Position numbers and translations under genes: made by a program
Notes under the pieces: generated by a model
The model's database searches: none
The model's input: only the letters and a program-made list of their open reading frames with translations
Told to the model about the DNA's origin: nothing
Shown: in pieces, positions 1 to 64,000 of the stretch
Layout of the letters: every line of letters begins with the position of its first letter
Position numbering within the stretch: the first letter of the stretch is position 1
Source: a virus
Lineage: Duplodnaviria; Caudoviricetes
DNA length: 64,000 nucleotides
Virus record (IMG/VR): IMGVR_UViG_3300012984_000010
Reading direction: 5' to 3' (one strand)

Positions 1-230
1 CTGAGCATCGAAAACTCATGATGATTCAAGGACTTGAATATGAATCTCACATCATTGATTTCACCCGAAACGTGGAGGAATCCACGAAACAACAAGGGTT
101 CGACGTCCTTGTAGATCTCGGGATTGATCTCCGGCAGCTTCGGAATCTCTGCTTGAAATTCTTCATCAGAGTCTCCTTCTTGCTGTGCACGGAGGCGGGC
201 TTGATCCTGATCGTAATCGGGATCTGCCAT
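1..230 (-). CDS. 5' part of a probable tail assembly chaperone-like protein (runs off the window; absent from ORF track)
   Basis: My translation from ATG at 230: MADPDYDQDQARLRAQQEGDSDEEFQAEIPKLPEINPEIYKDVEPLLFRGFLHVSGEINDVRFIFKSLNHHEFSML, open to the edge. Starts 3 nt after the stop of 234..1406. Function inferred from position after the tube gene. Confidence 0.6.
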   Translation of the reverse strand, partial: MADPDYDQDQARLRAQQEGDSDEEFQAEIPKLPEINPEIYKDVEPLLFRGFLHVSGEINDVRFIFKSLNHHEFSML

Positions 231-233
231 GGG

Positions 234-1406
234 TCAGACCTTCTGAATGGGGCGGAATTTTGGATTCAGACCAACAACAGGGGGTTGGTTGAGGATGGTG
301 TTGACTCCCTTGCCATCAACAGGTTTCTGTTTCATCAGATCCATCGGGGCATTGGCCTGTACGGCTTGATCGAGGGTTTGAATCAAGGCAGGGTCTATCT
401 GACCTTCTAATGCTGATATCTCAGCCGTCCGATCCGATGGGACAGCAGCTCCACGAATTTGGGGAGGTACTCTAGGGGTTGCGACATACTCTGATACGGG
501 AGTAGGAGCCGTGAAGTCCCCTTGATTGAGGGGTTGACGGCTTTGCATCAATTCCGCAGCAATCTGTCTGGAGGTAGCAGCTCTTGACGCTACCTCAGGA
601 TCAGGCTGTAACTCGACTGGGGGCTTTGGCAATGGTCGGATAGAGGGCGCCGGTTCCCTCTCTTCAATCGCTTGTTCGGTCGCTCGTTCATCATCAAAGG
701 CTAGGGCCGACTGATGAATTTCGTCCAACTCCTTTTGAGACGATTGTTGCATATATCCGACATCACTTAGGATTTTACCCAACAAGTCATCGGGCATCTC
801 TACCTCAAGTTCTTTCGCCTCAACAAGCAAACGTCTGAACTTGTCCGCCGCACTCTCATCAGGAATATTGAATTGAACACCCTCTCTGGCATGGACGTTA
901 GCCTTGTCAACCACCTCAGAGAATTTCAATCTAGCAACCAGAATGGCTTCTCGACCCCAGCTCACTAGCTTCCGCTTGAGCCACTCCGACTTCTCTAACT
1001 TGACTGTCTTGACCTCACTAGTATCATCTGGAGGTTCGATTGTCAGTTTGATGCCCGTCTCGGCCAACAACAACTCTTGGGCTTTCTTGGCCTTCGCCTC
1101 ATTACTGACCACAGCCGACAAGGTATAGGCCCCAACCGGTATTTCGTCTTCGATGAACTGAACATCACGAAGATCGACACCCTCGATCTCAACTATCGAC
1201 CGGCTCAAATGAGAGACCATGTGAGTATGTAGATACTCTTCCCCATCCAAGTCTTTGAGCTCTGGTACGATCTGATCGTACTCTTTGGAAGACAGGTTCT
1301 GTAAGACAAGAGAGCAGCCACTAATGGTGACGCTTTCTTCTACTCGTCCTACATTCTGTACCTTCTGAAGGGCGCTATTGAGCCGCTTCGCTTTCAATGT
1401 CGTCAT
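234..1406 (-). CDS. Probable tail assembly chaperone with Pro-rich C-terminal extension
   Basis: 390 aa, directly downstream of tail tube; SD GAGGAG before ATG; function from synteny only. Confidence 0.5.
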   Translation of the reverse strand: MTTLKAKRLNSALQKVQNVGRVEESVTISGCSLVLQNLSSKEYDQIVPELKDLDGEEYLHTHMVSHLSRSIVEIEGVDLRDVQFIEDEIPVGAYTLSAVVSNEAKAKKAQELLLAETGIKLTIEPPDDTSEVKTVKLEKSEWLKRKLVSWGREAILVARLKFSEVVDKANVHAREGVQFNIPDESAADKFRRLLVEAKELEVEMPDDLLGKILSDVGYMQQSSQKELDEIHQSALAFDDERATEQAIEEREPAPSIRPLPKPPVELQPDPEVASRAATSRQIAAELMQSRQPLNQGDFTAPTPVSEYVATPRVPPQIRGAAVPSDRTAEISALEGQIDPALIQTLDQAVQANAPMDLMKQKPVDGKGVNTILNQPPVVGLNPKFRPIQKV

Positions 1407-1485
1407 ATCTAATCTCCTCTAATCTGGGTATGGTGAAGGCCTCCTGAGGATCACCCCAAGAGGCCCTTGTCGGCTAGGTCTCTGA

Positions 1486-2208
1486 TCAGATGTTTGGCGT
1501 GCCGACCGTCGCACTGTTACCAGCGAAACGGAGGGAGAAACCAGAACCTGCAGTGCCGTTAGCCTGCACGGGCGATAGCCCCGTGTCGACGAATTCACCA
1601 TATTGGCTACGTCCATCGAGGATGTCGGTCACCGTAACACTTGAGTTCTCGGTGATGATAGCGGCATCCGAGGTCGAAGATTTTGAATAGCTGTTGAACC
1701 AACAGCCTTCAAAGAAGGTGAACAGAGCTCTGACGGGGGTCAAGAACTGCTCGCCATTCGCCTGCTTGGACGCATTGGGGGCCGCCTGAATGGTCACACC
1801 ATCCATATCCTGCTTGGACGAGATCTCAGAGATGACCATCTCTTGCTTGATATCGAACGGCCAACGGTGGTGCTTGAGAGAGCGGACCAAACCGCTCACG
1901 CCACCACGATATCCCATTGACTGAAACAGGTCCATTGTGTTCATCAATGTCTTGTTGACCGTTAGAGTCATGGGCTCTGTGACGGAGGGCACCAACTCAG
2001 CAATCTGATCTCCGAAACCCACACCACGAACCGGATCAATCGTACGGCTTTCGTCCTGACCGAATTCCGACAAGACACCTATTTGCTTGAATTCCTTGGT
2101 GCCTACGATGTAGGAGAACACTTTGTTCTTCTGGGAAATTGCAGCCCTAGTATTAGGGGCTGTACCCATTCTGTATATGTAGTTTGCGGCATCAGACGGC
2201 TTGGCCAT
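1486..2208 (-). CDS. Tail tube protein
   Basis: 240 aa; FEGCWFNSYSKSSTSDAAIITENSSVTVTD resembles myovirus tube C-terminal strands; SD AAGGAG; same late region as the sheath. Confidence 0.75.
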   Translation of the reverse strand: MAKPSDAANYIYRMGTAPNTRAAISQKNKVFSYIVGTKEFKQIGVLSEFGQDESRTIDPVRGVGFGDQIAELVPSVTEPMTLTVNKTLMNTMDLFQSMGYRGGVSGLVRSLKHHRWPFDIKQEMVISEISSKQDMDGVTIQAAPNASKQANGEQFLTPVRALFTFFEGCWFNSYSKSSTSDAAIITENSSVTVTDILDGRSQYGEFVDTGLSPVQANGTAGSGFSLRFAGNSATVGTPNI

Positions 2209-2232
2209 AACTCATCTCCTTCACATTGACCA

Positions 2233-2251
2233 CCACCCAGATTGGGTGGTT
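2233..2251. other. 7-bp intergenic hairpin ACCACCC-AGATT-GGGTGGT
   Basis: Perfect inverted repeat between the stop at 2254 and the tube SD; no clear U-tract. Confidence 0.35.
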
Positions 2252-2253
2252 AT

Positions 2254-3027
2254 TCATTTAGCGTTCACAAACAAACCATGGAGTTCGTCAGCGCGAGCTG
2301 CGAGTTTGGTCAAATCAGCCTTGACCCAAGAAGCAGTCAAATCGGCCTTGAGGATTCCCGCCACCTTATCGGCAACAGTCCGTACATCCGATTGAGCCTT
2401 AGAAGCGTTGAACTTACGACCCGCTTTGGCCAAACTAGCAATCTTCTGCGAGGTTTCTTCCGACTTGGCAATAATCTGATTGGCAAGATCGGTGTTGGCT
2501 TGATAGGTGTCGAAGGTCAAACCATCGGTAGCCACCTTGTCACCCACCTCATGAACCTTGGGGGCTCCCAGATTGTAGTAGGTGGTATTCTTTGATTGAT
2601 TGGGGGACTTGATCTTACCCGCCAGCTTGAACAGCACCTTCACGCCGTCCTGGAGGTTCGATGCCTTGCGGCTGCCGGCTTCTTTCAGGGCGGCCAAGTG
2701 ACTCTCAAAAACGCTCAGATCTTCAGAAATAGTGCTCATGGTGGGATTCCTTGTGTTCTCTTCTTGGGAAACCATAGAAGGACTAACGGCAGACCATCGG
2801 GCTCGATGTGGTGCCAATAGCTCCCACATCCGATCCATGTCCACCGACAGTTTGGCCTCTTTCCCAGACAGAAAGGTGTCCAGGACTCGCTTGGCTTGGC
2901 GCCTATCTACCAAACTAGATACGAATCGTAGAGCCGATATCGGCCCTAGATTGTACCGCTGCCCGTCTGTTTTGATCCAATCGGTAACGCCATCGCTACC
3001 GATCACAACAGTAGTTAGTGTGCCCAT
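2254..3027 (-). CDS. Hypothetical protein, possible in-frame internal start at 2739
   Basis: 257-aa ORF; basic helical C-half; AAGGA SD before the internal ATG (MSTISED). Confidence 0.7.
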   Translation of the reverse strand: MGTLTTVVIGSDGVTDWIKTDGQRYNLGPISALRFVSSLVDRRQAKRVLDTFLSGKEAKLSVDMDRMWELLAPHRARWSAVSPSMVSQEENTRNPTMSTISEDLSVFESHLAALKEAGSRKASNLQDGVKVLFKLAGKIKSPNQSKNTTYYNLGAPKVHEVGDKVATDGLTFDTYQANTDLANQIIAKSEETSQKIASLAKAGRKFNASKAQSDVRTVADKVAGILKADLTASWVKADLTKLAARADELHGLFVNAK

Positions 3028-3075
3028 GCCTACTTGTGGCGGGGCACGAAAGCTCTATTGGGGGATCACAGACAA

Positions 3076-3222
3076 TCAGAACGGAAAGTCGTCTTCATCC
3101 AGCTCGATATCGGGAGTTTTGGATTCCGACACCAGCCAAATGCACGGACGAGGGTCTTCACCCATTTCCTCGATGCTGACCTTCTCAATCAACTGTTCCA
3201 TGTCAGGTAGAACGGAAACCAT
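3076..3222 (-). CDS. Small acidic hypothetical protein (48 aa, absent from ORF track)
   Basis: MVSVLPDMEQLIEKVSIEEMGEDPRPCIWLVSESKTPDIELDEDDFPF*; fills the gap between co-oriented genes. Confidence 0.45.
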   Translation of the reverse strand: MVSVLPDMEQLIEKVSIEEMGEDPRPCIWLVSESKTPDIELDEDDFPF

Positions 3223-3237
3223 GGAGATAAGTTAACC

Positions 3238-4071
3238 CTACAGGCGAATCAACAACTGGGTCAAGGCCGAGATGGGGATCAGCGTCCCATTAGGAGGGGA
3301 TCTGAGCCATAAGCCATCGGAGACCCATTCTGCGGGCTCCCCCATCGAGTCTTCCGCATCATTGAGGGCTTGGGCCGCCATCAGTAGGTTGAACGTCAGA
3401 TACCCGCTCTTGCGAGCTCCTAACACCATCCTACGCCCAGTCTCTTTATGCATGGGGCTAAAAACGGCTCCTCTTAGATACCCCTCCCGATACAGTTCTT
3501 CCCAACCGGCTTCCAAAGAGCCCTGCCCCCAACGCTCAACTTCCGCCAAAACGAAGCCGTTCGTACCTCGGTCGATGATGTTCGGGTGAGCGTCGTCTGC
3601 TGTCAGAGCTGGAAGGCCCCCATCACCTACATACTGGTAGATCCACTCCAACACCGTATTGAGACGCACCTCAAGACTGCTTTGAGGAGTGTCAGATAGA
3701 TAGGCCCTAAGGAGTCGAAAGAATCGTGCCAAATCTCGGTCGATGTGGGCCATTCCACCCACACCATATTGGTCCACCAAGTCGACTGCCGCCACCAGGC
3801 CAGGGATCGACGGATTGATGGCAATCTCTCTTTTGAGAAAGAGAGCGATGGCAAAAATGGTCCCTAGGTTGGCCAACCCTCTTGACACGAACACCAGGGG
3901 GAAGGGCCGCCCCAAGATCAAGTCTCGATGGAATCTAGGCAGTTCGAGTAGTTGGTAGAGAGCTGTCTCAGTAGTGGGGTCCTCAGTTGTGAATTCCCCA
4001 AACCCCACCACCGAATTGACCACCTGAGGTAGATTTGGATCCAGAACTACCTTAAGGTCTATAGATTCCAC
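3238..4071 (-). CDS. Hypothetical protein
   Basis: 277-aa globular-looking ORF in the operon; no motif recognised. Confidence 0.65.
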   Translation of the reverse strand: MESIDLKVVLDPNLPQVVNSVVGFGEFTTEDPTTETALYQLLELPRFHRDLILGRPFPLVFVSRGLANLGTIFAIALFLKREIAINPSIPGLVAAVDLVDQYGVGGMAHIDRDLARFFRLLRAYLSDTPQSSLEVRLNTVLEWIYQYVGDGGLPALTADDAHPNIIDRGTNGFVLAEVERWGQGSLEAGWEELYREGYLRGAVFSPMHKETGRRMVLGARKSGYLTFNLLMAAQALNDAEDSMGEPAEWVSDGLWLRSPPNGTLIPISALTQLLIRL

Positions 4072-4089
4072 CTCTGCACCTACACCAGA

Positions 4090-4746
4090 TCAACGGCTGT
4101 AGTCGTAATCATCGGCATAGCGGCTGCCCCCGCTGTTCTTCAGAAGATCAATCAAAGTGGCGGCTTGACGGATCGACAGTTTGCGAAGATCGTCTCGCGT
4201 GAACGGCCACTTCAAATCAGGGAACATCTTGGCGTAGGGTGCCCACTGTTCTGCACTACGAATCCTTGAAGTGAGGAACCCCAAATATTTGAGCTGAGGA
4301 TCAGTCGCTCGGGGGCCGCCAGAAGGAACCGGTGCACTGGTGGACGGTTCGGTCGTCTTGGGGGTCTCTGGAGACTTGCTGCCGCTGGCATCCCAGTACT
4401 CAGGCTTTTCCTCATAAGCCTCAATTGCGTCTTCAATGCGGTTCTGAAGAGAGTTTTTCCAGCCCTGCGTTCGCTTGACGATGGGAGCCTTGCCTTTCAT
4501 CAAAGGCCTGTTGGACTTGACACCCATCATCTGCACACGGATCGCGTCTTCCCCCACCCCGGCTCCCATATCGGAGGACTTACGGATTGAGGTCCAAATC
4601 CTCAGATGGACCGCATCACTTAGTTGGAGGTCGTAATAGTACTCCCCTCCATTTGAGTGTCCTTTCTGAGGACGGAGCGCACGGAAGCCCCGCTTGAGAA
4701 AGGTTTCCATGTCTTGGAGAGTGACTTCAGTGTATTGAGCGGCCAT
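4090..4746 (-). CDS. Hypothetical two-domain protein with DUF3072-like small helical C-terminal motif
   Basis: ATDPQLKYLGFL...LSIRQAATLIDLLK after a Pro/Thr linker; TGATG-coupled to the helicase. Confidence 0.65.
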   Translation of the reverse strand: MAAQYTEVTLQDMETFLKRGFRALRPQKGHSNGGEYYYDLQLSDAVHLRIWTSIRKSSDMGAGVGEDAIRVQMMGVKSNRPLMKGKAPIVKRTQGWKNSLQNRIEDAIEAYEEKPEYWDASGSKSPETPKTTEPSTSAPVPSGGPRATDPQLKYLGFLTSRIRSAEQWAPYAKMFPDLKWPFTRDDLRKLSIRQAATLIDLLKNSGGSRYADDYDYSR

Positions 4747-7700
4747 CAGGCATCCATCCCATCATGAGGTTGCCAATCAACATTGCTTACGTCGAAAGCT
4801 TGCTTTTCATTAGGCTCTGCCGGCTTGATATTTTGACCCAAGTTGAGGCCGGCCTCGTACACGAATTCGCTAACTCCGCCTGCCTTGCCACCCACACTAC
4901 TGGGGCAGACGATCGTCAAGTTCTTCGCTGCCCTCGTGATCGCCACGTAAGCCAGACGACGCTCGTCTTCCAACTTTTGCTCCACTTCCTCTGGAGGTGG
5001 TGGTTCTTCCCCTGGTTTGACGATCGGCACCATGGGGAATTTGCCGGCCGGCATAGCCACGAACACGGTAGGCCACTGAGCTCCCTTGGTCGAGTGACAC
5101 GTGCCCAGATAGACACCTGGTGGAGGAGAACGCTTTTCTGGCGGCAAGGCGGACTGTTCCTTGTACCACTTGGTGATGTCGGTACGTAGATCCTTCATCT
5201 TGGAAGCGTAGCGTTCCATCTTCTGCTTGAACCCCATGGGGGTGGTGGGCGGGTTCAGTTCATCGTCCTCATCCGTCGGATCGGGCAACGCCAACTGGTA
5301 GAGGAACGAAATGTTACCCAACCCTTGGGTGCTGTCTTCCTCGTCATCCTCATCTACCGCCTCGTCATCGTCTGCAGAGGTGGAGTTTTTCAAGTCAGCC
5401 TGAAGAGACTCACGGAACGACTGTTCGACGAACGCCCCACCAACGATGCCCGTGCCTTTGAGACCCAAGATATCGTCAAACAGATTCTTGGTAGTGTAAT
5501 CTGGGTCAGTAGTCAGGGCCTTCATTTCCTGCAAAGATTGGGCCAAGTCTTCGATCTTTTCTTCGAACTTGAAGGCTTTTCCAGAACGGGTCAGTTTGGC
5601 CAAAGCGTCCACCAAGTGACGCACAAAGGACCGATCCTGAAGGGCCGTCATCGGATTGATCGACTTCACGTCAACGTCTCGTTGACGTGCATAGGCAGAG
5701 AGTGCCGCTTCAACCGCCTCAGGCGCTTTCTTGGGGTCGGTCAAGAAGAATCGGCGAGGCTTGTTGATCGCATTGCCCAACGCCTTCTGCATTTTGGTGA
5801 AGTCAGAACCAGTCACCAACTGCACGTACCCCAGCAAAGCAGTCGTCTCTGGAGACCCCAAGAAAGATGATGCACCCTTACGGGCATACGGAACTCCTCG
5901 AATGATGCAAGCAGTCTCGTAGGCGTGAAGTTCCTTGTTGGTTCGGGTCAATACCGCGTGGTCTGTCACATTGGCACCCAAGACGAGGTTCTGTTTGATG
6001 CCCTCTACGACTCCCAGAGCCGCCCCCGCCTCATCCATAGGAGTGACTACCTGAATGCTACCGGAACCACGAACCTTCTGAGGGTTAGGCACCGATTCCA
6101 TCTCAATCTGGCCCTTATTGTGAGCGATCAGCTTGTTGGCAGCATCCACCAATTCAGGTTCGCAACGGTAGTTGGTGCGGATTGAGCGGGTCTTCCAACC
6201 ATCTTCCTCACCCATATTGATGAACAATTCGGAGCGAGCCCCTTGGAAGCTATTGATGGCCTGCTTATCGTCGCCCACCACCCAGTAGGATTTGCCGTCA
6301 GATCCATCGGTCACGTGTCCAGCACACAGATCCAAAACCTCTTTCATGACCGAATTACGGTCCTGGGCTTCATCCACAATGATGTGGTCGTACATCTTCT
6401 GGATGGTGATTTGGACCCTGGGTTCACGCTTCAGGATCTTGAGAAAGGTAGACAACATGTCGGAGAAGTCGCCCAACGGGATGTTGTTTGGGCGCACCTT
6501 TGTCATGAAAGATTCGTAGCTCTTTGAATGGCAAACGGGTTTCCAACCAGGAATCGAACCTTTGAGGCCTTCGTACATCTCATACCAAAGAGCTGCATCC
6601 CTTTCTGAGGAGGATCGTGCTTTTGCGGCCGCTTCGAGGGGCGTAACGTGGTTTCCCGCCCATTGAGCTTTCAGCAATAAAACAGATTGAAGCTTCGGAA
6701 TTGGTTTCTGTTTCCCGTAGCAATCCTCCCAAATATTCTGGACCGCATAACCGATCTTCTTACCGTCCCCAATGAAGCCGTTGGGGCCGTTCTTCAACTG
6801 TCCCATGGTGACCTTCTCAGCATTGGTGCCGTACTCACCAATGAAGCGTTTGAACAGAGAGTGCATGGTCCCTACACTCATCTGTTGGAGCGACTCACCG
6901 CCCACCGCTTTTCCAAGACGCTCTTTCAGCTCCTCAGAAGCCTTATTGTTGAAGCTTGTCACCAAGATTCGGCTAGGTAGAACTCGACGTTCTTTGATCA
7001 GGTATTCGACACGAGCCACAACCGTAGAAGTCTTACCGCTACCCGCACCGGCCGCCACCCTCACTTTGCCATCCGTCAAAGCGGCGGCACGTTGCTCGTC
7101 GTCCAAGCGGCGCAAAGGAGTGGGGATGTTCTGTGGTTTGGACGGGTCACTCATCGCCGCAGTAGCGGCCGCTACCGCCACGCCAACCACTTCCGAACGA
7201 GTGGGAGGCTCATCAGATTGAGAATTGATCTCAAGCGATCGTCTGGCTGCGTTGGTGGCCTCTCGCTCAACCGTATCCAACAGTTCTGCTTGAGCCTCTT
7301 GAGATTTGAGCGATTCATCCGCGCCAGAAGCGGCGATCTGTTGCACCTGATGAATCACCAGTTCGGTGGAGGTTTCTCCAGCCTCTCTTGAGCCAGCGTC
7401 TACCGCACTAGGAGCGGCCTCTCCCGAACCTGCCACCTTGGCCGCCAGATCTATCCAAGCCCGCATACGAGTATTTCGCATCGGCAAAGCGGCAAAAATA
7501 TCGAGCGCACGATCGGCATCTTCCAACATCGACGCACTGATGGCTTCACGCACCTGACGGATGTATTTGGTGGTATCGAAGATACCCTTCATGGTCGAGG
7601 GACCGCCACGAGAAAGCAAGGTCCGGAACTGGAGGGCTCGTCTCGCCACTCCATTCGCGGTAGAGATCGAGATATTGATCGCCCGATTGAGCATCATCTT

Positions 7701-7937
7701 GTGGGTGGGCGAGGGCAAGTGATTGTCAAGGTAAGACTTGATCGAATCTAACGAATGATCGGCCAGACGAAGGATGGTGACCCCTTTCCGGATCGTATCC
7801 CCTTCCAACTGGTCTTGGCCCGTCGTTTCCTCCGAATACCTCAGATAGGTATCCAGTGCGAACAGAAAGATCAAATACTCGGCTACTTGGAATTCGCCAA
7901 TCAGCTCGTCTTCGCTCGTTTCAGCCCAACGTTCCAT
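4746..7937 (-). CDS. UvrD/PcrA/Rep-family SF1 helicase with about 270-aa N-terminal extension
   Basis: Q motif LDDEQRAA, Walker A AGAGSGKT, GTMHS, Walker B IIVDEAQD, VGDDKQ, NYRC, LTRTN, TCHSTKG, EDERRLAYVAITRA. Confidence 0.92.
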   Translation of the reverse strand: MERWAETSEDELIGEFQVAEYLIFLFALDTYLRYSEETTGQDQLEGDTIRKGVTILRLADHSLDSIKSYLDNHLPSPTHKMMLNRAINISISTANGVARRALQFRTLLSRGGPSTMKGIFDTTKYIRQVREAISASMLEDADRALDIFAALPMRNTRMRAWIDLAAKVAGSGEAAPSAVDAGSREAGETSTELVIHQVQQIAASGADESLKSQEAQAELLDTVEREATNAARRSLEINSQSDEPPTRSEVVGVAVAAATAAMSDPSKPQNIPTPLRRLDDEQRAAALTDGKVRVAAGAGSGKTSTVVARVEYLIKERRVLPSRILVTSFNNKASEELKERLGKAVGGESLQQMSVGTMHSLFKRFIGEYGTNAEKVTMGQLKNGPNGFIGDGKKIGYAVQNIWEDCYGKQKPIPKLQSVLLLKAQWAGNHVTPLEAAAKARSSSERDAALWYEMYEGLKGSIPGWKPVCHSKSYESFMTKVRPNNIPLGDFSDMLSTFLKILKREPRVQITIQKMYDHIIVDEAQDRNSVMKEVLDLCAGHVTDGSDGKSYWVVGDDKQAINSFQGARSELFINMGEEDGWKTRSIRTNYRCEPELVDAANKLIAHNKGQIEMESVPNPQKVRGSGSIQVVTPMDEAGAALGVVEGIKQNLVLGANVTDHAVLTRTNKELHAYETACIIRGVPYARKGASSFLGSPETTALLGYVQLVTGSDFTKMQKALGNAINKPRRFFLTDPKKAPEAVEAALSAYARQRDVDVKSINPMTALQDRSFVRHLVDALAKLTRSGKAFKFEEKIEDLAQSLQEMKALTTDPDYTTKNLFDDILGLKGTGIVGGAFVEQSFRESLQADLKNSTSADDDEAVDEDDEEDSTQGLGNISFLYQLALPDPTDEDDELNPPTTPMGFKQKMERYASKMKDLRTDITKWYKEQSALPPEKRSPPPGVYLGTCHSTKGAQWPTVFVAMPAGKFPMVPIVKPGEEPPPPEEVEQKLEDERRLAYVAITRAAKNLTIVCPSSVGGKAGGVSEFVYEAGLNLGQNIKPAEPNEKQAFDVSNVDWQPHDGMDA

Positions 7938-7942
7938 GCTTG

Positions 7943-7955
7943 TCCTATAACGGCT
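7943..7955 (-). promoter_or_regulatory. Late-promoter-like motif AGCCGTTATAGGA
   Basis: 13 bp identical to 38491-38503; 5 nt before the helicase ATG. Confidence 0.5.
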
Positions 7956-8015
7956 AAGAATTCCGAAACTTTAGCCTCGCAAGCTAGATTTCAGATAATA
8001 GAAATACACCAAAAG

Positions 8016-8052
8016 CAAAGGGTCGGATACTCGTTTGAGCACCGACCCTTTG
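8016..8052 (-). terminator. Intrinsic terminator after tail sheath
   Basis: 11-bp stem CAAAGGGTCGG/CCGACCCTTTG followed by CTTTT on the minus strand. Confidence 0.7.
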
Positions 8053-8073
8053 GCCTAATCAGACGCTATCTTC

Positions 8074-11000
8074 TCAGATGCGAGCTCTGAGGTAGAACGT
8101 CATCTGGATGTACAAGAGCGGGAAGATTGGCTGGTACCAAGCTTCGAAGTCCATAACCGTCGGGTCGATGGGGTTGATGGTGGCCGAGATCCCCATCCAA
8201 CCACCGACGATCTCAGCTTGAACCAACTGCTTGAACAGGGCCGTCATCGAGACCTCAACCTCACTAGTGCGGCTAGCGAGGAACTTGGTACCGATGAAGC
8301 TGTCCAGAGCTACGCGGCTTTGCTGCTGAACGTAGTCGCCAATCTGAGTGACGGTCGGCAGACGCTTCAAGATGTCCGACATATCGGTCGTCAAACCTTG
8401 GCGGATACGGATCAAAGGATCCAAGTCCTCCAAGAGAGTGATGCCAGCGACCGCCGTTTGATTGGCCGTAATCGGATCCAAAATCCGAGGAATACGGGTG
8501 AACCCTTGGATGCGACGACGGGTGTAGGGAGTCGCCACATCGACGGCTGGTGAACAAGCCGCGCCCGCAATAGCGGCCGCGATGAACGAACCATCCACCA
8601 AAGTCTCGTAGCTGGCACCCAACTGATCCGAAAGCGTGATGACCGCACTGTCGGGGTAGAAAGCCATCATACGCTTCGAGAGCAAGCTCCTGGCCACCGA
8701 TTGAGCAGTGGTTGGAGTGGTGCCCGACGAGAACCCGACGAAGCCCATGCGTTCTGACTGGTTGCGCTCATTAGACTGAATTTCACAGTGCTGCATGAGG
8801 GCCGCGAAAACCGTGCTGCTTCCCGTTAGAGGCACCAACACATCCGGCTTGACGTTACCAGGCAGAGGGATCGAAAGCTCACTGATCGCTTCAATGAAGT
8901 CTTGATCGCTAGCTTGATTGGTGTTTTGAACCTTCAGCACCTGCTTGATACCCACCAACACGGCTCCGTTGAGGATCATCAGGTAGGCACCCAACGTTAC
9001 CTTGTTCTCAGCCGAGAGAGGCCCGAAATTGGCCTCCACAGTCTTGAACTGTTGATAAAGTTTGGTCGAAAAGTCCTGCTTCCTGAAATTGTAGGTGACG
9101 AAGTAGAAGTCGCCTATCGCTGGTTCCAGTCCAGAAGGATTGAAAGTGTTGACAGTAGCGGTGTCGTTCACCCCAATACCAACCGTGTCGGTAACCACCG
9201 TTTCCAAACCTGGAAGCGACAAGTACGGAACTGCTGGATTGACCTTCCAGGTTGGGGACACTTCCAAGGTAAAGAAGCCTGAAGAAGTGTAGCTGCCGTC
9301 TGTGGCAGGCAGTACGGTGAAACGTAGCCCCGTCCTTGCATCTGTGTAGGTCTGACCTGGGATACCAGAACCAGCCGAACCGCTTGCATTGTTCGAGCTG
9401 ACAGTGAACTTGTCCTGAGCATCAGCACCATTGTCACCGCTAGTTCCTGGAACGATTCCAGTTCCAGTAGTGGGGTTGAAGGCCGAGGCCGAACCACTGA
9501 CAAATACGATGCTTGATGTTGCAGCACCGACCGTCAGAGACTCAATGGTCACATACTGTGAGCCATTGATGGTGCTGACGTACGCCACACCGCGGGCCGA
9601 GAAGCCTGAGGTAGCGTTTAGGGCATCCACCACCTCAGAAGCCGCAACTAGTGTTTGGCTAGCTGTCGCATCATCAAGGAAGCCCAACACATCGTTGGCC
9701 GAACCATCCAACATCACAATGCTGGAGCTTGGATCCGCCACTGTGCTGGTTAGACGAATCTTGTTCAGGTTGCCCAAAGTACCCGCTGAAGCAACACCTG
9801 TCAAACCAGGGGTGCTGTTGATGGCGGTCACCACTGAAGAAGCCGTAACCGCGGCACCTGCTGGCAAGGTCGTGGTGTAGTCGATTCCGTTTAGACGGAA
9901 GGTCAACACATCGTTGACACCAGAGGTGATGTTGAACGGCCCTGCAATACCACCCAACATGGTGGCTGGCTTGTTGGTGGCTGTGGGAGTGCCTTGAGCC
10001 GATTGGAAGGTGCTGAATCCAAGCACATTCTCGACCGTACCTTGACGAATCGCCACAGTAGATGCGTTATCAAAACCACCAGGCAGTGCGCCAGGAGTAG
10101 TGTACGATTTGATAACGAAGAACACATCACCGTTTGTACCGTTCACCTGAACAAAACTTGCCAAGGTGTTGGGAGCGGTGCCGCTGAAAGCGCCGTTGGC
10201 ATCAATCGCTGCATTGATTTCACCAACAATTTGTGTTGGTGTTCTAGCGCCAGCCGTCAATGTCACCGCCACATTCACGCCATCGACCGTAATGTTGAAA
10301 ACATTGGCGGGAGAGGCTGGAATGGTGATCGAATTCGATCCGCTGGTGGGGGTTCTGGCTGACACCAAGTAAGCCGGCACAGCTGTGGTCAAGTTGGTAA
10401 CTAGGGCGTTACCATTGATGGTGGTTCTCCAGTTATTGCTGTAGGTCTGGAAGAACGAGTAAGGAGCTGCTCCTAGGTTGGTATAGATGGCATTTTCGGC
10501 CAAAGTAGACCCAAACGTCACAGTGACTGTTTCAGCAACAGGAGTGCCGGCGCCCGTGTGGAAGCCGTCCGTCACTTGTTCTGAACCGCGAGGCCATTGA
10601 ACAATCTCAGAAAGGCCAGACTTGGTTCCGAAGCGAACCTGATAAAGGTTCTTGCCTGTTGTGGTATCAAGCACTTCGAACTGACCCGTACCAACCGGAC
10701 CCGTCACCTTGTTGGTCAGGATGAACGTGTCATCCGTCAAACGGCTGTACCAGAAAGTCGCATACGCCTTGTGATCCGGGGGAACAGGGTTCTTGAGAGT
10801 GATCTTGCGATTCTCCCCATCAACCACCGTCACCACCGCCGCCGCACGGCCCAGCGCATCTACCAAATCTCGGCCAGTGTGAACCGTCACCAAGTCAGGA
10901 CGATTGGTATCCAGACCATTGCGGCCGTTCGATACTGCACCATAGACCGTTGCCCCAAGGGGCGTGTCACGTCCGTTACCTGTGGTCGGCACCTCAGGTA

Positions 11001-12339
11001 GGAGGAATTGGTTCGAAGACACCAAAGCAGGGATGACCGTCGTATCCACGACACGTGTGGCTTCCACCGAGAAGAGACGATCATCCACCAAGGTGGGGAG
11101 GATCTGAACCTCATTGAAGGGGGTAGTGCCACTGGTGTGTTGAGCCGAAGAAACAACGAAGCTGCTGCCCCAGTGGATGATCGACACGTCCGGGCTCGGA
11201 TTCGAGACCACGAAGTCTTGGCCTTGAATGTAGTCGTTACGACCTGCCGCGAAACCGCAACGGATCACGTCCGTCACCAGTGTGTTGGGCAAGTAGTCGA
11301 ATGTGTCCTGCCAGGTGTTGGCGAAGTAGGTCAATTTCACCGTCGACCCAGCTGCTGGAGCGAAAGGCAGGGTGACCAAACCGTTCGTACCGTCGACAGC
11401 CGACACCACCACTTGGACATTGTTGACCACCGCCACAACCTTAGTCGGGTCTGTGGTGGTGATACCGCCGTCCGTACCGTCTACGATTGGACGCTGAAAT
11501 ACGCGGAAGGTAGCGTTACGGTTCGTGTTCGTGTTGGGCGAGAAACCCAGCACACCGTTCGCGTTACCACCACCGATCGACAATGAGCGGGCAGCTGTGA
11601 AGGTGAGGTGGTCACGTCCCTGACCGTCAGTCGAAACCGACACAGCCAAGCCTGACACGGCCGCAGCATCGATCACACTCTTGAGGCCAACGGCTGTGTA
11701 GCTACCTGCCCCAAAGACCAACGTCTTGGGCGTACCATCTACCGAGAACACGAAAGTATCGGTCAAACCAGTCACAACCTGGAAAGGAGCGTAACCTGGT
11801 GTGGTCAATGACGCGGCTACTGTGGTTACCTGGTTCGACACATCATCCGTGAAACTCGTGTCCGAACGATGGAACCAATAGGTGCAACGAACGTTGTCTC
11901 CTGGTTGGGGCGGGATCTGGAGAAACACCGATCCACTTGCACCCTGAACCGACCCTACCGCTACTGGGACGCCGTTGATCGTCACCGAGAGGGTCTTGAT
12001 GTCGTTAGAGATCTTCCCAATCCCTTGCCCCGTCACAATGGGAGCGTTTCTGACGATGAACTGTGTTGATGTCCCATTCGCCAAACCCAAGATAGGGTGG
12101 TTGGGGTTCGAGTCATCCACAACGAAGCTGGCGCTCACATCCTCATTGATGATCTGCTGATCCAGTCCTGCGCTAGAACCACGCACCAATTCGTAATCGG
12201 ATTGAGTCAATTCCTCTTGACCCACCCCAACTTCCACTGGGATCTTAAGACCAACTACCAGATTTGCAGCATTGGCATCCGACAATGTACGGGTGTAGAC
12301 GCCAGGGGGAACGTAAGTTGAGTAGGGGCCGATCGCCAT
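8074..12339 (-). CDS. Contractile tail sheath protein with large insertions
   Basis: 1421 aa; N-terminal YVPPGVYTRT and C-terminal sheath core (IRIRQGLTT...LPTVTQIGDYVQQQ...FIGTKF...FEAWYQPIFPLLYIQMTF). Confidence 0.9.
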   Translation of the reverse strand: MAIGPYSTYVPPGVYTRTLSDANAANLVVGLKIPVEVGVGQEELTQSDYELVRGSSAGLDQQIINEDVSASFVVDDSNPNHPILGLANGTSTQFIVRNAPIVTGQGIGKISNDIKTLSVTINGVPVAVGSVQGASGSVFLQIPPQPGDNVRCTYWFHRSDTSFTDDVSNQVTTVAASLTTPGYAPFQVVTGLTDTFVFSVDGTPKTLVFGAGSYTAVGLKSVIDAAAVSGLAVSVSTDGQGRDHLTFTAARSLSIGGGNANGVLGFSPNTNTNRNATFRVFQRPIVDGTDGGITTTDPTKVVAVVNNVQVVVSAVDGTNGLVTLPFAPAAGSTVKLTYFANTWQDTFDYLPNTLVTDVIRCGFAAGRNDYIQGQDFVVSNPSPDVSIIHWGSSFVVSSAQHTSGTTPFNEVQILPTLVDDRLFSVEATRVVDTTVIPALVSSNQFLLPEVPTTGNGRDTPLGATVYGAVSNGRNGLDTNRPDLVTVHTGRDLVDALGRAAAVVTVVDGENRKITLKNPVPPDHKAYATFWYSRLTDDTFILTNKVTGPVGTGQFEVLDTTTGKNLYQVRFGTKSGLSEIVQWPRGSEQVTDGFHTGAGTPVAETVTVTFGSTLAENAIYTNLGAAPYSFFQTYSNNWRTTINGNALVTNLTTAVPAYLVSARTPTSGSNSITIPASPANVFNITVDGVNVAVTLTAGARTPTQIVGEINAAIDANGAFSGTAPNTLASFVQVNGTNGDVFFVIKSYTTPGALPGGFDNASTVAIRQGTVENVLGFSTFQSAQGTPTATNKPATMLGGIAGPFNITSGVNDVLTFRLNGIDYTTTLPAGAAVTASSVVTAINSTPGLTGVASAGTLGNLNKIRLTSTVADPSSSIVMLDGSANDVLGFLDDATASQTLVAASEVVDALNATSGFSARGVAYVSTINGSQYVTIESLTVGAATSSIVFVSGSASAFNPTTGTGIVPGTSGDNGADAQDKFTVSSNNASGSAGSGIPGQTYTDARTGLRFTVLPATDGSYTSSGFFTLEVSPTWKVNPAVPYLSLPGLETVVTDTVGIGVNDTATVNTFNPSGLEPAIGDFYFVTYNFRKQDFSTKLYQQFKTVEANFGPLSAENKVTLGAYLMILNGAVLVGIKQVLKVQNTNQASDQDFIEAISELSIPLPGNVKPDVLVPLTGSSTVFAALMQHCEIQSNERNQSERMGFVGFSSGTTPTTAQSVARSLLSKRMMAFYPDSAVITLSDQLGASYETLVDGSFIAAAIAGAACSPAVDVATPYTRRRIQGFTRIPRILDPITANQTAVAGITLLEDLDPLIRIRQGLTTDMSDILKRLPTVTQIGDYVQQQSRVALDSFIGTKFLASRTSEVEVSMTALFKQLVQAEIVGGWMGISATINPIDPTVMDFEAWYQPIFPLLYIQMTFYLRARI

Positions 12340-12450
12340 AAAGCCTCGAATTGATTAGGGTTTTTGTTTTTACATCATATCTAGGGGCGCTTTGGGTCTA
12401 AATCTCAATCTGGTTCTACCTAGAACGTGGAAACAAGAGGAGTAGTGAGG

Positions 12451-12870
12451 TCACTCGTCTTTTTGTTTGGCCTGAATGGTTCTCACCTCTTGAGCCAAAT
12501 TCTTACGACGTTCGATCAGTTCGGGAGTACCGCCCTCGTAATCGATGAAGTCTTTACCATTCTTTCGAATCAAAGCGTGGGTCCCCACCTGTTTCCTGAC
12601 CTTGGACTTGACCACTTCCCTAGCAGCTTGATCCTTCCACCTGGACTCAGCATCAACTCCTACCACCCTGTCAGCTGTTGGATAATCGTGCTTCGATACT
12701 CCTGAATTGGCAGGTGACTTGCCTCCTTTGGCGAAATCAAACCCAAAGGTTTCCCAAAGTCTAGGGGCCTCAGCTCCACAAGCAGGGCACTCATGAGTCG
12801 CATGGTCCCCCATCTTTAGGGTGCGGGTGAATTGTGTGCTACAGGCACATTCAAAACTGAACTTAGGCAT
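12451..12870 (-). CDS. FmdB-like zinc-ribbon protein
   Basis: MPKFSFECAC...HECPACG pattern. Confidence 0.65.
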   Translation of the reverse strand: MPKFSFECACSTQFTRTLKMGDHATHECPACGAEAPRLWETFGFDFAKGGKSPANSGVSKHDYPTADRVVGVDAESRWKDQAAREVVKSKVRKQVGTHALIRKNGKDFIDYEGGTPELIERRKNLAQEVRTIQAKQKDE

Positions 12871-14009
12871 CAGCCGATCCTCTCATAATCATCATCTCTT
12901 CTCTGAAGAATAGGGTGTGTTCTGAACAACACGTCGGAAGCAACAGGAGTGATACCTCCGGAATTAATCTTGCTAATCACCAATGGAAGCGGCACGTGCA
13001 CTTCCCAATCAGCTCTCAATTGCAGCGACATAGAGGCTTGGTAGAAGAAGTTCTCTCCCGTCTCATCTGCTATTTCCTCAGCCTCGCTGCCCATCGAGAC
13101 ATCTAAGATCTCGATTCCTTCGAATTCCAATTGACTCTTCTTGTCAGCCAACAGATACATGGTGGTCAGATCTGCGATCTCCTCCATCTGCATCGGATCC
13201 CTGGCAATCACATCGAAGTCAAAACTGACTTCGAACTTCCCGCCGTACGCCTCGGCAGCATCGATTCGATCCTGGTAGACCACCACCGCCACCTTCTGTT
13301 TTGGGGCGGACCTTTTCCCAAAAGCCAACACTACCCCTGGAAGAGTGGTCCAATTGGCTTGATTCCACTGAAACGCCACTGGCCCTATCGATTCTCCTGC
13401 CCACCTATAGTCCGCCGACACCTGTGTGTTGGCTGGCAAGATGGTGATGAAGGTAACCCTACCGGTATCGTAATCTACCGTATAGTCCAACCCCTCTTTG
13501 AGAAAGAAAGAGTTGTTGGCATAGAGCCGCAACGTATTCTGAAGCGGCAGGTTTTCCAATTGAGCGTCTACTGTCATGCCCGCTCTAGTGACGATCAAGG
13601 GACGATCGATTACCGTATACATAGGATCGATGACGAAGAAGCCGTCTTCACCGTTGACCGTAGGAGCAGTCAGGATCTCCATCAAATAGACCCCAGGAGG
13701 AGTGGGCATCCCCCCATTCTTGGTCACTACCCTAGAATCCTCTCTTACCCATTCCAAAGGATACTCAGGTTGCCCCACATAGGCCAACATTACATGGCTT
13801 TGAACAGTGCCCACGTAGTTGTCCGCCGCCAGCTGCACCTTATTGGTACTGGACCCCTTGATGACGATCCCGAATTGAGGACGTTCCTCAAACGAGAATC
13901 GGTTCTGAATGAACGGAACGATCTTGTTGTAGACAGGATGATTCGAAAAGCTGTCCTTCAGTTCAAGGATGACTCGCCGCTTCAGGGGTCCTACCAAGTT
14001 GTAGTACAC
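12870..14009 (-). CDS. Probable tail terminator/completion protein with beta-sandwich insert
   Basis: 379 aa between neck and sheath; EGLDYTVDYDTGRVTF insert; terminator-like SMSLQLRADWE C-terminus; largely synteny. Confidence 0.55.
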   Translation of the reverse strand: MYYNLVGPLKRRVILELKDSFSNHPVYNKIVPFIQNRFSFEERPQFGIVIKGSSTNKVQLAADNYVGTVQSHVMLAYVGQPEYPLEWVREDSRVVTKNGGMPTPPGVYLMEILTAPTVNGEDGFFVIDPMYTVIDRPLIVTRAGMTVDAQLENLPLQNTLRLYANNSFFLKEGLDYTVDYDTGRVTFITILPANTQVSADYRWAGESIGPVAFQWNQANWTTLPGVVLAFGKRSAPKQKVAVVVYQDRIDAAEAYGGKFEVSFDFDVIARDPMQMEEIADLTTMYLLADKKSQLEFEGIEILDVSMGSEAEEIADETGENFFYQASMSLQLRADWEVHVPLPLVISKINSGGITPVASDVLFRTHPILQRRDDDYERIG

Positions 14010-14023
14010 TGGCCCACTCTCCC

Positions 14024-15076
14024 TTACTTATCTGATTCGTGTTCTTCAGAGGCGAGTACCAGCATGCCCTCCGCCACAGCGGTCATCGGATCCTTGGCGA
14101 GACGGATCTCGCTAATCTGGATCGGGAAGCGCTTCTTGTGAGATTCGAACTCTTCCTTGAAAATATCGAGGAAGCCGCCCGCTTTGGTGGTGCCGCCAGA
14201 AACGACAAACGGAATTGGGTCTGGTAGAGCGATGTCGTTCTTCACCTTCTTGAACTGTGCCGCCACATTCTGAAGGGTGTAGTCAATCAGGCTCCTGACG
14301 TAGAGAACGATCGCTTGTTCTTCACGACCATTGGGTTTACGGAGGTCGATCCCCTTCTCTTTGATGGTGCACATCTGAGAAGCTGTCTTTCCAAGCGCCT
14401 TGGCCGATTGAGCGTCAATCCAGTCACCACCTCGCGCTAGAGCGAAATCCAAGGCCTTGTTGGCCTGGTAGGACAGGGCAATGTTCGCCATACCCGCACC
14501 GAAACTGACCGCCAAGCCGGAGAAGTTCTCCTCGGCACACTGGCTGTAGATGATTGCCATGGCTTCATTCATCGGATGGGCGTGGTAGCCGAAGTCTCGG
14601 ACGATCTTACGGAAGACTTCTGTGTGGAAAATCACGTCCTGAGAGGGGTCGTCGATCGGGGCCGCTGGCACGCTGTAGAAGCAGTGCTCACCGTCTTCCT
14701 GGGGATCGCCCAGCACTTGATTGATCAGCAGCCCCAACACCTCTTGAGCGTCGATTTCGCCAGCGGCAATCAAGCCTCGGCTGAGGGGCCGTCGAGCCTC
14801 ACGCTTGAACAGATTGGCCATCGTCAATGCCGAATCACCCAGCACCAACAAGGCTCCATCTGTCTCACGTTCCACGTAGTCGACTTTGGACATTTTCAAG
14901 CTACGCTTTGCAGCTAGTTCTAAGTCCAAAAAGGCGTCACGCACTCGCTTGGTCACCACGCCACCATCTTTCGATCTGGCGGAAACGATGTTCATGGTAC
15001 CAATGTCCAGACCGACACCTAGACTGACAGATTTACCTTCATCTTTTTTCATGTGTTTTACCTTTGGTTTTTTCAA
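14024..15076 (-). CDS. Actin-like ATPase (MreB/ParM superfamily); ATG at 15052 is a likely alternative start
   Basis: Phosphate-1 GLDIGT, connect-1 PMNEAMA, phosphate-2 VSFGAGMANIA, adenosine VVSGGT, connect-2 DPMTAVAEG in canonical order. Confidence 0.85.
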   Translation of the reverse strand: MKKPKVKHMKKDEGKSVSLGVGLDIGTMNIVSARSKDGGVVTKRVRDAFLDLELAAKRSLKMSKVDYVERETDGALLVLGDSALTMANLFKREARRPLSRGLIAAGEIDAQEVLGLLINQVLGDPQEDGEHCFYSVPAAPIDDPSQDVIFHTEVFRKIVRDFGYHAHPMNEAMAIIYSQCAEENFSGLAVSFGAGMANIALSYQANKALDFALARGGDWIDAQSAKALGKTASQMCTIKEKGIDLRKPNGREEQAIVLYVRSLIDYTLQNVAAQFKKVKNDIALPDPIPFVVSGGTTKAGGFLDIFKEEFESHKKRFPIQISEIRLAKDPMTAVAEGMLVLASEEHESDK

Positions 15077-15720
15077 CGGAAATCGTAGGTCTCCGTTTGA
15101 GAACGTTGCTTGAGCAGATAGACGAAGGTCTCGTGCTTATCTGCAATGTCTTCCAACAGTTTGCTGATACCGTGACTCAGAGTACCGGCTGCCTTCATGG
15201 TGGCAATCAGTTGAGAAATGGCAGTCACACACGTGGCCTCGGCCCCCAGACTGATGCGAACCATGTCCTCGGGAGATTTGACCGGTCCCAACGCAACCAA
15301 CAAGTCCGCCATAACGGTCGCTTGTTCGAATGCAGTGATGGTGGTTGAATCTCCCGACCCAATGATCCGTTCAGCCAATTGGTCAATAAGTTCGAGAGAC
15401 TCGTTGTAGAGTCTCTCGAAAAGCAAGTGGTCCCCACTGAAGCTAACCCCTGAGGTGCTCCAGTGATGAGTTTGATGAAGCAAAGCCAACGCCTGAAGCA
15501 TGGCCAACATCGAAAGCATCGTCCCCCCACCAGCCATCTTGACCGCCGAGGTCCTGACGATCTGTTTGACTTCGAGTCTTTGATCCTTACCAAGCTTTAC
15601 AGCCTCATAGGATTTTGGCAGATAGGGAGGGCCGTGCCGCAAATGATCGAATTGCGTAGGTTCGTGCCAGACTACACGAATGTTCTCCTGATGGGGGTCT
15701 TGTGCAATTCGCTTCAGCAT
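15073..15720 (-). CDS. dps: Dps/ferritin-like protein with N-terminal extension
   Basis: HHWSTSGVSFSGDHLLFERLY...IDQLAERI and HETFVYLL match the Dps bundle and ferroxidase ligands. Confidence 0.8.
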   Translation of the reverse strand: MLKRIAQDPHQENIRVVWHEPTQFDHLRHGPPYLPKSYEAVKLGKDQRLEVKQIVRTSAVKMAGGGTMLSMLAMLQALALLHQTHHWSTSGVSFSGDHLLFERLYNESLELIDQLAERIIGSGDSTTITAFEQATVMADLLVALGPVKSPEDMVRISLGAEATCVTAISQLIATMKAAGTLSHGISKLLEDIADKHETFVYLLKQRSQTETYDFR

Positions 15721-15755
15721 AGGCTTACCCTAGGCTGATCGAATCAAAAGAAGAA

Positions 15756-16358
15756 TCACTTCTTCTTGCCGCCACCACGTAGTTGACGGAGCTTAGAAGC
15801 TGGTCCAGAGACATCCCCATCACTAACTTGCTCAGTGATTTGGATTCTGGCCTCCCCCAAGTCCTGACTCAGGTCTGGGAGAAACATGGGGGCCTCCCCA
15901 CCCACCGCTTCGCTTACTGGACCAGTATTCTGACTTGCCGGCACATAACCCCCAGGTCCAGATACTTGTTGCACAATAGTCGTGGTTGGGGCGGCTTCTA
16001 TGCGCCCCAAAGCAGACAGGACGTTGGTCATCTGTTGCTGGAGATTGGCCATCCCCGAATGTAGGTCTGAGTTGACCTTATTGGCCCGTTCCAGAGCCTC
16101 TTTGAGGCGAGCGTTCTCTAGTTCCAGCTGGGCCATTCTCTCAATATCCACGGCAGACTCCACTGGTTGACGTACGGTCACCGTGTCTAGTTTAAAAACG
16201 ATCCCAGAATTGATGGCTCGATGAAGGTCTCTCGATCTGAGGTAGTCCTCCATCTTTATGAAGATCTGCTCTCGATGGGGGATATCGACCTTGATGTCTG
16301 GTACAAAGTGCCCACCCATAGTCAGACACACGACTGAAACTCCGCCTGAATCGCTCAT
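15756..16358 (-). CDS. Hypothetical coiled-coil protein
   Basis: 200 aa, central heptad region LELENARLKEALE. Confidence 0.65.
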   Translation of the reverse strand: MSDSGGVSVVCLTMGGHFVPDIKVDIPHREQIFIKMEDYLRSRDLHRAINSGIVFKLDTVTVRQPVESAVDIERMAQLELENARLKEALERANKVNSDLHSGMANLQQQMTNVLSALGRIEAAPTTTIVQQVSGPGGYVPASQNTGPVSEAVGGEAPMFLPDLSQDLGEARIQITEQVSDGDVSGPASKLRQLRGGGKKK

Positions 16359-16359
16359 T

Positions 16360-16857
16360 TTATCTCTTTAGGGTATCTTGTAGGGTTTTCTGGAGCGCTC
16401 TCACCAGACGTCTCTTGATGACGGTTCGAGCAGCATCTCTCGCTTTGTCGATAATATGGGTAGATTCTCGTCGAGGGTGATACCATCGACCCCTAGCCAT
16501 CGATCTGGGGGTGGCGGACCTAAAGATCAGTTCTCCTGTATCGAGGATGATTGGAATGGGCCGCCTAGCCTTGGTCAGCCAAGTCATTTGTTCCCTCTTG
16601 CGCCCCTCCAACAAGGGGAAGAAAGCGGGGTGAGTGGCGGTCACTATGAGGCTGCTCTCGTAGATTCTGGTCTTCAGACCCTTCTTCAAAGCCCTCTTGG
16701 CTCTAGGGGAAAAGGCGTATTCCTCAATCTCTCGTCGTATTTCTTCGAGGATTTGACGTTGAAGGGACTTCAATACCTTCTTGGGCTCAAACTTATCGAG
16801 TGCTCCTTTGGGTACCAAGGGCTTGTAATTGATACGTATTTTGGGTAGAGCGATCAT
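16360..16857 (-). CDS. Probable neck/tail-completion protein (HK97 gp10-like)
   Basis: 165 aa, very basic, coupled to the neck gene; synteny. Confidence 0.45.
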   Translation of the reverse strand: MIALPKIRINYKPLVPKGALDKFEPKKVLKSLQRQILEEIRREIEEYAFSPRAKRALKKGLKTRIYESSLIVTATHPAFFPLLEGRKREQMTWLTKARRPIPIILDTGELIFRSATPRSMARGRWYHPRRESTHIIDKARDAARTVIKRRLVRALQKTLQDTLKR

Positions 16858-18212
16858 CAGTAAACGATGTTAACCCATGTTTTGGTGCGGCCTTTTAGTT
16901 CCCGTTCATCCGGAATCTCAGGCTTATCAGTGATCTGAGCGGGAGAGTTTAGAGGAGGCACCAGTTCAGCCGCCTGGTTGGGCAAGAAGCGATTCGGCCC
17001 GTCAATCGGAACTCTGTACTGGATCATCTTCTCGTCCAGATGACCTATGTTGAAATGTTGTTGTAGCAACATACCTCGGTTGGAGGGCATCCTGACTGGA
17101 CCTATACTGTATCGCTCACCGTTGATCTTGACGATGAAGTCTCGCTGAGAAAGCAACGGACTGGATGTCGTCCAGACCTCGTACGAGTGCTCTACTGTGC
17201 GGCCTGTGTCTCGCTGACCTATCTTCCGTTCCGCATCGTCAGGGGCGAGGATGATGTCGTACGGCCCTTCATACCCGCCTATGACGCCCACCCCATAGCA
17301 GATGGTACAGTCACTTACAGGTTGGTGATGGGTGAGGGTATTGAAGCAAGGGCAAACAGGCCCAACCTGCTTCCGAATGAAAACTTTGACCCGCTCCCCA
17401 CCCTGGTCAAGAATCCACCGATTCCGACGAACCGCTTCCCGCCACACCCAATCCACCTTCTCTAATTCGAAGGTGCTGGTGAGAGTGGCTCGGGCAAGTT
17501 GCGTCTCCAACAGCTCATGAGGATCTGCTGGGCCAGCAAGTGTGCTAAGCATCGTCCCCACGGTGGTGACACGATAGAAGATACGCTGACTCAGGTCTGT
17601 TCTAACGAAAGACCTGTTGTACCGATAGGAGACCGTCACCACACTGTCAGGGCCTGGAACGATCCCAGGGTCCATCAGCTGAGTGGTGACGTTTGGATAG
17701 GGATTGGGGTCTATCTCCACCTCCCACGTCTCACCCGTCACTCGGGCCACTCGGGCCACCATCCCATCAATTCTCACCTCAACGTCAGAGGGTGTGTTGG
17801 CGGGGATGTTTTGAGAACCCTCCTTGACGATCGGGCCAAAACTAGTCCTAAAGACGTATCGAGGAGCGTTTCTTTGCGCGGCTACCGCATCCCCAAACAT
17901 TACCCAATCGGTAACCTGCTCATCCTGAACCAACACATTGTTGGTCTGATCTCGCCAAAACGTGCCGCCCAGAGGATAGGGGTTGATCCTATCGTAGGGG
18001 CCAAATTCGGAGTCAAAGCTCCGATAAATGTTGACCCCACAGATCTGGAAATTACTGTTGACCGAAAGTTGGGAAGGGTCCGTCCAAGATAGGTCTACCA
18101 CCCCCGGCTGATACCCACTCGTCATGAAAAGGTTGAGAGGTGCCGCGGGTTCAGCAACTTTCACCAATTCGAGTGTAGGCGGATCGCGGTCTCGATTTGA
18201 AGCGTAAGGCAT
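16857..18212 (-). CDS. Neck/head-closure protein with N-terminal Fn3-like domain and Zn-finger (start revised to ATG 18212)
   Basis: VDLSWTDP...GVNIYRS (Fn3-like); RWILDQGGERVKVF...CPCF...CTICYGVGVIGGY; SD GAGG precedes 18212. Confidence 0.6.
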   Translation of the reverse strand: MPYASNRDRDPPTLELVKVAEPAAPLNLFMTSGYQPGVVDLSWTDPSQLSVNSNFQICGVNIYRSFDSEFGPYDRINPYPLGGTFWRDQTNNVLVQDEQVTDWVMFGDAVAAQRNAPRYVFRTSFGPIVKEGSQNIPANTPSDVEVRIDGMVARVARVTGETWEVEIDPNPYPNVTTQLMDPGIVPGPDSVVTVSYRYNRSFVRTDLSQRIFYRVTTVGTMLSTLAGPADPHELLETQLARATLTSTFELEKVDWVWREAVRRNRWILDQGGERVKVFIRKQVGPVCPCFNTLTHHQPVSDCTICYGVGVIGGYEGPYDIILAPDDAERKIGQRDTGRTVEHSYEVWTTSSPLLSQRDFIVKINGERYSIGPVRMPSNRGMLLQQHFNIGHLDEKMIQYRVPIDGPNRFLPNQAAELVPPLNSPAQITDKPEIPDERELKGRTKTWVNIVY

Positions 18213-18241
18213 GGCTGAATGGCACCTCTCCATTCAGCCAT
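18211..18241 (-). promoter_or_regulatory. Perfect 12-bp hairpin covering the RBS and start codon of the neck gene
   Basis: ATGGCTGAATGG-AGAGGTG-CCATTCAGCCAT; SD in the loop, AUG at the stem base. Confidence 0.65.
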
Positions 18242-18253
18242 CTGATAAAAAAA

Positions 18254-18544
18254 TCAGGTCTTCGGGGGACTAGCGGTCGTCTGAATCACCAACAGTTTGC
18301 CAGTCTTGGCATCTATCTCGGCAATCGTATTGCTGCTCAGCCCACGATCAATCAAGCATTTCTCGAAAAGTCGAGTGCGTTGATCGTCAACCTTTCGGGC
18401 CGCCGCCAACAACTGGATCCGTTCTTGCTCCAGCGACAGCAAGTTGTCGGCAATCCCTGCTCTAGCCTCCTGCAAACTACGCAATTCCTCCAAAGTAGAA
18501 GGTTCTACAGGGTCCTCTGTCGTCAGATTCTTCTTAGTTGTCAT
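18254..18544 (-). CDS. Small coiled-coil hypothetical protein
   Basis: 96 aa, helical, operonic. Confidence 0.65.
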   Translation of the reverse strand: MTTKKNLTTEDPVEPSTLEELRSLQEARAGIADNLLSLEQERIQLLAAARKVDDQRTRLFEKCLIDRGLSSNTIAEIDAKTGKLLVIQTTASPPKT

Positions 18545-18824
18545 AGGCTCTCTTTGATTTGAGGCGGCCGTCCGAGTATTGTTTGTTCAGTTCTCGCAAA
18601 CAATCCTCGAACAGGCCTTGAGGTATACCATGTTTCTCAATGAGGCGCCGACGATTGCGGTCCTCACCTTCATTTGGGCAAACCTGTACATGGCGATAGT
18701 GGCGCCGCTTACATATTTCACACTGACCCAATTGATCCTGCCACACAGTGCAGTCCTTGTGGTGAGCTGCCAACACTCTAAAAGAGGAGAACACCTGACC
18801 ACAAGCACACGTCTTGATGTCCAT
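18534..18824 (-). CDS. Small zinc-finger protein
   Basis: CACGQVFSSFRVLAAHHKDC (C2H2-like) and CEICKRRHYRHVQVC. Confidence 0.6.
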   Translation of the reverse strand: MDIKTCACGQVFSSFRVLAAHHKDCTVWQDQLGQCEICKRRHYRHVQVCPNEGEDRNRRRLIEKHGIPQGLFEDCLRELNKQYSDGRLKSKRAYDN

Positions 18825-18903
18825 GGCCGGTAACTTACACCAGCCCCACCTCAGCTAGAAGGCATTCGCCTTATGAAGCGAATTACATCTAAAGTGTAAT
18901 AGT

Positions 18904-19794
18904 TCAGAATCCGACGAACTTTCGTGGGCTCAACACACCTGATCCCACATACGGCCCAAACGAGCTCCGAATACCGATCCCGTATCGGGGCTGCTGCAAA
19001 CCTTTGATGATCTTGACCGTCGCCTTAGCTTTCTCAAGTTGGCTGTCAAAGGAGTCTTTGACATCCTGGGAGAGTTGTTGGTATTTGGACGATTTCTCCA
19101 GATCTAGAGAGATTCCTCCAATACTGTAGCCAAACTCATCTGCCACCCAATTGATCGCAACTGCCCGCAAGGCGTACATCATCGCCCCATTGATCACCAA
19201 GGTTCGCCAGTCAGGGTAGTCTCGAAACAGGGCGTCAAAAGAAGGAATGGGGGTACGGGGAGGGGCAGCCGACACCATGTCGAGAGAGCGGAGCAAGTAT
19301 TCAGCCAGTTCCTCATCTTCCCAAATGTAGCCGAACACTCGATTTAACTGAGTGATCGTCTCCTCATGGGCAGGCGGTCGAAAGTGGTAATTTCGGTCAG
19401 GGTTGTTGTCCCTGAGAAGGATCCGAAGACTCCTCACCAACGCGATCTCTGAACAGGGGACGATCACCATCGGTCCGGCCGCCCCGTCGATGACGTTGAA
19501 TTCTTGCACCACCTGATGAATCTTACCCCCCGCCACTTCCCTGAATACCCAGCGAATTCGGTAATCTCCGATACGAGCGTCTTTGGGGATCACGATACTG
19601 GCATAGTAATGTCCGACCGAATCGTTGGCCGGATCTCTGCGGGGTACTCCCAGCAACACTTCTTTGCCAGTGGTCAGGTCGTATAGAGCGTAGGATATTT
19701 CAGCCGCATTGATAGGGTAGTCCGACGCATTTGCTAGGCAAATGTCAAGGTCCTTGGAACCCAATTGCTGACCCTTGTAAAATGCTACCGACAT
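18904..19794 (-). CDS. Probable head-tail adaptor (neck) with N-terminal Ig-like domain
   Basis: 296 aa; helical C-half ending YSIGGISLDLEKSSKYQQL typical of adaptor/neck proteins; SD AAGGAG. Confidence 0.6.
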   Translation of the reverse strand: MSVAFYKGQQLGSKDLDICLANASDYPINAAEISYALYDLTTGKEVLLGVPRRDPANDSVGHYYASIVIPKDARIGDYRIRWVFREVAGGKIHQVVQEFNVIDGAAGPMVIVPCSEIALVRSLRILLRDNNPDRNYHFRPPAHEETITQLNRVFGYIWEDEELAEYLLRSLDMVSAAPPRTPIPSFDALFRDYPDWRTLVINGAMMYALRAVAINWVADEFGYSIGGISLDLEKSSKYQQLSQDVKDSFDSQLEKAKATVKIIKGLQQPRYGIGIRSSFGPYVGSGVLSPRKFVGF

Positions 19795-19832
19795 CTCTAC
19801 TCCTTAAGACCACCTAATCAATGAAAGCGCCA

Positions 19833-22800
19833 TCATTCCCAACCATACTTGTTGACTCTAGGCGGAAAACCCCCATTGGGATTCAACGCCAAAGCATCCA
19901 AAACCAGGAATCGTTGGTCCACCGTCTGGATAGGTGATTGAGCCGAATCTTGGATTTCCCATCTGATCAACCATTCGCCTGGTTGACCGTGTTCACCCGC
20001 CAAACCTATGACGTAGAACTCCCCTACAGCCCCATTGACAGCTTTCTGACGCCCTCCTACCATCATAGGGGCCCCAGACTTAGAAATCTGGTAGAGCCGG
20101 TAATAGACCGCCGCCGGCCCATACGGACCCGTCGCATCTGAAGTCCTGATACAGAGGTCCCCACGCTGAAGTTGCTGCATGTACCGGAAGCGTTTGACAG
20201 CGTTAGTATCCGCCGAGATGCTGGGACCGACCCCATTGTTAAGGATTCTGACGATCGTGTCGTCGAACACCGTAATCCCATCATCTTCGACGATTGAGAA
20301 ATTGGATTCGGTGAAGATGACGATCTGATCCGAAACCTCAAGGTCATCCAAAAAGTTAAGGAAGGTCTCGATAGCAGCCTCAGCTCCATCCAGACAGCTG
20401 ATAGAGTCCGGCTGAGTGTCTCTGACGTACTGGGTCTCCGCTAGCAAGACCTCAGAGATGTCCAAGGCGTCAAAAGCTGACCTACGGTACGAAGTTTCGG
20501 CCAACAGCGCGTCAGAGACGCTGATGGGGGCGTCTTCAACAACTGTCCCCCGCTCATTCTCAACGATCAACTGCTCAGTGGTGTCGATCAAATCCGTAGC
20601 GATGCTTCGGATGTAGTCGGTAGACGGGATCAGCTGTTCAGCTAGCTGGATGCTGTCTTGAAGTACTTTGACGTATTCAGACGCCAGGGTGCACTGGTCC
20701 AGACAGCTGATGACGTCATTGTTTGACCGGTTCTGGTCCAAACTTACGGCACGGCTATCCACAACGAAGATTGTGTCCAGAATCGTCTTTTCGTAGACCG
20801 AGGAGATTGAGCTCTGGTCTGAAACAACGATCGCATCAGAAACAGGGCGAACATAGCTGGTGTCTGGAACCAACTGCTCGGACACTGTCACTGAATCAAC
20901 CAGGAATCGGCCGAACTCTAGCGAGAGTGTATTTTGATCTGTGGCCTGAATCGTATCAGAGGCGGCCTTTTCAGAAAACAGAGATACAAGGGGAGAATCC
21001 GATAGGGTTACCGCATCCGCAGTCAAGCGGATGTAGTCAGTAGACGGGATCAGTTGATCCGTGATGACTGCGGAATCGGCAACGAATACCGACAAGCCTT
21101 GGAACAGATCAACAATGGAGGAGTCGGTGAGGGAAATCGAATCCGACAGTAGGCGGCCGTACTCCAAACTACGCAAGAAGGAGTCAGAGGTGCTGATTGT
21201 GTCGGAAGCCGAACGATCTTTATCAATGCTTGGGATCGTCTGATCCGCCAAAACTATCGAATCGATCGGATTTCTACCGTACTCAAACCCCAACAGGAAA
21301 CTGTCAGCGGTCGTCACAGAATCTGAAAGAGCCAGGGCCTTCTCTAGACCGGCCGTTACAGCATCTGAGACACTGATCGTGTCTGAGCTGGTAGATTGAA
21401 CATCAACAACAGTCGAGTCCAAAATGGCCAGCGAATCAGATATTGTCAGAGAGTAGACGGACGAAAGGAGCGTCTGATCTGTGACAACGATCGAGTCGTT
21501 AAAGAATAGGTCCGTCGCCTGGCTAGCTGTGGCTGAGACGTCATCCAGGATCTGGAGAGTATCGGCCAAATACCTCTGGTATTGAGAAGACAGGACCAAC
21601 GAATCAGAGACGAGAATCGCATCTTGGGGGAAGGTTTTCTCCCTAAGGGTCTGATCCGATACTTGGATCGTGTCGCTAGCCAGCACCCCAATCTCAAGGC
21701 TCGTGCTCTGACTGTCGACGAGCGTCACCACGTCCGAAATGAACGTCTTTTCTACGAGCAGTTGCTCTGAAGTTAGGATTGAATCTGTGAGGGTGCGGTT
21801 GAACGTAACCTCTGTGCTGCCTTGGTCCGTAGCCGCCAACGTATCCGACAAACTCTTGGCGTATTCGGATGAGGTGCTGGTCAGATCAGTGACCGTAATA
21901 CTGTCATTTAGGAACAGGTCTATCGATTGGCTGGTAGTAGCCGAGACATCATCGATAATCGACAATGCGTCAGAAGCCGTCAGGCTGTAGACGGAAGACA
22001 GGGTGGTCTGATCTGTGACTGAAACTGTGTCTTGAGGGAACGTTTTCTCTCTAAGAGTCTGATCTGTAATAAGGATCGAATCAGACGTGCTGACCCCGTA
22101 CTCGATGCTGGTAGCAGAAGTGTCCAGGATCGAGATGACATCCGTTAGAGCGGACTCAATTTCAGGGAATGCGAAGTCAGACGTGACGATTGAATCTTGG
22201 ATTGTCCTATCAAACTGAGAACTAGTCTGAATCGAATCCGACAGGACAATGGCATCCGATCCTATGACACTATACTCTGAGCCAACAATCGTCGAATCGG
22301 TGACAGTAACGCTGTCCTGTGGGAACGTCTTCTCTATGAAAGTCTGTTCTGCAATCGAGCAAGTGTCGGACAGCAGACGGCCGAATTCTGCCGATACCAA
22401 GATCGAATCAGAAGTGCTGATTGTGTCGGAGACCAGTCTGCCGTATTCGATAGACAGCAAGGTCGAGTCAGTCAGGGCCGCACTATCGGTAGATAGTGCG
22501 GTGTCGATCGTCTGGCCGATCGACACATTGTCTGTGACCGTTAGAGTATCGTTGGCAGAACGAGAGTACTCCAAACTGATGACGGCAGTATCCGATACTG
22601 ATACGCTGTCCTGAGGGAACGATGTCTCTCTTTGGATTTGATCGCTGACAGCAATAGAATCCGATCCGGTTCGACCGTATTCGATTGACAGGGCAGCAGA
22701 ATCGGTGAGAGCGATCGAATCCGATACTCCCTTATCTACCTGATTACTCTCAGCGTCTGTGACCGAGACAGTATCCGAAACACTTCTGCCGTATTCTACA

Positions 22801-23969
22801 CTTAGAGTATTCGCATCAGTCAACGTGATGGTGTCTGCAGGCCTATACAGGTCCCAAACGAGGTCTTCAGCGACCACAATCGTGTCACTCGGCAGACGTT
22901 CGAACACGTTCTGCAGAGTCGCCGAGTCGGTAATAGAGATCGAATCGCTGGCCGATCGATCAATCACACCAGTAACGGGGAAATCAGCAACACTGGAATC
23001 AGTGATTGTGACCTGGTTGCCGTCATAGAACTCAAGAACAGCTGAGCTGGTGGTGGCGACCGTATCGTTAGACGCTCGTTCGTACGTAGCCGAGACAACA
23101 ATAGAGTCGGTGATCGATGCGGTGTCTGAAGCAGCTACCTCTAGGAAGCGCTCTTCAAAGATGCTGTCAGTGACAGCGATCGAATCGTTGCCCGATCGAT
23201 CAATCACACTAATGATGAACTCGACGACAGTTGAGTCCGTCGTACTCACAGTGTCGTTCGCCGACACATTGAACACCATGGAGGTGTTGGCCGCATCAGT
23301 AGTGGCAATCGTGTCGGTCGACAACGAAATGTCGATGAGGGTACCTAGAGTGACCGTGATCGAATCCGTCAGAGCGATCGAATCTGACACCCCCTTGTCG
23401 ACCAGATTACTCTCAGCATCTGTGACCGAGACGGTATCTCCTAAGAGGATCGAATACTCACGAGAAGCTACAGTGGAATCGGTGAGTGTGACCGAATCCG
23501 AAAGGGTCTTGTCGACCTGATTGCTCTCAGAATCTGTGACTGAGACGGTATCCGAAACACTCCTGTTGTACTCAAGGCTTCTTAGAGTAGAATCAGAGGT
23601 TGAAATACTGTCAACATTGAAGTACAGGTCCCAGACCACGTCTTCAGTGACTACCAACGTATCGCTCGAAGAACGATCGAATACGTTTTGAAGAGTAGCG
23701 GAATCGGTTACTGCAACGGTGTCGCTGGCGGATCGATCTATCGCTGAGGTGGTTGGAAAATCAGCGACGCTCGAATCAGTGATCGCGATCACGTTGCCGT
23801 CGAAGAATTCGATGACGGCTGAGCTGGTGACCGCTACTGTGTCGCTGAGTTGGAGATATGGGTTGAACCCAATATCGGTGACAGCTATGGAATCAGTAGA
23901 CGTAACTACATCGATGGTGCTAGGTAAAACACCCTCGCCGAATAGTACGAAACCAAAACTCCAAGACAT
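19833..23969 (-). CDS. Giant Ser/Thr/Asp-rich repeat protein, probable collar/whisker fibre
   Basis: 1378 aa of about 15-16-aa xxSD(S/T)(I/V)x(V/L)(S/T)D repeats plus a globular C-terminal domain. Confidence 0.7.
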   Translation of the reverse strand: MSWSFGFVLFGEGVLPSTIDVVTSTDSIAVTDIGFNPYLQLSDTVAVTSSAVIEFFDGNVIAITDSSVADFPTTSAIDRSASDTVAVTDSATLQNVFDRSSSDTLVVTEDVVWDLYFNVDSISTSDSTLRSLEYNRSVSDTVSVTDSESNQVDKTLSDSVTLTDSTVASREYSILLGDTVSVTDAESNLVDKGVSDSIALTDSITVTLGTLIDISLSTDTIATTDAANTSMVFNVSANDTVSTTDSTVVEFIISVIDRSGNDSIAVTDSIFEERFLEVAASDTASITDSIVVSATYERASNDTVATTSSAVLEFYDGNQVTITDSSVADFPVTGVIDRSASDSISITDSATLQNVFERLPSDTIVVAEDLVWDLYRPADTITLTDANTLSVEYGRSVSDTVSVTDAESNQVDKGVSDSIALTDSAALSIEYGRTGSDSIAVSDQIQRETSFPQDSVSVSDTAVISLEYSRSANDTLTVTDNVSIGQTIDTALSTDSAALTDSTLLSIEYGRLVSDTISTSDSILVSAEFGRLLSDTCSIAEQTFIEKTFPQDSVTVTDSTIVGSEYSVIGSDAIVLSDSIQTSSQFDRTIQDSIVTSDFAFPEIESALTDVISILDTSATSIEYGVSTSDSILITDQTLREKTFPQDTVSVTDQTTLSSVYSLTASDALSIIDDVSATTSQSIDLFLNDSITVTDLTSTSSEYAKSLSDTLAATDQGSTEVTFNRTLTDSILTSEQLLVEKTFISDVVTLVDSQSTSLEIGVLASDTIQVSDQTLREKTFPQDAILVSDSLVLSSQYQRYLADTLQILDDVSATASQATDLFFNDSIVVTDQTLLSSVYSLTISDSLAILDSTVVDVQSTSSDTISVSDAVTAGLEKALALSDSVTTADSFLLGFEYGRNPIDSIVLADQTIPSIDKDRSASDTISTSDSFLRSLEYGRLLSDSISLTDSSIVDLFQGLSVFVADSAVITDQLIPSTDYIRLTADAVTLSDSPLVSLFSEKAASDTIQATDQNTLSLEFGRFLVDSVTVSEQLVPDTSYVRPVSDAIVVSDQSSISSVYEKTILDTIFVVDSRAVSLDQNRSNNDVISCLDQCTLASEYVKVLQDSIQLAEQLIPSTDYIRSIATDLIDTTEQLIVENERGTVVEDAPISVSDALLAETSYRRSAFDALDISEVLLAETQYVRDTQPDSISCLDGAEAAIETFLNFLDDLEVSDQIVIFTESNFSIVEDDGITVFDDTIVRILNNGVGPSISADTNAVKRFRYMQQLQRGDLCIRTSDATGPYGPAAVYYRLYQISKSGAPMMVGGRQKAVNGAVGEFYVIGLAGEHGQPGEWLIRWEIQDSAQSPIQTVDQRFLVLDALALNPNGGFPPRVNKYGWE

Positions 23970-24322
23970 TAGCTAATCGATCGTATTGTCCAAGAAAAGG
24001 CGCGGTCAGTTCCAGCAATCTTCTTCAGAGTGACGTCCCAACCTACTCCCACCTGCCACCCTGCTGTGACGAACAGGGGGTCAGCTTGAGCCCCCACCAA
24101 AGTGGCAATGACCATTCTTCTCTGGGTGCCGCCGCTTACAGCCTTTTCAAGTATAGCTAGTTCAAATTCATCACCAGCTGCTAAAGCATTGACATCGATC
24201 CACACAGATATCACTGCTACAGTTGTGACCGTAGCTAAAGAGGTAGAGTTGGCGGTTAGGCTGTACTCAGTAGAAGAGATCGTCTGAGCAGATTGAGAGT
24301 AAAGAGCATTATTTAAGGCCAT
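23969..24322 (-). CDS. Small beta-rich virion-associated protein
   Basis: 117 aa, coupled to the fibre gene. Confidence 0.6.
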   Translation of the reverse strand: MALNNALYSQSAQTISSTEYSLTANSTSLATVTTVAVISVWIDVNALAAGDEFELAILEKAVSGGTQRRMVIATLVGAQADPLFVTAGWQVGVGWDVTLKKIAGTDRAFSWTIRSIS

Positions 24323-24325
24323 TGT

Positions 24326-25186
24326 TCATTTCACTCCATAGGCGCCCATTGAGATACCAGACACTGCGGTACCACTACATTGGAGGCGCCCGTACACAAT
24401 ATCCCCTGCTTTGGCTTGGTAGAGGCTTCCCACAGCGATACCGTTGTCGTACCACTGTTCGGTTGTAGTGCCTTGCCAGACCCTATCTTCTCCGACTATG
24501 ACCTTATTCGAAGCGTCCCCGATTCCCAGATCCCCCGTATAGGCCACAGCTGTAATGGTGCCTTGATTTATACCTACACCATATTGCCAAAACCACGGAT
24601 TGTCTCCAGAAGCAATGGTCCCCAACGAAGTCCAAGTGCCCTCGGAGGTTGTTCCTGGAGTCACTGCGGTACCTGTCGAGCTACCGGTACTGATCCCGTA
24701 GGCAATAACTTTGGAACCTACCAAGACGTTTCTACGGTCTCTAGGAGCCCCGTATACCCGAATACCGCATCGAAGGGTTCCGACTGTTGCATTGTTGACC
24801 GACGCTCGGACAGCGACCGTAGACCCAGCTTTGATGTAAAGTGGGAAGAAGTAGTTCAGGCCAGAACCAGTTGCTCCCAATGAAGGAGCTGCACTGGAAG
24901 CTAACAAGGACGGAATGAGAACCGTGTACGAGGTACCGCCAGCGGCATCAATACCTATGTCACAAATCGTATCCCTAGCGGCTGTAGAAACAGCATTTGA
25001 GCTAAATTGGATCTGAAGTCCGAAAACATCCTTCGATACGTTGCCGGAAGTCAAAACCTGGGCATACGACCCCATCGTATTATTGCCAGGAGTCACAGAA
25101 GTGCCCCAGGAGGCGGCAATACGAGTACTACCCGTAGAAGAGAAACTCCAACCGTATCCAGTCAATCCTTTGGGCGTCCAGAGCAT
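24326..25186 (-). CDS. Gly/Thr-rich beta protein with two internal repeats, fibre-associated (start revised to ATG 25186)
   Basis: AAGGAG SD before 25186; repeats TSVTPGNNTMGSYAQV and TAVTPGTTSEGTWTSL. Confidence 0.6.
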   Translation of the reverse strand: MLWTPKGLTGYGWSFSSTGSTRIAASWGTSVTPGNNTMGSYAQVLTSGNVSKDVFGLQIQFSSNAVSTAARDTICDIGIDAAGGTSYTVLIPSLLASSAAPSLGATGSGLNYFFPLYIKAGSTVAVRASVNNATVGTLRCGIRVYGAPRDRRNVLVGSKVIAYGISTGSSTGTAVTPGTTSEGTWTSLGTIASGDNPWFWQYGVGINQGTITAVAYTGDLGIGDASNKVIVGEDRVWQGTTTEQWYDNGIAVGSLYQAKAGDIVYGRLQCSGTAVSGISMGAYGVK

Positions 25187-25336
25187 CTCAAAACTCCTTG
25201 TAGGGGGCAACCTAGAACGCCCAATAAGGGTTCTTATGGGTTGGAGACTGTCTGATTAGATCGCCTCACAAAGGTGCGCTAATAAGAAGGCTAAGTAGTT
25301 AGTCATCTCATTGGAACAGACAATACCCCTTTAAAC

Positions 25337-25379
25337 AGAAATGCCGTACCGAAGCAAAAGCATCGAGTACGGCATTTCT
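25337..25379. terminator. Intrinsic terminator, possibly bidirectional
   Basis: 13-bp stem AGAAATGCCGTAC/GTACGGCATTTCT with T-tracts on both sides. Confidence 0.7.
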
Positions 25380-25418
25380 TTTTGACAACTTCCGATATGT
25401 TGTCAAGTCGTAGAAGAA

Positions 25419-25901
25419 TCAGGTCACACGGGCGCGGTAGGTGATACGTAGTTTATCCGCCGTGGTCTTGTTGACGGCTGTGAACGTCGAACGAGACAAG
25501 GCCGAACCACCAGGGCTGGTGGGCGAGTTCATCACAACTACTTCACGGATGTTGGTGGCCGACTTGGTACCAGCACCAGAAGCGTACGAGACGATCCACT
25601 GCATGGTGCGGGTGCCGCTCAACAGAGTGACGGCAGCGGCCGCCAAAGTGCCGGTCACAGGGGTGATGAGATTGGTTTGAGCGGAAGAGGCAGCCACACC
25701 AGAGGTGCCGATACGCATCCTGGTGAATGAGTGCGTGTTGAGACCCGTGCTCATACGCCAAATCTGGCGCTTGCCGGTGTTGACCACGAGATTCGGAACA
25801 ACGCGCCGTTCCAACACCTCAGGGCCAGTCTTACCGTCACGAATCACTTCGATGATGTATACGCCCGAGGCGTTCAGTTCGTCATTCAGATTGTCTGACA
25901 T
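25419..25901 (-). CDS. Virion structural protein (tail-fibre/collar N-terminal-type domain; start revised to ATG 25901)
   Basis: VPNLVVNTG...MRIGTSGVAASSAQTNL...IREVVV...LRITYRARV pattern common in phage fibre-base proteins. Confidence 0.6.
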   Translation of the reverse strand: MSDNLNDELNASGVYIIEVIRDGKTGPEVLERRVVPNLVVNTGKRQIWRMSTGLNTHSFTRMRIGTSGVAASSAQTNLITPVTGTLAAAAVTLLSGTRTMQWIVSYASGAGTKSATNIREVVVMNSPTSPGGSALSRSTFTAVNKTTADKLRITYRARVT

Positions 25902-27753
25902 TCTCGATAGTCTCCTCCAACAGATTGATGTTGGCTTGCGCCTCTTCGAATGCCCAAGCAGCAGCATTATCCGGAAGCAGTTCTAGTACTTTACGTGCCC
26001 AATAAAGAGAATCTTTAAGCCTCCCTAGCTCTCCAAAACACATCGCCAGTCGTTGGCAAGGCATCCAAGAGTAGCAGGACAGATCTACCCACCAAAGGGT
26101 GAAGGGGGGCTCTCCTACTTTAGTTCCCGCATACAAGTAGAATTGAAGGGCTTCCTCGTATTTCTCTTCATTGAAGGCCAGATCCCCCAACCAAACCCAA
26201 TGCTCAGTGCGACTCCAGTCATCGCCCGAACAACCCATCAAGGTTTCCCTAGCCTGGGCTAGTATTTCCTTGACCTTGGCCTGCTCACCCTTCTTGGCGG
26301 CCTCTTCTGCCTCTTGGGCGTACAGTTTGGCCAGTTGGAGGCGAGTATGATACCGCATTGCCCCATTCTTTCTGGGCAAACGGATGTATTCCTCCATGTA
26401 GGATCTGGCCCTTACAGGGTCGTATTCCCGCCATTCAGTACCCAAGTAGTGCAGCGAATTCTCGTTGCGGTTGGCTCTCCAATCTTCCAAGAGAGTCAGA
26501 CGGTTCTGGGTCTTTCGTTGCTCGGCTCTTGAGAGCTCACGGTCATGCACCCTATCATGTAGGGTTCGGATGGTCGGTAGTTGGACCACATAAGACCCAT
26601 CTGGGTAGTCCAGAACATTGTGGGTCTTACGCTTGTATCGGATATCCTTCTGGTTTTTGCACAACCAGGGGAACGCCCATTGCTGATCATGACCCGTCCG
26701 GAGGACGAATCCGACCTTGATAGCTTGATTCAGGTTATTGAGAGAGAGGAGGGTTTCCCAACCACTGATCAGACGCTCATGCCCCTCGGTCATGAAGATC
26801 CATTGGCCAGTGCAACGGTCCATGCATTGGTTGCGAATCCAACCAAAGTGGACTCCACCATCTGGAGTCTCATCATCCTTTGGTCCCTCAGGATCTTTGA
26901 GATCAAAGATCACATCGGCGTACTTCTCAGCCACTTCCCTGGTGTTGTCGACCGTCCTAGGGTCGATACCAATCACTATTTCGTCCGCCACTCCACGGAA
27001 GCTGGCCAGAGTGGCCTCCAGGTCGGCACCCTCATCACGGCAGGGCATCGTCACCGACAAGGTGAAACCTTTGGGATACCCACATACGCCCAACAGATAG
27101 GGCCCCAGCACCTCAATCCGCACGTCGTTGAAGTGCTGCTGCAAGTCCCGTTTGAAGGACATGGCCGTGTATTTGATGGTGTGTTGCGGTTCTTCGTCCG
27201 GTCCCAAACGATCGTTGGGAACAGAGAGCAGCGCTTTACCTATTTTGGCCGCTGTGCTGAACAGTAGATGTCGAGTGGCGGCGCTCAGGTGCTCCACCAC
27301 CTCAGTCGCCACCACTACATCGCGGCCAGTAACGACTCGCTGAAGATCGGCTTCGTTCTCCAGGTCAGCAATAGCTGTTTCCAGGCCTTCTTCAGCCGCT
27401 TTCTTGAGAGCTTCTTCACTGTGATCCACCACCAGGACGTTGGCTTTTTTCGTATCGCGGAGGCGTCGTCCCAATGCACCTACACCGCCGCCCAGGTCTA
27501 CCACATTAGCCCCCTCAGGCAAAATTCTTTCGACACGAGTGTACACTTGCCGCAAAGCATTGACCCGCCACTCTTCCTCCCCCTTCTCTGCCCACAGGCG
27601 ATTCCAAAGGTCAGGGCTATTGGCAGATCGGGCCGCCCTCTCAGCTGCTCTCGATTCAGCCATATCCGCAGCGGAGGCTTGGAGCATCATATCTGGCTTC
27701 CTAGGGCCAGTGGGAGGTTTTTCGGTCAGGTTGTGTAGATCTTCATTTTGCAT
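25882..27753 (-). CDS. Class I SAM methyltransferase-GT2 glycosyltransferase-TPR fusion
   Basis: VVDLGGGVG, VVDHS, VVVATEVVEHL (MTase); LSVTMPCRDE...VADEIVIGID..TVDNT..VA, HFGWIRNQC (GT2); helical TPR-like C-terminus. Confidence 0.85.
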   Translation of the reverse strand: MQNEDLHNLTEKPPTGPRKPDMMLQASAADMAESRAAERAARSANSPDLWNRLWAEKGEEEWRVNALRQVYTRVERILPEGANVVDLGGGVGALGRRLRDTKKANVLVVDHSEEALKKAAEEGLETAIADLENEADLQRVVTGRDVVVATEVVEHLSAATRHLLFSTAAKIGKALLSVPNDRLGPDEEPQHTIKYTAMSFKRDLQQHFNDVRIEVLGPYLLGVCGYPKGFTLSVTMPCRDEGADLEATLASFRGVADEIVIGIDPRTVDNTREVAEKYADVIFDLKDPEGPKDDETPDGGVHFGWIRNQCMDRCTGQWIFMTEGHERLISGWETLLSLNNLNQAIKVGFVLRTGHDQQWAFPWLCKNQKDIRYKRKTHNVLDYPDGSYVVQLPTIRTLHDRVHDRELSRAEQRKTQNRLTLLEDWRANRNENSLHYLGTEWREYDPVRARSYMEEYIRLPRKNGAMRYHTRLQLAKLYAQEAEEAAKKGEQAKVKEILAQARETLMGCSGDDWSRTEHWVWLGDLAFNEEKYEEALQFYLYAGTKVGEPPFTLWWVDLSCYSWMPCQRLAMCFGELGRLKDSLYWARKVLELLPDNAAAWAFEEAQANINLLEETIENVRQSE

Positions 27754-27771
27754 CTTATCTGGGGTCCTCTA

Positions 27772-28383
27772 CTACTCACGTTTGCGAATAGGGTGTGGGT
27801 CTATGATGTAACTACGAATCTCTTCTGGGGGAAGCTTGGGAAGCTGCTTGGTCTTTGGGGGTATGGCGGGCTGTAGGGATGGTAGGGGCTCTTGGAATGT
27901 TGGTATAGCGCTCAGCAAACCATCCCCTTGAAAAGCGATTTGTAGCACACCATCAATCCATGGGTATACCTCATCGGTGGTCTCCAGACCATCCAAAGAT
28001 ACACGATTGTACTGGAATTCCAACCCTGTCGTCTCAGTCAGGGTCAGTAGATCGGTACCGAACGCATCTTGTACTCTACCTGATTGGATAGCATCCACAA
28101 CGGACATCAAATCCGAAGGAGCCACCCCGTAGAACATCGCCACCAAGACTTGATCCGTAAGGTTGGAACCATCGAACGGCTTGCGTTCATAACCGTTGCT
28201 AGTCAGGGCACTGTCCTGGGTCGAAACTGCATCAATCGCACCAGCACTCAAGTTGGACTCGACATTGACCTGATCCGAATATCCCACCGAATCGGCTAGG
28301 GCAAATTGATACGCCATCGCCAGTGCGATAGCATCTGCCGAGATCGATAGAGTGTCAGCCAAAACCTCATCAATCTGAGTCAT
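27772..28383 (-). CDS. Short Ser/Asp-repeat fibre-like protein
   Basis: Same xxD(S/T)xxxxD repeat as the 1378-aa protein. Confidence 0.6.
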   Translation of the reverse strand: MTQIDEVLADTLSISADAIALAMAYQFALADSVGYSDQVNVESNLSAGAIDAVSTQDSALTSNGYERKPFDGSNLTDQVLVAMFYGVAPSDLMSVVDAIQSGRVQDAFGTDLLTLTETTGLEFQYNRVSLDGLETTDEVYPWIDGVLQIAFQGDGLLSAIPTFQEPLPSLQPAIPPKTKQLPKLPPEEIRSYIIDPHPIRKRE

Positions 28384-28392
28384 CTGATTCTC

Positions 28393-28782
28393 TCAACAGG
28401 AGCCAGTCTTGATGAAAGAGGCTTGGCTTGCGGCCGGTTGGTTGACGACATCGTAGTCAATCACAATCAGCTGTGGGATAGGAGCGTAGCTGAAAGTCAG
28501 GTTCCAATGACCCAACTGGTTAGCATAGAAGCGTATCCCGTAAGCTCCACCAGTCAACTGATTCCAATAGATGCTTCCCGAAACCACCTGGCTGTCTTGG
28601 ACGGTCGTACCATCCACCAACGGCCAAGATACGGTCTGATTGTTGAGCGTGAGGATTAGCCCGACATTGGACGGAATCAAACCCGTTACGGGGTTGTATT
28701 GGTCCGACTGAAAGATGTTGACCTGATCGAACGTGATCCGGTTCACCTGCACTTGTCGATTACGAAAGGTAGCGGCCATCAT
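28393..28782 (-). CDS. Hypothetical virion beta-domain protein
   Basis: 129 aa; GAYGIRFYANQLGHWNLTF resembles the Ig-like GxW/Y strands of neighbours. Confidence 0.55.
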   Translation of the reverse strand: MMAATFRNRQVQVNRITFDQVNIFQSDQYNPVTGLIPSNVGLILTLNNQTVSWPLVDGTTVQDSQVVSGSIYWNQLTGGAYGIRFYANQLGHWNLTFSYAPIPQLIVIDYDVVNQPAASQASFIKTGSC

Positions 28783-28804
28783 CTAACCATTTCGTAAAAG
28801 GAAA

Positions 28805-29185
28805 TCACAGCTCTTGAACGGTCAGGTAACCGACTGGGAAATAGACTGGTTTGGTGTCAACGTTCTTGGTTGTCTGCACTGCCTTGAAATACAGCATGTT
28901 GCCTGCCGTCAAAGCGTCAAAAATGCCTACCGCCACCACCGAACCCCACGCAGAAGTAGGTGTTGGGAAATTGATCGCCCCTGTGTTGGCCACCATCTTC
29001 CCTGAAGGTGCTCCAAACACAACCGTCTGACGCTGATACGCCCCACCCACCACCTCGACCCCACCTCCAGCACTCGTAGGCTCTACCGTGTAGAGCGCCA
29101 CATACAGGGCACTTGGGAGGGTAGGCGTGATTCCTCTCAACCATCCGTTGAGTATCTGGTTTGCTAGGTAATCACTCTTGTTCAT
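28805..29185 (-). CDS. Phage tail-fibre-associated structural protein
   Basis: SDYLANQIL...LYVALYTVEP...GGGVEVVGGAYQRQTVVFGAP...INFPTPTSAWG...VGIFDALTAGNML, a widespread phage family pattern. Confidence 0.7.
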   Translation of the reverse strand: MNKSDYLANQILNGWLRGITPTLPSALYVALYTVEPTSAGGGVEVVGGAYQRQTVVFGAPSGKMVANTGAINFPTPTSAWGSVVAVGIFDALTAGNMLYFKAVQTTKNVDTKPVYFPVGYLTVQEL

Positions 29186-29868
29186 CAGAGGTACCGTGCC
29201 ATCAAAGCTATATGTCGGGACCCTTTTCGAGAGTTACAAGGCTTGCAGCAGGGAACCACATTGTCTGCCGTGTTGGATCCCCCATGAATAAGGGGCTGCA
29301 AGTGATCCAATGTACGTTTCTCGATAGCCAGTGTCCTGAGGTCTACCAGGCAATACCCGCAACGATGGTCAAAGACCTCTAGTATTTGGTCAACCTCAAT
29401 CGCAGTCAGCGTGTTTTCAGCCTTTGAACGACGCATCCTGTACTTGGCCCCTTGTAGACGGGCTGCATGACGGTTCCGTCGAAACCAATCTCGAACGCCA
29501 GCTCGCAGTTTCTCACGATTGGCCGCCACATAGACAGCTCGACGCTTGCGGACCTTTTCCTTGTCTTGGTTGGCCGCATAACCAACCCACTGTTCCTTGT
29601 TCTGCTGGTAGTAGTTGGCCAGATAGGTTTTGTAGTACTCTTGATGTTCTTCGCGGAACTTCTTGGAAATGGCTCTGTGGGTAACCGGATCAGCGTCGTA
29701 CTTGGCTTTGGCCTTCTTACGAACCGATTCACGATTCTTGGCGTAGGAAGTCTTCGTCAGAGGGCTACGACAGAGCTTGCAGACTGGATATCGACCGTCC
29801 TTCTTACTCTTGTCCTTCTGGAAGTCGTCCAGCTCTTTCGCTTCCCCACACTTACTACATTTTTTCAT
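29185..29868 (-). mobile_element. Free-standing HNH homing endonuclease with N-terminal Zn finger
   Basis: KKCSKC...PVCKLC; CGYC...LDHLQPLIHGGSNTADNVVPCCKPCNSRKG. Confidence 0.85.
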
Positions 29869-29889
29869 GTCTGGTAATGTAGGTAAATG

Positions 29890-30141
29890 TCAGGGCATGT
29901 GGCAGATGCTCTTGAGAGTTTTCACGGCGTTTGCGTACGGCAGTGCTGCCACCTTGCCAGTTTGACTGAACCAGGCGTTCTTTAGTTCGTCCATATTCGA
30001 TATCGAGGTGTCGAATATGAAGCTAACCTTGCCAGTGCCGTTCCGATCGTGGCGAGTCATCGTGACCCCAGCAACCTGCAAATAGGCTGCGAAATAGAGG
30101 TCGGACGTACGGAACTCGTTATCAGGAGTAGATGATTTCAT
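29890..30141 (-). CDS. DUF5659-like small protein (ATG 30141 preferred)
   Basis: FRTSDLYFAAYLQVAGV signature. Confidence 0.65.
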   Translation of the reverse strand: MKSSTPDNEFRTSDLYFAAYLQVAGVTMTRHDRNGTGKVSFIFDTSISNMDELKNAWFSQTGKVAALPYANAVKTLKSICHMP

Positions 30142-30211
30142 TTTGGATTCCAATCTCGACCCTTCTAGGGATCGTTAGGTCATCTGGATCTAGGATTTGG
30201 GTCTATATCTG

Positions 30212-30230
30212 AGCCCCCTCATGGAGGGGG
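30212..30230 (-). terminator. GC-rich hairpin after gene 30245..31345
   Basis: GCCCCCTC-ATG-GAGGGGGC inverted repeat; no clear U-tract. Confidence 0.4.
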
Positions 30231-30244
30231 CCCTCATGTAGCTA

Positions 30245-31345
30245 TCAGGCTACTGCACGCTTGGTAGAGACACGTTGACGAACCTTCACCTGAACGAAGG
30301 TGGTGACGGTCGTCAGACCAGCCAGCAATGAAGCAGGGATGACGATCGAAGTAGCGGTCACGGAACCGCCGGCCTTCTCAATCACCACTTGATGCAAGGT
30401 CTTGTTGATCTTACCGGTCAGCTGAACGGTCGTCTCTTTGCGATCGTAGACACCCAAACCGGTTCCCGCGATCGTCAGAGCGCCAGAGGTGGGGCTGTCT
30501 TTGGTGGCTGAGCTGGTGACTGGCAATGTGGTGGTGAAGGTGGTTGAACCATCATCTGCCACAACCGCAATTGCGGCTCCACTGACAAGCCCTCGACGAG
30601 AGTCTGGATTGTAGCTAGCTGAACGGTATTCAGCAATCATACCAACCAGCCAACTGTCAATCACCACCGGAGTCTCAGCAAACTTCGGAGCAATCGCATC
30701 AGCAATCGCCGTCTGGGTGCCGCGAGCTGCGGGAACCAACGACAAGGCGTTTGCGTTATTGCCAGAGCCCACCGCATTGATGGCAGTATTCGACACATTG
30801 AGAGTGCCGCTAATTGGGTTCAAGGCAGTGATGAAGGTCGCCGAAGAAGGGGTGGTCCGGATGGTGGCCGTCAAGCCCAAAGCGGTGTAGGCAGAGTTGG
30901 CGATAGTGGCGGTTTCGACGTATGCAGAAGAACCTTTGGGACCTTCAAACGACACACGTTGACCAGAACCGACACCTGTGAAAGCTGAGACGCCAGAGCC
31001 CAACAGGGCCGCGTTGATGGCGGCAATCAGGTTGGTGATGTTGGCGTAGGCCGCGTTGGCAATCGTCACTGTGCTGTACGCTGCCGAGGACGTGGTACGT
31101 ACCTTCAGGACGTTGTTGGTGCCGTTGATGGTCAACGGGAACGAACCAGAGATATCGCTACCCTGGATGATCGCCCCTGCTCCGGTAGAACCGGACAACA
31201 CAACGTCCAACTTGGCCGTTGTGGGGCGGCCGATATTCCGCTCCTGGCCCTTAGCTTCGACTGGTGGATTGAATTGAGAAACGGGCTCCAGATCCATCAA
31301 GTGAATCGGACCTGGAAGATCCCCTCTGATTACGCCAATACGCAT
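30245..31345 (-). CDS. Probable virion decoration protein with C-terminal Ig/IPT-like domain
   Basis: 366 aa, Ala/Thr/Gly-rich; ALTIAGTGLG; SD AGGAG. Confidence 0.6.
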   Translation of the reverse strand: MRIGVIRGDLPGPIHLMDLEPVSQFNPPVEAKGQERNIGRPTTAKLDVVLSGSTGAGAIIQGSDISGSFPLTINGTNNVLKVRTTSSAAYSTVTIANAAYANITNLIAAINAALLGSGVSAFTGVGSGQRVSFEGPKGSSAYVETATIANSAYTALGLTATIRTTPSSATFITALNPISGTLNVSNTAINAVGSGNNANALSLVPAARGTQTAIADAIAPKFAETPVVIDSWLVGMIAEYRSASYNPDSRRGLVSGAAIAVVADDGSTTFTTTLPVTSSATKDSPTSGALTIAGTGLGVYDRKETTVQLTGKINKTLHQVVIEKAGGSVTATSIVIPASLLAGLTTVTTFVQVKVRQRVSTKRAVA

Positions 31346-31380
31346 GGTATGCTCCTATGATGGATCGTGAAACAAGTCAG

Positions 31381-31740
31381 TTATGCCGAGAACCGTCCTC
31401 GGGCTTGGTCAATCTTGAGGTTCTGGAGAACAACCCCGTAATCTGCGAAAAAGTCTGAGATTGAAGTGAGGAAGGACAGATCATCAGTTCTCCAGGCAAA
31501 CTGAGCTTTTTTGATCTGGATTCGCATTCTAGCAAGGCGTTTGATGTAAAGTGGGTAACGATCCAAGCTTTGGAGTTCTTCCAATGCATCTTCCAACCGA
31601 TTGAGTCGGCCCAAGGCATCTTTGAGCAAGTTCCGTCTATACGGATCAGGGATAAGGCTCTTAGGTTGCCAGCGATGGTCAACCTTGTAGAACCCAGTCC
31701 CCTCTTGCTCAAGGATACTTGGTAAGATACGATACTGCAC
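31381..31740 (-). CDS. Hypothetical basic protein
   Basis: 119 aa, fills the operon gap in the frame with plausible composition. Confidence 0.55.
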   Translation of the reverse strand: MQYRILPSILEQEGTGFYKVDHRWQPKSLIPDPYRRNLLKDALGRLNRLEDALEELQSLDRYPLYIKRLARMRIQIKKAQFAWRTDDLSFLTSISDFFADYGVVLQNLKIDQARGRFSA

Positions 31741-31754
31741 TTCACAGGCTTGCT

Positions 31755-32357
31755 TCAGAAGGTTTTGGTGTTGCTATCTTTGGCGTCAGCTCGAATGATC
31801 ATCGTATTGCCGGTCGTCAGACCTGCAATCAAAGACGCCTTGATCACCATACCGGTGTCGGAGGCTGAACCACCACCAGCGCCAGTAATTTGAGCCAATG
31901 TCAAAGTCTTGCTGCCAACGCCAGTTCCAGCAAATCGGACCGTTGTCACTTCTGGAGCAACCGAGGCCAAACCAGTACCTACTACCGTCACGTCACCAGC
32001 CGAGGGTGAGTTGAGGGTGGCGGTTGTGATGACGGGAGCGGCCAAGCTAGCTGGTGTGACAGTAGCTTGGGTGATAAGACCCGCTCGAACCAATTTCGAG
32101 ATCTTACCGGAAGCGGCCGAAAGGATTACCTTCTCGGTCTCCAACACGTCAATGTAGCCAGCAATGGTGGCATCCCCAATCTTGGTGCGAGGGATGTAAC
32201 AAGGCTGCTTGGGCGAATTGGCGTAACCATCCCGCCTGTATGCCTTCGGGTCCCCTCGGCTGCCTAGACGATGAACGCTCTTATTGGGAAGACCGTCGTC
32301 AATGTCGTCAACACGAATGGCGCCCGAAACTGTCTGGTTGTGTGTAAGCCTCAGCAT
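31755..32357 (-). CDS. Probable virion decoration protein with C-terminal Ig/IPT-like domain
   Basis: DVTVVGTGLA domain paralogous to 30245..31345; SD GAGGAG. Confidence 0.6.
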   Translation of the reverse strand: MLRLTHNQTVSGAIRVDDIDDGLPNKSVHRLGSRGDPKAYRRDGYANSPKQPCYIPRTKIGDATIAGYIDVLETEKVILSAASGKISKLVRAGLITQATVTPASLAAPVITTATLNSPSAGDVTVVGTGLASVAPEVTTVRFAGTGVGSKTLTLAQITGAGGGSASDTGMVIKASLIAGLTTGNTMIIRADAKDSNTKTF

Positions 32358-32399
32358 GCAATACTCCTCGCTTGTGGATCAAAAGCGATAAAAGGAACC

Positions 32400-33047
32400 T
32401 TAGAGTGGTAGATAGTTGGTGAAAGAGGCCGAAAATGCTACCGTACCTCCGACACCTCGAACCAATAGGGTGTCGGTAGGGCCGTGGAAGATGGTGAGTG
32501 TCTCTTGAGGAGCTACCTGCTGTTCACCACCGCTAGCCAGAACTGCAATGTATAGATTGCGACCGCCAGTGGCCTCCTCATTCTTGATATACAGGTCTTG
32601 AGTTGTGAACGGCAGGTCCAATTGTTGGGCGTTGGCCAAAGCCGCCCCCTGAGGAGCCGTCCCAGAAATCAGGATTCGGCTGGTGCCGTAATGCTCTGAA
32701 TCGGTCAACACAAGGGTTGCTGGACTGGGCGTCCCAGGAGTGCCTGAAAAGTCCAGGGGCACGAATTTCAGCCAGAAATTCTTGGAGTCAAACACACCTG
32801 CCCCATTGTAGGTGTCCGGATTGAAGACAATTCGGATATGGTCCCTGTTGTTGACGCTATGCAATACAGCAGGGTTGATGGTTGGATCAAGAAAGCCAGA
32901 ACTGATGTCGGCTGTCATCAAAGTGGTGAAGGAACCATCGAAATTTGCAGCTCCTTGAAGGCGGTAACCCTTTACATTGGGTTGTTTCGGAGTAAGCAAG
33001 TCCACAATGCCCTTACGACGCCGAATGATACTGAAACTTCTAGCCAT
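32400..33047 (-). CDS. Hypothetical beta-rich protein
   Basis: 215 aa, operonic. Confidence 0.6.
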   Translation of the reverse strand: MARSFSIIRRRKGIVDLLTPKQPNVKGYRLQGAANFDGSFTTLMTADISSGFLDPTINPAVLHSVNNRDHIRIVFNPDTYNGAGVFDSKNFWLKFVPLDFSGTPGTPSPATLVLTDSEHYGTSRILISGTAPQGAALANAQQLDLPFTTQDLYIKNEEATGGRNLYIAVLASGGEQQVAPQETLTIFHGPTDTLLVRGVGGTVAFSASFTNYLPL

Positions 33048-33463
33048 TAGGATGTGCTCCGTTCCTTAGAAACAAGCGGCTGATAAGTGCTAGCTGAATC
33101 CTCCCCTTTGGTGGTCCGGACGTGATCCTGTACATCCGACCAAGAATGAGCCTCCTGACCCTGGTAATTGGGAATCAACCTAGACTTGAATACATGGTCC
33201 TTCTCTCGTTTGGCCATGTCGACATTCCGTCCAGCCCGATATTTCTTCTCTTTCCCTACCTTAGAAGCCCAACCACCACTTGCCCCATCCTTCATGACAA
33301 ATCCTATGTCCCCAGGATTGAACACTAGTTCGAGGGGGGCTCCGTCAGCATCGAGCAACACTTGAGTTCCCGCCTTGACTTCTTCGTATGTGGAGAAAGT
33401 GAGGCGTCTAGTTACGAGGGTACCATCAACCGTATTCTTGAGAGTGTAGGTAGGCATTTTCAT
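33047..33463 (-). CDS. Cysteine-less FmdB-like protein
   Basis: MPTYTLKNTVDG...LLDADGAPLELVFNPGDIGFVMKDGASGGW follows the FmdB layout without Cys. Confidence 0.5.
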   Translation of the reverse strand: MKMPTYTLKNTVDGTLVTRRLTFSTYEEVKAGTQVLLDADGAPLELVFNPGDIGFVMKDGASGGWASKVGKEKKYRAGRNVDMAKREKDHVFKSRLIPNYQGQEAHSWSDVQDHVRTTKGEDSASTYQPLVSKERSTS

Positions 33464-34317
33464 TCTTTCTGGGTTTTGAGGGCTTTCTTGACCGCCCTCT
33501 GAGCTTTAGCTTTGGGGATTTCCCAGCTCTTGGTGAAGCTGAGGACCGATGCCACGTGTTTGCAGACTCGGTTGTCCCGTTCAGGATCTTTGATGTCCGG
33601 GGTAGAGGCAGTGCCCACCAAGGGACCTAGCTGATACCCTTCCTGCTTGGCGTGGAACTCTGGTCCCAACCATTGCCAAGCTGGACACGAACACGACATC
33701 TCAAGATCCAGTTTCCCGAAGGCAATCACATTGCCAGGTCGAGACGCCTTGATTTTGACCGCCTTAGGGCCGTTCCCACAGTCAACTGCGAAGATCCATC
33801 TGAGATTGCCCAGATCAGCCCTTTTGAGGGTGGTGGAGCAGCTGGTGGCTCGCTGCTTGAACTGTGAGTCCAAGCCCTCAAGGATTTGCTCTGGCACAGC
33901 CGCAAGCTTGACCCCATTGGCAGGTTTCAGTGTTTTGGAGTGGGCTGACCCCAATTTCCACAGCTCAGCGATAAAACTAGCGTTGTGGGTGTTTGGGATA
34001 CCATCTCGGTAAGGGTAAGGACTAGTATCTCTAGGCTCCGGTTTTCCTAACCCATTATAACTAGGTTTTGCTTGAGAATGATCGATCTGATCGGGATTAG
34101 TTTGGTCTTTGGTCAGATCGTCAGGACTTTCTACCCGATAGATGGACTCGTCTTTATTCTCAGGCTTACGAATGTCATCTACAGGTTTTGAAAATGTTGA
34201 CGAGCCAGGGATCCCAGGGTCAAGGGAGATCCCCTTTTGCGCAGGTTCGCCTCCTGGCAGCTCAGCTACTGCAAGAGTTTCGCCGTAAGGCGGACGAGAC
34301 ACAAGGGGTTGGGCCAA
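33460..34317 (-). CDS. SWIM-type zinc-finger protein (TTG start)
   Basis: SCSCPAW...RVCKHVASV. Confidence 0.7.
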   Translation of the reverse strand: MAQPLVSRPPYGETLAVAELPGGEPAQKGISLDPGIPGSSTFSKPVDDIRKPENKDESIYRVESPDDLTKDQTNPDQIDHSQAKPSYNGLGKPEPRDTSPYPYRDGIPNTHNASFIAELWKLGSAHSKTLKPANGVKLAAVPEQILEGLDSQFKQRATSCSTTLKRADLGNLRWIFAVDCGNGPKAVKIKASRPGNVIAFGKLDLEMSCSCPAWQWLGPEFHAKQEGYQLGPLVGTASTPDIKDPERDNRVCKHVASVLSFTKSWEIPKAKAQRAVKKALKTQKE

Positions 34318-34319
34318 CG

Positions 34320-34619
34320 TTATTTGGCCTTCTTTTTCAGATTTCGTTCCAAACTCTCAACAGCATTGAAGGCTGTGCCTATCTCGTGATCCATCTCATA
34401 CAGTATCTTCTGTACGCGACGTACATCTGGGTCATCGTAATTATCGGTGTACGACACACCAGAAGCATCGTTGCCCACATCAGACAGCATCTGATGAACT
34501 TTCCGGATCTTGACTCGTGTCTCAATCAAGCTATCGACGCTTTCCTTCATGGCCTTTGAGAGCTTGTCGAAAGAAGGGGCCGCCGCAGTGAGGTCGTAGG
34601 AGTATTTGTTAGACATCAA
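34320..34619 (-). CDS. Small helical hypothetical protein
   Basis: 99 aa; begins SNKYSYDLT. Confidence 0.6.
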   Translation of the reverse strand: MMSNKYSYDLTAAAPSFDKLSKAMKESVDSLIETRVKIRKVHQMLSDVGNDASGVSYTDNYDDPDVRRVQKILYEMDHEIGTAFNAVESLERNLKKKAK

Positions 34620-36116
34620 TCAGGCCTTCCAGATCAGATCATCGACAGAGGCCGTCTTTGCAGTCAGCCCGTCCTTGATGGCTTGAAACATAGACGGCTT
34701 GACCCAATCTTTGGCCTTCCGATCCGCCTGTTCTTTGGGCAGTTTACCTTCGATCTGAAACAACTTGCTGGCCATCTCTCTTACAGATTCTTGCCAACCA
34801 CTCTTCTGCATCAAAGCCGACAAGCTCCCCATACCGATCTCTTTTTCGTGCTTCTTGAGACGCCGAACGAACGAGTCTTCAACTCCACCCGCTTGCTTGA
34901 AGTTGTCCTTGTTCTGTTCGTTCTGTTCTTCCCACTCTTTGGCATCCTCCGGACTCATGTTCTGAGTAGGGTCGGCCGACTCCCCTTCTTGGAAACGGGC
35001 TGCCTTGAACTTGTCACCATACTGGTCAGTGTTGTCTTTCCACTTGGCAGCATCGTCCTTGTCCATGTTTTCAGTAGGGTCAGCTGGCTTGCCTTCCTCA
35101 AACTTGGTCCGCTTCTCCTCGGTGGCTTCCACGTCCCAAGCAAGCCCTTCTGAGGCCATGTGAGCCATTTCAGCGGGGTCCCCTTTTCCATGACTAATGG
35201 TGGGGAGCGCCTGACGAATCTCTCGTTTGAGAGCTTCCGATTTGGTGGTGTCCAAGCCACCCATCTGAACCAAGAGTGTCCCAATGTCGTCAACGATGAA
35301 GAAGAGTTGCATGAAAGCGGGGCGCCAATGCTCCGAATTAGCAGCCCTCATGGCCCTCATGGCCTTGTCCTTGATACCTTCAAACAAGGCAGGAATAGAT
35401 GGGGAGAGTTGAAGAGCTGTCTTGGACTGCCCTTCCTCATCCGGCTGTTGGGCCGCCAAGCGTACCGCATCATCAACCGTAGCTTCCATCGCTACCCGAC
35501 GAACCACCGCCGCCAAACGAACCCTGCTCAACGGCTCTTGGTTGGGATCTTCCAACATCTCAGCCAGCTTCTCCAACTTATCAGCTGCCGTTATCTCTTG
35601 AGAGGCGGTGACGCCTGGCGGGTCAAGTTTGGTCAAGAAAGCGGCAACCTCGTGTACAGGTATTTGACCTTCTTCACGGGCAATACGGACGAATTCTCGG
35701 AGCTGTTGAGCGGCTTGTTTGGGGTGCATAGCAATATCCTGGGTTGGAAACGAACGATGTGGGACGGTCCGAATCCTAACCTCTTGTAGGACCCGTTCTA
35801 ACTCTTCTACCTTTTCAGGGCGTAACTCTTGCTTGAGTTCTTCGTAATCGATACGATCCGCCGCCAATGCTACAGCCTGCAAAGCCTTCTGTAGTTTGAA
35901 TGCCGACTCAGGGATCCCCCTGATCAGATGGCCCGCCACCTCGAACAGATGATCCTTTTGATCGGACCGTTCGACCAGTTTCACAGCCTCATCCACGTAT
36001 CGAACCAACTGATCGCAACGCAAACGAGCGTCCCCAAGCTCCTCTTGAAGATAGAGAATAGGGGACGCTGTTTTTGAATGACCTCGATTGAGGCACCTGT
36101 CAGTAGGATCAGTCAT
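34620..36116 (-). CDS. Putative internal head protein with tandem 36-aa repeats and K-x-A sites
   Basis: 498 aa; KTA x3, KAA, KQA; repeats at 34890-35105. Confidence 0.65.
   Translation of the reverse strand: MTDPTDRCLNRGHSKTASPILYLQEELGDARLRCDQLVRYVDEAVKLVERSDQKDHLFEVAGHLIRGIPESAFKLQKALQAVALAADRIDYEELKQELRPEKVEELERVLQEVRIRTVPHRSFPTQDIAMHPKQAAQQLREFVRIAREEGQIPVHEVAAFLTKLDPPGVTASQEITAADKLEKLAEMLEDPNQEPLSRVRLAAVVRRVAMEATVDDAVRLAAQQPDEEGQSKTALQLSPSIPALFEGIKDKAMRAMRAANSEHWRPAFMQLFFIVDDIGTLLVQMGGLDTTKSEALKREIRQALPTISHGKGDPAEMAHMASEGLAWDVEATEEKRTKFEEGKPADPTENMDKDDAAKWKDNTDQYGDKFKAARFQEGESADPTQNMSPEDAKEWEEQNEQNKDNFKQAGGVEDSFVRRLKKHEKEIGMGSLSALMQKSGWQESVREMASKLFQIEGKLPKEQADRKAKDWVKPSMFQAIKDGLTAKTASVDDLIWKA
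34890..35105 (-). repeat. Two tandem 108-bp (36-aa) coding repeats
   Basis: KFEEGKPADPTENM...DKFKAA / RFQEGESADPTQNM...DNFKQA. Confidence 0.85.
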
Positions 36117-36174
36117 ACACGCCCTTTTAGGATTCGCCTAAAGGGCGTGCACAAGAAGACTAGGGAAATTCGGG

Positions 36175-37335
36175 TTATCCGACGAACGCCTCTGGGAACT
36201 CCTCAACCAACCGATTACGGACCTCTAGATCTGTCTCGGCCGCTGCTACTGCCCGAATCACGTCCGGACGATCCTCATAATCGGCCTGTAGACGGGCAAC
36301 TTTCTTACGAGGAGCGTCGTCAAAGTTGTAATTATCCGGAAAGTCTGGGCAAATCGACTTAGCGATGCGACGCCTAGAGTCTGTAGCTGGAGGATTTACG
36401 GTCGCCACTACCCTGGTGGGGGCTGGGGCCGTCTGTTTGGCAGCTACCTTTTTGCGTGGACCATTGGTATTGGTGATCTTGATACCATCAATCTCAACCA
36501 CTTCGACATGATCGGCACCAGCTCCACCGGTACCTCCCAGGTCGAAAGTCTCAATCCCATTCCCCACCGTATTGGTGATGTTGAAGCCGTCCTTGTCCTG
36601 ATTTTTCAAAGCCGGAGCCCGTCCGACCACTCGACGTTCCAGGATCGCCTGATTGGCGGCACGCTCCCGCAATGCCCTAGGGTCCTCTTCAACCTCCCTA
36701 GCTGATCGAAATGCCTCAACTTCAGCCAAATAAGCTTCTCGCTCACCCTCTGGCAAACTATTGGCCAGATCTTCACGGGTACGGCCCACGCCTGGCTGGA
36801 CCTTGATCTTCTCAGCCTCTCGAATGGCCGCCCCAGCATCATCAAGATTGGTTCTGTGGACAGTAGCTGAAGAAAGTGTCCGAACCGGAATCCCTTCTTG
36901 TGAGTCAGCCGCACTGGCGTGACGTTGCCCACGAGGTGCGGTATTGAGTTGTCGAGTCTTTTGAGCGTGAGCCTGGACGTTGCGAACCTCTCGTTCCTCA
37001 GCGTCTACAGTCGTGACCGCTATTCTGGGCTTTTGAGGATCCATCGGATTGCCACCATCAGGATTCCGCATCGAGATCCCAGCCGAGATGGGTTGTAACG
37101 TGATGTTCGGATCGTATTCAGCTTCTGGGACAATCCAACCCATAGATATGGTACCGCGCAACTTAGGGACTGGCACTGGAGGGTACCCGTCCAGCGTTAC
37201 GCTCGTACCATCGAAGTCCAACTCCATACCTTTGGAGATGTTGAAACTCTGATTGTTAGGCAACCCCACAGAGAAAGTACGGGTTGCAATGAAGCGAATC
37301 GGAGTGCCAGGTGTGAATTTGATTGGTTGACTCAT
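36175..37335 (-). CDS. Hypothetical protein
   Basis: 386 aa; SD GGAG; no recognised motif. Confidence 0.7.
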   Translation of the reverse strand: MSQPIKFTPGTPIRFIATRTFSVGLPNNQSFNISKGMELDFDGTSVTLDGYPPVPVPKLRGTISMGWIVPEAEYDPNITLQPISAGISMRNPDGGNPMDPQKPRIAVTTVDAEEREVRNVQAHAQKTRQLNTAPRGQRHASAADSQEGIPVRTLSSATVHRTNLDDAGAAIREAEKIKVQPGVGRTREDLANSLPEGEREAYLAEVEAFRSAREVEEDPRALRERAANQAILERRVVGRAPALKNQDKDGFNITNTVGNGIETFDLGGTGGAGADHVEVVEIDGIKITNTNGPRKKVAAKQTAPAPTRVVATVNPPATDSRRRIAKSICPDFPDNYNFDDAPRKKVARLQADYEDRPDVIRAVAAAETDLEVRNRLVEEFPEAFVG

Positions 37336-37402
37336 TTAGATACATCTCCCAGAAGCCAAAGACGAAGCAGGCCTCTAAAGGAGAGTGTAGATAAATGGAT
37401 AA

Positions 37403-37621
37403 TCAGGCGGGAGGGTAACGCCAGCTACCTGGTTTACCGTCCTCATCGTAGTCCAAGGGTGGGCTAAAGAAGATGCCGGTTGGGTTTAGGATACAGAGTC
37501 GCACCTTCCCATCTGGCAAGACTTCTGTGACGATGGCCGCTCGGGGGACCGACAGGTATTCTCCCCCTGGAGTCCCATAGGCCTGATAGTGTACCGAATC
37601 GCTTATTTGAGGCTGACGCAT
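37403..37621 (-). CDS. Small phage protein (AAIVTEV...LCILNPTG pattern)
   Basis: 72 aa, pattern recurrent among small phage hypothetical proteins. Confidence 0.6.
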   Translation of the reverse strand: MRQPQISDSVHYQAYGTPGGEYLSVPRAAIVTEVLPDGKVRLCILNPTGIFFSPPLDYDEDGKPGSWRYPPA

Positions 37622-37660
37622 CTACCAATGCTAGTAGATTGCGGGCAGGAAATCAAATCA

Positions 37661-37834
37661 TCACTTATGCTTGAACCATTCGACTTGTTCCAAGCGCTTC
37701 TCGGCTTCACCCTTCGAATCGTAGCAACCGCCGCTCCAAGAACCGTTGTCAGGCGAGCGCACGCAGTATTGACCCTTTTCTTTGCGGATCACGGCCTCTT
37801 TGAAGCGGGCTACAACGGAACGGGGCGAGATCAC
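37661..37834 (-). CDS. 57-aa protein missed by the ORF track (GTG start)
   Basis: MISPRSVVARFKEAVIRKEKGQYCVRSPDNGSWSGGCYDSKGEAEKRLEQVEWFKHK*; starts 6 nt after the stop at 37841. Confidence 0.75.
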   Translation of the reverse strand: MISPRSVVARFKEAVIRKEKGQYCVRSPDNGSWSGGCYDSKGEAEKRLEQVEWFKHK

Positions 37835-37840
37835 AAGGCC

Positions 37841-38488
37841 TCAGTGCCCCCAACCAGAAGACGTCTCATACTTCTCTTTGCCATCCCATTTGCTGGCATG
37901 ATGACCGTCGATCTTAGTCCCATTGGGGCCAGGAATCGAACGTTCCGCGGGACCATGGAAGCTGTTTGGCACAGCAACAACATAGCTAGCTCCCTGGGAC
38001 TCACGAACGACCTTTGAACCAATCGGCCTCGTGACGATCACTTTACCCTTGACTTCGACCACCTGAAAGAAGTTCACGTTCGTTTGGTCGTAACCCCACG
38101 TGCTATACAGGATGTCGCCCACCACAAAGCCGTGAACGTGGTTCTTACGGTCATCCACACGCTTCTGCTTGAATTCCAAGCTCAGCTTACGAGATTTGAC
38201 CGTTTCATCGATCTGACGTTGACGATTGGCGTCGCTCTTGAAAGAGTAGTTCCAAAGAGGCTTGTTCTGCTTGGCCGCAAACGCAATCGCGTAGAACTTG
38301 CCTTGACCTTCCCACTGCCAGATCGCCAAATCCGTGCCCTCTGGGGTGAGCGGAGCTTGATCCCTCACCTCTGCAGGTAGGTAGATCGACCTAGGCATCG
38401 TGAAGTTGGCTGCCGCCTTAAACCTAGCTGCCACGCCTTTGGCAGAGGCTTCTTTCGGAGACTTTTCTGTCGCGTTGATTTCAGCCAT
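37841..38488 (-). CDS. Hypothetical protein (ATG 38488 preferred)
   Basis: GDILYSTWGYDQTNVNFFQVV C-terminal domain; N-terminal KGVAARFKAA. Confidence 0.7.
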   Translation of the reverse strand: MAEINATEKSPKEASAKGVAARFKAAANFTMPRSIYLPAEVRDQAPLTPEGTDLAIWQWEGQGKFYAIAFAAKQNKPLWNYSFKSDANRQRQIDETVKSRKLSLEFKQKRVDDRKNHVHGFVVGDILYSTWGYDQTNVNFFQVVEVKGKVIVTRPIGSKVVRESQGASYVVAVPNSFHGPAERSIPGPNGTKIDGHHASKWDGKEKYETSSGWGH

Positions 38489-38548
38489 GTTCCTATAACG
38501 GCTCAAATCATAAAGGATTAAGGAGGTTGAAAAAGATAGGCCAGTCGG

Positions 38549-39199
38549 TCAAATAGCCCAGTCGATAGGAGCCTCCCCGATCTGCTGAAGGGCCGCATTC
38601 ACTTTCGAAAAAGGCTTGGATCCAAAGAACCCGCTAGAGGCCGACATAGGGGAAGGGTGGGCCGACTCGATGATGGTATGCCTGGAGTCAATCAGGTCCT
38701 TCTTGGCCCTCGCATGACGGCCCCAAAGGACGAAGATGACCGGTTTCTCTCTGGAGCTGAGGGTTCGAATCACCTCATCAGTGAACTGTTCCCAGCCCTG
38801 CCCCTGATGTGAACCCGCCTGATGAGCTCGGACCGTCAAAGTGGTGTTAAGCAACAGAACTCCTTGGCGACACCATGGCTCCAACCAACCGGTCTTTGGT
38901 TTCTGGATCTCTAGGTCTTCCACCAGCTCCTTGAAAATATTGCGCAAGCTAGGAGGTAGTTGGGTGCCTGGTTGAACCGAGAAACTAAGCCCATGGGCCT
39001 GACCTGCCCCATGGTACGGATCTTGCCCCAAGATCACCACTTTGACATCATCGAAGGGCAGCTTGAAACAATTGAACGTATCTTGTGGGGGAGGAAAAAC
39101 AGGACCACGCTTCCGCTCAATGGCAACGAACTCAACCAACTCCTTGAAGTATGGCTTGGTGAATTCACCCGACAGGCGTTGCTTCCAAGAAGAATCCAA
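38549..39199 (-). CDS. ung: Uracil-DNA glycosylase family 1
   Basis: VILGQDPYHG, QAHGLSFSV, GVLLLNTTLTV, FVLWG, HPSPMS. Confidence 0.95.
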   Translation of the reverse strand: MDSSWKQRLSGEFTKPYFKELVEFVAIERKRGPVFPPPQDTFNCFKLPFDDVKVVILGQDPYHGAGQAHGLSFSVQPGTQLPPSLRNIFKELVEDLEIQKPKTGWLEPWCRQGVLLLNTTLTVRAHQAGSHQGQGWEQFTDEVIRTLSSREKPVIFVLWGRHARAKKDLIDSRHTIIESAHPSPMSASSGFFGSKPFSKVNAALQQIGEAPIDWAI

Positions 39200-39202
39200 T
39201 CC

Positions 39203-39538
39203 TCACCCTACCTTCAACCTAGCGGTATCCAGGATGGCCTGGAACTGCTCGGCTGGCAACAGCTCACGAGCTGTGGTCATGAAGCAGTTCTCCAGACTCC
39301 CTTGAGCGGCCTTGTTCTTCTGTCGCAACAGCAGCTGGATCTGCTGACATTGGCGACCCTTGCTCTTCAGTGCCCACTTGGCCCTACCCCACCAGTCCGA
39401 ATCGGCGAACTCACCCGTCTCTCTCGCCTTCGCCTGAGCGGCGTCAATTTGAGCTCGGATGGAATCGATGTCGGATTCCAGTGTTAGCTTTATTTGTAAC
39501 AGTTCTTCAGCTGATTTGGCGACGAGATCGTCAGGCAT
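39203..39538 (-). CDS. Small coiled-coil hypothetical protein
   Basis: 111 aa, helical. Confidence 0.6.
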   Translation of the reverse strand: MPDDLVAKSAEELLQIKLTLESDIDSIRAQIDAAQAKARETGEFADSDWWGRAKWALKSKGRQCQQIQLLLRQKNKAAQGSLENCFMTTARELLPAEQFQAILDTARLKVG

Positions 39539-39591
39539 ACGGTGCTGTACACCGTCATCGGATGGCCATATTGGCCAATTGCGGCGGCTAT

Positions 39592-40194
39592 TTAAGCCTT
39601 GGACAACAACATCTTGTCCATTTGTGCGGTGGCGGCCCGAAGGTCCTGCCTAGCGTCAACCATTCTCTGGATAACCTGACCCAGCTCGTTGAACCAAGGA
39701 CGTAGCCTAGGGCTCTCGTCTACAGCGAGGTCTTGACAGAGGTTGACAGCCTCAGTGAAACTGCGATCGGCACCCTTATCTACCTTTGGAAGAATGTTTC
39801 GATTCAACAGATCGGCCAACTGTTCCTTCTTCTCTTGCAGTTCGGGATTTTCGGTCAAGTAGTCGGCAGTACCTTGGAGGAAATGAACGGCGTTTCGAAC
39901 GGCAGCCTCAATCCCACGTTGGTCTTGGGCCCTAGCAGCATCCATTCCCTGTTCGATTGCTGAAAGAACATGATCAAGGTGCTTCTTGGCGGCAGTATCG
40001 TCAATTTGACGAGATGCGTCCTTGATCTGGTCCACCACATCATCAAAAGCTTCCAAAATAGCCTTAGTGTCGTGAGTGCCGTCCCGCATGTATTTAGCAG
40101 CAATGGTGTTCAGACTGGTCTTAGCTTTATCAAGCTTTGACCGAATGTCGTTCTGAGCTGTAAACCGGCGGACGATATTTTTGGCTTGCGACAT
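39592..40194 (-). CDS. All-helical hypothetical protein with N-terminal KNIVRRF motif
   Basis: 200 aa, preceded by CCCTTTTATAG. Confidence 0.7.
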   Translation of the reverse strand: MSQAKNIVRRFTAQNDIRSKLDKAKTSLNTIAAKYMRDGTHDTKAILEAFDDVVDQIKDASRQIDDTAAKKHLDHVLSAIEQGMDAARAQDQRGIEAAVRNAVHFLQGTADYLTENPELQEKKEQLADLLNRNILPKVDKGADRSFTEAVNLCQDLAVDESPRLRPWFNELGQVIQRMVDARQDLRAATAQMDKMLLSKA

Positions 40195-40211
40195 GATATC
40201 TGGGTAAGGCT

Positions 40212-41401
40212 ATAAAAGGGTCATTTGATGACGGCTTCCAACATCTGCACCTGCCCATCAGGCAAGGTCTCTTCAACGTAGTGATCGAACATCTCAGCGA
40301 AGTTCTCTACATAGCTGGTACGAGCGTAGGGACTGACAAAGGTTTCTTTCTTGAGGCCTTTGACGTTGATCCAACCACTCAGAGAGATTGATGCCTTGAT
40401 GGTAGGCTCCTCTTTGAGATGAACCTGGACCACCCAATCATAAGCTCGATTGAGCACTACCTTTTCCACCTCATACACCTTGCCGTCCTTGTCCTTGTGA
40501 AGATCTCCAGGCTTGGGCCAATTGGCCTTGTCGTTCAGGGCCTCTCTGAAGGCCGTTTCATCCCCGTTAAGAAGAGTTTTGTAGAGAGTCTCAATCTCAG
40601 CGTCTTTGCTCTTCAGGAACTTGAGATGTAGGCGGTGGCCCAACTCATGAATGATCGTACTGATAGCCGGTCCTTGCTTGCCTTTGAGGTTACCACGTAC
40701 GAAAAACTCGTCTGTTCTAGCAACGTAGAAGGCCAACACATTGGAGCTACGATTCACCGTATTGGTCACCTGAATGGTACCGTAGCAGATCTTGCCGAAC
40801 CCTTTGGCTTTGATCAGAGCGCTTGCTCGATCGACCACCTTGGCCACATCAGCCATCTGCTGGGCCGAAAAGTCGCCCGTATTGACGAGCGTGAAACATC
40901 CGGCCGTCTCAGTCGTGCCTGAGGCCTCATCGTTATGCAACTCTCCCTTCTTGATCACTCGATCCGCCGCATCCGCATACGACCGATAGGTGTCTACCTT
41001 CTTCTTGAGGACTTCAAGCGCTACATCAGGTTTAACTCTCTGGATGCGATTCTTGGAAAACTCCTTCGAAGCTTGCTCAATCAGCTTTCGATCGGCACTT
41101 GAAGAGATCTTGTATTGCTGCAAAATCCCCCAGAATATGCGATAAGCCCCCACCCGATTGAGGACTTCGAACGTCCCTGGCAGATAGACGGAGGCTCGGA
41201 GTGTAGTCAAAGAATCATCCTGAGCGGCACTAAGTTCGACCCACCTCTTCTCCATCGAATCCACTACTCGACGAAATTCGGCCAGAAGTGCCAGGATGTT
41301 TTCCGCCTCAGCCAATTTCCTACGATCATAGGACTCTGGGATTCGATAATCGTAGCTATAGTGGATCATGCCCCTAAGTTGAGGCATAAAAGGGTCATTT
41401 G
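40212..41401. repeat. 16-bp direct repeat ATAAAAGGGTCATTTG flanking the zincin gene
   Basis: Identical copies at 40212-40227 and 41386-41401. Confidence 0.85.
40221..41387 (-). CDS. Zincin metallopeptidase-domain protein (lethal-factor-like); start may be ATG about 41369 (MIHYSYD)
   Basis: IIHELGHRLH (HExxH) and VSPYARTSYVENFAEMF (downstream Tyr/Glu). Confidence 0.75.
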   Translation of the reverse strand: MPQLRGMIHYSYDYRIPESYDRRKLAEAENILALLAEFRRVVDSMEKRWVELSAAQDDSLTTLRASVYLPGTFEVLNRVGAYRIFWGILQQYKISSSADRKLIEQASKEFSKNRIQRVKPDVALEVLKKKVDTYRSYADAADRVIKKGELHNDEASGTTETAGCFTLVNTGDFSAQQMADVAKVVDRASALIKAKGFGKICYGTIQVTNTVNRSSNVLAFYVARTDEFFVRGNLKGKQGPAISTIIHELGHRLHLKFLKSKDAEIETLYKTLLNGDETAFREALNDKANWPKPGDLHKDKDGKVYEVEKVVLNRAYDWVVQVHLKEEPTIKASISLSGWINVKGLKKETFVSPYARTSYVENFAEMFDHYVEETLPDGQVQMLEAVIK

Positions 41402-42342
41402 CTGGGCGGTCTGCCTATGGTTCTGGGATGTTCGATACCTAGGCGTTCGAGATGCCTTGTCACCGTTGTGGGTGCTTCATCCAGAATCTTCGCCATGCGT
41501 TTGATTGGAGTGCCGCAATCGACCAGCTCCTTAAGGCGTTCAAATGTGAGTTTTTTGCGTAGTTGGTACTGAGGCCCCTGGAATCCAAACGACAACTTGT
41601 AGTGCATACACTCTGGCATATGGGGCGTAATCAGGGCGATGAAACGTTCCGCCTGATCTTCACCCTCAAAGTGGAAGTTACCTGTGTTACCATCACACAC
41701 CTCCCAACGAGGCTTGAATCCAAGTCTCTCGAAGATGGTCAATGCTATTGCATGACTTGACGGCTGCATACCAAACGTGATGCGTGGCCACCAGCCAGAA
41801 GAACCGTCATCCATGAACCATATTGCTAGAGCCAAGTAATCCACCAAATCAACTACTTCTGGTTGCAGCTGTTTTGGCCCAGGATTGGGATAGAACAGGG
41901 CATGCCAGGAGAGAAGCTGAGTGTGGGAGACAGTTTCGAAACGCCAAGCTGGAAAGTCTCTGGAGATGTATAGAGGCTCAGTCTTTACCCAAGGTCCCCA
42001 TTCCTGGACTTTCCAATCCAAGTATGATTTCTGAGCTTCAGAGTGAAGCTCACAGTATCGAGCTACATTCAAGCTTTTTGAGATTCGACCATCCCCTAAC
42101 ATTGAGCCGACAAGCACCGATCGTAGTCGACCTTCGATTGGCACAATAAGATGCCTTTCTGTGCGACAAATGGTCTCAATACCAAATCGGCGACGCCAAG
42201 ATCTGACTCGTTTGACTGTTGTAGGGGCTCCTAAACGATCAGCTATTTGATCGTCTGTGAGTTTCTCGACTAGATACCAGCTACGTAGTTCTTCAGGGGC
42301 GACTGGGCACGATATAGATCTCATGATCTCACATCGTAGCAT
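41395..42342 (-). mobile_element. Free-standing LAGLIDADG homing endonuclease with terminal HTH domains (ATG 42324 possible)
   Basis: LVGSMLGDG and LAIWFMDDG; N-terminal LTDDQIADRLG and C-terminal PIKRMAKILD HTH-like segments. Confidence 0.88.
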
Positions 42343-42361
42343 AACGGTGACTTAAGCTCCA

Positions 42362-42400
42362 AAGAAAAACGCCCCCAGAGATAACCCTGGAGGCGTTTTC
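42362..42400 (-). terminator. Intrinsic terminator after major capsid gene
   Basis: AAACGCCTCCAG-GGTTATCT-CTGGGGGCGTTT followed by TTCTTT. Confidence 0.75.
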
Positions 42401-42425
42401 GATCAAGCCGTTAGGCTTATTGGGT

Positions 42426-43307
42426 TCAGATGCGGGTGACGACCAAACGGGTCATAGCACGCGGGTTGAATGCGCCTATGCCGACGTTCTGAAAACAGCT
42501 GAAACCAATTGTGCGGGCCTTCGGGTCATCCGCCGACAACACGGTCAGTTCCGTGCGGACGGGGAAGCGACCGAAGTTCTCTGGCTCGCCGCAGACGTAC
42601 ACGAAGCCGGCCGGAACCAGACGCGACGTGATGATCTGAGCACCCCAGAGGGTGGCCTGCAAACCTGTCTTGAGCAGGGTGGCCTGCGACTCGATATCCA
42701 GGATGTCGCGACCGAACTTGCGGATGTCCGCGTAGTCGGTGGCGTTCATGTAGATACGAGCAACACGGAGGTCGTGGCGTTCGATTTCCGCGAAAGCATC
42801 GGCGAGGACGCTTGGCGAGATCGGGGCCACCACGGCGATATCCGGGTTGGTCTGGCCGGGGAGGGTGTCGAAGCCCGAGACAGCGATGCTGTCGAGGACG
42901 GCGAACACGCGCTCATCTTCAGCGGCCTGAATCTGCGCCTTGGCGAGGTCCTGGCTGCGTTCAATGAGGTCGAAACGACGCTCCTTGATCTGGGTCAACG
43001 GTATTTCGGGGTTCGAGGCGATCTCGAACAACGGGAAGATGACACGACGTGGCTTCTGGATAGCCAAGATGTTCGAGCCTTCTTCGCCGACCACGAAAGC
43101 CGTAACTTCCGGATCCTTGTCGTAGATTGGCAATGCGCCGTCCGGTAGTTGTTCTACCAAGAAGGTCTTGCGACCAACGGCCGTGTAGTCACGGCGGAGA
43201 CGCAAGGGTTGGATCATCGAGGCTGCGAGCTTGGCACGACCGGCGGCGGTCTTGATGTACTCGGAGATGATCTGCTGCTTGACTTCGTTGCTTACTTGCT
43301 GAGGCAT
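42426..43307 (-). CDS. Major capsid protein (HK97 fold)
   Basis: GRAKLAASMIQPLRLRRDYTAVGRKTFLVEQLPDGALPIYDKD resembles large-myovirus MCPs; strong C-ending codon bias; follows protease-scaffold-decoration; own terminator. Confidence 0.88.
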   Translation of the reverse strand: MPQQVSNEVKQQIISEYIKTAAGRAKLAASMIQPLRLRRDYTAVGRKTFLVEQLPDGALPIYDKDPEVTAFVVGEEGSNILAIQKPRRVIFPLFEIASNPEIPLTQIKERRFDLIERSQDLAKAQIQAAEDERVFAVLDSIAVSGFDTLPGQTNPDIAVVAPISPSVLADAFAEIERHDLRVARIYMNATDYADIRKFGRDILDIESQATLLKTGLQATLWGAQIITSRLVPAGFVYVCGEPENFGRFPVRTELTVLSADDPKARTIGFSCFQNVGIGAFNPRAMTRLVVTRI

Positions 43308-43354
43308 AGCTTTGTTTTCCTTACGGGAATTCCCTTAGAGGCCTAGTTTCCCGC

Positions 43355-43972
43355 TCAGATGCGGAGATCGAATACCAAGAGCGTGTTGTTCGCATCGGGG
43401 GCTACCTTGAGGATGCCGACGATGGTGGGTGTGTTGGCGCTGAGGGCACCGAACTTTTCATAGGCGTCAGCCGCCACGTTGGTGATGAACCCGTTTGCCG
43501 AAGCATAGAGGGCATCGCCAGGAGCGTAGGTCAGAGCCGCGCTACCTGAAGCTAGGTTCTGGGTTTCCCAGAGCGAAACGCCGACTGTACCGAAGCCGCA
43601 GAGGTATGGGCCACGACCAGAGGCAACACCAGGGGTGTTTTCGAAGGCGTTACCCAACGAATCGTTGATGAAGAGGCCGAGTGGCTTCTGGCCAACCACG
43701 TAGGCTGCGCCTACCTGGGCAGGACCACCGTGAAAGCCGTTACCAGCGTCTGGACGAGTGAATGCGAAGCTGGCGCCCAAGACGCCTAGTTTGCTGATAC
43801 CTGCGAGGGTTGTGCTTTTGTTGGCACCGGCAGTGACGTTCACGGGGTTGGCTTGAGTGAAAGCGTCCGCCGTCAAGACGCCAACGCTGTTGCGTTGACC
43901 GACGTGGAAGATCTGCACTCTGCCGGAAGTTTCCCTGAAGTCACCCGAGCCTTGGCCGAGAGATAGAGGCAT
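43355..43972 (-). CDS. Capsid decoration/stabilisation protein
   Basis: 205 aa directly upstream of MCP; KPLGLFIND, YAPGDALYASANGFIT; SD AGGAG. Confidence 0.7.
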   Translation of the reverse strand: MPLSLGQGSGDFRETSGRVQIFHVGQRNSVGVLTADAFTQANPVNVTAGANKSTTLAGISKLGVLGASFAFTRPDAGNGFHGGPAQVGAAYVVGQKPLGLFINDSLGNAFENTPGVASGRGPYLCGFGTVGVSLWETQNLASGSAALTYAPGDALYASANGFITNVAADAYEKFGALSANTPTIVGILKVAPDANNTLLVFDLRI

Positions 43973-44053
43973 ATTGAAATTCTCCTAAAAATGGGCTTTG
44001 TTGCTGGGGGACGAAATTTACATCTAGATATTGAGTATTAGGTCTTCAGCAAT

Positions 44054-45280
44054 TCAGATGCCGAAGATGCCCTTCACGTCTGGAGCCGACTGCCAGAGGC
44101 TCGACAACTTGTCGATATCTCCGCCCGTAGCAGCGTTTCCACCGCTACCGATTGCCGACACACCAACTGAGGGCTGAGTGCCAATCGTACGCTTAGAGGC
44201 CGTACGGGTTGTGTGCACAGTCGAAGCCTGAACCGGAATACCAGTCAGGATTGCGTTTGCTTGCTGTGCTTCGATGACTTCTTGATTGGAAGCAAACAAG
44301 GTCTTGAGAACCTCATCCTCGGAAGCGGCGATGTGAGTCTCACCAACATCCATCGAGATACCGTCCAACTCAATGTCATTGAAGCTATTGGCCAACACTG
44401 GCTGACCAACCTCGTCTTGGAGCATCTGGTCCAGCAATTGGTCATCACCCAACTGCTGCTGAACCTGAGCGGGAGCCTGTTGCTGCTGTCCTTGACCCAG
44501 AGCTTGCTGGAACAACGACATAACCTGATCCTGCTGCAAGCCCGTCTGGGCCATCGCATCACAAGCGGCCTTGAAAGCCTGGTAGGCAGCTTGCTTCTTC
44601 TGCTCTTCCGCATCATCCTTAGCCTGCTGCTGAGCCTGCTTTTGCTGCTCTTCGTCAGCCTGCTGAGCTTGCTGCTGGGCTTGCTTAGCCTGCTGCTCCT
44701 GGCCCTCTTCCTTCTCATCCTTCTTCTTGAAGTTCTCAGGAATCTGACCAGCTTGCTTCTGCTCTTCCGAGTCTTGAGCTTGCTGTTGCTGAGCTTGTTT
44801 GCTCTGCTCTTCTTCGTCTTCCTCTTCGGCTGCCAGACGATTGACAGATTCGATCAAAGCTGCATCAGGCATATGCATGAATGCGAGAGCTTGATCTTCA
44901 ATCATCGACTCAGAAGCCTTCTTGGACAGGCAGCGCTTGGCCAGCTTGATGCAGAGAGAGGCCTTCTTCTCCAGCACCTCATCTTCCGCAGCAGCTTCTT
45001 CTTGCTGTTCAGCAGCTGTCTTCTCAGCATGGTTGAAAGTGTCACCACGTAGTTCGGGCATTCCGATCTCGTTGCGCTTGACTTCACCACCGCTGTACTC
45101 AGCTTTCCAAGTAGTGTTGGATGGATGAACATCTTCGGCGAAATCCGAAGGTCCACCGATCTCATACTTGTCGGCTGCCGGTTGTTGGCTCAAATGGTCT
45201 TGGTTCATTGCACGGGGGTCTTCTGCAATTCTGACGTTCTGTGCAATCTTTTCACGATTCCAGGTGGTGCGTTCGCGCAT
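44054..45280 (-). CDS. Capsid scaffolding protein, Gln/Glu-rich
   Basis: 408 aa of low complexity between protease and capsid; five KQA repeats. Confidence 0.75.
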   Translation of the reverse strand: MRERTTWNREKIAQNVRIAEDPRAMNQDHLSQQPAADKYEIGGPSDFAEDVHPSNTTWKAEYSGGEVKRNEIGMPELRGDTFNHAEKTAAEQQEEAAAEDEVLEKKASLCIKLAKRCLSKKASESMIEDQALAFMHMPDAALIESVNRLAAEEEDEEEQSKQAQQQQAQDSEEQKQAGQIPENFKKKDEKEEGQEQQAKQAQQQAQQADEEQQKQAQQQAKDDAEEQKKQAAYQAFKAACDAMAQTGLQQDQVMSLFQQALGQGQQQQAPAQVQQQLGDDQLLDQMLQDEVGQPVLANSFNDIELDGISMDVGETHIAASEDEVLKTLFASNQEVIEAQQANAILTGIPVQASTVHTTRTASKRTIGTQPSVGVSAIGSGGNAATGGDIDKLSSLWQSAPDVKGIFGI

Positions 45281-45326
45281 GACGGGATCACCCTTTCCTA
45301 TGCCTTGTAGTGGGGTATAAAGAGAT

Positions 45327-46874
45327 TTACGATTTCGAGAGATCGAAAAGTTTGCCTTTTGTGATCAAGGCATCGGTCTCTGATGTGGTCAGTTCTCGTC
45401 CAACTGCTCGACGACAAGCCGCCAAGTAGCTATCTGCATCTCCGTAAGCCAACATCCCGCCAACAGTCAAAACGGTGCGGTAGATTCGATGTTCGCCTGC
45501 AATCCTAACTCCCTGGATGTTGTCCAGAAAGCGTGAGATTGCCAGTACTTCCGTTCCTGAGTACGAAGCTTCTTTGACGGCTTGCCAACCGCCATTCTTG
45601 AACAACAACAAGCCAGTCAAGACCTTGCGAGCCATCTCTGGATTGGGTGTTTGGGCCAACACCACCTCTGCTAGACGCTTCCAAGAGGAGCTCTTTTGGA
45701 CCGCTTCACGCAGCAAAGTGTTGTTCTGATTTTCTTTCAAATCGGCACGAGGGGGGAGATCTTTTTGATTCATCTCACCTCGAACCTTCTCCAACGCCTT
45801 CTCTTTGATCAGATCAGCCAGGCTATCGACTGCCTTATCTATGGGTTGCTGATCTTTCTTAGGGTTGGCCGGAGCCGCTTGATCAGCCCCTTCAAATTGT
45901 TCTTGATCCTGTGATGGATGCGAAGGATCCGATAGAGAAATCCTAGTACGAGGAGCAATGGCAGGGTTCTGAACACGACTCACAACCCTCATATCGTTGG
46001 TCTGCAGATGAGCCGCTTTTCCGAATTGAGAAGCGTCCGGAACCTGAGTGGGCATCGAGAAGGCGACTTGCACCTTGTTACCAACCTTGGCCAATTCATC
46101 TGGAGTTAGGATGTTGCGAACCACCGCCCCCTTGAAAGCAGGATTGGCGACCCAACTGGCCTCAATAAACTTGACCGAGCGAGGATCTGTCACATGGCCG
46201 CACAGCTCGGCAATCTTACGAGTCCTCCCCAGAGCATCAATGAACTGATTGCCCTTGGAGTATTTGATGTGTTGACAGAGCTGGGTCTCGTCTTCCGCCA
46301 CATTCCCACATTGTGTGCAGGTTGTGTGGGCGACCGTGCAACCCATACTTAGAGTCTGTAGTTGCTGAGACTTGATGGCCGCAATCAGAGGGGAATGCTT
46401 GAGTTCCGTTGCTACCAAGATGTCTACGTAGACCGTGTCTCCAAGATCACGAGCCGCCGCATCAATGATGCGTCCCTTAGACAACTCAGGTATTTGCAAA
46501 TGTTCTACGTAATTCTGACCACCAATGAAGGTGCGGAACGTTGCGAGCAACAAGTTACGTTCCCAGCTATCCTGATTGCTGTTGACATACTGTGCCGTCT
46601 TGGTAGTGATGTAGTAGTCTTGATAACGACGATCGATCTGGAAACCGTTATCAAACGTACGTCCCAACTGACCAGGACCGTTCTCGGTATCGACAGACGC
46701 GATGATGGTACAGTGTGTAAGCAGATATTCTTTGGGGTCGTATTTCTGGACCACTTCCAAGCTGGCTGTCTTGGCAAAAGCTCCGCCCATCGACTTGGCA
46801 CGCAAATCGTCCCATGTCGACATCGTTACGACGGGCTGAACCACCGCCGCATTGGCGTACTTGGAGAAGGCCAT
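45327..46874 (-). CDS. Prohead maturation protease with Zn-finger insert
   Basis: NYVEH (His), TLSMG (Ser), IEASWVANPAF as in HK97/herpes-like head proteases; CTQC...LCQH insert. Confidence 0.78.
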   Translation of the reverse strand: MAFSKYANAAVVQPVVTMSTWDDLRAKSMGGAFAKTASLEVVQKYDPKEYLLTHCTIIASVDTENGPGQLGRTFDNGFQIDRRYQDYYITTKTAQYVNSNQDSWERNLLLATFRTFIGGQNYVEHLQIPELSKGRIIDAAARDLGDTVYVDILVATELKHSPLIAAIKSQQLQTLSMGCTVAHTTCTQCGNVAEDETQLCQHIKYSKGNQFIDALGRTRKIAELCGHVTDPRSVKFIEASWVANPAFKGAVVRNILTPDELAKVGNKVQVAFSMPTQVPDASQFGKAAHLQTNDMRVVSRVQNPAIAPRTRISLSDPSHPSQDQEQFEGADQAAPANPKKDQQPIDKAVDSLADLIKEKALEKVRGEMNQKDLPPRADLKENQNNTLLREAVQKSSSWKRLAEVVLAQTPNPEMARKVLTGLLLFKNGGWQAVKEASYSGTEVLAISRFLDNIQGVRIAGEHRIYRTVLTVGGMLAYGDADSYLAACRRAVGRELTTSETDALITKGKLFDLSKS

Positions 46875-46877
46875 GAC

Positions 46878-47264
46878 TTAGAACACCTCGAAAGGAGGCA
46901 AACCTAGGAATCGATCAACGAGGCGATTGGCAGAGGCATACTTGGGGGATTTACCGCTCGCAATGAACTCATCAATCATCTTGATTACCGCCTTGACAGG
47001 CGGCATATCGTTCACGTGGAATTTCTTAATGAGGGCCGCCTTCAATGCATTTAACGCCTCAGGAGTTGATTCGTTCAAATAGGAATGAACCAACTGCTCA
47101 GCTTCCTGTTTGGCACCCAGCCAAAGAGAAAGACGATAGATGTTGTCTGGACGACCCTTCTTTAGGGCGTTCTGCTGAAGAAGCTTGTCATAGCGAGTGA
47201 GACGGCCCACTAGGATGGTCAAGAAATTCTTGACAGTGCCTGGAATGTTGGCTGATCTCACCAT
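46878..47264 (-). CDS. Helical hypothetical protein with C-terminal KYASANRLVDRF
   Basis: 128 aa, overlaps the upstream stop. Confidence 0.6.
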   Translation of the reverse strand: MVRSANIPGTVKNFLTILVGRLTRYDKLLQQNALKKGRPDNIYRLSLWLGAKQEAEQLVHSYLNESTPEALNALKAALIKKFHVNDMPPVKAVIKMIDEFIASGKSPKYASANRLVDRFLGLPPFEVF

Positions 47265-47968
47265 GCAACAGGCTCCCCACCTGGACCAAGAATGTCATCC
47301 TGCTTGATCAGGTACAAATCTTTGGGACAAGCAAACAAGCGTGTTCGCTGTCCCTCAGACATCTTATAGGTGGTTTTCCGCATCGCTGTCCCGCACCTAG
47401 GACAATTGGGACATCGGTTATCAACCTCAGCCCTGGTGGCCCTGTGGGTACGATTCTGAGCCGCCCAGTAGGTGGCCGTCTTACGGACGAACTCACTGAT
47501 GAACAGGTCTACCGAGTTGGAGGCAAAGCGATAAAATCTCTGCACCTCGTCCCTCAAAGCCGTATCATCAGAGAAAGAGGCGTAACGATGCCACAGTTCG
47601 TCATATGCCCTTACCTCATGAGCACCCTTGTGGAACAGTCTAGCTAGCTCTTTATGGAAGCCAGCCGGCAGCTCGATTGAACGCCATTGACCCTTCGAAG
47701 CCTCTCTCTTTTGCTCCAAACCAGGGTAGTAGGAGAAATTGAGACTAGGTGGTAGGTAGGCGGCGAATTCCTTGTTGACCTTCACTACCTCTTCAGGCGA
47801 GACTCGTTCATTGTCAAAAGGCCACTGGACATCAAGAAAACCGATCCCATGTAGGACCGCTGTGACGCGACCCACATAGGGCGATAGACTGACACTTCGA
47901 CTGGGGATGTACTTCTGTACGAAGTCCCCAGGCTTGAAGTCCTTGGTCAATTTCCAGTAATCGATCAC
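47258..47968 (-). CDS. Hypothetical protein with SH3-like N-terminus and C-terminal zinc ribbon
   Basis: FKPGDFVQK...GRVTAV; CPNCPRCG...FACP. Confidence 0.65.
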   Translation of the reverse strand: MIDYWKLTKDFKPGDFVQKYIPSRSVSLSPYVGRVTAVLHGIGFLDVQWPFDNERVSPEEVVKVNKEFAAYLPPSLNFSYYPGLEQKREASKGQWRSIELPAGFHKELARLFHKGAHEVRAYDELWHRYASFSDDTALRDEVQRFYRFASNSVDLFISEFVRKTATYWAAQNRTHRATRAEVDNRCPNCPRCGTAMRKTTYKMSEGQRTRLFACPKDLYLIKQDDILGPGGEPVAW

Positions 47969-47994
47969 TTGCCCGTCCCTTACTAAAACTTAGT

Positions 47995-48390
47995 TCAGGG
48001 AGCGAGAGGACGGCCCGTTGTCGACTTACCGTTATTGACGGCACTCGACTGATCGTCGGCGTAAGCACTCATGTACGGTTCATCAGCATCCGTCTGGAGC
48101 GGCGCCATAGGCTTGTTGAAGGTGTCCATGTAAGATTCGTCCGAATCCTTTTGAATCACCTTGGCACTCTTTAGGACCACCACCTGACGGCGAGCCATCG
48201 ATTCTGGACCGAAGAAGTGAGCCTCTGCCTCATCCGCCACCTTATCGAGGTGGTTGACAAGTTGCTTGGCATTGTCGAACGACAACCCCATAGAGGCGAA
48301 GTTCGCTTGAATGTCGGAAGCGATGCGATCGAAAGCAGAGAGAATCTCGCTTGCCTTTTTTGACTGTTCTGCAGAAAGTTTGTTAGCCAT
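47995..48390 (-). CDS. Hypothetical head-region protein with 2x DxDE(S/P)YM repeat
   Basis: IQKDSDESYMDTF / LQTDADEPYMSAY. Confidence 0.65.
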   Translation of the reverse strand: MANKLSAEQSKKASEILSAFDRIASDIQANFASMGLSFDNAKQLVNHLDKVADEAEAHFFGPESMARRQVVVLKSAKVIQKDSDESYMDTFNKPMAPLQTDADEPYMSAYADDQSSAVNNGKSTTGRPLAP

Positions 48391-48426
48391 TTGTGGGGTT
48401 CCTAAGTCCTTCTAGGTAAAAAGGGT

Positions 48427-51261
48427 TCAGCCCAGGTTCTTGAGAGCCTGGAGTAGTGGCCGGAAAGCGGCGCGAGCGGCGGCCGGAGTCTCAGAAGCAG
48501 TCTTGATCACAAGAGCCTTGAGTGAGGCGTACTTGGCAGCTTCCTTCTTCTCCTCTTTGTCGTCTTTCTTCTCTTCCTTGTCGTCGTCCTTCTTCAGCCA
48601 AGGGGGCAGCTCACCAGCAGTTTTCTGCTCCTGTTCCTTGTCTTGTTGCTCTTGCTCCGCCAAACGATCCGCGAAGTCGGTCATCTCAAACGCGGTCTTG
48701 GCATCAAACTTTGCAACCTTAGCTGCGAATTCACGAACGGTGCGTGATGATTTCATGGGGGTCACTTCTCCAATGGTGGCACTCAATGTGTTGTTAAAAG
48801 AAGAAGTGCTGTCCGAGGACCCGCTCTTCTCAGTTACGGTCAAAAGGGTTTGGGTCGTGCTGGGTTGCGGCTTGCCCGCCAACTTGGCCAAAAGATTGGC
48901 ATATTGGGTGGCATTCACTGCACCGTTGTAACGACTTGAGTAGATGGCCAGATCCAGAGCTGCTCTCAATTGAGCATCTGGGTCAACCCCCGGGTCGGCC
49001 ACATCCAACAAGCTGGACCCTAAGAATTGACGGGCCTCAGCCAAGATGGTTGTCCAATCAGACTCTCCCAAGTCTCTTTGGTGCGGCTGCATCCAACCTG
49101 GATAGTCTGGTGCCCCATAGGCGTACGGGTCGACACCATGATAGACACTCGTTTTGCTGGTAGATCCCATCACATGGGTTCTAGAATAAGTAAAAACACT
49201 AGCCTGTTTGACAGCTTCGTGACTGGCATCCTCATGTTGATTCTGGGAAAAAGCATCGTCCCAAATATCTGAGGCCTTATCGGGGCCCTCTTCTGGAGAA
49301 CCTGTGACTGGTTTTTCTGGCTCTGGTGGGGCTTCCTCAACGAATCCTCCTGGAGGTTTACCTTGAGGATTCTTCATGTAGGCCTGCAGGGCCTCTTCAT
49401 GCTTGGTCTTACGATTAGCCCAAGCACTGTATTGAGAAGACCAGCGCTTATGGAGTGCCTTGTACTCCTTGTGCTCCAATGGCCCTAATAGTTGCTGAAC
49501 TTTGGTAGCTTTCTCGGGGTCCAAAGTCCTCAATCTATTCATGAGGCGGGTTCGAAACAGCTTCTGGGAAGGATTGATCGAATGATCATCCCCATAAAGG
49601 GCGTTGCGTTTCTGAAAGTATTGCCCAGCCTTCTTCAGACCACTCAATATGCCCTCAGGAGTGTCTCGCTCCGAGATGTTGCCAGATGAGCTGTTGGTCA
49701 AAAATTGCTCTTTAGCAAGACGGTAATCGTTGGCTTGGAGGTAAGCTTTGGTCGCCTTAGCGGCCACCGGATTACCATCAACCTGCTTCAAAAGCTCCTT
49801 GACTGCCCTATCACTGATACGAGCCGTCTCTTCTCCGCTAGCTAGTGTGTCCTTGTAGATCTTCGCTGCTAGCTTGTCTCCAACCTTTGGAGAAGGGTTG
49901 GACAACAAGGTTTTGGCAATCTGACCAGCGATCTTCTCAGGTATCCTAGGTTTGCCTGTCAGTGAGCTCTTGTTGGCTAGTTTTTGAGTCAAGCTGTCGC
50001 GAGCAGCCAAGCTAAGAGCCACCATCCGCATCTGATGTGACCGCAAAGCTTCCGCTTTTTCTTCATCAGACAATGTATCGAATGGAACTCTCTCTCCTGA
50101 TTTTCGCCAATAAGTGGGTGGTTTTACCTTGGCAGGATCAATTTGATAGAAATGCCCTACCTTCTCAGCAAAATCGGTCGGCTTAGAGATCTTGACTCCC
50201 AGTTTGGCTGTGTTGTAGTCACGCACAAGAGTTTTGACGTCCTGTGGATGCATGCTGGCAAAGTTGGCCGCTTCCTCAGGCTCAAACGTATTGAGCAACA
50301 GACTCAACGCCTCTTGTTGGTCCGCCTCAGTAGGGGGTTTCCTTACAGGTTCGCCGATACCGTGTCGCTGACCTTCTGAGGGTGGTTTGAGCTTTTTCTT
50401 GGAAGGTTTTTCCTCTTGCGCCGGTTCCTTTGCAGGCTCTTCCTTCGTGGGTTCCGCCTTGGGTGCGGACTCGCCTTCAGAAGGGGTGGGCTGTTGTGCC
50501 GGATCTCCCTTTGGGACTTCGGTCTTTGGTTCCTCTTGCTTCGGAGCAGGCTCAGCAGCTGGCTCGGCGGGGGCGGGGGGCTCAACTGGCTTTTTCTTAC
50601 CCTTTGTCTTGGGGGCAACAGACGGTTTAGTTTCCAGTGCCGCCTTCAGATCCCCAATCGTCTTGATGCTGTCCGGCAGATCGACCTTGGGGAAGAACTT
50701 CGATGCAGGTAGATCGGGGTTGCCCTCAACGATGCCATTTAGGGTCTCACCAGGGGTGATGAACCGTTTGAAGATGTCCTTGAGACGGGCATCCCCCTTG
50801 GACATTTCGCGCAGCTGATCTCCAGCCTGCTGGTAGAACTGCTCCTTGTCGGTAGGCTTTGGTGTCGACTGTTCGGCAGGAGACGTCTCCTCCTTGGACT
50901 CAGGCACCACAGGATTGGGAGATCGCTCGGCCTCTTCCTCTGGCTTGACAGCCTCGTACTGACCAGGCTTCTCTTTTAGAGTGTCGGGCGAGATCTGTAC
51001 CGTCTCACCCGTTTCTTTGTTCTTGGCAGGGATACGCTCATTTCTGGCAAAACGGCGCACCACCCGTCCGACCGACCCACCAATATCCTTGAAGTTCCGA
51101 CTTTCGTCCGGATCCTTCTCTTGATCAGGGTCTGCCTCGGGCGTTACTCGTTCCCTCCTAAGATCTCTTCTAGGGGGTTTCTGTTTGGGCGCCGGTCGGA
51201 CGAGACGACTCGCCTCGTCGTCCTGACGTTCCTCTGGAGTCTTGGTTGACCAACGGTCCAT
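48427..51261 (-). CDS. Large putative internal head/core protein
   Basis: 944 aa between portal and protease; Pro/Glu/Lys linkers; GRVVRRF; several K-x-A sites. Confidence 0.7.
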   Translation of the reverse strand: MDRWSTKTPEERQDDEASRLVRPAPKQKPPRRDLRRERVTPEADPDQEKDPDESRNFKDIGGSVGRVVRRFARNERIPAKNKETGETVQISPDTLKEKPGQYEAVKPEEEAERSPNPVVPESKEETSPAEQSTPKPTDKEQFYQQAGDQLREMSKGDARLKDIFKRFITPGETLNGIVEGNPDLPASKFFPKVDLPDSIKTIGDLKAALETKPSVAPKTKGKKKPVEPPAPAEPAAEPAPKQEEPKTEVPKGDPAQQPTPSEGESAPKAEPTKEEPAKEPAQEEKPSKKKLKPPSEGQRHGIGEPVRKPPTEADQQEALSLLLNTFEPEEAANFASMHPQDVKTLVRDYNTAKLGVKISKPTDFAEKVGHFYQIDPAKVKPPTYWRKSGERVPFDTLSDEEKAEALRSHQMRMVALSLAARDSLTQKLANKSSLTGKPRIPEKIAGQIAKTLLSNPSPKVGDKLAAKIYKDTLASGEETARISDRAVKELLKQVDGNPVAAKATKAYLQANDYRLAKEQFLTNSSSGNISERDTPEGILSGLKKAGQYFQKRNALYGDDHSINPSQKLFRTRLMNRLRTLDPEKATKVQQLLGPLEHKEYKALHKRWSSQYSAWANRKTKHEEALQAYMKNPQGKPPGGFVEEAPPEPEKPVTGSPEEGPDKASDIWDDAFSQNQHEDASHEAVKQASVFTYSRTHVMGSTSKTSVYHGVDPYAYGAPDYPGWMQPHQRDLGESDWTTILAEARQFLGSSLLDVADPGVDPDAQLRAALDLAIYSSRYNGAVNATQYANLLAKLAGKPQPSTTQTLLTVTEKSGSSDSTSSFNNTLSATIGEVTPMKSSRTVREFAAKVAKFDAKTAFEMTDFADRLAEQEQQDKEQEQKTAGELPPWLKKDDDKEEKKDDKEEKKEAAKYASLKALVIKTASETPAAARAAFRPLLQALKNLG

Positions 51262-51299
51262 GCACCCTTACAAAATGCATAAAAGGACCGTTAGTTGAT

Positions 51300-53132
51300 T
51301 CAGTACCTTGAATCCTCTTGAGGAGGGGCTTCTTGCTTGATCTCTAGGCCTACGTATTTGGCCATCCGTTCCAAAACATCTGTCTTTTCGGCCAAGACTC
51401 GGCCTACTTCATTGTAGAGCGATCGAAGGACTTCGTTGAACAAGGCATCGTTGACCGTGAACAAATCCCGCTCAATCTTGGCTTTGGTATCGTTGGGGTC
51501 GATATTGAGCATTTCCAGAATCAAATCGATCGAAATCGAGCCCTTCTGGTACAGATTGTACAGGGCGTCGAAAGTGTCTTGGCTGTCTCGCAACGGCAAG
51601 CGAGTGAAGCTTAGACGCGGATGTAGCACCACTTCTTGCCCCCACTCGTCCTTCTCTATGAAGCCCATCCTACGTGCCACAGGAGCAAACAGTTGATCTT
51701 CAACGTATTCCTGGAGTATTTCTCTCAGATGTAGGTAACGCTGGTTGATCACCTCTAGTTTGAGACGATCCCCACTGTAGAGCGATTCACCACTCATCAA
51801 ACTCTCAGTGACGCCCAGACCAGTAAGGATACGACGTTCGGTCTGCTCATACTCGCTAGCAAGATCAAGGAGGCGATCCTTGGACCCCATCTCTTCCCAA
51901 TGGATCTCGTAATTGGTCACAATCGAGTAATCTGGGTCCTGCATCGAGTAGTCGACCTGCTCACGCAACAGATCGGCATCCACATCGCTCAACCCTTCAG
52001 CCCACACAACCCGCTTGGGAGTCATTGCCCTTGAGGCGATCGATGTCTGTGCTTGGCGGAGCTTGTCCCTGAAATAAAGCGTACTCAGACACCTGTTCAG
52101 TATCGATTGCCCAAGATTCGAATCAGCCGATTTGCTGCCTGTCAGGATGAACGCAAACGACCCTTCATCAGGATTGGTACCAAGCGGGATCGTTTTCCCC
52201 GTCATGGTGTATTCGCGTATTTCTTCAGGTATTTGGGACGCCAGACGCTCAGCAGCCGGATCCCCCAAAGCGGCCCGTTCTAGGATGGCCTTATCACGGT
52301 CAGAAGGGATCAGCTCAATGATCGAGTCGTCAGAATAGTCGAAAGGAGTGATAATCACTCGATCAATAGGCAGAACACGGATTCTGGACCAACCCTGATA
52401 ATGTTTCTGGTAGTACTTGTGTTCTTCCTGCTCACGATCTTCACGTTCAACCAAGACCGATTCGTCTTGTTCGATCGCCTCGCCTTCCTCTGTGAGGAAG
52501 GATTGCTTGACCACACGTCGCTCATACCCAACTTCTTCAGGTAGGTCTACCCGCCCATCCTCAGCAAAAACCACCGCCGCCCCATCTAACCAATAGTGGT
52601 GAACCATCGTGATCAGCCGACGGAACAGCTTGGTCTTTTTACACATACGCTCGAATCTATCGAGAATGTATTTGCCGTAATTGTCCGCACTACTGAAACC
52701 TGGGGGAGCTTCCCGAGGCTTGGGAGCCGCGAGACGTATTTTCGACAACGGTAGTTCGGTGTGGAGGTCAATCGCCTGCCCCACCAATTCATCGTTCTCG
52801 TAGAAGTGTCGGTAAATCTCACGACGTTCTCGGATGCTTTGAGGCAGTTCCAAGAAGTCGGTTGACAGTTGGGGACTGAAGAAGTTGCCGTGGGAACTTT
52901 GGATGGTTCCCGCCCCCATCCCGCCCCCATAACCGCCGCTAAAGCCAGTCCCGCCTGGCCCCATACCGCCAATGCTTGAGGCCATCTTGAGCTGTTGACG
53001 GGCCAGACGTTCCTTATAGGTCAGCTGATTGCTATAGGACCCAGCGATGTGAGGGGTTGCCTGGGGGCGAACAGAAGTTCGCACCAAATACTGCCCAGGA
53101 CTCGAATAGTTGGTGTAGCGATCATTCGCCAT
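51300..53132 (-). CDS. Portal protein
   Basis: 610 aa after TerL; FYENDELVGQAIDLHTELPLS, DPDYSIVTNYEIHWE, ILTGLGVTESL; SD GGAG. Confidence 0.85.
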   Translation of the reverse strand: MANDRYTNYSSPGQYLVRTSVRPQATPHIAGSYSNQLTYKERLARQQLKMASSIGGMGPGGTGFSGGYGGGMGAGTIQSSHGNFFSPQLSTDFLELPQSIRERREIYRHFYENDELVGQAIDLHTELPLSKIRLAAPKPREAPPGFSSADNYGKYILDRFERMCKKTKLFRRLITMVHHYWLDGAAVVFAEDGRVDLPEEVGYERRVVKQSFLTEEGEAIEQDESVLVEREDREQEEHKYYQKHYQGWSRIRVLPIDRVIITPFDYSDDSIIELIPSDRDKAILERAALGDPAAERLASQIPEEIREYTMTGKTIPLGTNPDEGSFAFILTGSKSADSNLGQSILNRCLSTLYFRDKLRQAQTSIASRAMTPKRVVWAEGLSDVDADLLREQVDYSMQDPDYSIVTNYEIHWEEMGSKDRLLDLASEYEQTERRILTGLGVTESLMSGESLYSGDRLKLEVINQRYLHLREILQEYVEDQLFAPVARRMGFIEKDEWGQEVVLHPRLSFTRLPLRDSQDTFDALYNLYQKGSISIDLILEMLNIDPNDTKAKIERDLFTVNDALFNEVLRSLYNEVGRVLAEKTDVLERMAKYVGLEIKQEAPPQEDSRY

Positions 53133-53604
53133 TTAGCATCTCTCCATACAGTTCTTCAAAAGCATTGTCGGAATGAGCGATCAACTTGGCTGTTTTTCGA
53201 GCCGCTTCTTTGACCTGTCGACTCTGATCCACCTGATCCGTCTGCGCAGCAGCCTCAATCTTCCTCAATTTCGCTCTTTCCTGTCTCTGTTGTTCAAGTC
53301 GATCAGTCTCTTCTTGTTCAGTTTTGGCACGAACAAGGAGGCGATCAGAGGTCTGGGCCATACGTTTCAGGCCTTGAGAGGTGGCGGCCGAGAACCTAAG
53401 ATTGGTCATTGCGAACATCTGATAGCTACGATCATTGACCATCCGATTTTTACGAGCGTGTTCTCGAAGTGCCTCAGAGGCCTCCAACAAGTTGGATAAC
53501 GTCTCATCGAGGTTCTGTCGTGCCTCTCTGATTCGAAGCAGCAGACTCTCAGTATCCATGTTTGAGGTCCGCGCAGCGGCGGCCTTTTTGGTCAATCTAG
53601 GCAT
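53122..53604 (-). CDS. Coiled-coil hypothetical protein
   Basis: 160 aa, overlaps the portal start. Confidence 0.6.
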   Translation of the reverse strand: MPRLTKKAAAARTSNMDTESLLLRIREARQNLDETLSNLLEASEALREHARKNRMVNDRSYQMFAMTNLRFSAATSQGLKRMAQTSDRLLVRAKTEQEETDRLEQQRQERAKLRKIEAAAQTDQVDQSRQVKEAARKTAKLIAHSDNAFEELYGEMLNGE

Positions 53605-53623
53605 CAGGAAATCATCCAGTGTA

Positions 53624-54145
53624 TCACAGTCCCGTCTGAACTCCCAACCAATAGTTGTTCAACGCTTTAGGAATCTGAGCTACAAAGCCAACGAAGAATG
53701 CTGGGGCTAGGGGGTTAGAGGGGATTTGTTGGGACAACTCATCCTCATTCGTAAACAATCCCCGTAAAGAGAAGTACAGAGGGTCGTTTGGCTTGTAGGT
53801 CAAAGGCACCAACGGTCCAGAAAGCCTTGAGGCGTAGGTGTAGCGCTCATAGGTAGAGGTACTGATCAGCGCTCCACCGAACATCATGACCGCATAACGG
53901 TAGGTTATTTGCTGATCCGTCATAGACGTATAGCGAGCCCCCACCTCTTCAGAACCCTCCAGCAAAAACCCGCCGTACAGGCCGCTCGAATAAGTTACCA
54001 CACGATCGTCCACACTCGCCCCAACCCATTGGACTCCCTGACCTCCAGCCCAACCCCCGGACAACATCGCATCGGAGATTGCAACAGTAGTGGTGTCACC
54101 CTTGAAGAAGACCACACAATCACGGAAACGTGCAATTTCGGTCAT
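53624..54145 (-). CDS. Paralog 3 of tandem triplet (probable virion beta protein)
   Basis: RFRDCVVFFKGD...GWAGGQGV...YERYTYASR..GPLVP..Y...FSLRG.FT.EDE. Confidence 0.75.
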   Translation of the reverse strand: MTEIARFRDCVVFFKGDTTTVAISDAMLSGGWAGGQGVQWVGASVDDRVVTYSSGLYGGFLLEGSEEVGARYTSMTDQQITYRYAVMMFGGALISTSTYERYTYASRLSGPLVPLTYKPNDPLYFSLRGLFTNEDELSQQIPSNPLAPAFFVGFVAQIPKALNNYWLGVQTGL

Positions 54146-54660
54146 ATAGATGTTTGCACTCCGAGGTAGGAATCATTCAGTGATTTGGGGGATTGTGTGA
54201 CGGATCCAATGTAATAACCATTTGGAGCTCTAGGGTCTCCTGAGAGGGTCCATTCATCTTCTGTGGTGAAATACCCTCGAAGTGAGAATCTGAGGCGTTG
54301 CCCTTCCACATACTGAATGGGCACCAAAGGGCCTGAAATTCTAGAGGCATAGGTGTACCGCTCATACGTAAGGGTGCTGATCAACCAGCCTCCAAGACAG
54401 AGGACCCCAAACCCATATTCAATCTGATTCTTGAAGAATGATACGTACTGATCTGAAGATTCGTTGGATCCCCAAAGGAAGAAGCCCCCATATAGACCGT
54501 CCGAGTAGGTCACTCTGAATTCATCGAGGGGTGAGTCTTGCCACATCACCGCTTGACCCCCGGCCCAACCACCTTGTTTCATTTGAGGAGAGATGGCGAC
54601 CGTGTAGGCGTCCCCCTTGAAAAACACCACGCAATCCCGAGTTCGGAAGATCTCAGTCAT
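54142..54660 (-). CDS. Paralog 2 of tandem triplet
   Basis: Same motif set; ATGA overlaps on both sides. Confidence 0.75.
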   Translation of the reverse strand: MTEIFRTRDCVVFFKGDAYTVAISPQMKQGGWAGGQAVMWQDSPLDEFRVTYSDGLYGGFFLWGSNESSDQYVSFFKNQIEYGFGVLCLGGWLISTLTYERYTYASRISGPLVPIQYVEGQRLRFSLRGYFTTEDEWTLSGDPRAPNGYYIGSVTQSPKSLNDSYLGVQTSI

Positions 54661-55181
54661 ATGCTCACCTGTATGGTCATGTACTGAGAAGTCACAGATG
54701 TAGGAGGTTGGATCACAAAAGCTATGAAATACTCGTTGGCTCCCCTAGGGTCTCCAGTCAGTGTCCACTCATCTTCTGTGGTGAAATACCCTCGAAGTGA
54801 GAACACAAGCCGGTCGCTAGATTGATACGTTATGGGGACCAACGGCCCTGCTTGCCTAGAAGCATAGGTGTACCTCTCAAAAGCAGTCGTCATGATGACC
54901 CAGCCACCTGCCCCAATGGTGGCGAATTGATAGGCAGGCTGATTCTTGGTGATGGCGGTAAATTGATCTGACGATTCATCAGATCCCCAAAGCAGGAATC
55001 CCGCATACAGGCCGTCCGAATAAGTGACGCGAAATTCATCTCTAGCGGCCGCTACCCATTGAACTCCCTGACCACCTTGCCAACCTTTGGCAGCCATCAA
55101 CTGATCTACAGTGACAGTGTAACAATCTCCTTTCACAAGGATCACACAATCACGTGTGCGGTATTGCTCAGGAGGCATCAT
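54657..55181 (-). CDS. Paralog 1 of tandem triplet
   Basis: Same motif set. Confidence 0.75.
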   Translation of the reverse strand: MMPPEQYRTRDCVILVKGDCYTVTVDQLMAAKGWQGGQGVQWVAAARDEFRVTYSDGLYAGFLLWGSDESSDQFTAITKNQPAYQFATIGAGGWVIMTTAFERYTYASRQAGPLVPITYQSSDRLVFSLRGYFTTEDEWTLTGDPRGANEYFIAFVIQPPTSVTSQYMTIQVSI

Positions 55182-55462
55182 TCATCCTTTGGTTCACGTT
55201 TTCTATCAGGGGATTGCCCCCACTTAGATATGATGCGTTCGAGAAACGTAAGCTGCTGGATGTCCCCTCTAAATAGCTTCTCCCAGCTACCGCCACCTTT
55301 TCGGAACACCAACCTCAGAAGCATGAAATCTTCTGGATTGATGATCAAGTCTGCCCCCAACAAATGGTCCGCAAATTGGCGAATCACCCGATTGGAGAAC
55401 ACAAGCTGTAGAGGACGGGGCTCTTCCAATTCACCCTCTCCTTCGGACAGAACGACGTCCAA
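55178..55462 (-). CDS. Small hypothetical protein
   Basis: 94 aa, TTG start, overlaps the TerL end. Confidence 0.5.
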   Translation of the reverse strand: MDVVLSEGEGELEEPRPLQLVFSNRVIRQFADHLLGADLIINPEDFMLLRLVFRKGGGSWEKLFRGDIQQLTFLERIISKWGQSPDRKREPKDE

Positions 55463-57434
55463 TCAAGCTACGATCGCCCATACCGTGTTTCATCATACGA
55501 GTCATCTGGTAGCTTTGAACGCTTGGGCTGGAAGCAACAATCGGGCGATAGACACTCCCATGAGTGGTGTGTTTTTGGTTCATCAAAACCTCTGAGCTCA
55601 ACCAGATGGAGCGTATCAAAGCATCGCTCATATCGTCATGAGCGCCGGCTTTTTTGGGTGCTTGAACCGATACGATGTTCTTGCTGATTTGTTCAGCTTG
55701 GAGGGTCAACAGCTCGGCAATCAAGGGGGAGTGTTTGCTCCCGTCCCTGACTCGTTCTGGGATAGGCCAGTCGTACAGTTCGAGATTCTCATCGAACATG
55801 AACATTTTGGCCACCTGATACATCTTGCTGGTCTGATCTCTGGTGTAGAATTCAGAGGTGAACTGCTTCAAGCCATGCTTGTGTAGATTCTGTTCTAGAG
55901 GGATGCCGTTCCAACGGTCAAAAATTCCTGCAGTGATGTGGAATTTCCTGCACAAGGCCCGAATCCATTCCCCAATGGCGTCAAAATCGATACGTTCAAC
56001 GTTACTCAACTGCTTGGCGTAGTCGGTAGCCTGACTGAGGTCTAGGTGTGGATTGACGTCACGCCAATTCTGACCTGCGTACCATATTTCGTGGTAATCA
56101 AGGACGATCTTGGTCCCTTCCACATGAGTGATCGCAATAGCGGTCCCGTCATTCACAAGTCCAACGTCGATTCCCATCTGATGGGGGGATCGAGGCACAC
56201 CCATCACCTTTGGGCGAAGCTCTGGCTTGACGCAAGCCATCAAATCCGTTTCACGTTCCACCCAACCACGAACCTGGTCACTGAACTGAGCTCCGTGTTC
56301 GGTCACGAACGTCACAGGATCGGCGTGGTACTTTTCCTTGTAGTAGCTGCTAGGAACGGTCGGGTTGATTTCCCAGGTGGGGGCTTGGATGGCAAGGATG
56401 TTTTCCGAACCAGGTCCGCCCCGCATCGCCAGATCGAACTTGTTGTAAAACAAGCCAGAACGGCCCAAAGGCGAGGAAATGAGGATGATACGGCTCTCTA
56501 CCGGCGCTTCCTTGCCCGTTACAGGGTCGATGAGAGGACGGCGAGATACAGGATCTTTCTTCGAGTAGGCGGCCGATGACGGCACAACAGCGCCGTACAC
56601 ATCCTCAGCCGACATACCACCCTTCTCAAGAAAGTGCGCCACCTCGTCCAGGATGATGACGACGTTACCCGCACCACGGAGCCCCTTGCCGTTCGCACCC
56701 TTGAATGTGACACGGATGGTGGCTTTACCGTTCAGCGATTGGTACTTACCGTCCCCATTCCGCACATCTGTACCGAATTTCTCGATGTCGTAGGGGGTAC
56801 GGAAGTTGAGAAAGGTCTGGGTGTTAGAAGCTGTATGAGGTTTGAAGTACTCACATTTGACAATGTGTGAGGCCACTTCGTTGAACAACAGACCTGCCTG
56901 ATCCTTGTCGGTCGCCACCGAGATGATCTGGATACGGTTTCCGTTCGGTAGACCGTAGTACTCCTGAGGGTTGTAGAGATTGAGGAGGCGGTACACCTCG
57001 TAAGAGGCGAAAATGCCAGATAAAGTCGTTTTGCCGCCACGGCGTCCGATCGACAGTACCAGTTCCCGTCGATCGTGATCCTGCACACCAATATTGCAAC
57101 GCCCCTCATTGTGGAGGAAGGACAGGTAATCCCGTTCCGACAGCTCGTACAAGACCTTGGTCTTGAGCATATCGGTAACCTGGATTCGCCGATTCGGATC
57201 CTCAGGAATATGGGTGTCTAGCTCAAGATTGTAGTAGAGCTTGACAAGGAACCGCTGTGCTGGATACAGCGTCATGTTCAGCCCCCAGGGCTGTTCGATG
57301 TATTCCAATATGCTGAAAATCTTGGGACCCGAAGCTGCACCTGAATTGGTGACAGCCGCTTGAGCCGCTTTGACTTTCTGATTGGAGCTTCGGACTAGAC
57401 TAGATAGTCCGTCCCGTTTCTTCTCTGCAGGCAC
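55431..57434 (-). CDS. terL: Terminase large subunit
   Basis: Walker A SIGRRGGKTT, Walker B VIILDEVAHF, coupling motif ISSPLGRSG, RNase-H-like MGIDVG and HDDMSDAL. Confidence 0.93.
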   Translation of the reverse strand: MPAEKKRDGLSSLVRSSNQKVKAAQAAVTNSGAASGPKIFSILEYIEQPWGLNMTLYPAQRFLVKLYYNLELDTHIPEDPNRRIQVTDMLKTKVLYELSERDYLSFLHNEGRCNIGVQDHDRRELVLSIGRRGGKTTLSGIFASYEVYRLLNLYNPQEYYGLPNGNRIQIISVATDKDQAGLLFNEVASHIVKCEYFKPHTASNTQTFLNFRTPYDIEKFGTDVRNGDGKYQSLNGKATIRVTFKGANGKGLRGAGNVVIILDEVAHFLEKGGMSAEDVYGAVVPSSAAYSKKDPVSRRPLIDPVTGKEAPVESRIILISSPLGRSGLFYNKFDLAMRGGPGSENILAIQAPTWEINPTVPSSYYKEKYHADPVTFVTEHGAQFSDQVRGWVERETDLMACVKPELRPKVMGVPRSPHQMGIDVGLVNDGTAIAITHVEGTKIVLDYHEIWYAGQNWRDVNPHLDLSQATDYAKQLSNVERIDFDAIGEWIRALCRKFHITAGIFDRWNGIPLEQNLHKHGLKQFTSEFYTRDQTSKMYQVAKMFMFDENLELYDWPIPERVRDGSKHSPLIAELLTLQAEQISKNIVSVQAPKKAGAHDDMSDALIRSIWLSSEVLMNQKHTTHGSVYRPIVASSPSVQSYQMTRMMKHGMGDRSLIGRRSVRRRG

Positions 57435-57442
57435 TCGCTACC

Positions 57443-58018
57443 TCATAGATTCTGGGCTTTTTCTGTCCAGCCATCCAATTCGGTCTCAAGGCGGTTGAAA
57501 AGCATATCCACTTGTTCGGTAGTCAGGGTCTCGGTAGCCGCGTTCCGAATTGTGTCGATGAAAAACGCGAAGACTTTTTGCATCCGTTCACTGTTGAAAT
57601 CGATGAAGTTGTGTCCCAACTTCCGCATCTCTAGTTCGATCGAGGCCACATCTTTGAGGGCACCAATCCGTCGACTAGATATTTGGGTCGTATCTTTGCC
57701 GTATTTGGCAGCCTCCACCCGATCACAGTAGAGGGAAGCCGCCTCATTGGCGATTTCCTCTTTGATCTTCTGCAACGTCTCAAGAGGATCTTGGCGTGTC
57801 TTGACTGCTTTGGCTACTGAGTCTGATTCAATGTACTCCGCCTTCAATCGCTGTATTTCAGCGTGGTAGGCCAGGTCATCTACGGTCGGCTTGGGATTGA
57901 TTTTCTTCGGCCGACCAGGTCCTCGTTTGATAGGGCCGGTAGCAGCGTGCATCGGCACCACCATCGCCAAAGGACCTATTTTCGCCGTATCTGAATTTTC
58001 ATTTTCATCTGACATCAC
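57443..58018 (-). CDS. Probable terminase small subunit with AT-hook
   Basis: Directly upstream of TerL; KRGPGRPKK; helical body. Confidence 0.55.
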   Translation of the reverse strand: MMSDENENSDTAKIGPLAMVVPMHAATGPIKRGPGRPKKINPKPTVDDLAYHAEIQRLKAEYIESDSVAKAVKTRQDPLETLQKIKEEIANEAASLYCDRVEAAKYGKDTTQISSRRIGALKDVASIELEMRKLGHNFIDFNSERMQKVFAFFIDTIRNAATETLTTEQVDMLFNRLETELDGWTEKAQNL

Positions 58019-58401
58019 TTCTTACCTTCCGCCGTTCCTTTCGCGCCATTCCCCTCAGTACGAATCAAGTATTGGGACAAGTTACGTACTACATCGTAAC
58101 CCTTGTCTTTCGGGATCTGATTGGAGATAGCCTTGGACAGGTCCTTGCCCGATTGAACCAAGTTCAGTACCCCCGTCTGGTCTGGAGTAGGGGTGAACAC
58201 ATCCTCAGGGCGAAGATCTCGCCGATCCGGCTCCACAATGTCATCCCCCTCATCCTTGGATGTCCCGTAATCTTTCGTGATAGCCGTACCTATCCCCTTG
58301 GGCTTGTTGATAGGCGTGGTGTTTTTCCACGCCTTTTGACGAGCGCCAGGAGCTTGGTCCGCTTGCTTGAAGCGAACCACAATCCGACGTGCGGAGATCA
58401 C
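58015..58401 (-). CDS. Hypothetical protein with N-terminal RRIVVRFKQA
   Basis: 128 aa; ATGA overlaps. Confidence 0.65.
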   Translation of the reverse strand: MISARRIVVRFKQADQAPGARQKAWKNTTPINKPKGIGTAITKDYGTSKDEGDDIVEPDRRDLRPEDVFTPTPDQTGVLNLVQSGKDLSKAISNQIPKDKGYDVVRNLSQYLIRTEGNGAKGTAEGKK

Positions 58402-60386
58402 AGTCGAACTTTCTGATGGCTCCCAAACTCGATATTCTGGCTAGCTGTCTTTAGTTCGGGTTGGAGGTCAAAGCTCCCATCATCGTGCTGGAGCTGATAC
58501 TCTTGCATCACGCTCAAGCCGTTGTTCATGAGGCTTTCGTACGACACGACAGTTGAGGCGCCAGAGGCCAAAATGGCTCGTTGTTCGGCCATTTTGTCGA
58601 TATAAGGGGGTTCAACTACCAATTGCTTGTTGATGACTGAGCAGAAGCCAGGACGAGTTTGATGCACACAGGAAGCGCACTTGTCCCCTACCTTCAGGTA
58701 CTGTACTGCCGCCCTAGAACGGTGGGCTGTTGAGGCAGTGGCACAACCCTTCCCATAGTCGTCATAGACGGTGGGATCGATGTACTTGATACCCTGTAGA
58801 CCCTGTTCGGCCAACACCACTTTGAGCTCACCCGCTGTTGCTTGAAGGTCCCGTACGTCAAAACGGCTCTTCAGCAGATTGAGCAGGTCTTGGCCGTAAA
58901 GGCCTTCGTTCATGTACTTGGAAGCCGACTTTAGGATCTCTCGTTTGGTCAACTCATTGGTGCTGGCAGCCCTGGATTGCCCATAGAAAGCCTTCTCAAT
59001 CGAACTACGGACCGCTGAGCCGCTGGACGCCAACGGGGCAGAAGCGGCCTTGTGGATGGCCTTGAGAGCCTCAACTGGAGTCGGACCCCACGAACACTTG
59101 GCAGCATCGTGCGGCAACTTTCCTGCAATGCGGTGCTCATCCAACACCGCTGCAACCGTGGTGGGGGTCAAGACTGCTTCAGCAGAAGCCACCAATGCGC
59201 GGCCGTACATCATGCAGCGGCCCACCTTGTTGAAGATACAGGTCTGGCACTTGTCACCCGCCACAATGGCTCGAACCTTCGATCCGTGCTTGTTGATAAA
59301 GTCCGCCCCCTCTCGACAATCATCGAACGAGGTCTGATTGGAGTAAACAGCCCCATAGAGGCCTGCTTGCTTGAACAACGGCACCCACTCGGACTTGGTT
59401 TCCTCAAGCAACGTCAGGTCGAAAGCGAGCCTCAACGCATGAACCAGCTCTGGCTCACTATGACCCTTGAGCATTTCACGGCTCAAAAGAGCAATGATTG
59501 GGCGGGCCTTGGAAGCTGCGATCTTTTGCTGAGCTTCAACATCCCGCTTCTTGGTCAGGCTCGCGACTGCAATCAATTGCTCAGAAGTGTTGCCTTGAGG
59601 GATAGGAGCTTGTGGAGCTTGTGGTCGGCCCGTAAAGGCTACTGGAATGGTCGACATCTCACCCAAAAAGGCTTGACGAATACGTTCCTTGGGGGTGCTT
59701 CCCGTAGAAGCCTGGACCGATCTTCCCCTTGCCGCTTGTTGTTTCTCAATCGTACTGGCCAACGCTTCAGTGTATGGAACCTCAATCTGAAGGTCCTTGT
59801 GAAACACACCACACACACTGCTACCGTCAGCCTGCACAGAGCGGTGTACACAATCACCGCAAGCCTGCTTGGCAAGAACGAACGGAGCGTCTAGGGCGAA
59901 ACGGCGGACGAACTCTGAAGCAGTTTTACCCCCTTTAGCACAATCAGGGAAGTCGGCCGCGCTGATGTACAGCTTACCAAGTAGACCACGCTCAGCCATG
60001 ACGGTCGCCAGAGCGGTTTTGGCTAGACCCAAGACGGTAGAGTCGTACCTAGAAGATAAGGCATGACTGATCTTCTGGGGGTCCGTTGACTGCATAATCG
60101 CCAAACGAGCAGTACGAATCAAATCTTCTGGGACAGAACGGAGTTTTCCGTGGATAGACGACAGATCGCCCATCGTCTTTGGTTCCCCCTTGTTGGGTAC
60201 CAATCTTGAAGGAGACTCGTCCTGATGGTTCCACAAGGCAATCAGATCTGGAGCGATATCCAGATTCTGCTTTGGCAGGCGATCCTGAGCACGATACTCA
60301 GCCTCATCGACATCCAGCCAATCCAAATCTGAGACGCCGGAGCTGCCCTCTTTCATAAAGTTGGTCAAGTCGCCAAGATCAGCCAT
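58398..60386 (-). CDS. Protein with three Cys-rich repeated domains
   Basis: CGDCVH..CGVFHKDL, CQTCIF..CMMYGRAL, CASCVH..CSVINKQL, each with an upstream Cys. Confidence 0.75.
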   Translation of the reverse strand: MADLGDLTNFMKEGSSGVSDLDWLDVDEAEYRAQDRLPKQNLDIAPDLIALWNHQDESPSRLVPNKGEPKTMGDLSSIHGKLRSVPEDLIRTARLAIMQSTDPQKISHALSSRYDSTVLGLAKTALATVMAERGLLGKLYISAADFPDCAKGGKTASEFVRRFALDAPFVLAKQACGDCVHRSVQADGSSVCGVFHKDLQIEVPYTEALASTIEKQQAARGRSVQASTGSTPKERIRQAFLGEMSTIPVAFTGRPQAPQAPIPQGNTSEQLIAVASLTKKRDVEAQQKIAASKARPIIALLSREMLKGHSEPELVHALRLAFDLTLLEETKSEWVPLFKQAGLYGAVYSNQTSFDDCREGADFINKHGSKVRAIVAGDKCQTCIFNKVGRCMMYGRALVASAEAVLTPTTVAAVLDEHRIAGKLPHDAAKCSWGPTPVEALKAIHKAASAPLASSGSAVRSSIEKAFYGQSRAASTNELTKREILKSASKYMNEGLYGQDLLNLLKSRFDVRDLQATAGELKVVLAEQGLQGIKYIDPTVYDDYGKGCATASTAHRSRAAVQYLKVGDKCASCVHQTRPGFCSVINKQLVVEPPYIDKMAEQRAILASGASTVVSYESLMNNGLSVMQEYQLQHDDGSFDLQPELKTASQNIEFGSHQKVRL

Positions 60387-61711
60387 CAGTTCGTCCTGTC
60401 TGTTTTTTCGGGCCTATTGTGTATTGGATCTGGCCGGTAAGTGTGAGTGCTGTAGTCGTATCGCACATAAGGAGTTTCCAAGTCCTCGTACGTATAGTCT
60501 GTGTTCATCATGCTGGGAGACATCTGACCTGCAGGAGTAGGTTCCCCCGGCATCTCTGATTGAGCAAACGTGTCGTCCCCTCGATAGTAATCTGAACGAG
60601 CGACCGGCCTATCCCCATCATTGGGCAGCTCTCCAGCCGCATGGTGATCGCTGACTGCGGCATCGAACTCTGGAGTGGTGTCTCCCGAGGAGCCGGCAGG
60701 AGTGCCTGGCAAACCAGAGGTAGGACCGTAAACCCCCTTATTGCCGTAACCCTCGCCAGAGGGGTTACCGTACCCACCTGCACCCTCTCCTTTGGCCCCA
60801 TAACCAAGACCAAAATCATAGGCGTCTGTGGGGGTTGGTTCCGTGACAGCACCAGGCATAGATGATCCAGAGTATCGACTAGGAATGTAGCCCGCCCCCT
60901 GGTCGTAAGGCTGTCGTTCGATCATAGAAGGATGACCCCAACCATCGTACGCCATCTCTGGCTCAGGTTGATCTTCTCGATCCAAGTGTTCTACCCTAGG
61001 GCCTCCCAATTCAGTTGGAGACACTGAGGAATTGCTTTGATGGTTGTAACTGGCTTCCTTCGAGCGAGTCATCGGCTTAGCCTGATCGACCTCACTACCA
61101 GAGCCTCCAGGTAGGCTTGACGCCTCAGCTTCCTCTGATTCGTCCTGATCCTCACCGCCGTCATTCTCAGCGTCGATCTCTTCCTCTTCCTCTTCAGACT
61201 CAGCGGTAGGGTCTTCGAGAATTCCTTCCGATTTTTCGACGTAGCGTTCGATGTCCTCGGCATCGTTTTCATCCAGCATTGCTAGACGAGGGCGCCAATG
61301 TGGAGCTGTGATCTCATCGTGAAGTGTATCAGTGATAGCACTCAAAGCTTCACAAGCGGCGTACAGCTTCTTACGAATATCCGGAACCCCCATCACGTAC
61401 CCACGACCACCCAACATGCCGTCAGGACTGACGGTGGCGGACTTCAGGCGACTCAGGTGCTTGTAAGCTGTCAGAGCGTGTCCCAGCGCAACACTTGAGG
61501 CCCAGAGCGTTTGAGCCATTGGCTTCAAAGCCTTGGGATCAAAGGGGTGGTCTTTAGGGATATTTCGCTTTGCTGTCAGGCTGCCGCCACCCCCACCATC
61601 TATCTCCCCACCCTCTTCCGGGGGAGTGGGGTCAGACGGAGGAAAGGCGGCTGTTTTCTGTACAGCGGCTGCCTTCGTCATAACTCGCTTGATGAGATCT
61701 CGATTGGACAC
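60386..61711 (-). CDS. Hypothetical protein: helical N-domain plus acidic Gly/Pro-rich tail
   Basis: 441 aa; KAAAVQKTAA N-terminus; repeated S(S/G/E)(L/M)PG. Confidence 0.7.
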   Translation of the reverse strand: MSNRDLIKRVMTKAAAVQKTAAFPPSDPTPPEEGGEIDGGGGGSLTAKRNIPKDHPFDPKALKPMAQTLWASSVALGHALTAYKHLSRLKSATVSPDGMLGGRGYVMGVPDIRKKLYAACEALSAITDTLHDEITAPHWRPRLAMLDENDAEDIERYVEKSEGILEDPTAESEEEEEEIDAENDGGEDQDESEEAEASSLPGGSGSEVDQAKPMTRSKEASYNHQSNSSVSPTELGGPRVEHLDREDQPEPEMAYDGWGHPSMIERQPYDQGAGYIPSRYSGSSMPGAVTEPTPTDAYDFGLGYGAKGEGAGGYGNPSGEGYGNKGVYGPTSGLPGTPAGSSGDTTPEFDAAVSDHHAAGELPNDGDRPVARSDYYRGDDTFAQSEMPGEPTPAGQMSPSMMNTDYTYEDLETPYVRYDYSTHTYRPDPIHNRPEKTDRTN

Positions 61712-61714
61712 AAA

Positions 61715-61999
61715 TCAACCTTTTACTGGAGAGGTGTTGTCAAACTGACGCTCAATGTAGAAGTCTTCGCCTTCTTTGCGGATAGACCAAAGGTCATTGG
61801 TCGACAAATGAACCAGTTCGTTCGAAGCTGTCCTCGTGAAGCCCTTGAGCTGATCCAAAGAAGCGACACGAATCCTGGCCGGCTTGACAGCAGCTGCCTT
61901 TTGGCCAAAAGGGGAGATAATGGTTGGTTCGGACTCAAAGAATGCGTCCATACCTGAAGCAGTGCTCTGAATGTTGGATAGTTTGAAGTCAGCCATCAA
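61715..61999 (-). CDS. Small hypothetical protein
   Basis: 94 aa; SD GAGG; QKAAA and RTAS. Confidence 0.65.
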   Translation of the reverse strand: MMADFKLSNIQSTASGMDAFFESEPTIISPFGQKAAAVKPARIRVASLDQLKGFTRTASNELVHLSTNDLWSIRKEGEDFYIERQFDNTSPVKG

Positions 62000-62003
62000 T
62001 ACC

Positions 62004-62930
62004 TCACGTAATCACAAGTCTAATGAGAACATCCGTGTAATCGTTTGCACTGTAACCACTGATCCTAAGGGTTTCCTCGTAGGTCCCCAGATACAACCCC
62101 TCCACAGGGGCGACCGAGACAGTGATGTTCTGATTCTGGGCGGCACCCAAGGTCCCACTGCTAGGAGTGAACCCAGACAACCAATTCTGGGATAGCCCCG
62201 TCAACCGAGCAATCTGGAAATCCAAGACTGATCCAGAAGGTCCGGTGTTGGTCACCATAAAGGACATGTCGGAGATTGGCGGAAAAGGACCACTCAACGG
62301 GCGGGCTGCCGTGAAAATGACCAATGCCGTGGAGGTCCCAATGACGGCCTTTGGCCGAACATTGATCGTGACAGGAAGCGTCTGGACAGTATTTGTGGCT
62401 CTAGGGTCCTGGACGGTGATGGTGGCGTGATATGGGCTGCCACTGGTCAGCAATGAGGTGGAGTCCACCGCAACATCGAAATTACCGTACTGGTTGGGCG
62501 CCAAACCCCCCACCACAGCAGGGGAAACGTCCACATAAGGAGCGGAAGATGACAACGAAGCATCGAGCAAGGACCCGAAAACTCCAGAATTGGTCACTGT
62601 ACTGGTCTGAGCGAGAGAAAACCCTCGACCCTCATCCACATCAAAAGTGAGTGAGGTGGGCGGGCCCAGCAAGATGGTGGGCTTGTAGCTCTCCTTCAGA
62701 GTCTGGATCGAGTCTGCCATCGACTGCACCACATCCCCAGGGAGTGGGATCGAATCTCTCAAAAACCCATAAGGCGTAAAGATATCAACGATTTGGAATG
62801 TAGGCTCTAGGCCCGACACATCCATTCGCGTAGTCCAGCTCCACGTTCTGGAATTTACCAGGACACTGAACTTTATATCTTGGGTTTGAATCCTGGAAGG
62901 GGGGAACGGCAAGGTAGACTCCTCCACCAA
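62004..62930 (-). CDS. Protein with two Ig-like (BACON-type) domains
   Basis: VTNSGVFGSLLDASLSSSAPYVDVSP and VTNTGPSGSVLDFQI...WLSGFTP; GGGAGG SD before TTG. Confidence 0.65.
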   Translation of the reverse strand: MVEESTLPFPPSRIQTQDIKFSVLVNSRTWSWTTRMDVSGLEPTFQIVDIFTPYGFLRDSIPLPGDVVQSMADSIQTLKESYKPTILLGPPTSLTFDVDEGRGFSLAQTSTVTNSGVFGSLLDASLSSSAPYVDVSPAVVGGLAPNQYGNFDVAVDSTSLLTSGSPYHATITVQDPRATNTVQTLPVTINVRPKAVIGTSTALVIFTAARPLSGPFPPISDMSFMVTNTGPSGSVLDFQIARLTGLSQNWLSGFTPSSGTLGAAQNQNITVSVAPVEGLYLGTYEETLRISGYSANDYTDVLIRLVIT

Positions 62931-62938
62931 TTGCCTCC

Positions 62939-62952
62939 CTATAAGTAAAAAA
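62939..62952 (-). promoter_or_regulatory. Late-promoter-like motif TTTTTTACTTATAG at the head of the morphogenesis region
   Basis: Intergenic; TTTTTACTTAT recurs at about 49186-49196. Confidence 0.45.
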
Positions 62953-63008
62953 GGCTTATTTCTAGAGGTCTTAGGCTACAATCCTTAGTGTAGATCGACC
63001 TCTAGGCC

Positions 63009-63662
63009 TCAAGTACATTCGTCGCCGCCCCGATCCTTCCATTGAGGTAACGACACTTCCCTACGTATGTTGAAATTCTGAGCGATGGCGCTGAATATTT
63101 TCTCGTATGGGCGATACTGTTCGTCCTTGTCGGCTGTCTCTTGCAAAGTCTTGACCGCCTTGAAGAAGCGATGGCGGACCCGCCCTTGAGTGAGACCTAG
63201 TTTGGACGCTACCTCTGATTGGCATGTGGACACCCACATACCGATCAGGATATCGATATCGATCTTCTGGGGGAAGATGGTCGCCAGGTTGGTCTCAAGG
63301 TCCTCTTTTGACACGGTTGGGATCGAGAGCAGGAATTTGAGACGCTTGATACCTCGGTCCAAACGATAACTGATAGCCGCCTGAGTGACCCCAAAGATGG
63401 CGGCAATATCTGCTTGACGCTTCTTTTGAATGAAATAGAGGTAGATCAGGTCCGCTTCTCGTTCTGGGATGCAGTCCAGCAGAGGGGAGATCCGACTCTC
63501 ATAGTCCCCATCCGACAAGTAATCGGACAACACATCCGCGCTTACATTGGTTACGAGATCTTCATCTATTTTCTCGTCCTCATTGTCGAACCTGGGGTCC
63601 TCAGATGAGAAACGATTGGCCAGCTCTGAAGGGTCGATGGAGATAACGTAACCATTACTCAT
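63009..63662 (-). CDS. Sigma-70 region-4-like protein with two tandem HTH domains
   Basis: IPEREADLIYLYF...QADIAAIFGVTQAAISYRLDRG and CQSEVASKLGLTQGRVRHRFFKA; no region 2 seen. Confidence 0.75.
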   Translation of the reverse strand: MSNGYVISIDPSELANRFSSEDPRFDNEDEKIDEDLVTNVSADVLSDYLSDGDYESRISPLLDCIPEREADLIYLYFIQKKRQADIAAIFGVTQAAISYRLDRGIKRLKFLLSIPTVSKEDLETNLATIFPQKIDIDILIGMWVSTCQSEVASKLGLTQGRVRHRFFKAVKTLQETADKDEQYRPYEKIFSAIAQNFNIRREVSLPQWKDRGGDECT

Positions 63663-63663
63663 T

Positions 63664-64000
63664 TTACTCAGGTCTCCTGAAGAAGGTATTCAGCAGCTCG
63701 GGCTGGATATCGTAGTCCGCCAGAATGGCCTGCGCCACGTTGGGGTCCATATCTGTGGGGATCGATTCGATATCGACATCCACCAGAGACATGAGTTCCA
63801 CATTTATTCTAATTTGCGGTTCGAAGCTGCGCAACCTCTCATACTGACCTTTAGTCAAACCAGTGAGGCCTGACCGATAGACGGCATCCACAGACCCATG
63901 AGCTTGGATAAGCGCTTTCAGGACTTTCTTGGGTACACGCGGGACGCCCGGGATATTGTCAGAGTCGTCCCCGTAAAAGGCTCGGAGTTGAACCATCTTG
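63664..64000 (-). CDS. C-terminal part of a 5'-3' exonuclease (Pol I N-terminal/FEN family)
   Basis: H3TH motif GDDSDNIPGVPRVPKK...LIQAHGSVDAVY; truncated by the window edge. Confidence 0.85.
   Translation of the reverse strand, partial: KMVQLRAFYGDDSDNIPGVPRVPKKVLKALIQAHGSVDAVYRSGLTGLTKGQYERLRSFEPQIRINVELMSLVDVDIESIPTDMDPNVAQAILADYDIQPELLNTFFRRPE

What the first reader, a model, noticed from the sequence alone, without database searches (positions are those of the whole stretch)
14024..15076. Actin-like ATPase embedded in the neck/tail-completion operon
All five actin-fold motifs are present, but phosphate-2 reads SFGAGMA in place of DxGGGT. Phage cytoskeletal proteins are known (PhuZ tubulin in phiKZ-like phages, AlpC in Corynebacterium prophage CGP3), but this one is coupled to Dps and sits between neck and tail-terminator genes. 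It could be a filament moving capsids or tails, a tail-joining ATPase or a virion component (inference).
Basis: partly seen in the sequence, partly recalled or inferred. Interest (0 to 1): 0.75.

Follow-up and report, generated by a model that had tools for sequence, protein, structure and literature searches.

The report
Huge-phage actin gene with adaptor
A giant soil bacteriophage (about 0.47 Mb) carries, between its neck and tail-terminator genes, an intact actin-type protein of the "volactin" family and a small coiled-coil partner; hundreds of related huge phages share the pair, so these viruses probably build their own actin filaments late in infection, which I found in no paper.

Summary
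The minus-strand ORF 14024-15076 (probable ATG at 15055, 343 aa) encodes a full actin fold with all five motifs. It is a full-length member of Pfam Volactin (PF25216, 248 bits against a cut-off of 35). The AF2 model has pLDDT 95, and its best structural match is the MamK filament.

The odd phosphate-2 motif (SFGAGMxN in place of DxGGGTxE) is not special to this phage. It is the signature of the whole family, cellular members included.

The gene is about as conserved as the portal. At least 574 IMG/VR contigs, up to 619 kb, carry a relative. Its position is fixed: a 200-aa coiled-coil partner lies upstream in 64 of 69 loci and a tail terminator downstream in 71 of 78. Dps lies between them in only 36 of 69.

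The cultured relative Tunturi 5 has the same connector/neck/terminator/sheath module without this cassette.

In relatives, inteins sit at five or more sites in the ATP-binding loops.

The partner ends in a short basic motif. The same motif ends the proteins encoded just upstream of cellular volactin genes in Planctomycetota.

Best reading: a phage actin filament plus adaptor acting in late virion assembly. This is inferred; polymerisation was not tested. Other agents of this scan reached the same family assignment on at least seven other genomes. I found no paper describing it.

The parts
14024..15076 (-). Volactin-family actin gene (350 codons from TTG; probable ATG start at 15055 gives 343 aa)
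   Evidence: ORF. PF25216, 248 bits, full length. AF2 pLDDT 95.4. MamK filament Z 28.5, rmsd 3.0 over 294 residues. Start-site context.
15756..16358 (-). 200-aa partner (candidate adaptor): N-terminal domain, coiled-coil-like middle, PMFLPD motif, basic C-terminal ASKLRQLRGGGKKK
   Evidence: Alignment A4. A homologue lies upstream of the actin in 64 of 69 IMG/VR loci. C-terminal motif in 66 of 71 partners against 7 of 576 other ORFs. A similar C-terminus ends the upstream genes of cellular volactins. Binding to the actin was not tested here.
15073..15720 (-). Dps/ferritin-like protein with an N-terminal extension, between partner and actin
   Evidence: PF00210 E = 1.4e-10; phrog_3636 E = 8.7e-13. 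Present between partner and actin in only 36 of 69 related loci, and absent in LR745208.
12870..14009 (-). 379-aa tail terminator / sheath-stabiliser homologue; starts 14 nt after the actin stop
   Evidence: blastp to Tunturi 5 gp324 'tail terminator', 6e-16. phrog_123 E = 0.003. Atlas leads: SP10_terminator, Phage_tail_terminator_9, T4-gp15_tss. Downstream of the actin in 71 of 78 loci.
16857..18233 (-). 458-aa neck / head-closure-like structural protein
   Evidence: blastp to Tunturi 5 gp322, 3e-31. Model pLDDT 71. BFVD hits: phage G gp175 at 2e-14, 'head closure knob', 'neck protein'. Weak PDB leads to Pam3, phage 812 and T4 gp13/14 necks.
16360..16857 (-). 165-aa conserved protein of unknown role between the neck gene and the partner
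   Evidence: Homologues at the same place in L002-L004, L008 and L090. No family hit.
12451..12870 (-). 139-aa zinc-ribbon protein
   Evidence: PF09723, 1.2e-6. Same place in relatives. Weak match to Tunturi 5 gp325.
8074..12339 (-). 1421-aa tail sheath homologue
   Evidence: blastp to Tunturi 5 gp326 'tail sheath', 5e-63 and 7e-61.
18904..19794 (-). 296-aa head-tail connector homologue
   Evidence: blastp to Tunturi 5 gp319 'head-tail connector protein', 1e-39.

Best explanation
The gene encodes a phage actin of the Volactin family.

Inferred mechanism: late in infection it is made together with the neck, tail-terminator and sheath proteins. It binds ATP and assembles into filaments. The upstream 200-aa protein acts as its adaptor. 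In this model the adaptor dimerises through its coiled-coil-like middle, holds the filament with its conserved PMF(I/L)P motif and basic C-terminal helix, and holds a cargo with its N-terminal domain.

Because the cassette sits inside the head-tail joining genes, the likeliest cargo is a virion part (filled heads or finished tails). The filament would then position or bring together very large particles that diffuse slowly, much as PhuZ tubulin carries capsids in Chimalliviridae.

What is shown: fold, family, intact nucleotide-binding residues, strong conservation, fixed gene neighbourhood, and the partner motif shared with cellular systems.

What is inferred: polymerisation (about 0.65), the adaptor role of the partner (about 0.5), and a role in virion assembly or transport (about 0.3).
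For: Family and fold:
- PF25216 full length, 248 bits.
- Model pLDDT 95.4.
- Best structural matches are filament-forming actins: MamK filament Z 28.5, BeeR filament 27.0, MreB about 25.5. A profile search of PDB sequences gives MamK 2e-14, BeeR 6e-10, MreB 2e-7.
- The founding member of the family, H. volcanii volactin, forms dynamic filaments in vivo (PMC10869688).

Active site: D24, G26, T27, E171, G193, G195, D218, D221, K239, E240, G294 and G295 are 94-100% conserved.

Selection:
- 54% identity to the LR745208 copy, against 53% for the portal.
- It is the best conserved gene of its block.
- Inteins with homing endonucleases sit at five or more sites inside phosphate-2 and GGDWID in relatives.

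Spread: at least 574 IMG/VR contigs, up to 619 kb. One copy each in LR745208 and LR756511. No Pfam Tubulin match in either record.

Neighbourhood:
- Partner upstream in 64 of 69 loci, terminator downstream in 71 of 78.
- The same order holds at 42-56% identity.
- Tunturi 5 has the module without the cassette.

Partner: the C-terminal motif occurs in 66 of 71 partners against 7 of 576 other ORFs. Proteins encoded just upstream of cellular volactin genes end in NLAKLKKLKGGG or similar.
Against: - No polymerisation or binding data exist for any phage member.
- The family lacks the phosphate-2 Asp and the acidic residue two turns on (S191, N198). Mutations at these positions in MreB and MamK are reported to impair ATP hydrolysis (my recollection, not checked here), so turnover may be slow or work differently.
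- At fold level DnaK also scores Z 24.4, so structure alone does not prove a polymer.
- I could not read the H. volcanii VolA sequence itself. That it shares the motif rests on the family profile and on one very acidic, probably haloarchaeal member, P0195.
- The cargo is guessed from gene position only.
- A late-operon position does not prove late expression. The promoter and terminator scans were at chance level.
Confidence: 0.55

Rival explanations
1. A ParM/AlpC-like DNA-positioning system. The filament moves or anchors phage DNA or the replication or packaging site, with Dps and/or the partner as the link to DNA.
For: A Dps-like DNA-binding protein is encoded directly upstream here and in 36 of 69 relatives. 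Other family members are fused to HTH_ParB (P0154, P0156, P0163) or, according to the Atlas, to HU. Salactin and AlpC are actins that act on DNA (PMC10869688 discussion; PMC4446434).
Against: No iterated centromere-like repeats lie near the cassette. Dps is missing in about half of the relatives, and the partner has no recognised DNA-binding domain. The cassette lies among neck and tail genes, not replication or partition genes. The HTH_ParB fusions are cellular genes in other branches.
Confidence: 0.15
2. A non-polymerising actin-fold ATPase that acts as an assembly factor or chaperone for the neck / tail-terminator junction.
For: The gene lies between neck and terminator genes, 14 nt from the latter. 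The phosphate-2 Asp is missing. Hsp70 and EutJ folds also match.
Against: There is no substrate-binding domain. The nearest sequence and structure relatives are all polymers: MamK, BeeR, MreB, FtsA. Volactin forms filaments. The same family with a similar partner also occurs in cells that have no virions to assemble.
Confidence: 0.15
3. A host-cytoskeleton mimic. The phage actin and partner co-assemble with, cap or compete for the host's own volactin system, to change cell shape or block division.
For: Cellular volactin genes are common in Planctomycetota, and the Atlas lists Acidobacteriota as the commonest phylum of the nearest clusters. Phage and cellular partners share the C-terminal motif. 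The nearest cultured relative infects an acidobacterium.
Against: The phage clade is deep and separate from the cellular clade, at 40-45% identity, so this is not a recent capture. The host is unknown. Late structural linkage is odd for a takeover function.
Confidence: 0.1
4. A virion component or ejected protein.
For: The gene lies inside the structural gene block.
Against: No structural role is known for an actin fold in any virion. The same system exists in cells.
Confidence: 0.05

Closest known systems
Volactin (VolA, HVO_2015) of Haloferax volcanii; Pfam PF25216
   Same: Same Pfam family, matched over its full length. The Atlas cluster of archaeal volactins superposes at TM 0.89-0.90. The family-wide motifs SFGAGMxN, RGGDWID and KE are shared.
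   Different: This one is encoded by a huge phage inside virion-assembly genes. The phage clade is separate from the cellular clade. VolA acts in the rod-to-disk shape change, which does not apply here. Filament formation is shown for VolA only.
MamK (magnetosome actin), PDB 5ljv/5jyg
   Same: Best solved-structure match (Z 28.5, rmsd 3.0 over 294 residues; profile E = 2e-14). Same domain layout and the same connect-1 Glu.
   Different: 16-19% identity. MamK has VDIGAGTTD where this protein has VSFGAGMAN. There is no magnetosome context.
PhuZ tubulin of nucleus-forming jumbo phages (Chimalliviridae)
   Same: A phage-encoded cytoskeletal polymer in very large phages. It carries capsids and positions structures (PMC13282480), which is the role proposed here by analogy.
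   Different: PhuZ has the tubulin fold and binds GTP; this protein has the actin fold and binds ATP. It belongs to an unrelated phage lineage. No tubulin gene was found in two whole relatives of the present phage.
AlpC/AlpA of Corynebacterium prophage CGP3, and ParM/ParR
   Same: An actin-like filament with a small adaptor encoded beside it, on a mobile element (PMC4446434).
   Different: Those systems act on DNA through a centromere-like site and lie with replication or partition genes. Here there are no repeats, the neighbours are structural genes, and the actin family is different.

Membership tests
Volactin (Pfam PF25216) | Full-length match to the family profile above the curated cut-off | tested here: met
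   248.3 bits against a cut-off of 35, profile positions 3-321 of 321, E = 1.7e-73. The same result came from the DNA search.
Volactin (Pfam PF25216) | Family signature residues: phosphate-2 S-F-G-A/G-G-M-x-N, R-G-G-D-W-I-D, and the K-E pair | tested here: met
   S191 98%, G193 and G195 100%, M196 84%, N198 99%, D221 100%, K239 and E240 100% in 89 diverse members. Planctomycetota genes read LSFGGGMAN.
Volactin (Pfam PF25216) | Forms dynamic filaments in vivo | not testable with these tools
   Shown for H. volcanii VolA only (PMC10869688).
Volactin (Pfam PF25216) | Cellular role in shape change (rod to disk) | not testable with these tools
   Cannot apply as such to a phage gene. This concerns function, not membership.
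MreB/Mbl (PF06723) | Match to the MreB profile; DxGGGT(T)E phosphate-2; mreC/mreD or rodZ neighbours | tested here: not met
   No PF06723 hit at E <= 1. D165, T170 and E172 of MreB are S, M and N here. The neighbours are virion genes. The shared fold gives Z of about 25.
MamK | MamK-type sequence (VDIGAGTTD) and magnetosome gene context | tested here: not met
   Distant profile match only, 2e-14 at 16-19% identity. The motif differs and there is no magnetosome context.
ParM/AlpC-type segregation system | Actin plus DNA-binding adaptor plus centromere-like repeats next to the operon | tested here: inconclusive
   A partner gene is present, but it has no recognised DNA-binding domain. No iterons were found in 12000-20000. 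A Dps-like protein is present in about half of the relatives.
Hsp70 / EutJ-type non-polymerising actin-fold ATPases | Substrate-binding domain (Hsp70), or a closer match to these than to the polymers | tested here: not met
   343 aa with no extra domain. The profile gives EutJ E = 0.002 against MamK 2e-14. DnaK scores Z 24.4, below MamK at 28.5.

The most novel reading that the evidence does not exclude
A large clade of 0.35-0.6 Mb phages builds its own actin cytoskeleton: a volactin-type filament plus a dedicated coiled-coil adaptor. It uses this to move or align DNA-filled heads and tails for joining. This would be the first actin-based virion-assembly machine in prokaryotes. It would also be the viral branch of an undescribed two-part actin system found in Planctomycetota and other bacteria.
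Probability: 0.3. Interest if true: 0.9.

Novelty: new variant of a known kind. Interest (0 to 1): 0.8.

Why it matters
Phage cytoskeletons are known mainly from PhuZ tubulin in one family of jumbo phages, and from a few ParM/AlpC-like DNA movers. This case differs in several ways:

- An actin of a family named only in 2024 is as conserved as the portal in hundreds of huge soil, sediment and freshwater phages.
- It sits among head-tail joining genes and has its own partner protein.
- The same actin-plus-partner pair appears on the chromosomes of Planctomycetota, a phylum whose cell biology is unusual.

If the filaments are real, three things follow. It becomes testable how very large virions are organised in a crowded cell. 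It gives a second, independent origin of a viral cytoskeleton. The phage proteins could also serve as simple models of the volactin family. The family-wide rewiring of the phosphate-2 loop is of interest for how actins hydrolyse ATP.

Tried and rejected
- **Homodimer prediction.** Complex prediction with two copies plus ATP and Mg gave no verdict (score 0.00, controls not run). It counts neither for nor against binding. The single job was then spent, so the partner-actin pair could not be tested.
- **PDB by single sequence.** No hit. The family profile was needed.
- **PHROGs and NCBIfam.** No family for the actin.
- **PHROGs on distant homologues of the neighbours.** Nothing useful.
- **The search for related loci with the 89-row alignment.** An 8-row alignment worked.
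- **H. volcanii VolA motif.** I looked for it in the paper's supplements and did not find it. I could not fetch the sequence.
- **The listing of cluster members.** Gave almost no names.
- **Promoter and terminator scans.** At chance level.
- **Repeat scan.** No centromere-like array.
- **Sequencing runs.** Only soil DNA holders were listed and no RNA holder, so nothing can be said about expression.
- **Planctomycetota loci.** My first crude ORF filter on these high-GC loci lost several genes. I replaced it with targeted searches.
- **Saltatorellin.** This MamK-like planctomycetal actin (bioRxiv 10.1101/817700) was considered as a possible name for the cellular clade. I could not link the two without its sequence.

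Full report
**What is there.**

The window is bases 25233-89232 of a 142-kb IMG/VR virus record judged about 30% complete. A 100% identical neighbouring protein lies on a 475,623-bp contig. The phage therefore has a genome of roughly 0.47 Mb. The DNA is held by soil metagenomes.

Nearly all large ORFs run on the minus strand. They include a portal (51300-53132), a protease (45327-46874) and a major head protein (42426-43307).

The finding's coordinates are exactly a 350-codon minus-strand ORF. Its TTG overlaps the stop of the preceding gene. An ATG at 15055, preceded by AAAGGT, gives 343 aa, like the homologues. The stop is followed by GGGAGAG and the GTG of the next gene, so the genes are packed as one unit.

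**Family and fold.**

The protein matches Pfam Volactin (PF25216) over the whole profile: E = 1.7e-73, 248 bits against a cut-off of 35. It matches no PHROG or NCBIfam family.

An AF2 model built on 89 diverse homologues has pLDDT 95.4 and pTM 0.91. By VIA-align the best solved matches are:
- the MamK filament, Z 28.5, rmsd 3.0 A over 294 residues
- the BeeR filament, Z 27.0
- MreB, about 25.5
- F-actin, about 25
- DnaK, 24.4

A family profile searched against PDB sequences ranks MamK (2e-14), BeeR (6e-10), MreB (2e-7), FtsA (2e-6) and EutJ (2e-3). The nearest relatives are therefore polymer-forming actins. Fold alone cannot prove a polymer.

The founding member of the family, H. volcanii volactin, forms dynamic filaments in vivo (PMC10869688).

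**The motif.**

All five actin motifs are present. Aligned to E. coli MreB, the phosphate-1 Asp/Gly/Thr, the connect-1 Glu (E171 = MreB E143), the GGDxxD helix and the adenosine GG are kept. They are 94-100% conserved in the family.

Phosphate-2 reads S191, M196 and N198 where MreB has D165, T170 and E172. This is not a quirk of this phage:
- S is found in 98%, M in 84% and N in 99% of the 89 members.
- Chromosomal genes of Planctomycetota read LSFGGGMAN.
- A very acidic member, probably haloarchaeal, reads ASFGAGMTN.

The family as a whole has replaced two acidic residues of the catalytic loop. From my recollection of MreB and MamK mutants, this should slow or change ATP hydrolysis. I did not test that.

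**Conservation and spread.**

- More than 100 clusters at 66-98% identity lie on contigs up to 466 kb.
- At least 574 IMG/VR contigs encode a relative, on contigs up to 619 kb.
- Only two records of the phage collection hold a relative, both uncultured huge phages (LR745208 at 54%, LR756511 at 30%), with one copy each.
- Against LR745208 the actin is 54% identical, the portal 53% and the major head protein 83%.
- Within its block the actin is the best conserved gene.
- LR756511 has no detectable homologue of this window's head protein or portal and shares no neighbours. A second huge-phage lineage therefore carries its own volactin.
- Neither whole record has a Pfam Tubulin match.

**Inteins.**

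About twenty representatives of 470-800 aa match in two pieces, split near residues 191-217. The insert carries Intein_splicing with LAGLIDADG or HNH domains.

The junctions show at least five sites: SYG|SGM, |CGAGM, SFGAGM|S...MTN|C and RG|CGDW. Inteins typically home into the most constrained sites of widely shared, important genes. This fits an essential ATP site, by inference.

**Neighbourhood.**

The order is: 458 aa, 165 aa, 200 aa, Dps, actin, 379 aa, Zn-ribbon, 1421 aa. It recurs at 66-87% identity. Without Dps it recurs at 42-56% identity (LR745208, L008, L011, L089, L090).

The cultured jumbo myophage Tunturi 5 of Tunturiibacter (Acidobacteriota; PMC11924767) has the same module, as annotated in its record:

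| Tunturi 5 gene | Annotation | Window protein | blastp E |
|---|---|---|---|
| gp319 | head-tail connector | 296 aa | 1e-39 |
| gp322 | minor tail protein | 458 aa | 3e-31 |
| gp324 | tail terminator | 379 aa | 6e-16 |
| gp325 | not named | Zn-ribbon | 0.003 |
| gp326 | tail sheath | 1421 aa | 5e-63 |

Between gp323 and gp324 Tunturi 5 has no actin, Dps or partner. The cassette is thus an addition to a conserved neck-terminator-sheath module.

A model of the 458-aa protein (pLDDT 71) matches phage G gp175 (2e-14). More weakly it matches 'head closure knob' and neck proteins, and the solved necks of Pam3, phage 812 and T4. Atlas leads for the 379-aa protein are tail-terminator families.

**The partner.**

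Earlier notes of this scan pointed to a coiled-coil partner, so I examined the 200-aa ORF at 15756-16358. Its homologues share four features:
- an N-terminal domain of about 70 residues
- a Leu/Glu/Gln-rich middle that looks like a coiled coil (read by eye, not computed)
- a P-M-F-(I/L)-P-D motif
- a basic C-terminal helix (here ASKLRQLRGGGKKK)

In 78 IMG/VR loci, a homologue lies upstream of the actin in 64 of 69 with enough flank. Dps lies between them in 36 of 69. The terminator lies downstream in 71 of 78.

The motif L-[KR]-x-[hydrophobic]-[KR] occurs in the last 25 residues of 66 of 71 partners, against 7 of 576 other ORFs of the same loci. Since the partners are homologues of one another, this contrast measures conservation of the tail within one family; it is not 71 independent observations.

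The cellular volactin genes show the same pattern. In Planctomycetota and in three other bacterial loci, the gene just upstream encodes a longer coiled-coil-rich protein. These are homologous to one another. They end in ...NLAKLKKLKGGG or ...LAKLRAMRGG, in 43 of 73 loci by a strict pattern.

I read this as a conserved actin-binding tail, and the pair as a two-part system shared by phages and cells. That is an inference.

**Phylogeny.**

In a tree of 114 rows rooted on E. coli MreB:
- The query sits in a fully supported huge-phage clade.
- That clade is next to the LR745208 group, inside a 42-row clade (support 99) with no known cellular member.
- A 27-row clade (support 98) holds the Planctomycetota and Omnitrophota chromosomal genes and the acidic member P0195.

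The phage gene is therefore not a recent capture.

The scan of species genomes found 263 relatives. The four closest (53-59% identity) lie on short contigs of MAGs from unrelated phyla. Two of these (L008, L011) carry the phage neighbours, so they are probably mis-binned phage DNA. Nearly all the rest are Planctomycetota genes at 40-45% identity, on contigs up to 7.2 Mb.

**Reading.**

The best explanation is a phage actin filament with an adaptor, made with the neck and tail genes. It probably positions or brings together large virion parts.

The rivals are a DNA-positioning system, a non-polymerising assembly ATPase, a mimic of the host's volactin system, and a virion protein. For the DNA-positioning reading, the hints are the Dps neighbour and the HTH_ParB and HU fusions elsewhere in the family. 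Against it are the lack of repeats and the patchy Dps.

**Literature.**

- Jumbo-phage reviews of 2021 and 2026 and the huge-phage paper of 2020 mention tubulin but no phage actin.
- No paper in the held library joins volactin with phages in a relevant way.
- Other agents of this scan reached the same family assignment on at least seven other genomes.

Noticed in passing
relatives only: P0122, P0123, P0125, P0127, P0128, P0133, P0134, P0166, P0184, P0189, P0207 and others: Inteins with LAGLIDADG or HNH endonucleases interrupt the phage actin genes at five or more different sites, inside the phosphate-2 loop and the GGDWID motif. The window's own copy has no intein.
   Followed up: partly
L012-L087 (for example L067 = OZ245838.1, 7.2 Mb chromosome; L022; L082): A Volactin-family actin is a common chromosomal gene of Planctomycetota (263 relatives in the species-genome scan). 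It is preceded by a coiled-coil protein ending NLAKLKKLKGGG. In L067, and by homology in five other loci, it lies next to a 1015-aa protein with Amidase_3 and Golvesin_C domains. I found no paper that names it.
   Followed up: partly
L092, L093, L094 (cellular metagenome contigs): Other bacteria carry a tandem pair of volactin genes: a plain one of about 335 aa, then one with an N-terminal extension that in P0154, P0156 and P0163 carries an HTH_ParB domain. P0169 (Planctomycetota MAG) fuses volactin to Wzz/GNVR and a ParA-like tyrosine-kinase module. The Atlas lists an HU-volactin fusion cluster.
   Followed up: partly
L008 (Actinomycetota MAG), L011 (Legionellales MAG); perhaps also L009 (Thermoplasmata MAG) and L010 (Betaproteobacteria MAG): Short contigs binned into MAGs of unrelated phyla carry the phage-type actin at 53-59% identity. 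L008 and L011 also carry the phage neck and terminator genes, so they are probably huge-phage DNA binned by mistake.
   Followed up: partly
window 41395-42342 (-): A homing-endonuclease-like ORF (LAGLIDADG and HNH PHROGs) lies directly after the major head protein gene. Relatives also carry GIY-YIG and intein-like ORFs in this block (L002, L003).
   Followed up: no
window 4746-7937 (-): A 1063-aa UvrD-type helicase (phrog_1967, 3e-86) follows the sheath gene. The same is seen in L004.
   Followed up: no
window 19833-23969 (-): A 1378-aa ORF has a short segment matching the tail-completion / Neck1 family phrog_321 (8e-12). No blastp match to Tunturi 5 gp321 was seen.
   Followed up: no
P0195 and P0191 (one 22.8-kb NCBI contig): Two very acidic volactin paralogues, probably haloarchaeal, lie on the same contig. 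One is 381 aa and the other is 517 aa with an N-terminal extension, which echoes the bacterial tandem pairs.
   Followed up: no

Follow-up and report, generated by a model that had tools for sequence, protein, structure and literature searches.

A short peptide tag recurs in otherwise unrelated proteins of the virus IMGVR_UViG_3300012984_000010 and its relatives, a clade of uncultivated phages with genomes of 400-530 kb, and, judging from the sequences that bear it, the tag most likely serves as an address label that brings its carriers into the assembling phage head. The RVAxRF motif itself is confirmed as real. The tag is 12-14 residues long, has the consensus S-L-A-x-R-V-A-x-R-F-L-x-A, and is position-independent, being found at the N-terminus, at the C-terminus or in the interior of its carriers. 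Invariant arginines occupy positions 0 and +4, hydrophobic residues occupy positions -3, -2, +1, +2, +5, +6 and +8, and the tag is probably an amphipathic helix.

The window analysed here is a stretch of 64,000 nt, in which the region under study spans positions 37,661-61,711; the whole contig is 142 kb in length, encodes a proteome of 45,637 aa, and is 30% complete by CheckV. Genes were called simply as the longest ORFs. The first-pass annotation of this DNA had described the motif in a strict form, [RK]x[VI][VA]xRF, which has exactly four matches in the proteome of the contig, all within the studied region. Its six main instances are all present where it had placed them, and all are encoded on the minus strand. 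They are listed below, followed by a degenerate copy and a segment of uncertain status.

58360..58395, minus strand: N-terminal tag S-A-R-R-I-V-V-R-F-K-Q-A, residues 3-14 of a 128-aa protein (58015-58401) with 191 homologs
37793..37828, minus strand: N-terminal tag, residues 3-14 of a 57-aa Cys-containing protein (37661-37834), found by the relatives-only profile
38411..38455, minus strand: K-E-A-S and then tag A-K-G-V-A-A-R-F-K-A-A, residues 12-26 of a 215-aa protein (37841-38488, phrog_37844), found by the relatives-only profile
40156..40191, minus strand: candidate N-terminal tag S-Q-A-K-N-I-V-R-R-F-T-A of a 200-aa helical protein (39592-40194), a strict-pattern match
51043..51081, minus strand: internal tag G-G-S-V-G-R-V-V-R-R-F-A-R, residues 61-73 of a 944-aa post-portal protein (48427-51261), found by the relatives-only profile
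46902..46943, minus strand: K-Y-A-S and then C-terminal tag A-N-R-L-V-D-R-F-L-G, residues 108-121 of a 128-aa protein (46878-47264), the best match of the relatives-only profile
61667..61699, minus strand: degenerate N-terminal tag D-L-I-K-R-V-M-T-K-A-A of a 441-aa protein (60386-61711), recognized by ortholog comparison
55361..55399, minus strand: tag-like N-terminal segment F-S-N-R-V-I-R-Q-F-A-D-H-L of a 94-aa post-terminase protein (55178-55462), status uncertain

The motif was defined post hoc, and two of the carriers start with the identical M-I-S-x-R, as might be expected if the resemblance were due to chance, to shared ancestry of paralogous N-termini, or to a DNA- or RNA-level repeat at gene starts. 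This explanation, to which we assign hardly any probability, is refuted by several lines of evidence. The tag core, R-[VIL]-[AVLI]-x-R-[FY], occurs 58 times in related loci, against five occurrences of the reversed pattern and 5.3 +/- 2.4 in shuffled sequences, and 97 times against six for the reversed pattern in a larger set of 132 related loci, an 11- to 16-fold excess over reversed and shuffled controls in counts that take in orthologs and thus are not independent events. Profile matches of at least 5 bits number 62, against one decoy. A profile built from the relatives only places five of the six main instances at the top in this genome, with scores of 5.3-8.8 bits and above every reversed-sequence decoy (the best of which scores 4.5). 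Moreover, the carriers have no relationship to each other outside the tag, which takes N-terminal, C-terminal and internal positions, and synonymous codons vary between its copies, indicating a protein-level tag. The tag is also under selection: it is kept where the flanks of orthologs have diverged, in proteins that are only 30-60% identical, and is conserved in orthologs of both 128-aa proteins and of the 944-aa, 57-aa and 215-aa proteins.

In particular, the homolog alignment of the 128-aa protein at 58015-58401 retains an N-terminal [LR]-R-V-[AV]-A-R-[FY], and its AF2 model, mostly of low confidence, is helical at residues 5-10. Orthologs of the 57-aa protein have G-R-L-V-A-R-F, R-R-V-A-Q-R-H or R-R-I-V-A-R-Y, and those of the 215-aa protein have one or two N-terminal copies. 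The 944-aa protein retains the tag at residues ~57-81 in orthologs of ~30% identity, some of which have two or three copies; a conserved hairpin-like extension, K-x-K-[DE]-T-G-x-x-V, comes after the tag. The C-terminal tag is likewise retained, and one ortholog carries it twice. The tag of the 200-aa protein (K-N-I-V-R-R-F) is the weakest instance, because it is missed by the relatives-only profile and the protein has no ortholog among the fetched related loci. Two looser versions had also been suggested. The first, IKRVMTKAA of the 441-aa protein, is degenerate in this genome, and yet its orthologs have canonical tags at the matching N-terminal site (for example, S-R-V-L-A-R-Y and R-R-L-I-A-R-Y); the second, MLKRIA of the ferritin/Dps-like protein (15073-15720), is rejected because its orthologs carry no tag. 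As for the 94-aa post-terminase protein, F-A-N-R-V-I-R-Q is conserved in its family, and in one sub-clade a 349-aa type IB topoisomerase with a canonical N-terminal tag ends in this domain.

At least one tag match is found in 27 protein families, or about 20 unrelated families once structural look-alikes are removed, so that the portability originally claimed for the motif holds. In the relatives, the carriers include type IB topoisomerase, J-domain proteins, a GNAT acetyltransferase and metallopeptidase-like proteins, and some proteins have two or three copies. The tag moves within families: among topoisomerases IB that are 51% identical, one lineage has an N-terminal tag and the other has a degenerate N-terminal copy together with a canonical C-terminal tag, and its position in J-domain proteins is either residue 3 or residue 353. 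The HExxH family member encoded here has no tag, and its closest ortholog has two. A blind six-frame search of five complete relatives (407-529 kb) detected 6-18 matches per genome, 41 of them at E<0.05, in genes dispersed across the genome. Thirty of these genome-wide matches were inspected; about 22 are N-terminal, four or five are C-terminal, and ~27 are at ORF termini. The placement near termini that had been proposed is thus the rule, including the C-terminus, with internal copies as an addition to it. The tag had also been called proteome-wide, which describes the complete relatives; in the 142-kb fragment it is confined to six to eight proteins, all inside a 21-kb head module.

Some copies read R-R-F-L-x-K and resemble the S-R-R-x-F-L-K of twin-arginine signals, but a Tat or other export signal is extremely improbable: the conserved arginines stand at 0 and +4, normally four residues apart and not adjacent, the downstream sequence is polar or charged and disordered, with no hydrophobic h-region, and C-terminal tags exist.

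Several carriers are conserved head-module genes that adjoin the portal, protease and terminase genes. The main genes of the module are as follows.

42426..43307, minus strand: major capsid protein of HK97 type, 293 aa (PF05065)
44054..45280, minus strand: acidic Q/E-rich scaffold-like protein, 408 aa, assigned by composition and by its place between the protease and capsid genes
45327..46874, minus strand: head maturation protease, 515 aa (phrog_18299, E 6.8e-11)
51300..53132, minus strand: portal protein, 610 aa (phrog_16240, E 9e-25)
55431..57434, minus strand: large terminase subunit (tblastn matches to annotated terminases)

Head loading appears to be the best-fitting function, because all carriers in the contig lie in the head module, several being conserved proteins of that module, and because tagged proteins and head proteins have in common a processing-like motif, [KR]-x-A-S (see below). 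We put the chance that RVAxRF is a position-independent head-loading tag, often with an adjoining release site, at about even. The cargo would not be limited to effectors, as the first-pass annotation had it, since core head-module proteins are tagged too, although accessory enzymes are indeed tagged in the relatives.

A less probable reading, to which we would give perhaps one chance in several, is that the tag docks to a hub outside the capsid, such as a DnaK-type chaperone of host or phage, a DNA or replication-transcription site, the membrane, or a ubiquitin-like conjugation system. Topoisomerase IB and J-domain proteins, both carriers in the relatives, would make sense if the target were DNA, a replication site or a chaperone hub, the tagged genes of complete relatives are spread over the genome, and amphipathic basic terminal helices are generally known to act as membrane anchors and partner-binding motifs. 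However, the strictly invariant R, R and F/Y, along with a small Ala on the hydrophobic face, point to a single, specific pocket on a protein and not to a membrane or to promiscuous chaperone binding; and the confinement of the contig's carriers to the head module, as well as the enrichment of the head-specific [KR]-x-A-S in tagged proteins and not in their neighbours, also argue against such a hub.

This second motif occurs 30 times in head-module proteins, where 7.8 +/- 2.6 occurrences are expected, and 26 times in the remaining genome, against 22.8 expected; permuted controls are flat. In 24 tagged proteins scattered in the genomes of relatives, it is found 19 times (expected 4.4 +/- 1.9), or 15 times after excluding four sites within the tag, whereas the untagged neighbours of such proteins show no enrichment (8 vs 8.3). 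Nine independent non-N-terminal tags have [KR]-x-A-[ST] 2-7 residues upstream, against a background of 2.1% (P ~4e-8). Head proteins show no clear enrichment of Glu-type sites ([AGS]-x-E and [LI]-x-E). In the scaffold, which is conserved in its N-terminal 90 residues and its C-terminal tail, R-T-A-S (nt 44195-44206) lies ~32 residues before the conserved C-terminal D-K-L-S-x-L-W-x-S-A-P-D-V and is shared by 34 of 38 unique orthologs. Given its position ahead of internal and C-terminal tags and its near-invariance in the scaffold, [KR]-x-A-S is probably the site of the maturation protease. N-terminal tags are different. A K-x-A directly after the tag, noted at the outset, is seen in three of the four N-terminal tags here, but among 50 unique N-terminal tags of the relatives [KRLIH]-x-A occupies +6..+8 in 14, and S/T/A follows at +9 in just one; since N-terminal tags seldom adjoin [KR]-x-A-S, a unit of tag plus cut site is supported only for internal and C-terminal tags.

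The head maturation protease is the candidate enzyme for these sites. Only residues ~385-515 of its AF2 model, which include a conserved C-terminal helical domain, are confident, the protease domain having pLDDT of ~50, and a structural search with this low-confidence model gave no match reaching Z 5. Its own L-A-I-S-R-F belongs to a family-specific helix and is not a tag, so that the protease is not a carrier. Could the tag be an exosite, or a preferred cleavage site cut between R-V-A and [A/S]-R-F, that marks protease substrates and does no head loading? In ~44% of instances the R-V-A-[A/S] of the core agrees with the enriched [KR]-x-A-[S/A], tags and [KR]-x-A-S co-occur, and the helical C-terminal domain of the protease, conserved and confidently folded, might serve in such docking. 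On the other hand, position +3 is D, Q or R in over half of the tags, and these residues show no enrichment following [KR]-x-A; the head-wide motif lacks the invariant R at +4 and F/Y at +5; and trimming eight N-terminal residues would serve no obvious end unless the peptide had acted first. We consider this explanation unlikely, slightly more so than a hub outside the capsid. Furthermore, the prohead protease works inside the procapsid, so that even this reading puts the carriers in the head.

Under head loading, the helical tag, sitting in disordered termini and linkers of unrelated proteins, would dock to a single conserved partner, a phage component of the procapsid under assembly, and the carriers would thereby be built into the head. 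Candidate partners are the capsid protein, the conserved domain at the N-terminus of the scaffold, and the helical domain at the C-terminus of the protease. The capsid protein has a mean identity of 94% over 44 unique relatives, with third codon positions merely 56-69% identical. Carriers would be of two kinds, core head-module proteins and accessory enzymes delivered with the DNA (in the relatives, topoisomerase IB, J-domain, GNAT acetyltransferase and metallopeptidase-like proteins). The maturation protease would then cleave at [KR]-x-A-S, shortly ahead of the internal and C-terminal tags and upstream of the scaffold C-terminal tail, so that tags and scaffold could come loose after assembly. 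What we infer here is that the tag binds as a helix, that it leads to the procapsid, that cleavage takes place, and which protein might be the receptor. A more elaborate version, which we regard as possible though somewhat doubtful, is a clade-specific two-part code of address and release, in which the tag, placed at either end and present once or several times, would dock any protein to a near-invariant capsid or scaffold surface and a cut between A and S of [KR]-x-A-S would free the cargo. If true, the phage could load a variable complement of enzymes (topoisomerase IB, J-domain protein, acetyltransferase, peptidases) for delivery with its DNA.

In phage T4, N-terminal targeting sequences of 10-20 residues, known as capsid targeting sequences (CTS), are carried by the internal proteins IPI-III and Alt and removed by the gp21 prohead protease, and head proteins of giant phages are processed by the prohead protease at short motifs (PMC5694885). 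Like the CTS, the tag is a short peptide common to unrelated proteins, is associated with the head module and with a protease-type motif, and would load enzymes for injection. As the first-pass annotation had suggested, it is nonetheless distinct in sequence, which is unrelated, and in placement: the CTS is N-terminal only, whereas the tag is also C-terminal (four or five of the 30 genome-wide matches) or internal (at residue ~70 in one family), sometimes in two or three copies. There is no Glu-type cut site, the candidate [KR]-x-A-S site adjoins only non-N-terminal tags, core head-module proteins are tagged too, and packaging here is a prediction from sequence. Many non-structural proteins have been detected by proteomics in particles of the related megaphage G (PMC12484599). 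Phage G is the nearest cultivated relative by capsid protein (37.6% identity to gp27), and a search of it found no such tag, so that its proteomics is no test of head loading.

Cargo-loading peptides of encapsulins are short, conserved, terminal, sometimes repeated, present on diverse cargo, and considered to attach to the inner side of an HK97-fold shell protein. The tag is similar in being a short conserved terminal peptide on about 20 unrelated families, next to a nearly invariant HK97-type shell protein; but the peptide sequence differs, shell binding is putative here, and, in contrast to the DNA-free encapsulin compartment, the phage packages DNA and has its genes for terminase, portal, protease and scaffold flanking the capsid gene. 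The herpesvirus scaffold and protease have a C-terminal capsid-binding tail that is released by assemblin, which cuts [V/L]-x-A-S between A and S. The resemblance, in sequence pattern only, lies in x-A-S just upstream of an amphipathic terminal peptide, at the nine [KR]-x-A-[ST] sites, and in the near-invariant scaffold R-T-A-S ahead of a conserved C-terminal tail; the tag, however, is found on about 20 families and not on the scaffold, P3 is K/R rather than V/L, and cleavage is predicted. Finally, the C-terminal tail of the HK97 maturation protease reportedly targets the capsid, with the delta domain as its partner (Duda et al. 2013). A short terminal peptide, in HK97 sufficient to bring a protein into the procapsid, is common to both cases, but use of the tail is known there for a single protein, and here the protease is untagged.

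The head-morphogenesis module of this phage occupies 33-62 kb on the minus strand, and a short peptide with the core R-[VIL]-[AVLI]-x-R-[FY], here called the tag, recurs in several of the proteins that it encodes (the carriers).

Head-morphogenesis module in transcription order
60386-61711, minus: 441-aa protein, first in the module
minus: 662-aa protein
58015-58401, minus: 128-aa carrier, N-terminal tag
minus: 191-aa protein, which by position alone could be the small terminase subunit
55431-57434, minus: large terminase subunit
55178-55462, minus: 94-aa protein
53624-55181, minus: three tandem paralogs
minus: portal (phrog_16240)
48427-51261, minus: 944-aa carrier
minus: 131-aa protein, then 236-aa protein
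46878-47264, minus: 128-aa carrier, C-terminal tag
45327-46874, minus: 515-aa head maturation protease (phrog_18299)
44054-45280, minus: 408-aa acidic, Q/E-rich scaffold-like protein
minus: 205-aa protein, in the position of the phage G decoration gene
42426-43307, minus: HK97-type capsid protein (PF05065)
minus: variable stretch at the end of the module, including a uracil-DNA glycosylase (38549-39199)
39592-40194, minus: 200-aa carrier
37841-38488, minus: 215-aa carrier
37661-37834, minus: 57-aa carrier

The window comes from a viral contig of 142,489 bp, the completeness of which is rated at about 30%. The closest records are LR745208.1, an uncultured phage of 485 kb that is syntenic and has 83% identity in the capsid protein and 44% in the terminase, and hundreds of IMG/VR contigs, the longest reaching 529 kb. 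Tunturi_5, at 47% in the capsid protein, and Bacillus phage G, at 38% and with a similar order of genes, are more distant.

The six main instances of the tag are all present where the first-pass annotation had placed them, and its strict pattern, [RK]x[VI][VA]xRF, has four matches in the whole contig proteome, every one within the region that it had singled out. As that pattern had been defined after the fact, the tag was tested on other genomes. In 80 capsid-gene loci the core occurs 58 times, against 5 for the reversed pattern and 5.3 +/- 2.4 for shuffles, and with 48 further loci (1,848 unique proteins) 97 times against 6; these counts take in orthologs and are based on simple gene calls. 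A profile derived solely from relatives places five instances of this genome at the top, with scores of 5.3-8.8 bits against 4.5 for the highest reversed decoy; they belong to the 57-aa, 215-aa, 944-aa and both 128-aa carriers. The instance in the 200-aa protein, correctly placed, is missed by this profile and is a weak candidate. Two looser cases had been proposed as well: I-K-R-V-M-T-K-A-A of the 441-aa protein is a decayed copy here, with canonical tags at the same place in its orthologs, and M-L-K-R-I-A of the ferritin/Dps-like protein is no tag, its orthologs being without one. The latter protein (15073-15720; PF00210, E 1.4e-10) has an N-terminal extension of about 70 residues.

Among the 191 orthologs found for the N-terminally tagged 128-aa protein (55-85% identity), [LR]-R-V-[AV]-A-R-[FY] is kept at the N-terminus. 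Orthologs of the 944-aa protein, about 30% identical, retain R-[VI]-x-x-R-F at residues ~57-81, some of them in two or three copies, and the tag is retained, sometimes doubled, in orthologs of the 57-aa, 215-aa and C-terminally tagged 128-aa proteins. Codons differ among the copies, which indicates that selection acts on the peptide. The tag is thus confirmed as an observation. The consensus of 50 unique instances is x-S-L-A-A-R-V-A-A-R-F-L-[EQ]-A, with non-random positions beyond the search pattern at -3 (L), -2 (A), +6 (L) and +8 (A), counting the first Arg as 0; judged from sequence, the residues are spaced as in an amphipathic helix. In the AF2 model of the N-terminally tagged 128-aa carrier, mostly of low confidence, the tag forms a short helix.

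Clustering sorted the matching proteins into 27 families, about 20 of which were left after removal of look-alikes, these being either conserved structural helices or unconserved. The protease was rejected as a carrier because its L-A-I-S-R-F belongs to a helix that is conserved as E-I-L-A-[IV]-S-R-x-[LV]-D and in which the F is unconserved; in the family of 33460-34317 and the internal terminase matches the tag-like stretch is not conserved as a tag. Six-frame profile searches, blind to gene starts, of five complete relatives (407-529 kb) returned 6-18 matches per genome, 41 of them at E<0.05; of 30 inspected, about 22 lie a few residues from a start codon and 4-5 near a stop. N-terminal tags are present in LR745208.1, too. 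Carriers with recognisable domains in relatives include a type IB topoisomerase, two J-domain proteins and a GNAT acetyltransferase; HExxH metallopeptidase-like carriers are weak matches only.

The tag can sit at either end of a protein. In the topoisomerase it is N-terminal in one lineage, and degenerate at the N-terminus and canonical at the C-terminus in another (51% identity); in the J-domain proteins it lies at residue 3 or residue 353; the HExxH protein of this genome is without a tag, and its nearest ortholog has two. The topoisomerases match PF01028 at E 1e-26 to 1e-28 (L091:13004-14053, L149:514-1560(-) and L135:613-1569, loci from relatives). In one sub-clade this gene lies between terminase and portal, its C-terminus homologous to the 94-aa post-terminase protein, which in this genome stands alone, with no type IB topoisomerase. 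Behind the tag, members of the 944-aa family have a conserved segment, K-x-K-[DE]-T-G-x-x-V-x-[VI]-S-x-E-T-L-K-E...K-Y-E (residues 74-110), and tag and segment together also open an independent protein of 132 aa in a relative (L140:1177-1575(-)); an Atlas search with the 944-aa protein gave no usable match. The family-1 uracil-DNA glycosylase (G-Q-D-P-Y-H motif), behind the capsid gene, is surrounded by tagged genes and is itself untagged.

Internal and C-terminal tags often have a second motif, [KR]-x-A-[ST], 2-7 residues upstream, in the forms K-Y-A-S, K-F-A-S, K-H-A-S, K-T-A-S, K-A-A-S, K-D-A-S and K-E-A-T; there are 9 independent cases among at most 35, on a background of 2.1% per 12-residue window (P ~4e-8). 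Adjacent to N-terminal tags [KR]-x-A-S is mostly absent. Head-module proteins (33400-62000) contain 30 such sites against 7.8 +/- 2.6 expected, about four-fold, and the remaining genome 26 against 22.8, no excess; no excess was found for permuted or reversed versions either. Position scans favor K over R in the first place, A alone in the third and S, weakly A, in the fourth, K-T-A-S being the most frequent form in head-module proteins. The scaffold R-T-A-S (44195-44206), about 32 residues before the conserved C-terminal tail, is kept in 34 of 38 unique sequences. The counts for this genome support [KR]-x-A as a putative protease motif, and [KR]-x-A-S is likely to be where the prohead protease cuts. 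The proteases of T4, phiKZ and SPN3US use motifs of another kind, directed at Glu (PMC5694885); here [AGS]-x-E and [LI]-x-E show no clear excess in head proteins. Comparison of the protease model with solved structures, its protease domain being of low confidence, gave no match above Z 5.

The second motif also accompanies the tag outside the head module. In 24 tagged proteins with genes at other places in the genomes of relatives there are 19 [KR]-x-A-S sites against 4.4 +/- 1.9 expected (4 lie inside the tag itself, as R-V-A-S, leaving 15), and in their untagged neighbors 8 against 8.3. A head-specific feature is therefore common to tagged proteins, whatever the place of their genes. The head-loading interpretation made in the first-pass annotation is partly supported; core head-module proteins are also carriers. 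Head loading is the best explanation of the tag, and we give it about even odds. On the best-supported reading, a docking helix would recruit carriers to one conserved procapsid partner; the maturation protease would cut at [KR]-x-A|S and so free the scaffold tail, and, where the site adjoins a tag, the tag too.

As to candidate partners, the capsid protein is 94% identical across relatives, and 93-98% across phages in which identity is about 65% for the terminase and about 44% for the scaffold; with phage G gp27 it shares 38% identity. Third codon positions of the capsid gene are only 56-69% identical among relatives, so that the conservation reflects purifying selection of unusual strength and no recent transfer; such constraint fits a surface with many partners. 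The N-terminal 90 residues of the scaffold and the helical C-terminal domain of the protease are conserved as well. A complex prediction with the capsid protein, scaffold 1-150, scaffold 300-408 and residues 1-40 of a 128-aa carrier scored 0.26, short of the 0.34 mark, and weighs neither for nor against a partner.

In the proposed role the tag would work much as encapsulin cargo-loading peptides, the capsid targeting sequence of T4 and the scaffold tail of herpesviruses do. It differs from all three in sequence and belongs with none of them, is position-independent and sometimes repeated, and is found on enzymes and core head-module proteins alike; the candidate release site is A-S-directed, not Glu-directed. 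The clade is uncultivated. Our literature search found no described RVAxRF-type tag. Phage G, the particle proteome of which contains many non-structural proteins (PMC12484599), was rejected as a cultivated test bed: it has no match to the tag profile, and 5 matches to a DNA pattern that tolerates Lys, where the control has 3; of two of the phage G matches that were compared with the annotation, one was out of frame and the other weak. Tunturi_5, with a single weak internal match, was rejected too.

To our knowledge, selection of head proteins in very large phages is known for T4 alone, and in outline for phiKZ-like phages. An either-end tag, if real in this role, would allow sequence-based prediction of packaged and injected proteins in uncultivated megaphages, and would provide a handle on the binding site of an HK97-type capsid or scaffold and a compact label for putting foreign proteins into large capsids. 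[KR]-x-A-S would, likewise, be a new prohead-protease specificity.

Several other features were observed. CCTTTTAT has four copies in the contig, three of them 25-38 nt upstream of start codons: at 40219-40226 (200-aa carrier), in the 51286-53 region upstream of 51261 (944-aa carrier), and upstream of the non-carrier gene 31755-32357. This is a possible promoter element; a set of two carriers plus one further gene is too small for the conclusion that carriers share a promoter. The three paralogs between terminase and portal are 172-174 aa long, and the 173-aa one matched no known family in PHROGs or Pfam scans. Immediately behind the capsid gene, a 315-aa ORF (41395-42342) is similar to a portion of the 1229-aa ORF that takes the equivalent position in LR745208.1, and is probably a mobile nuclease-type insertion.
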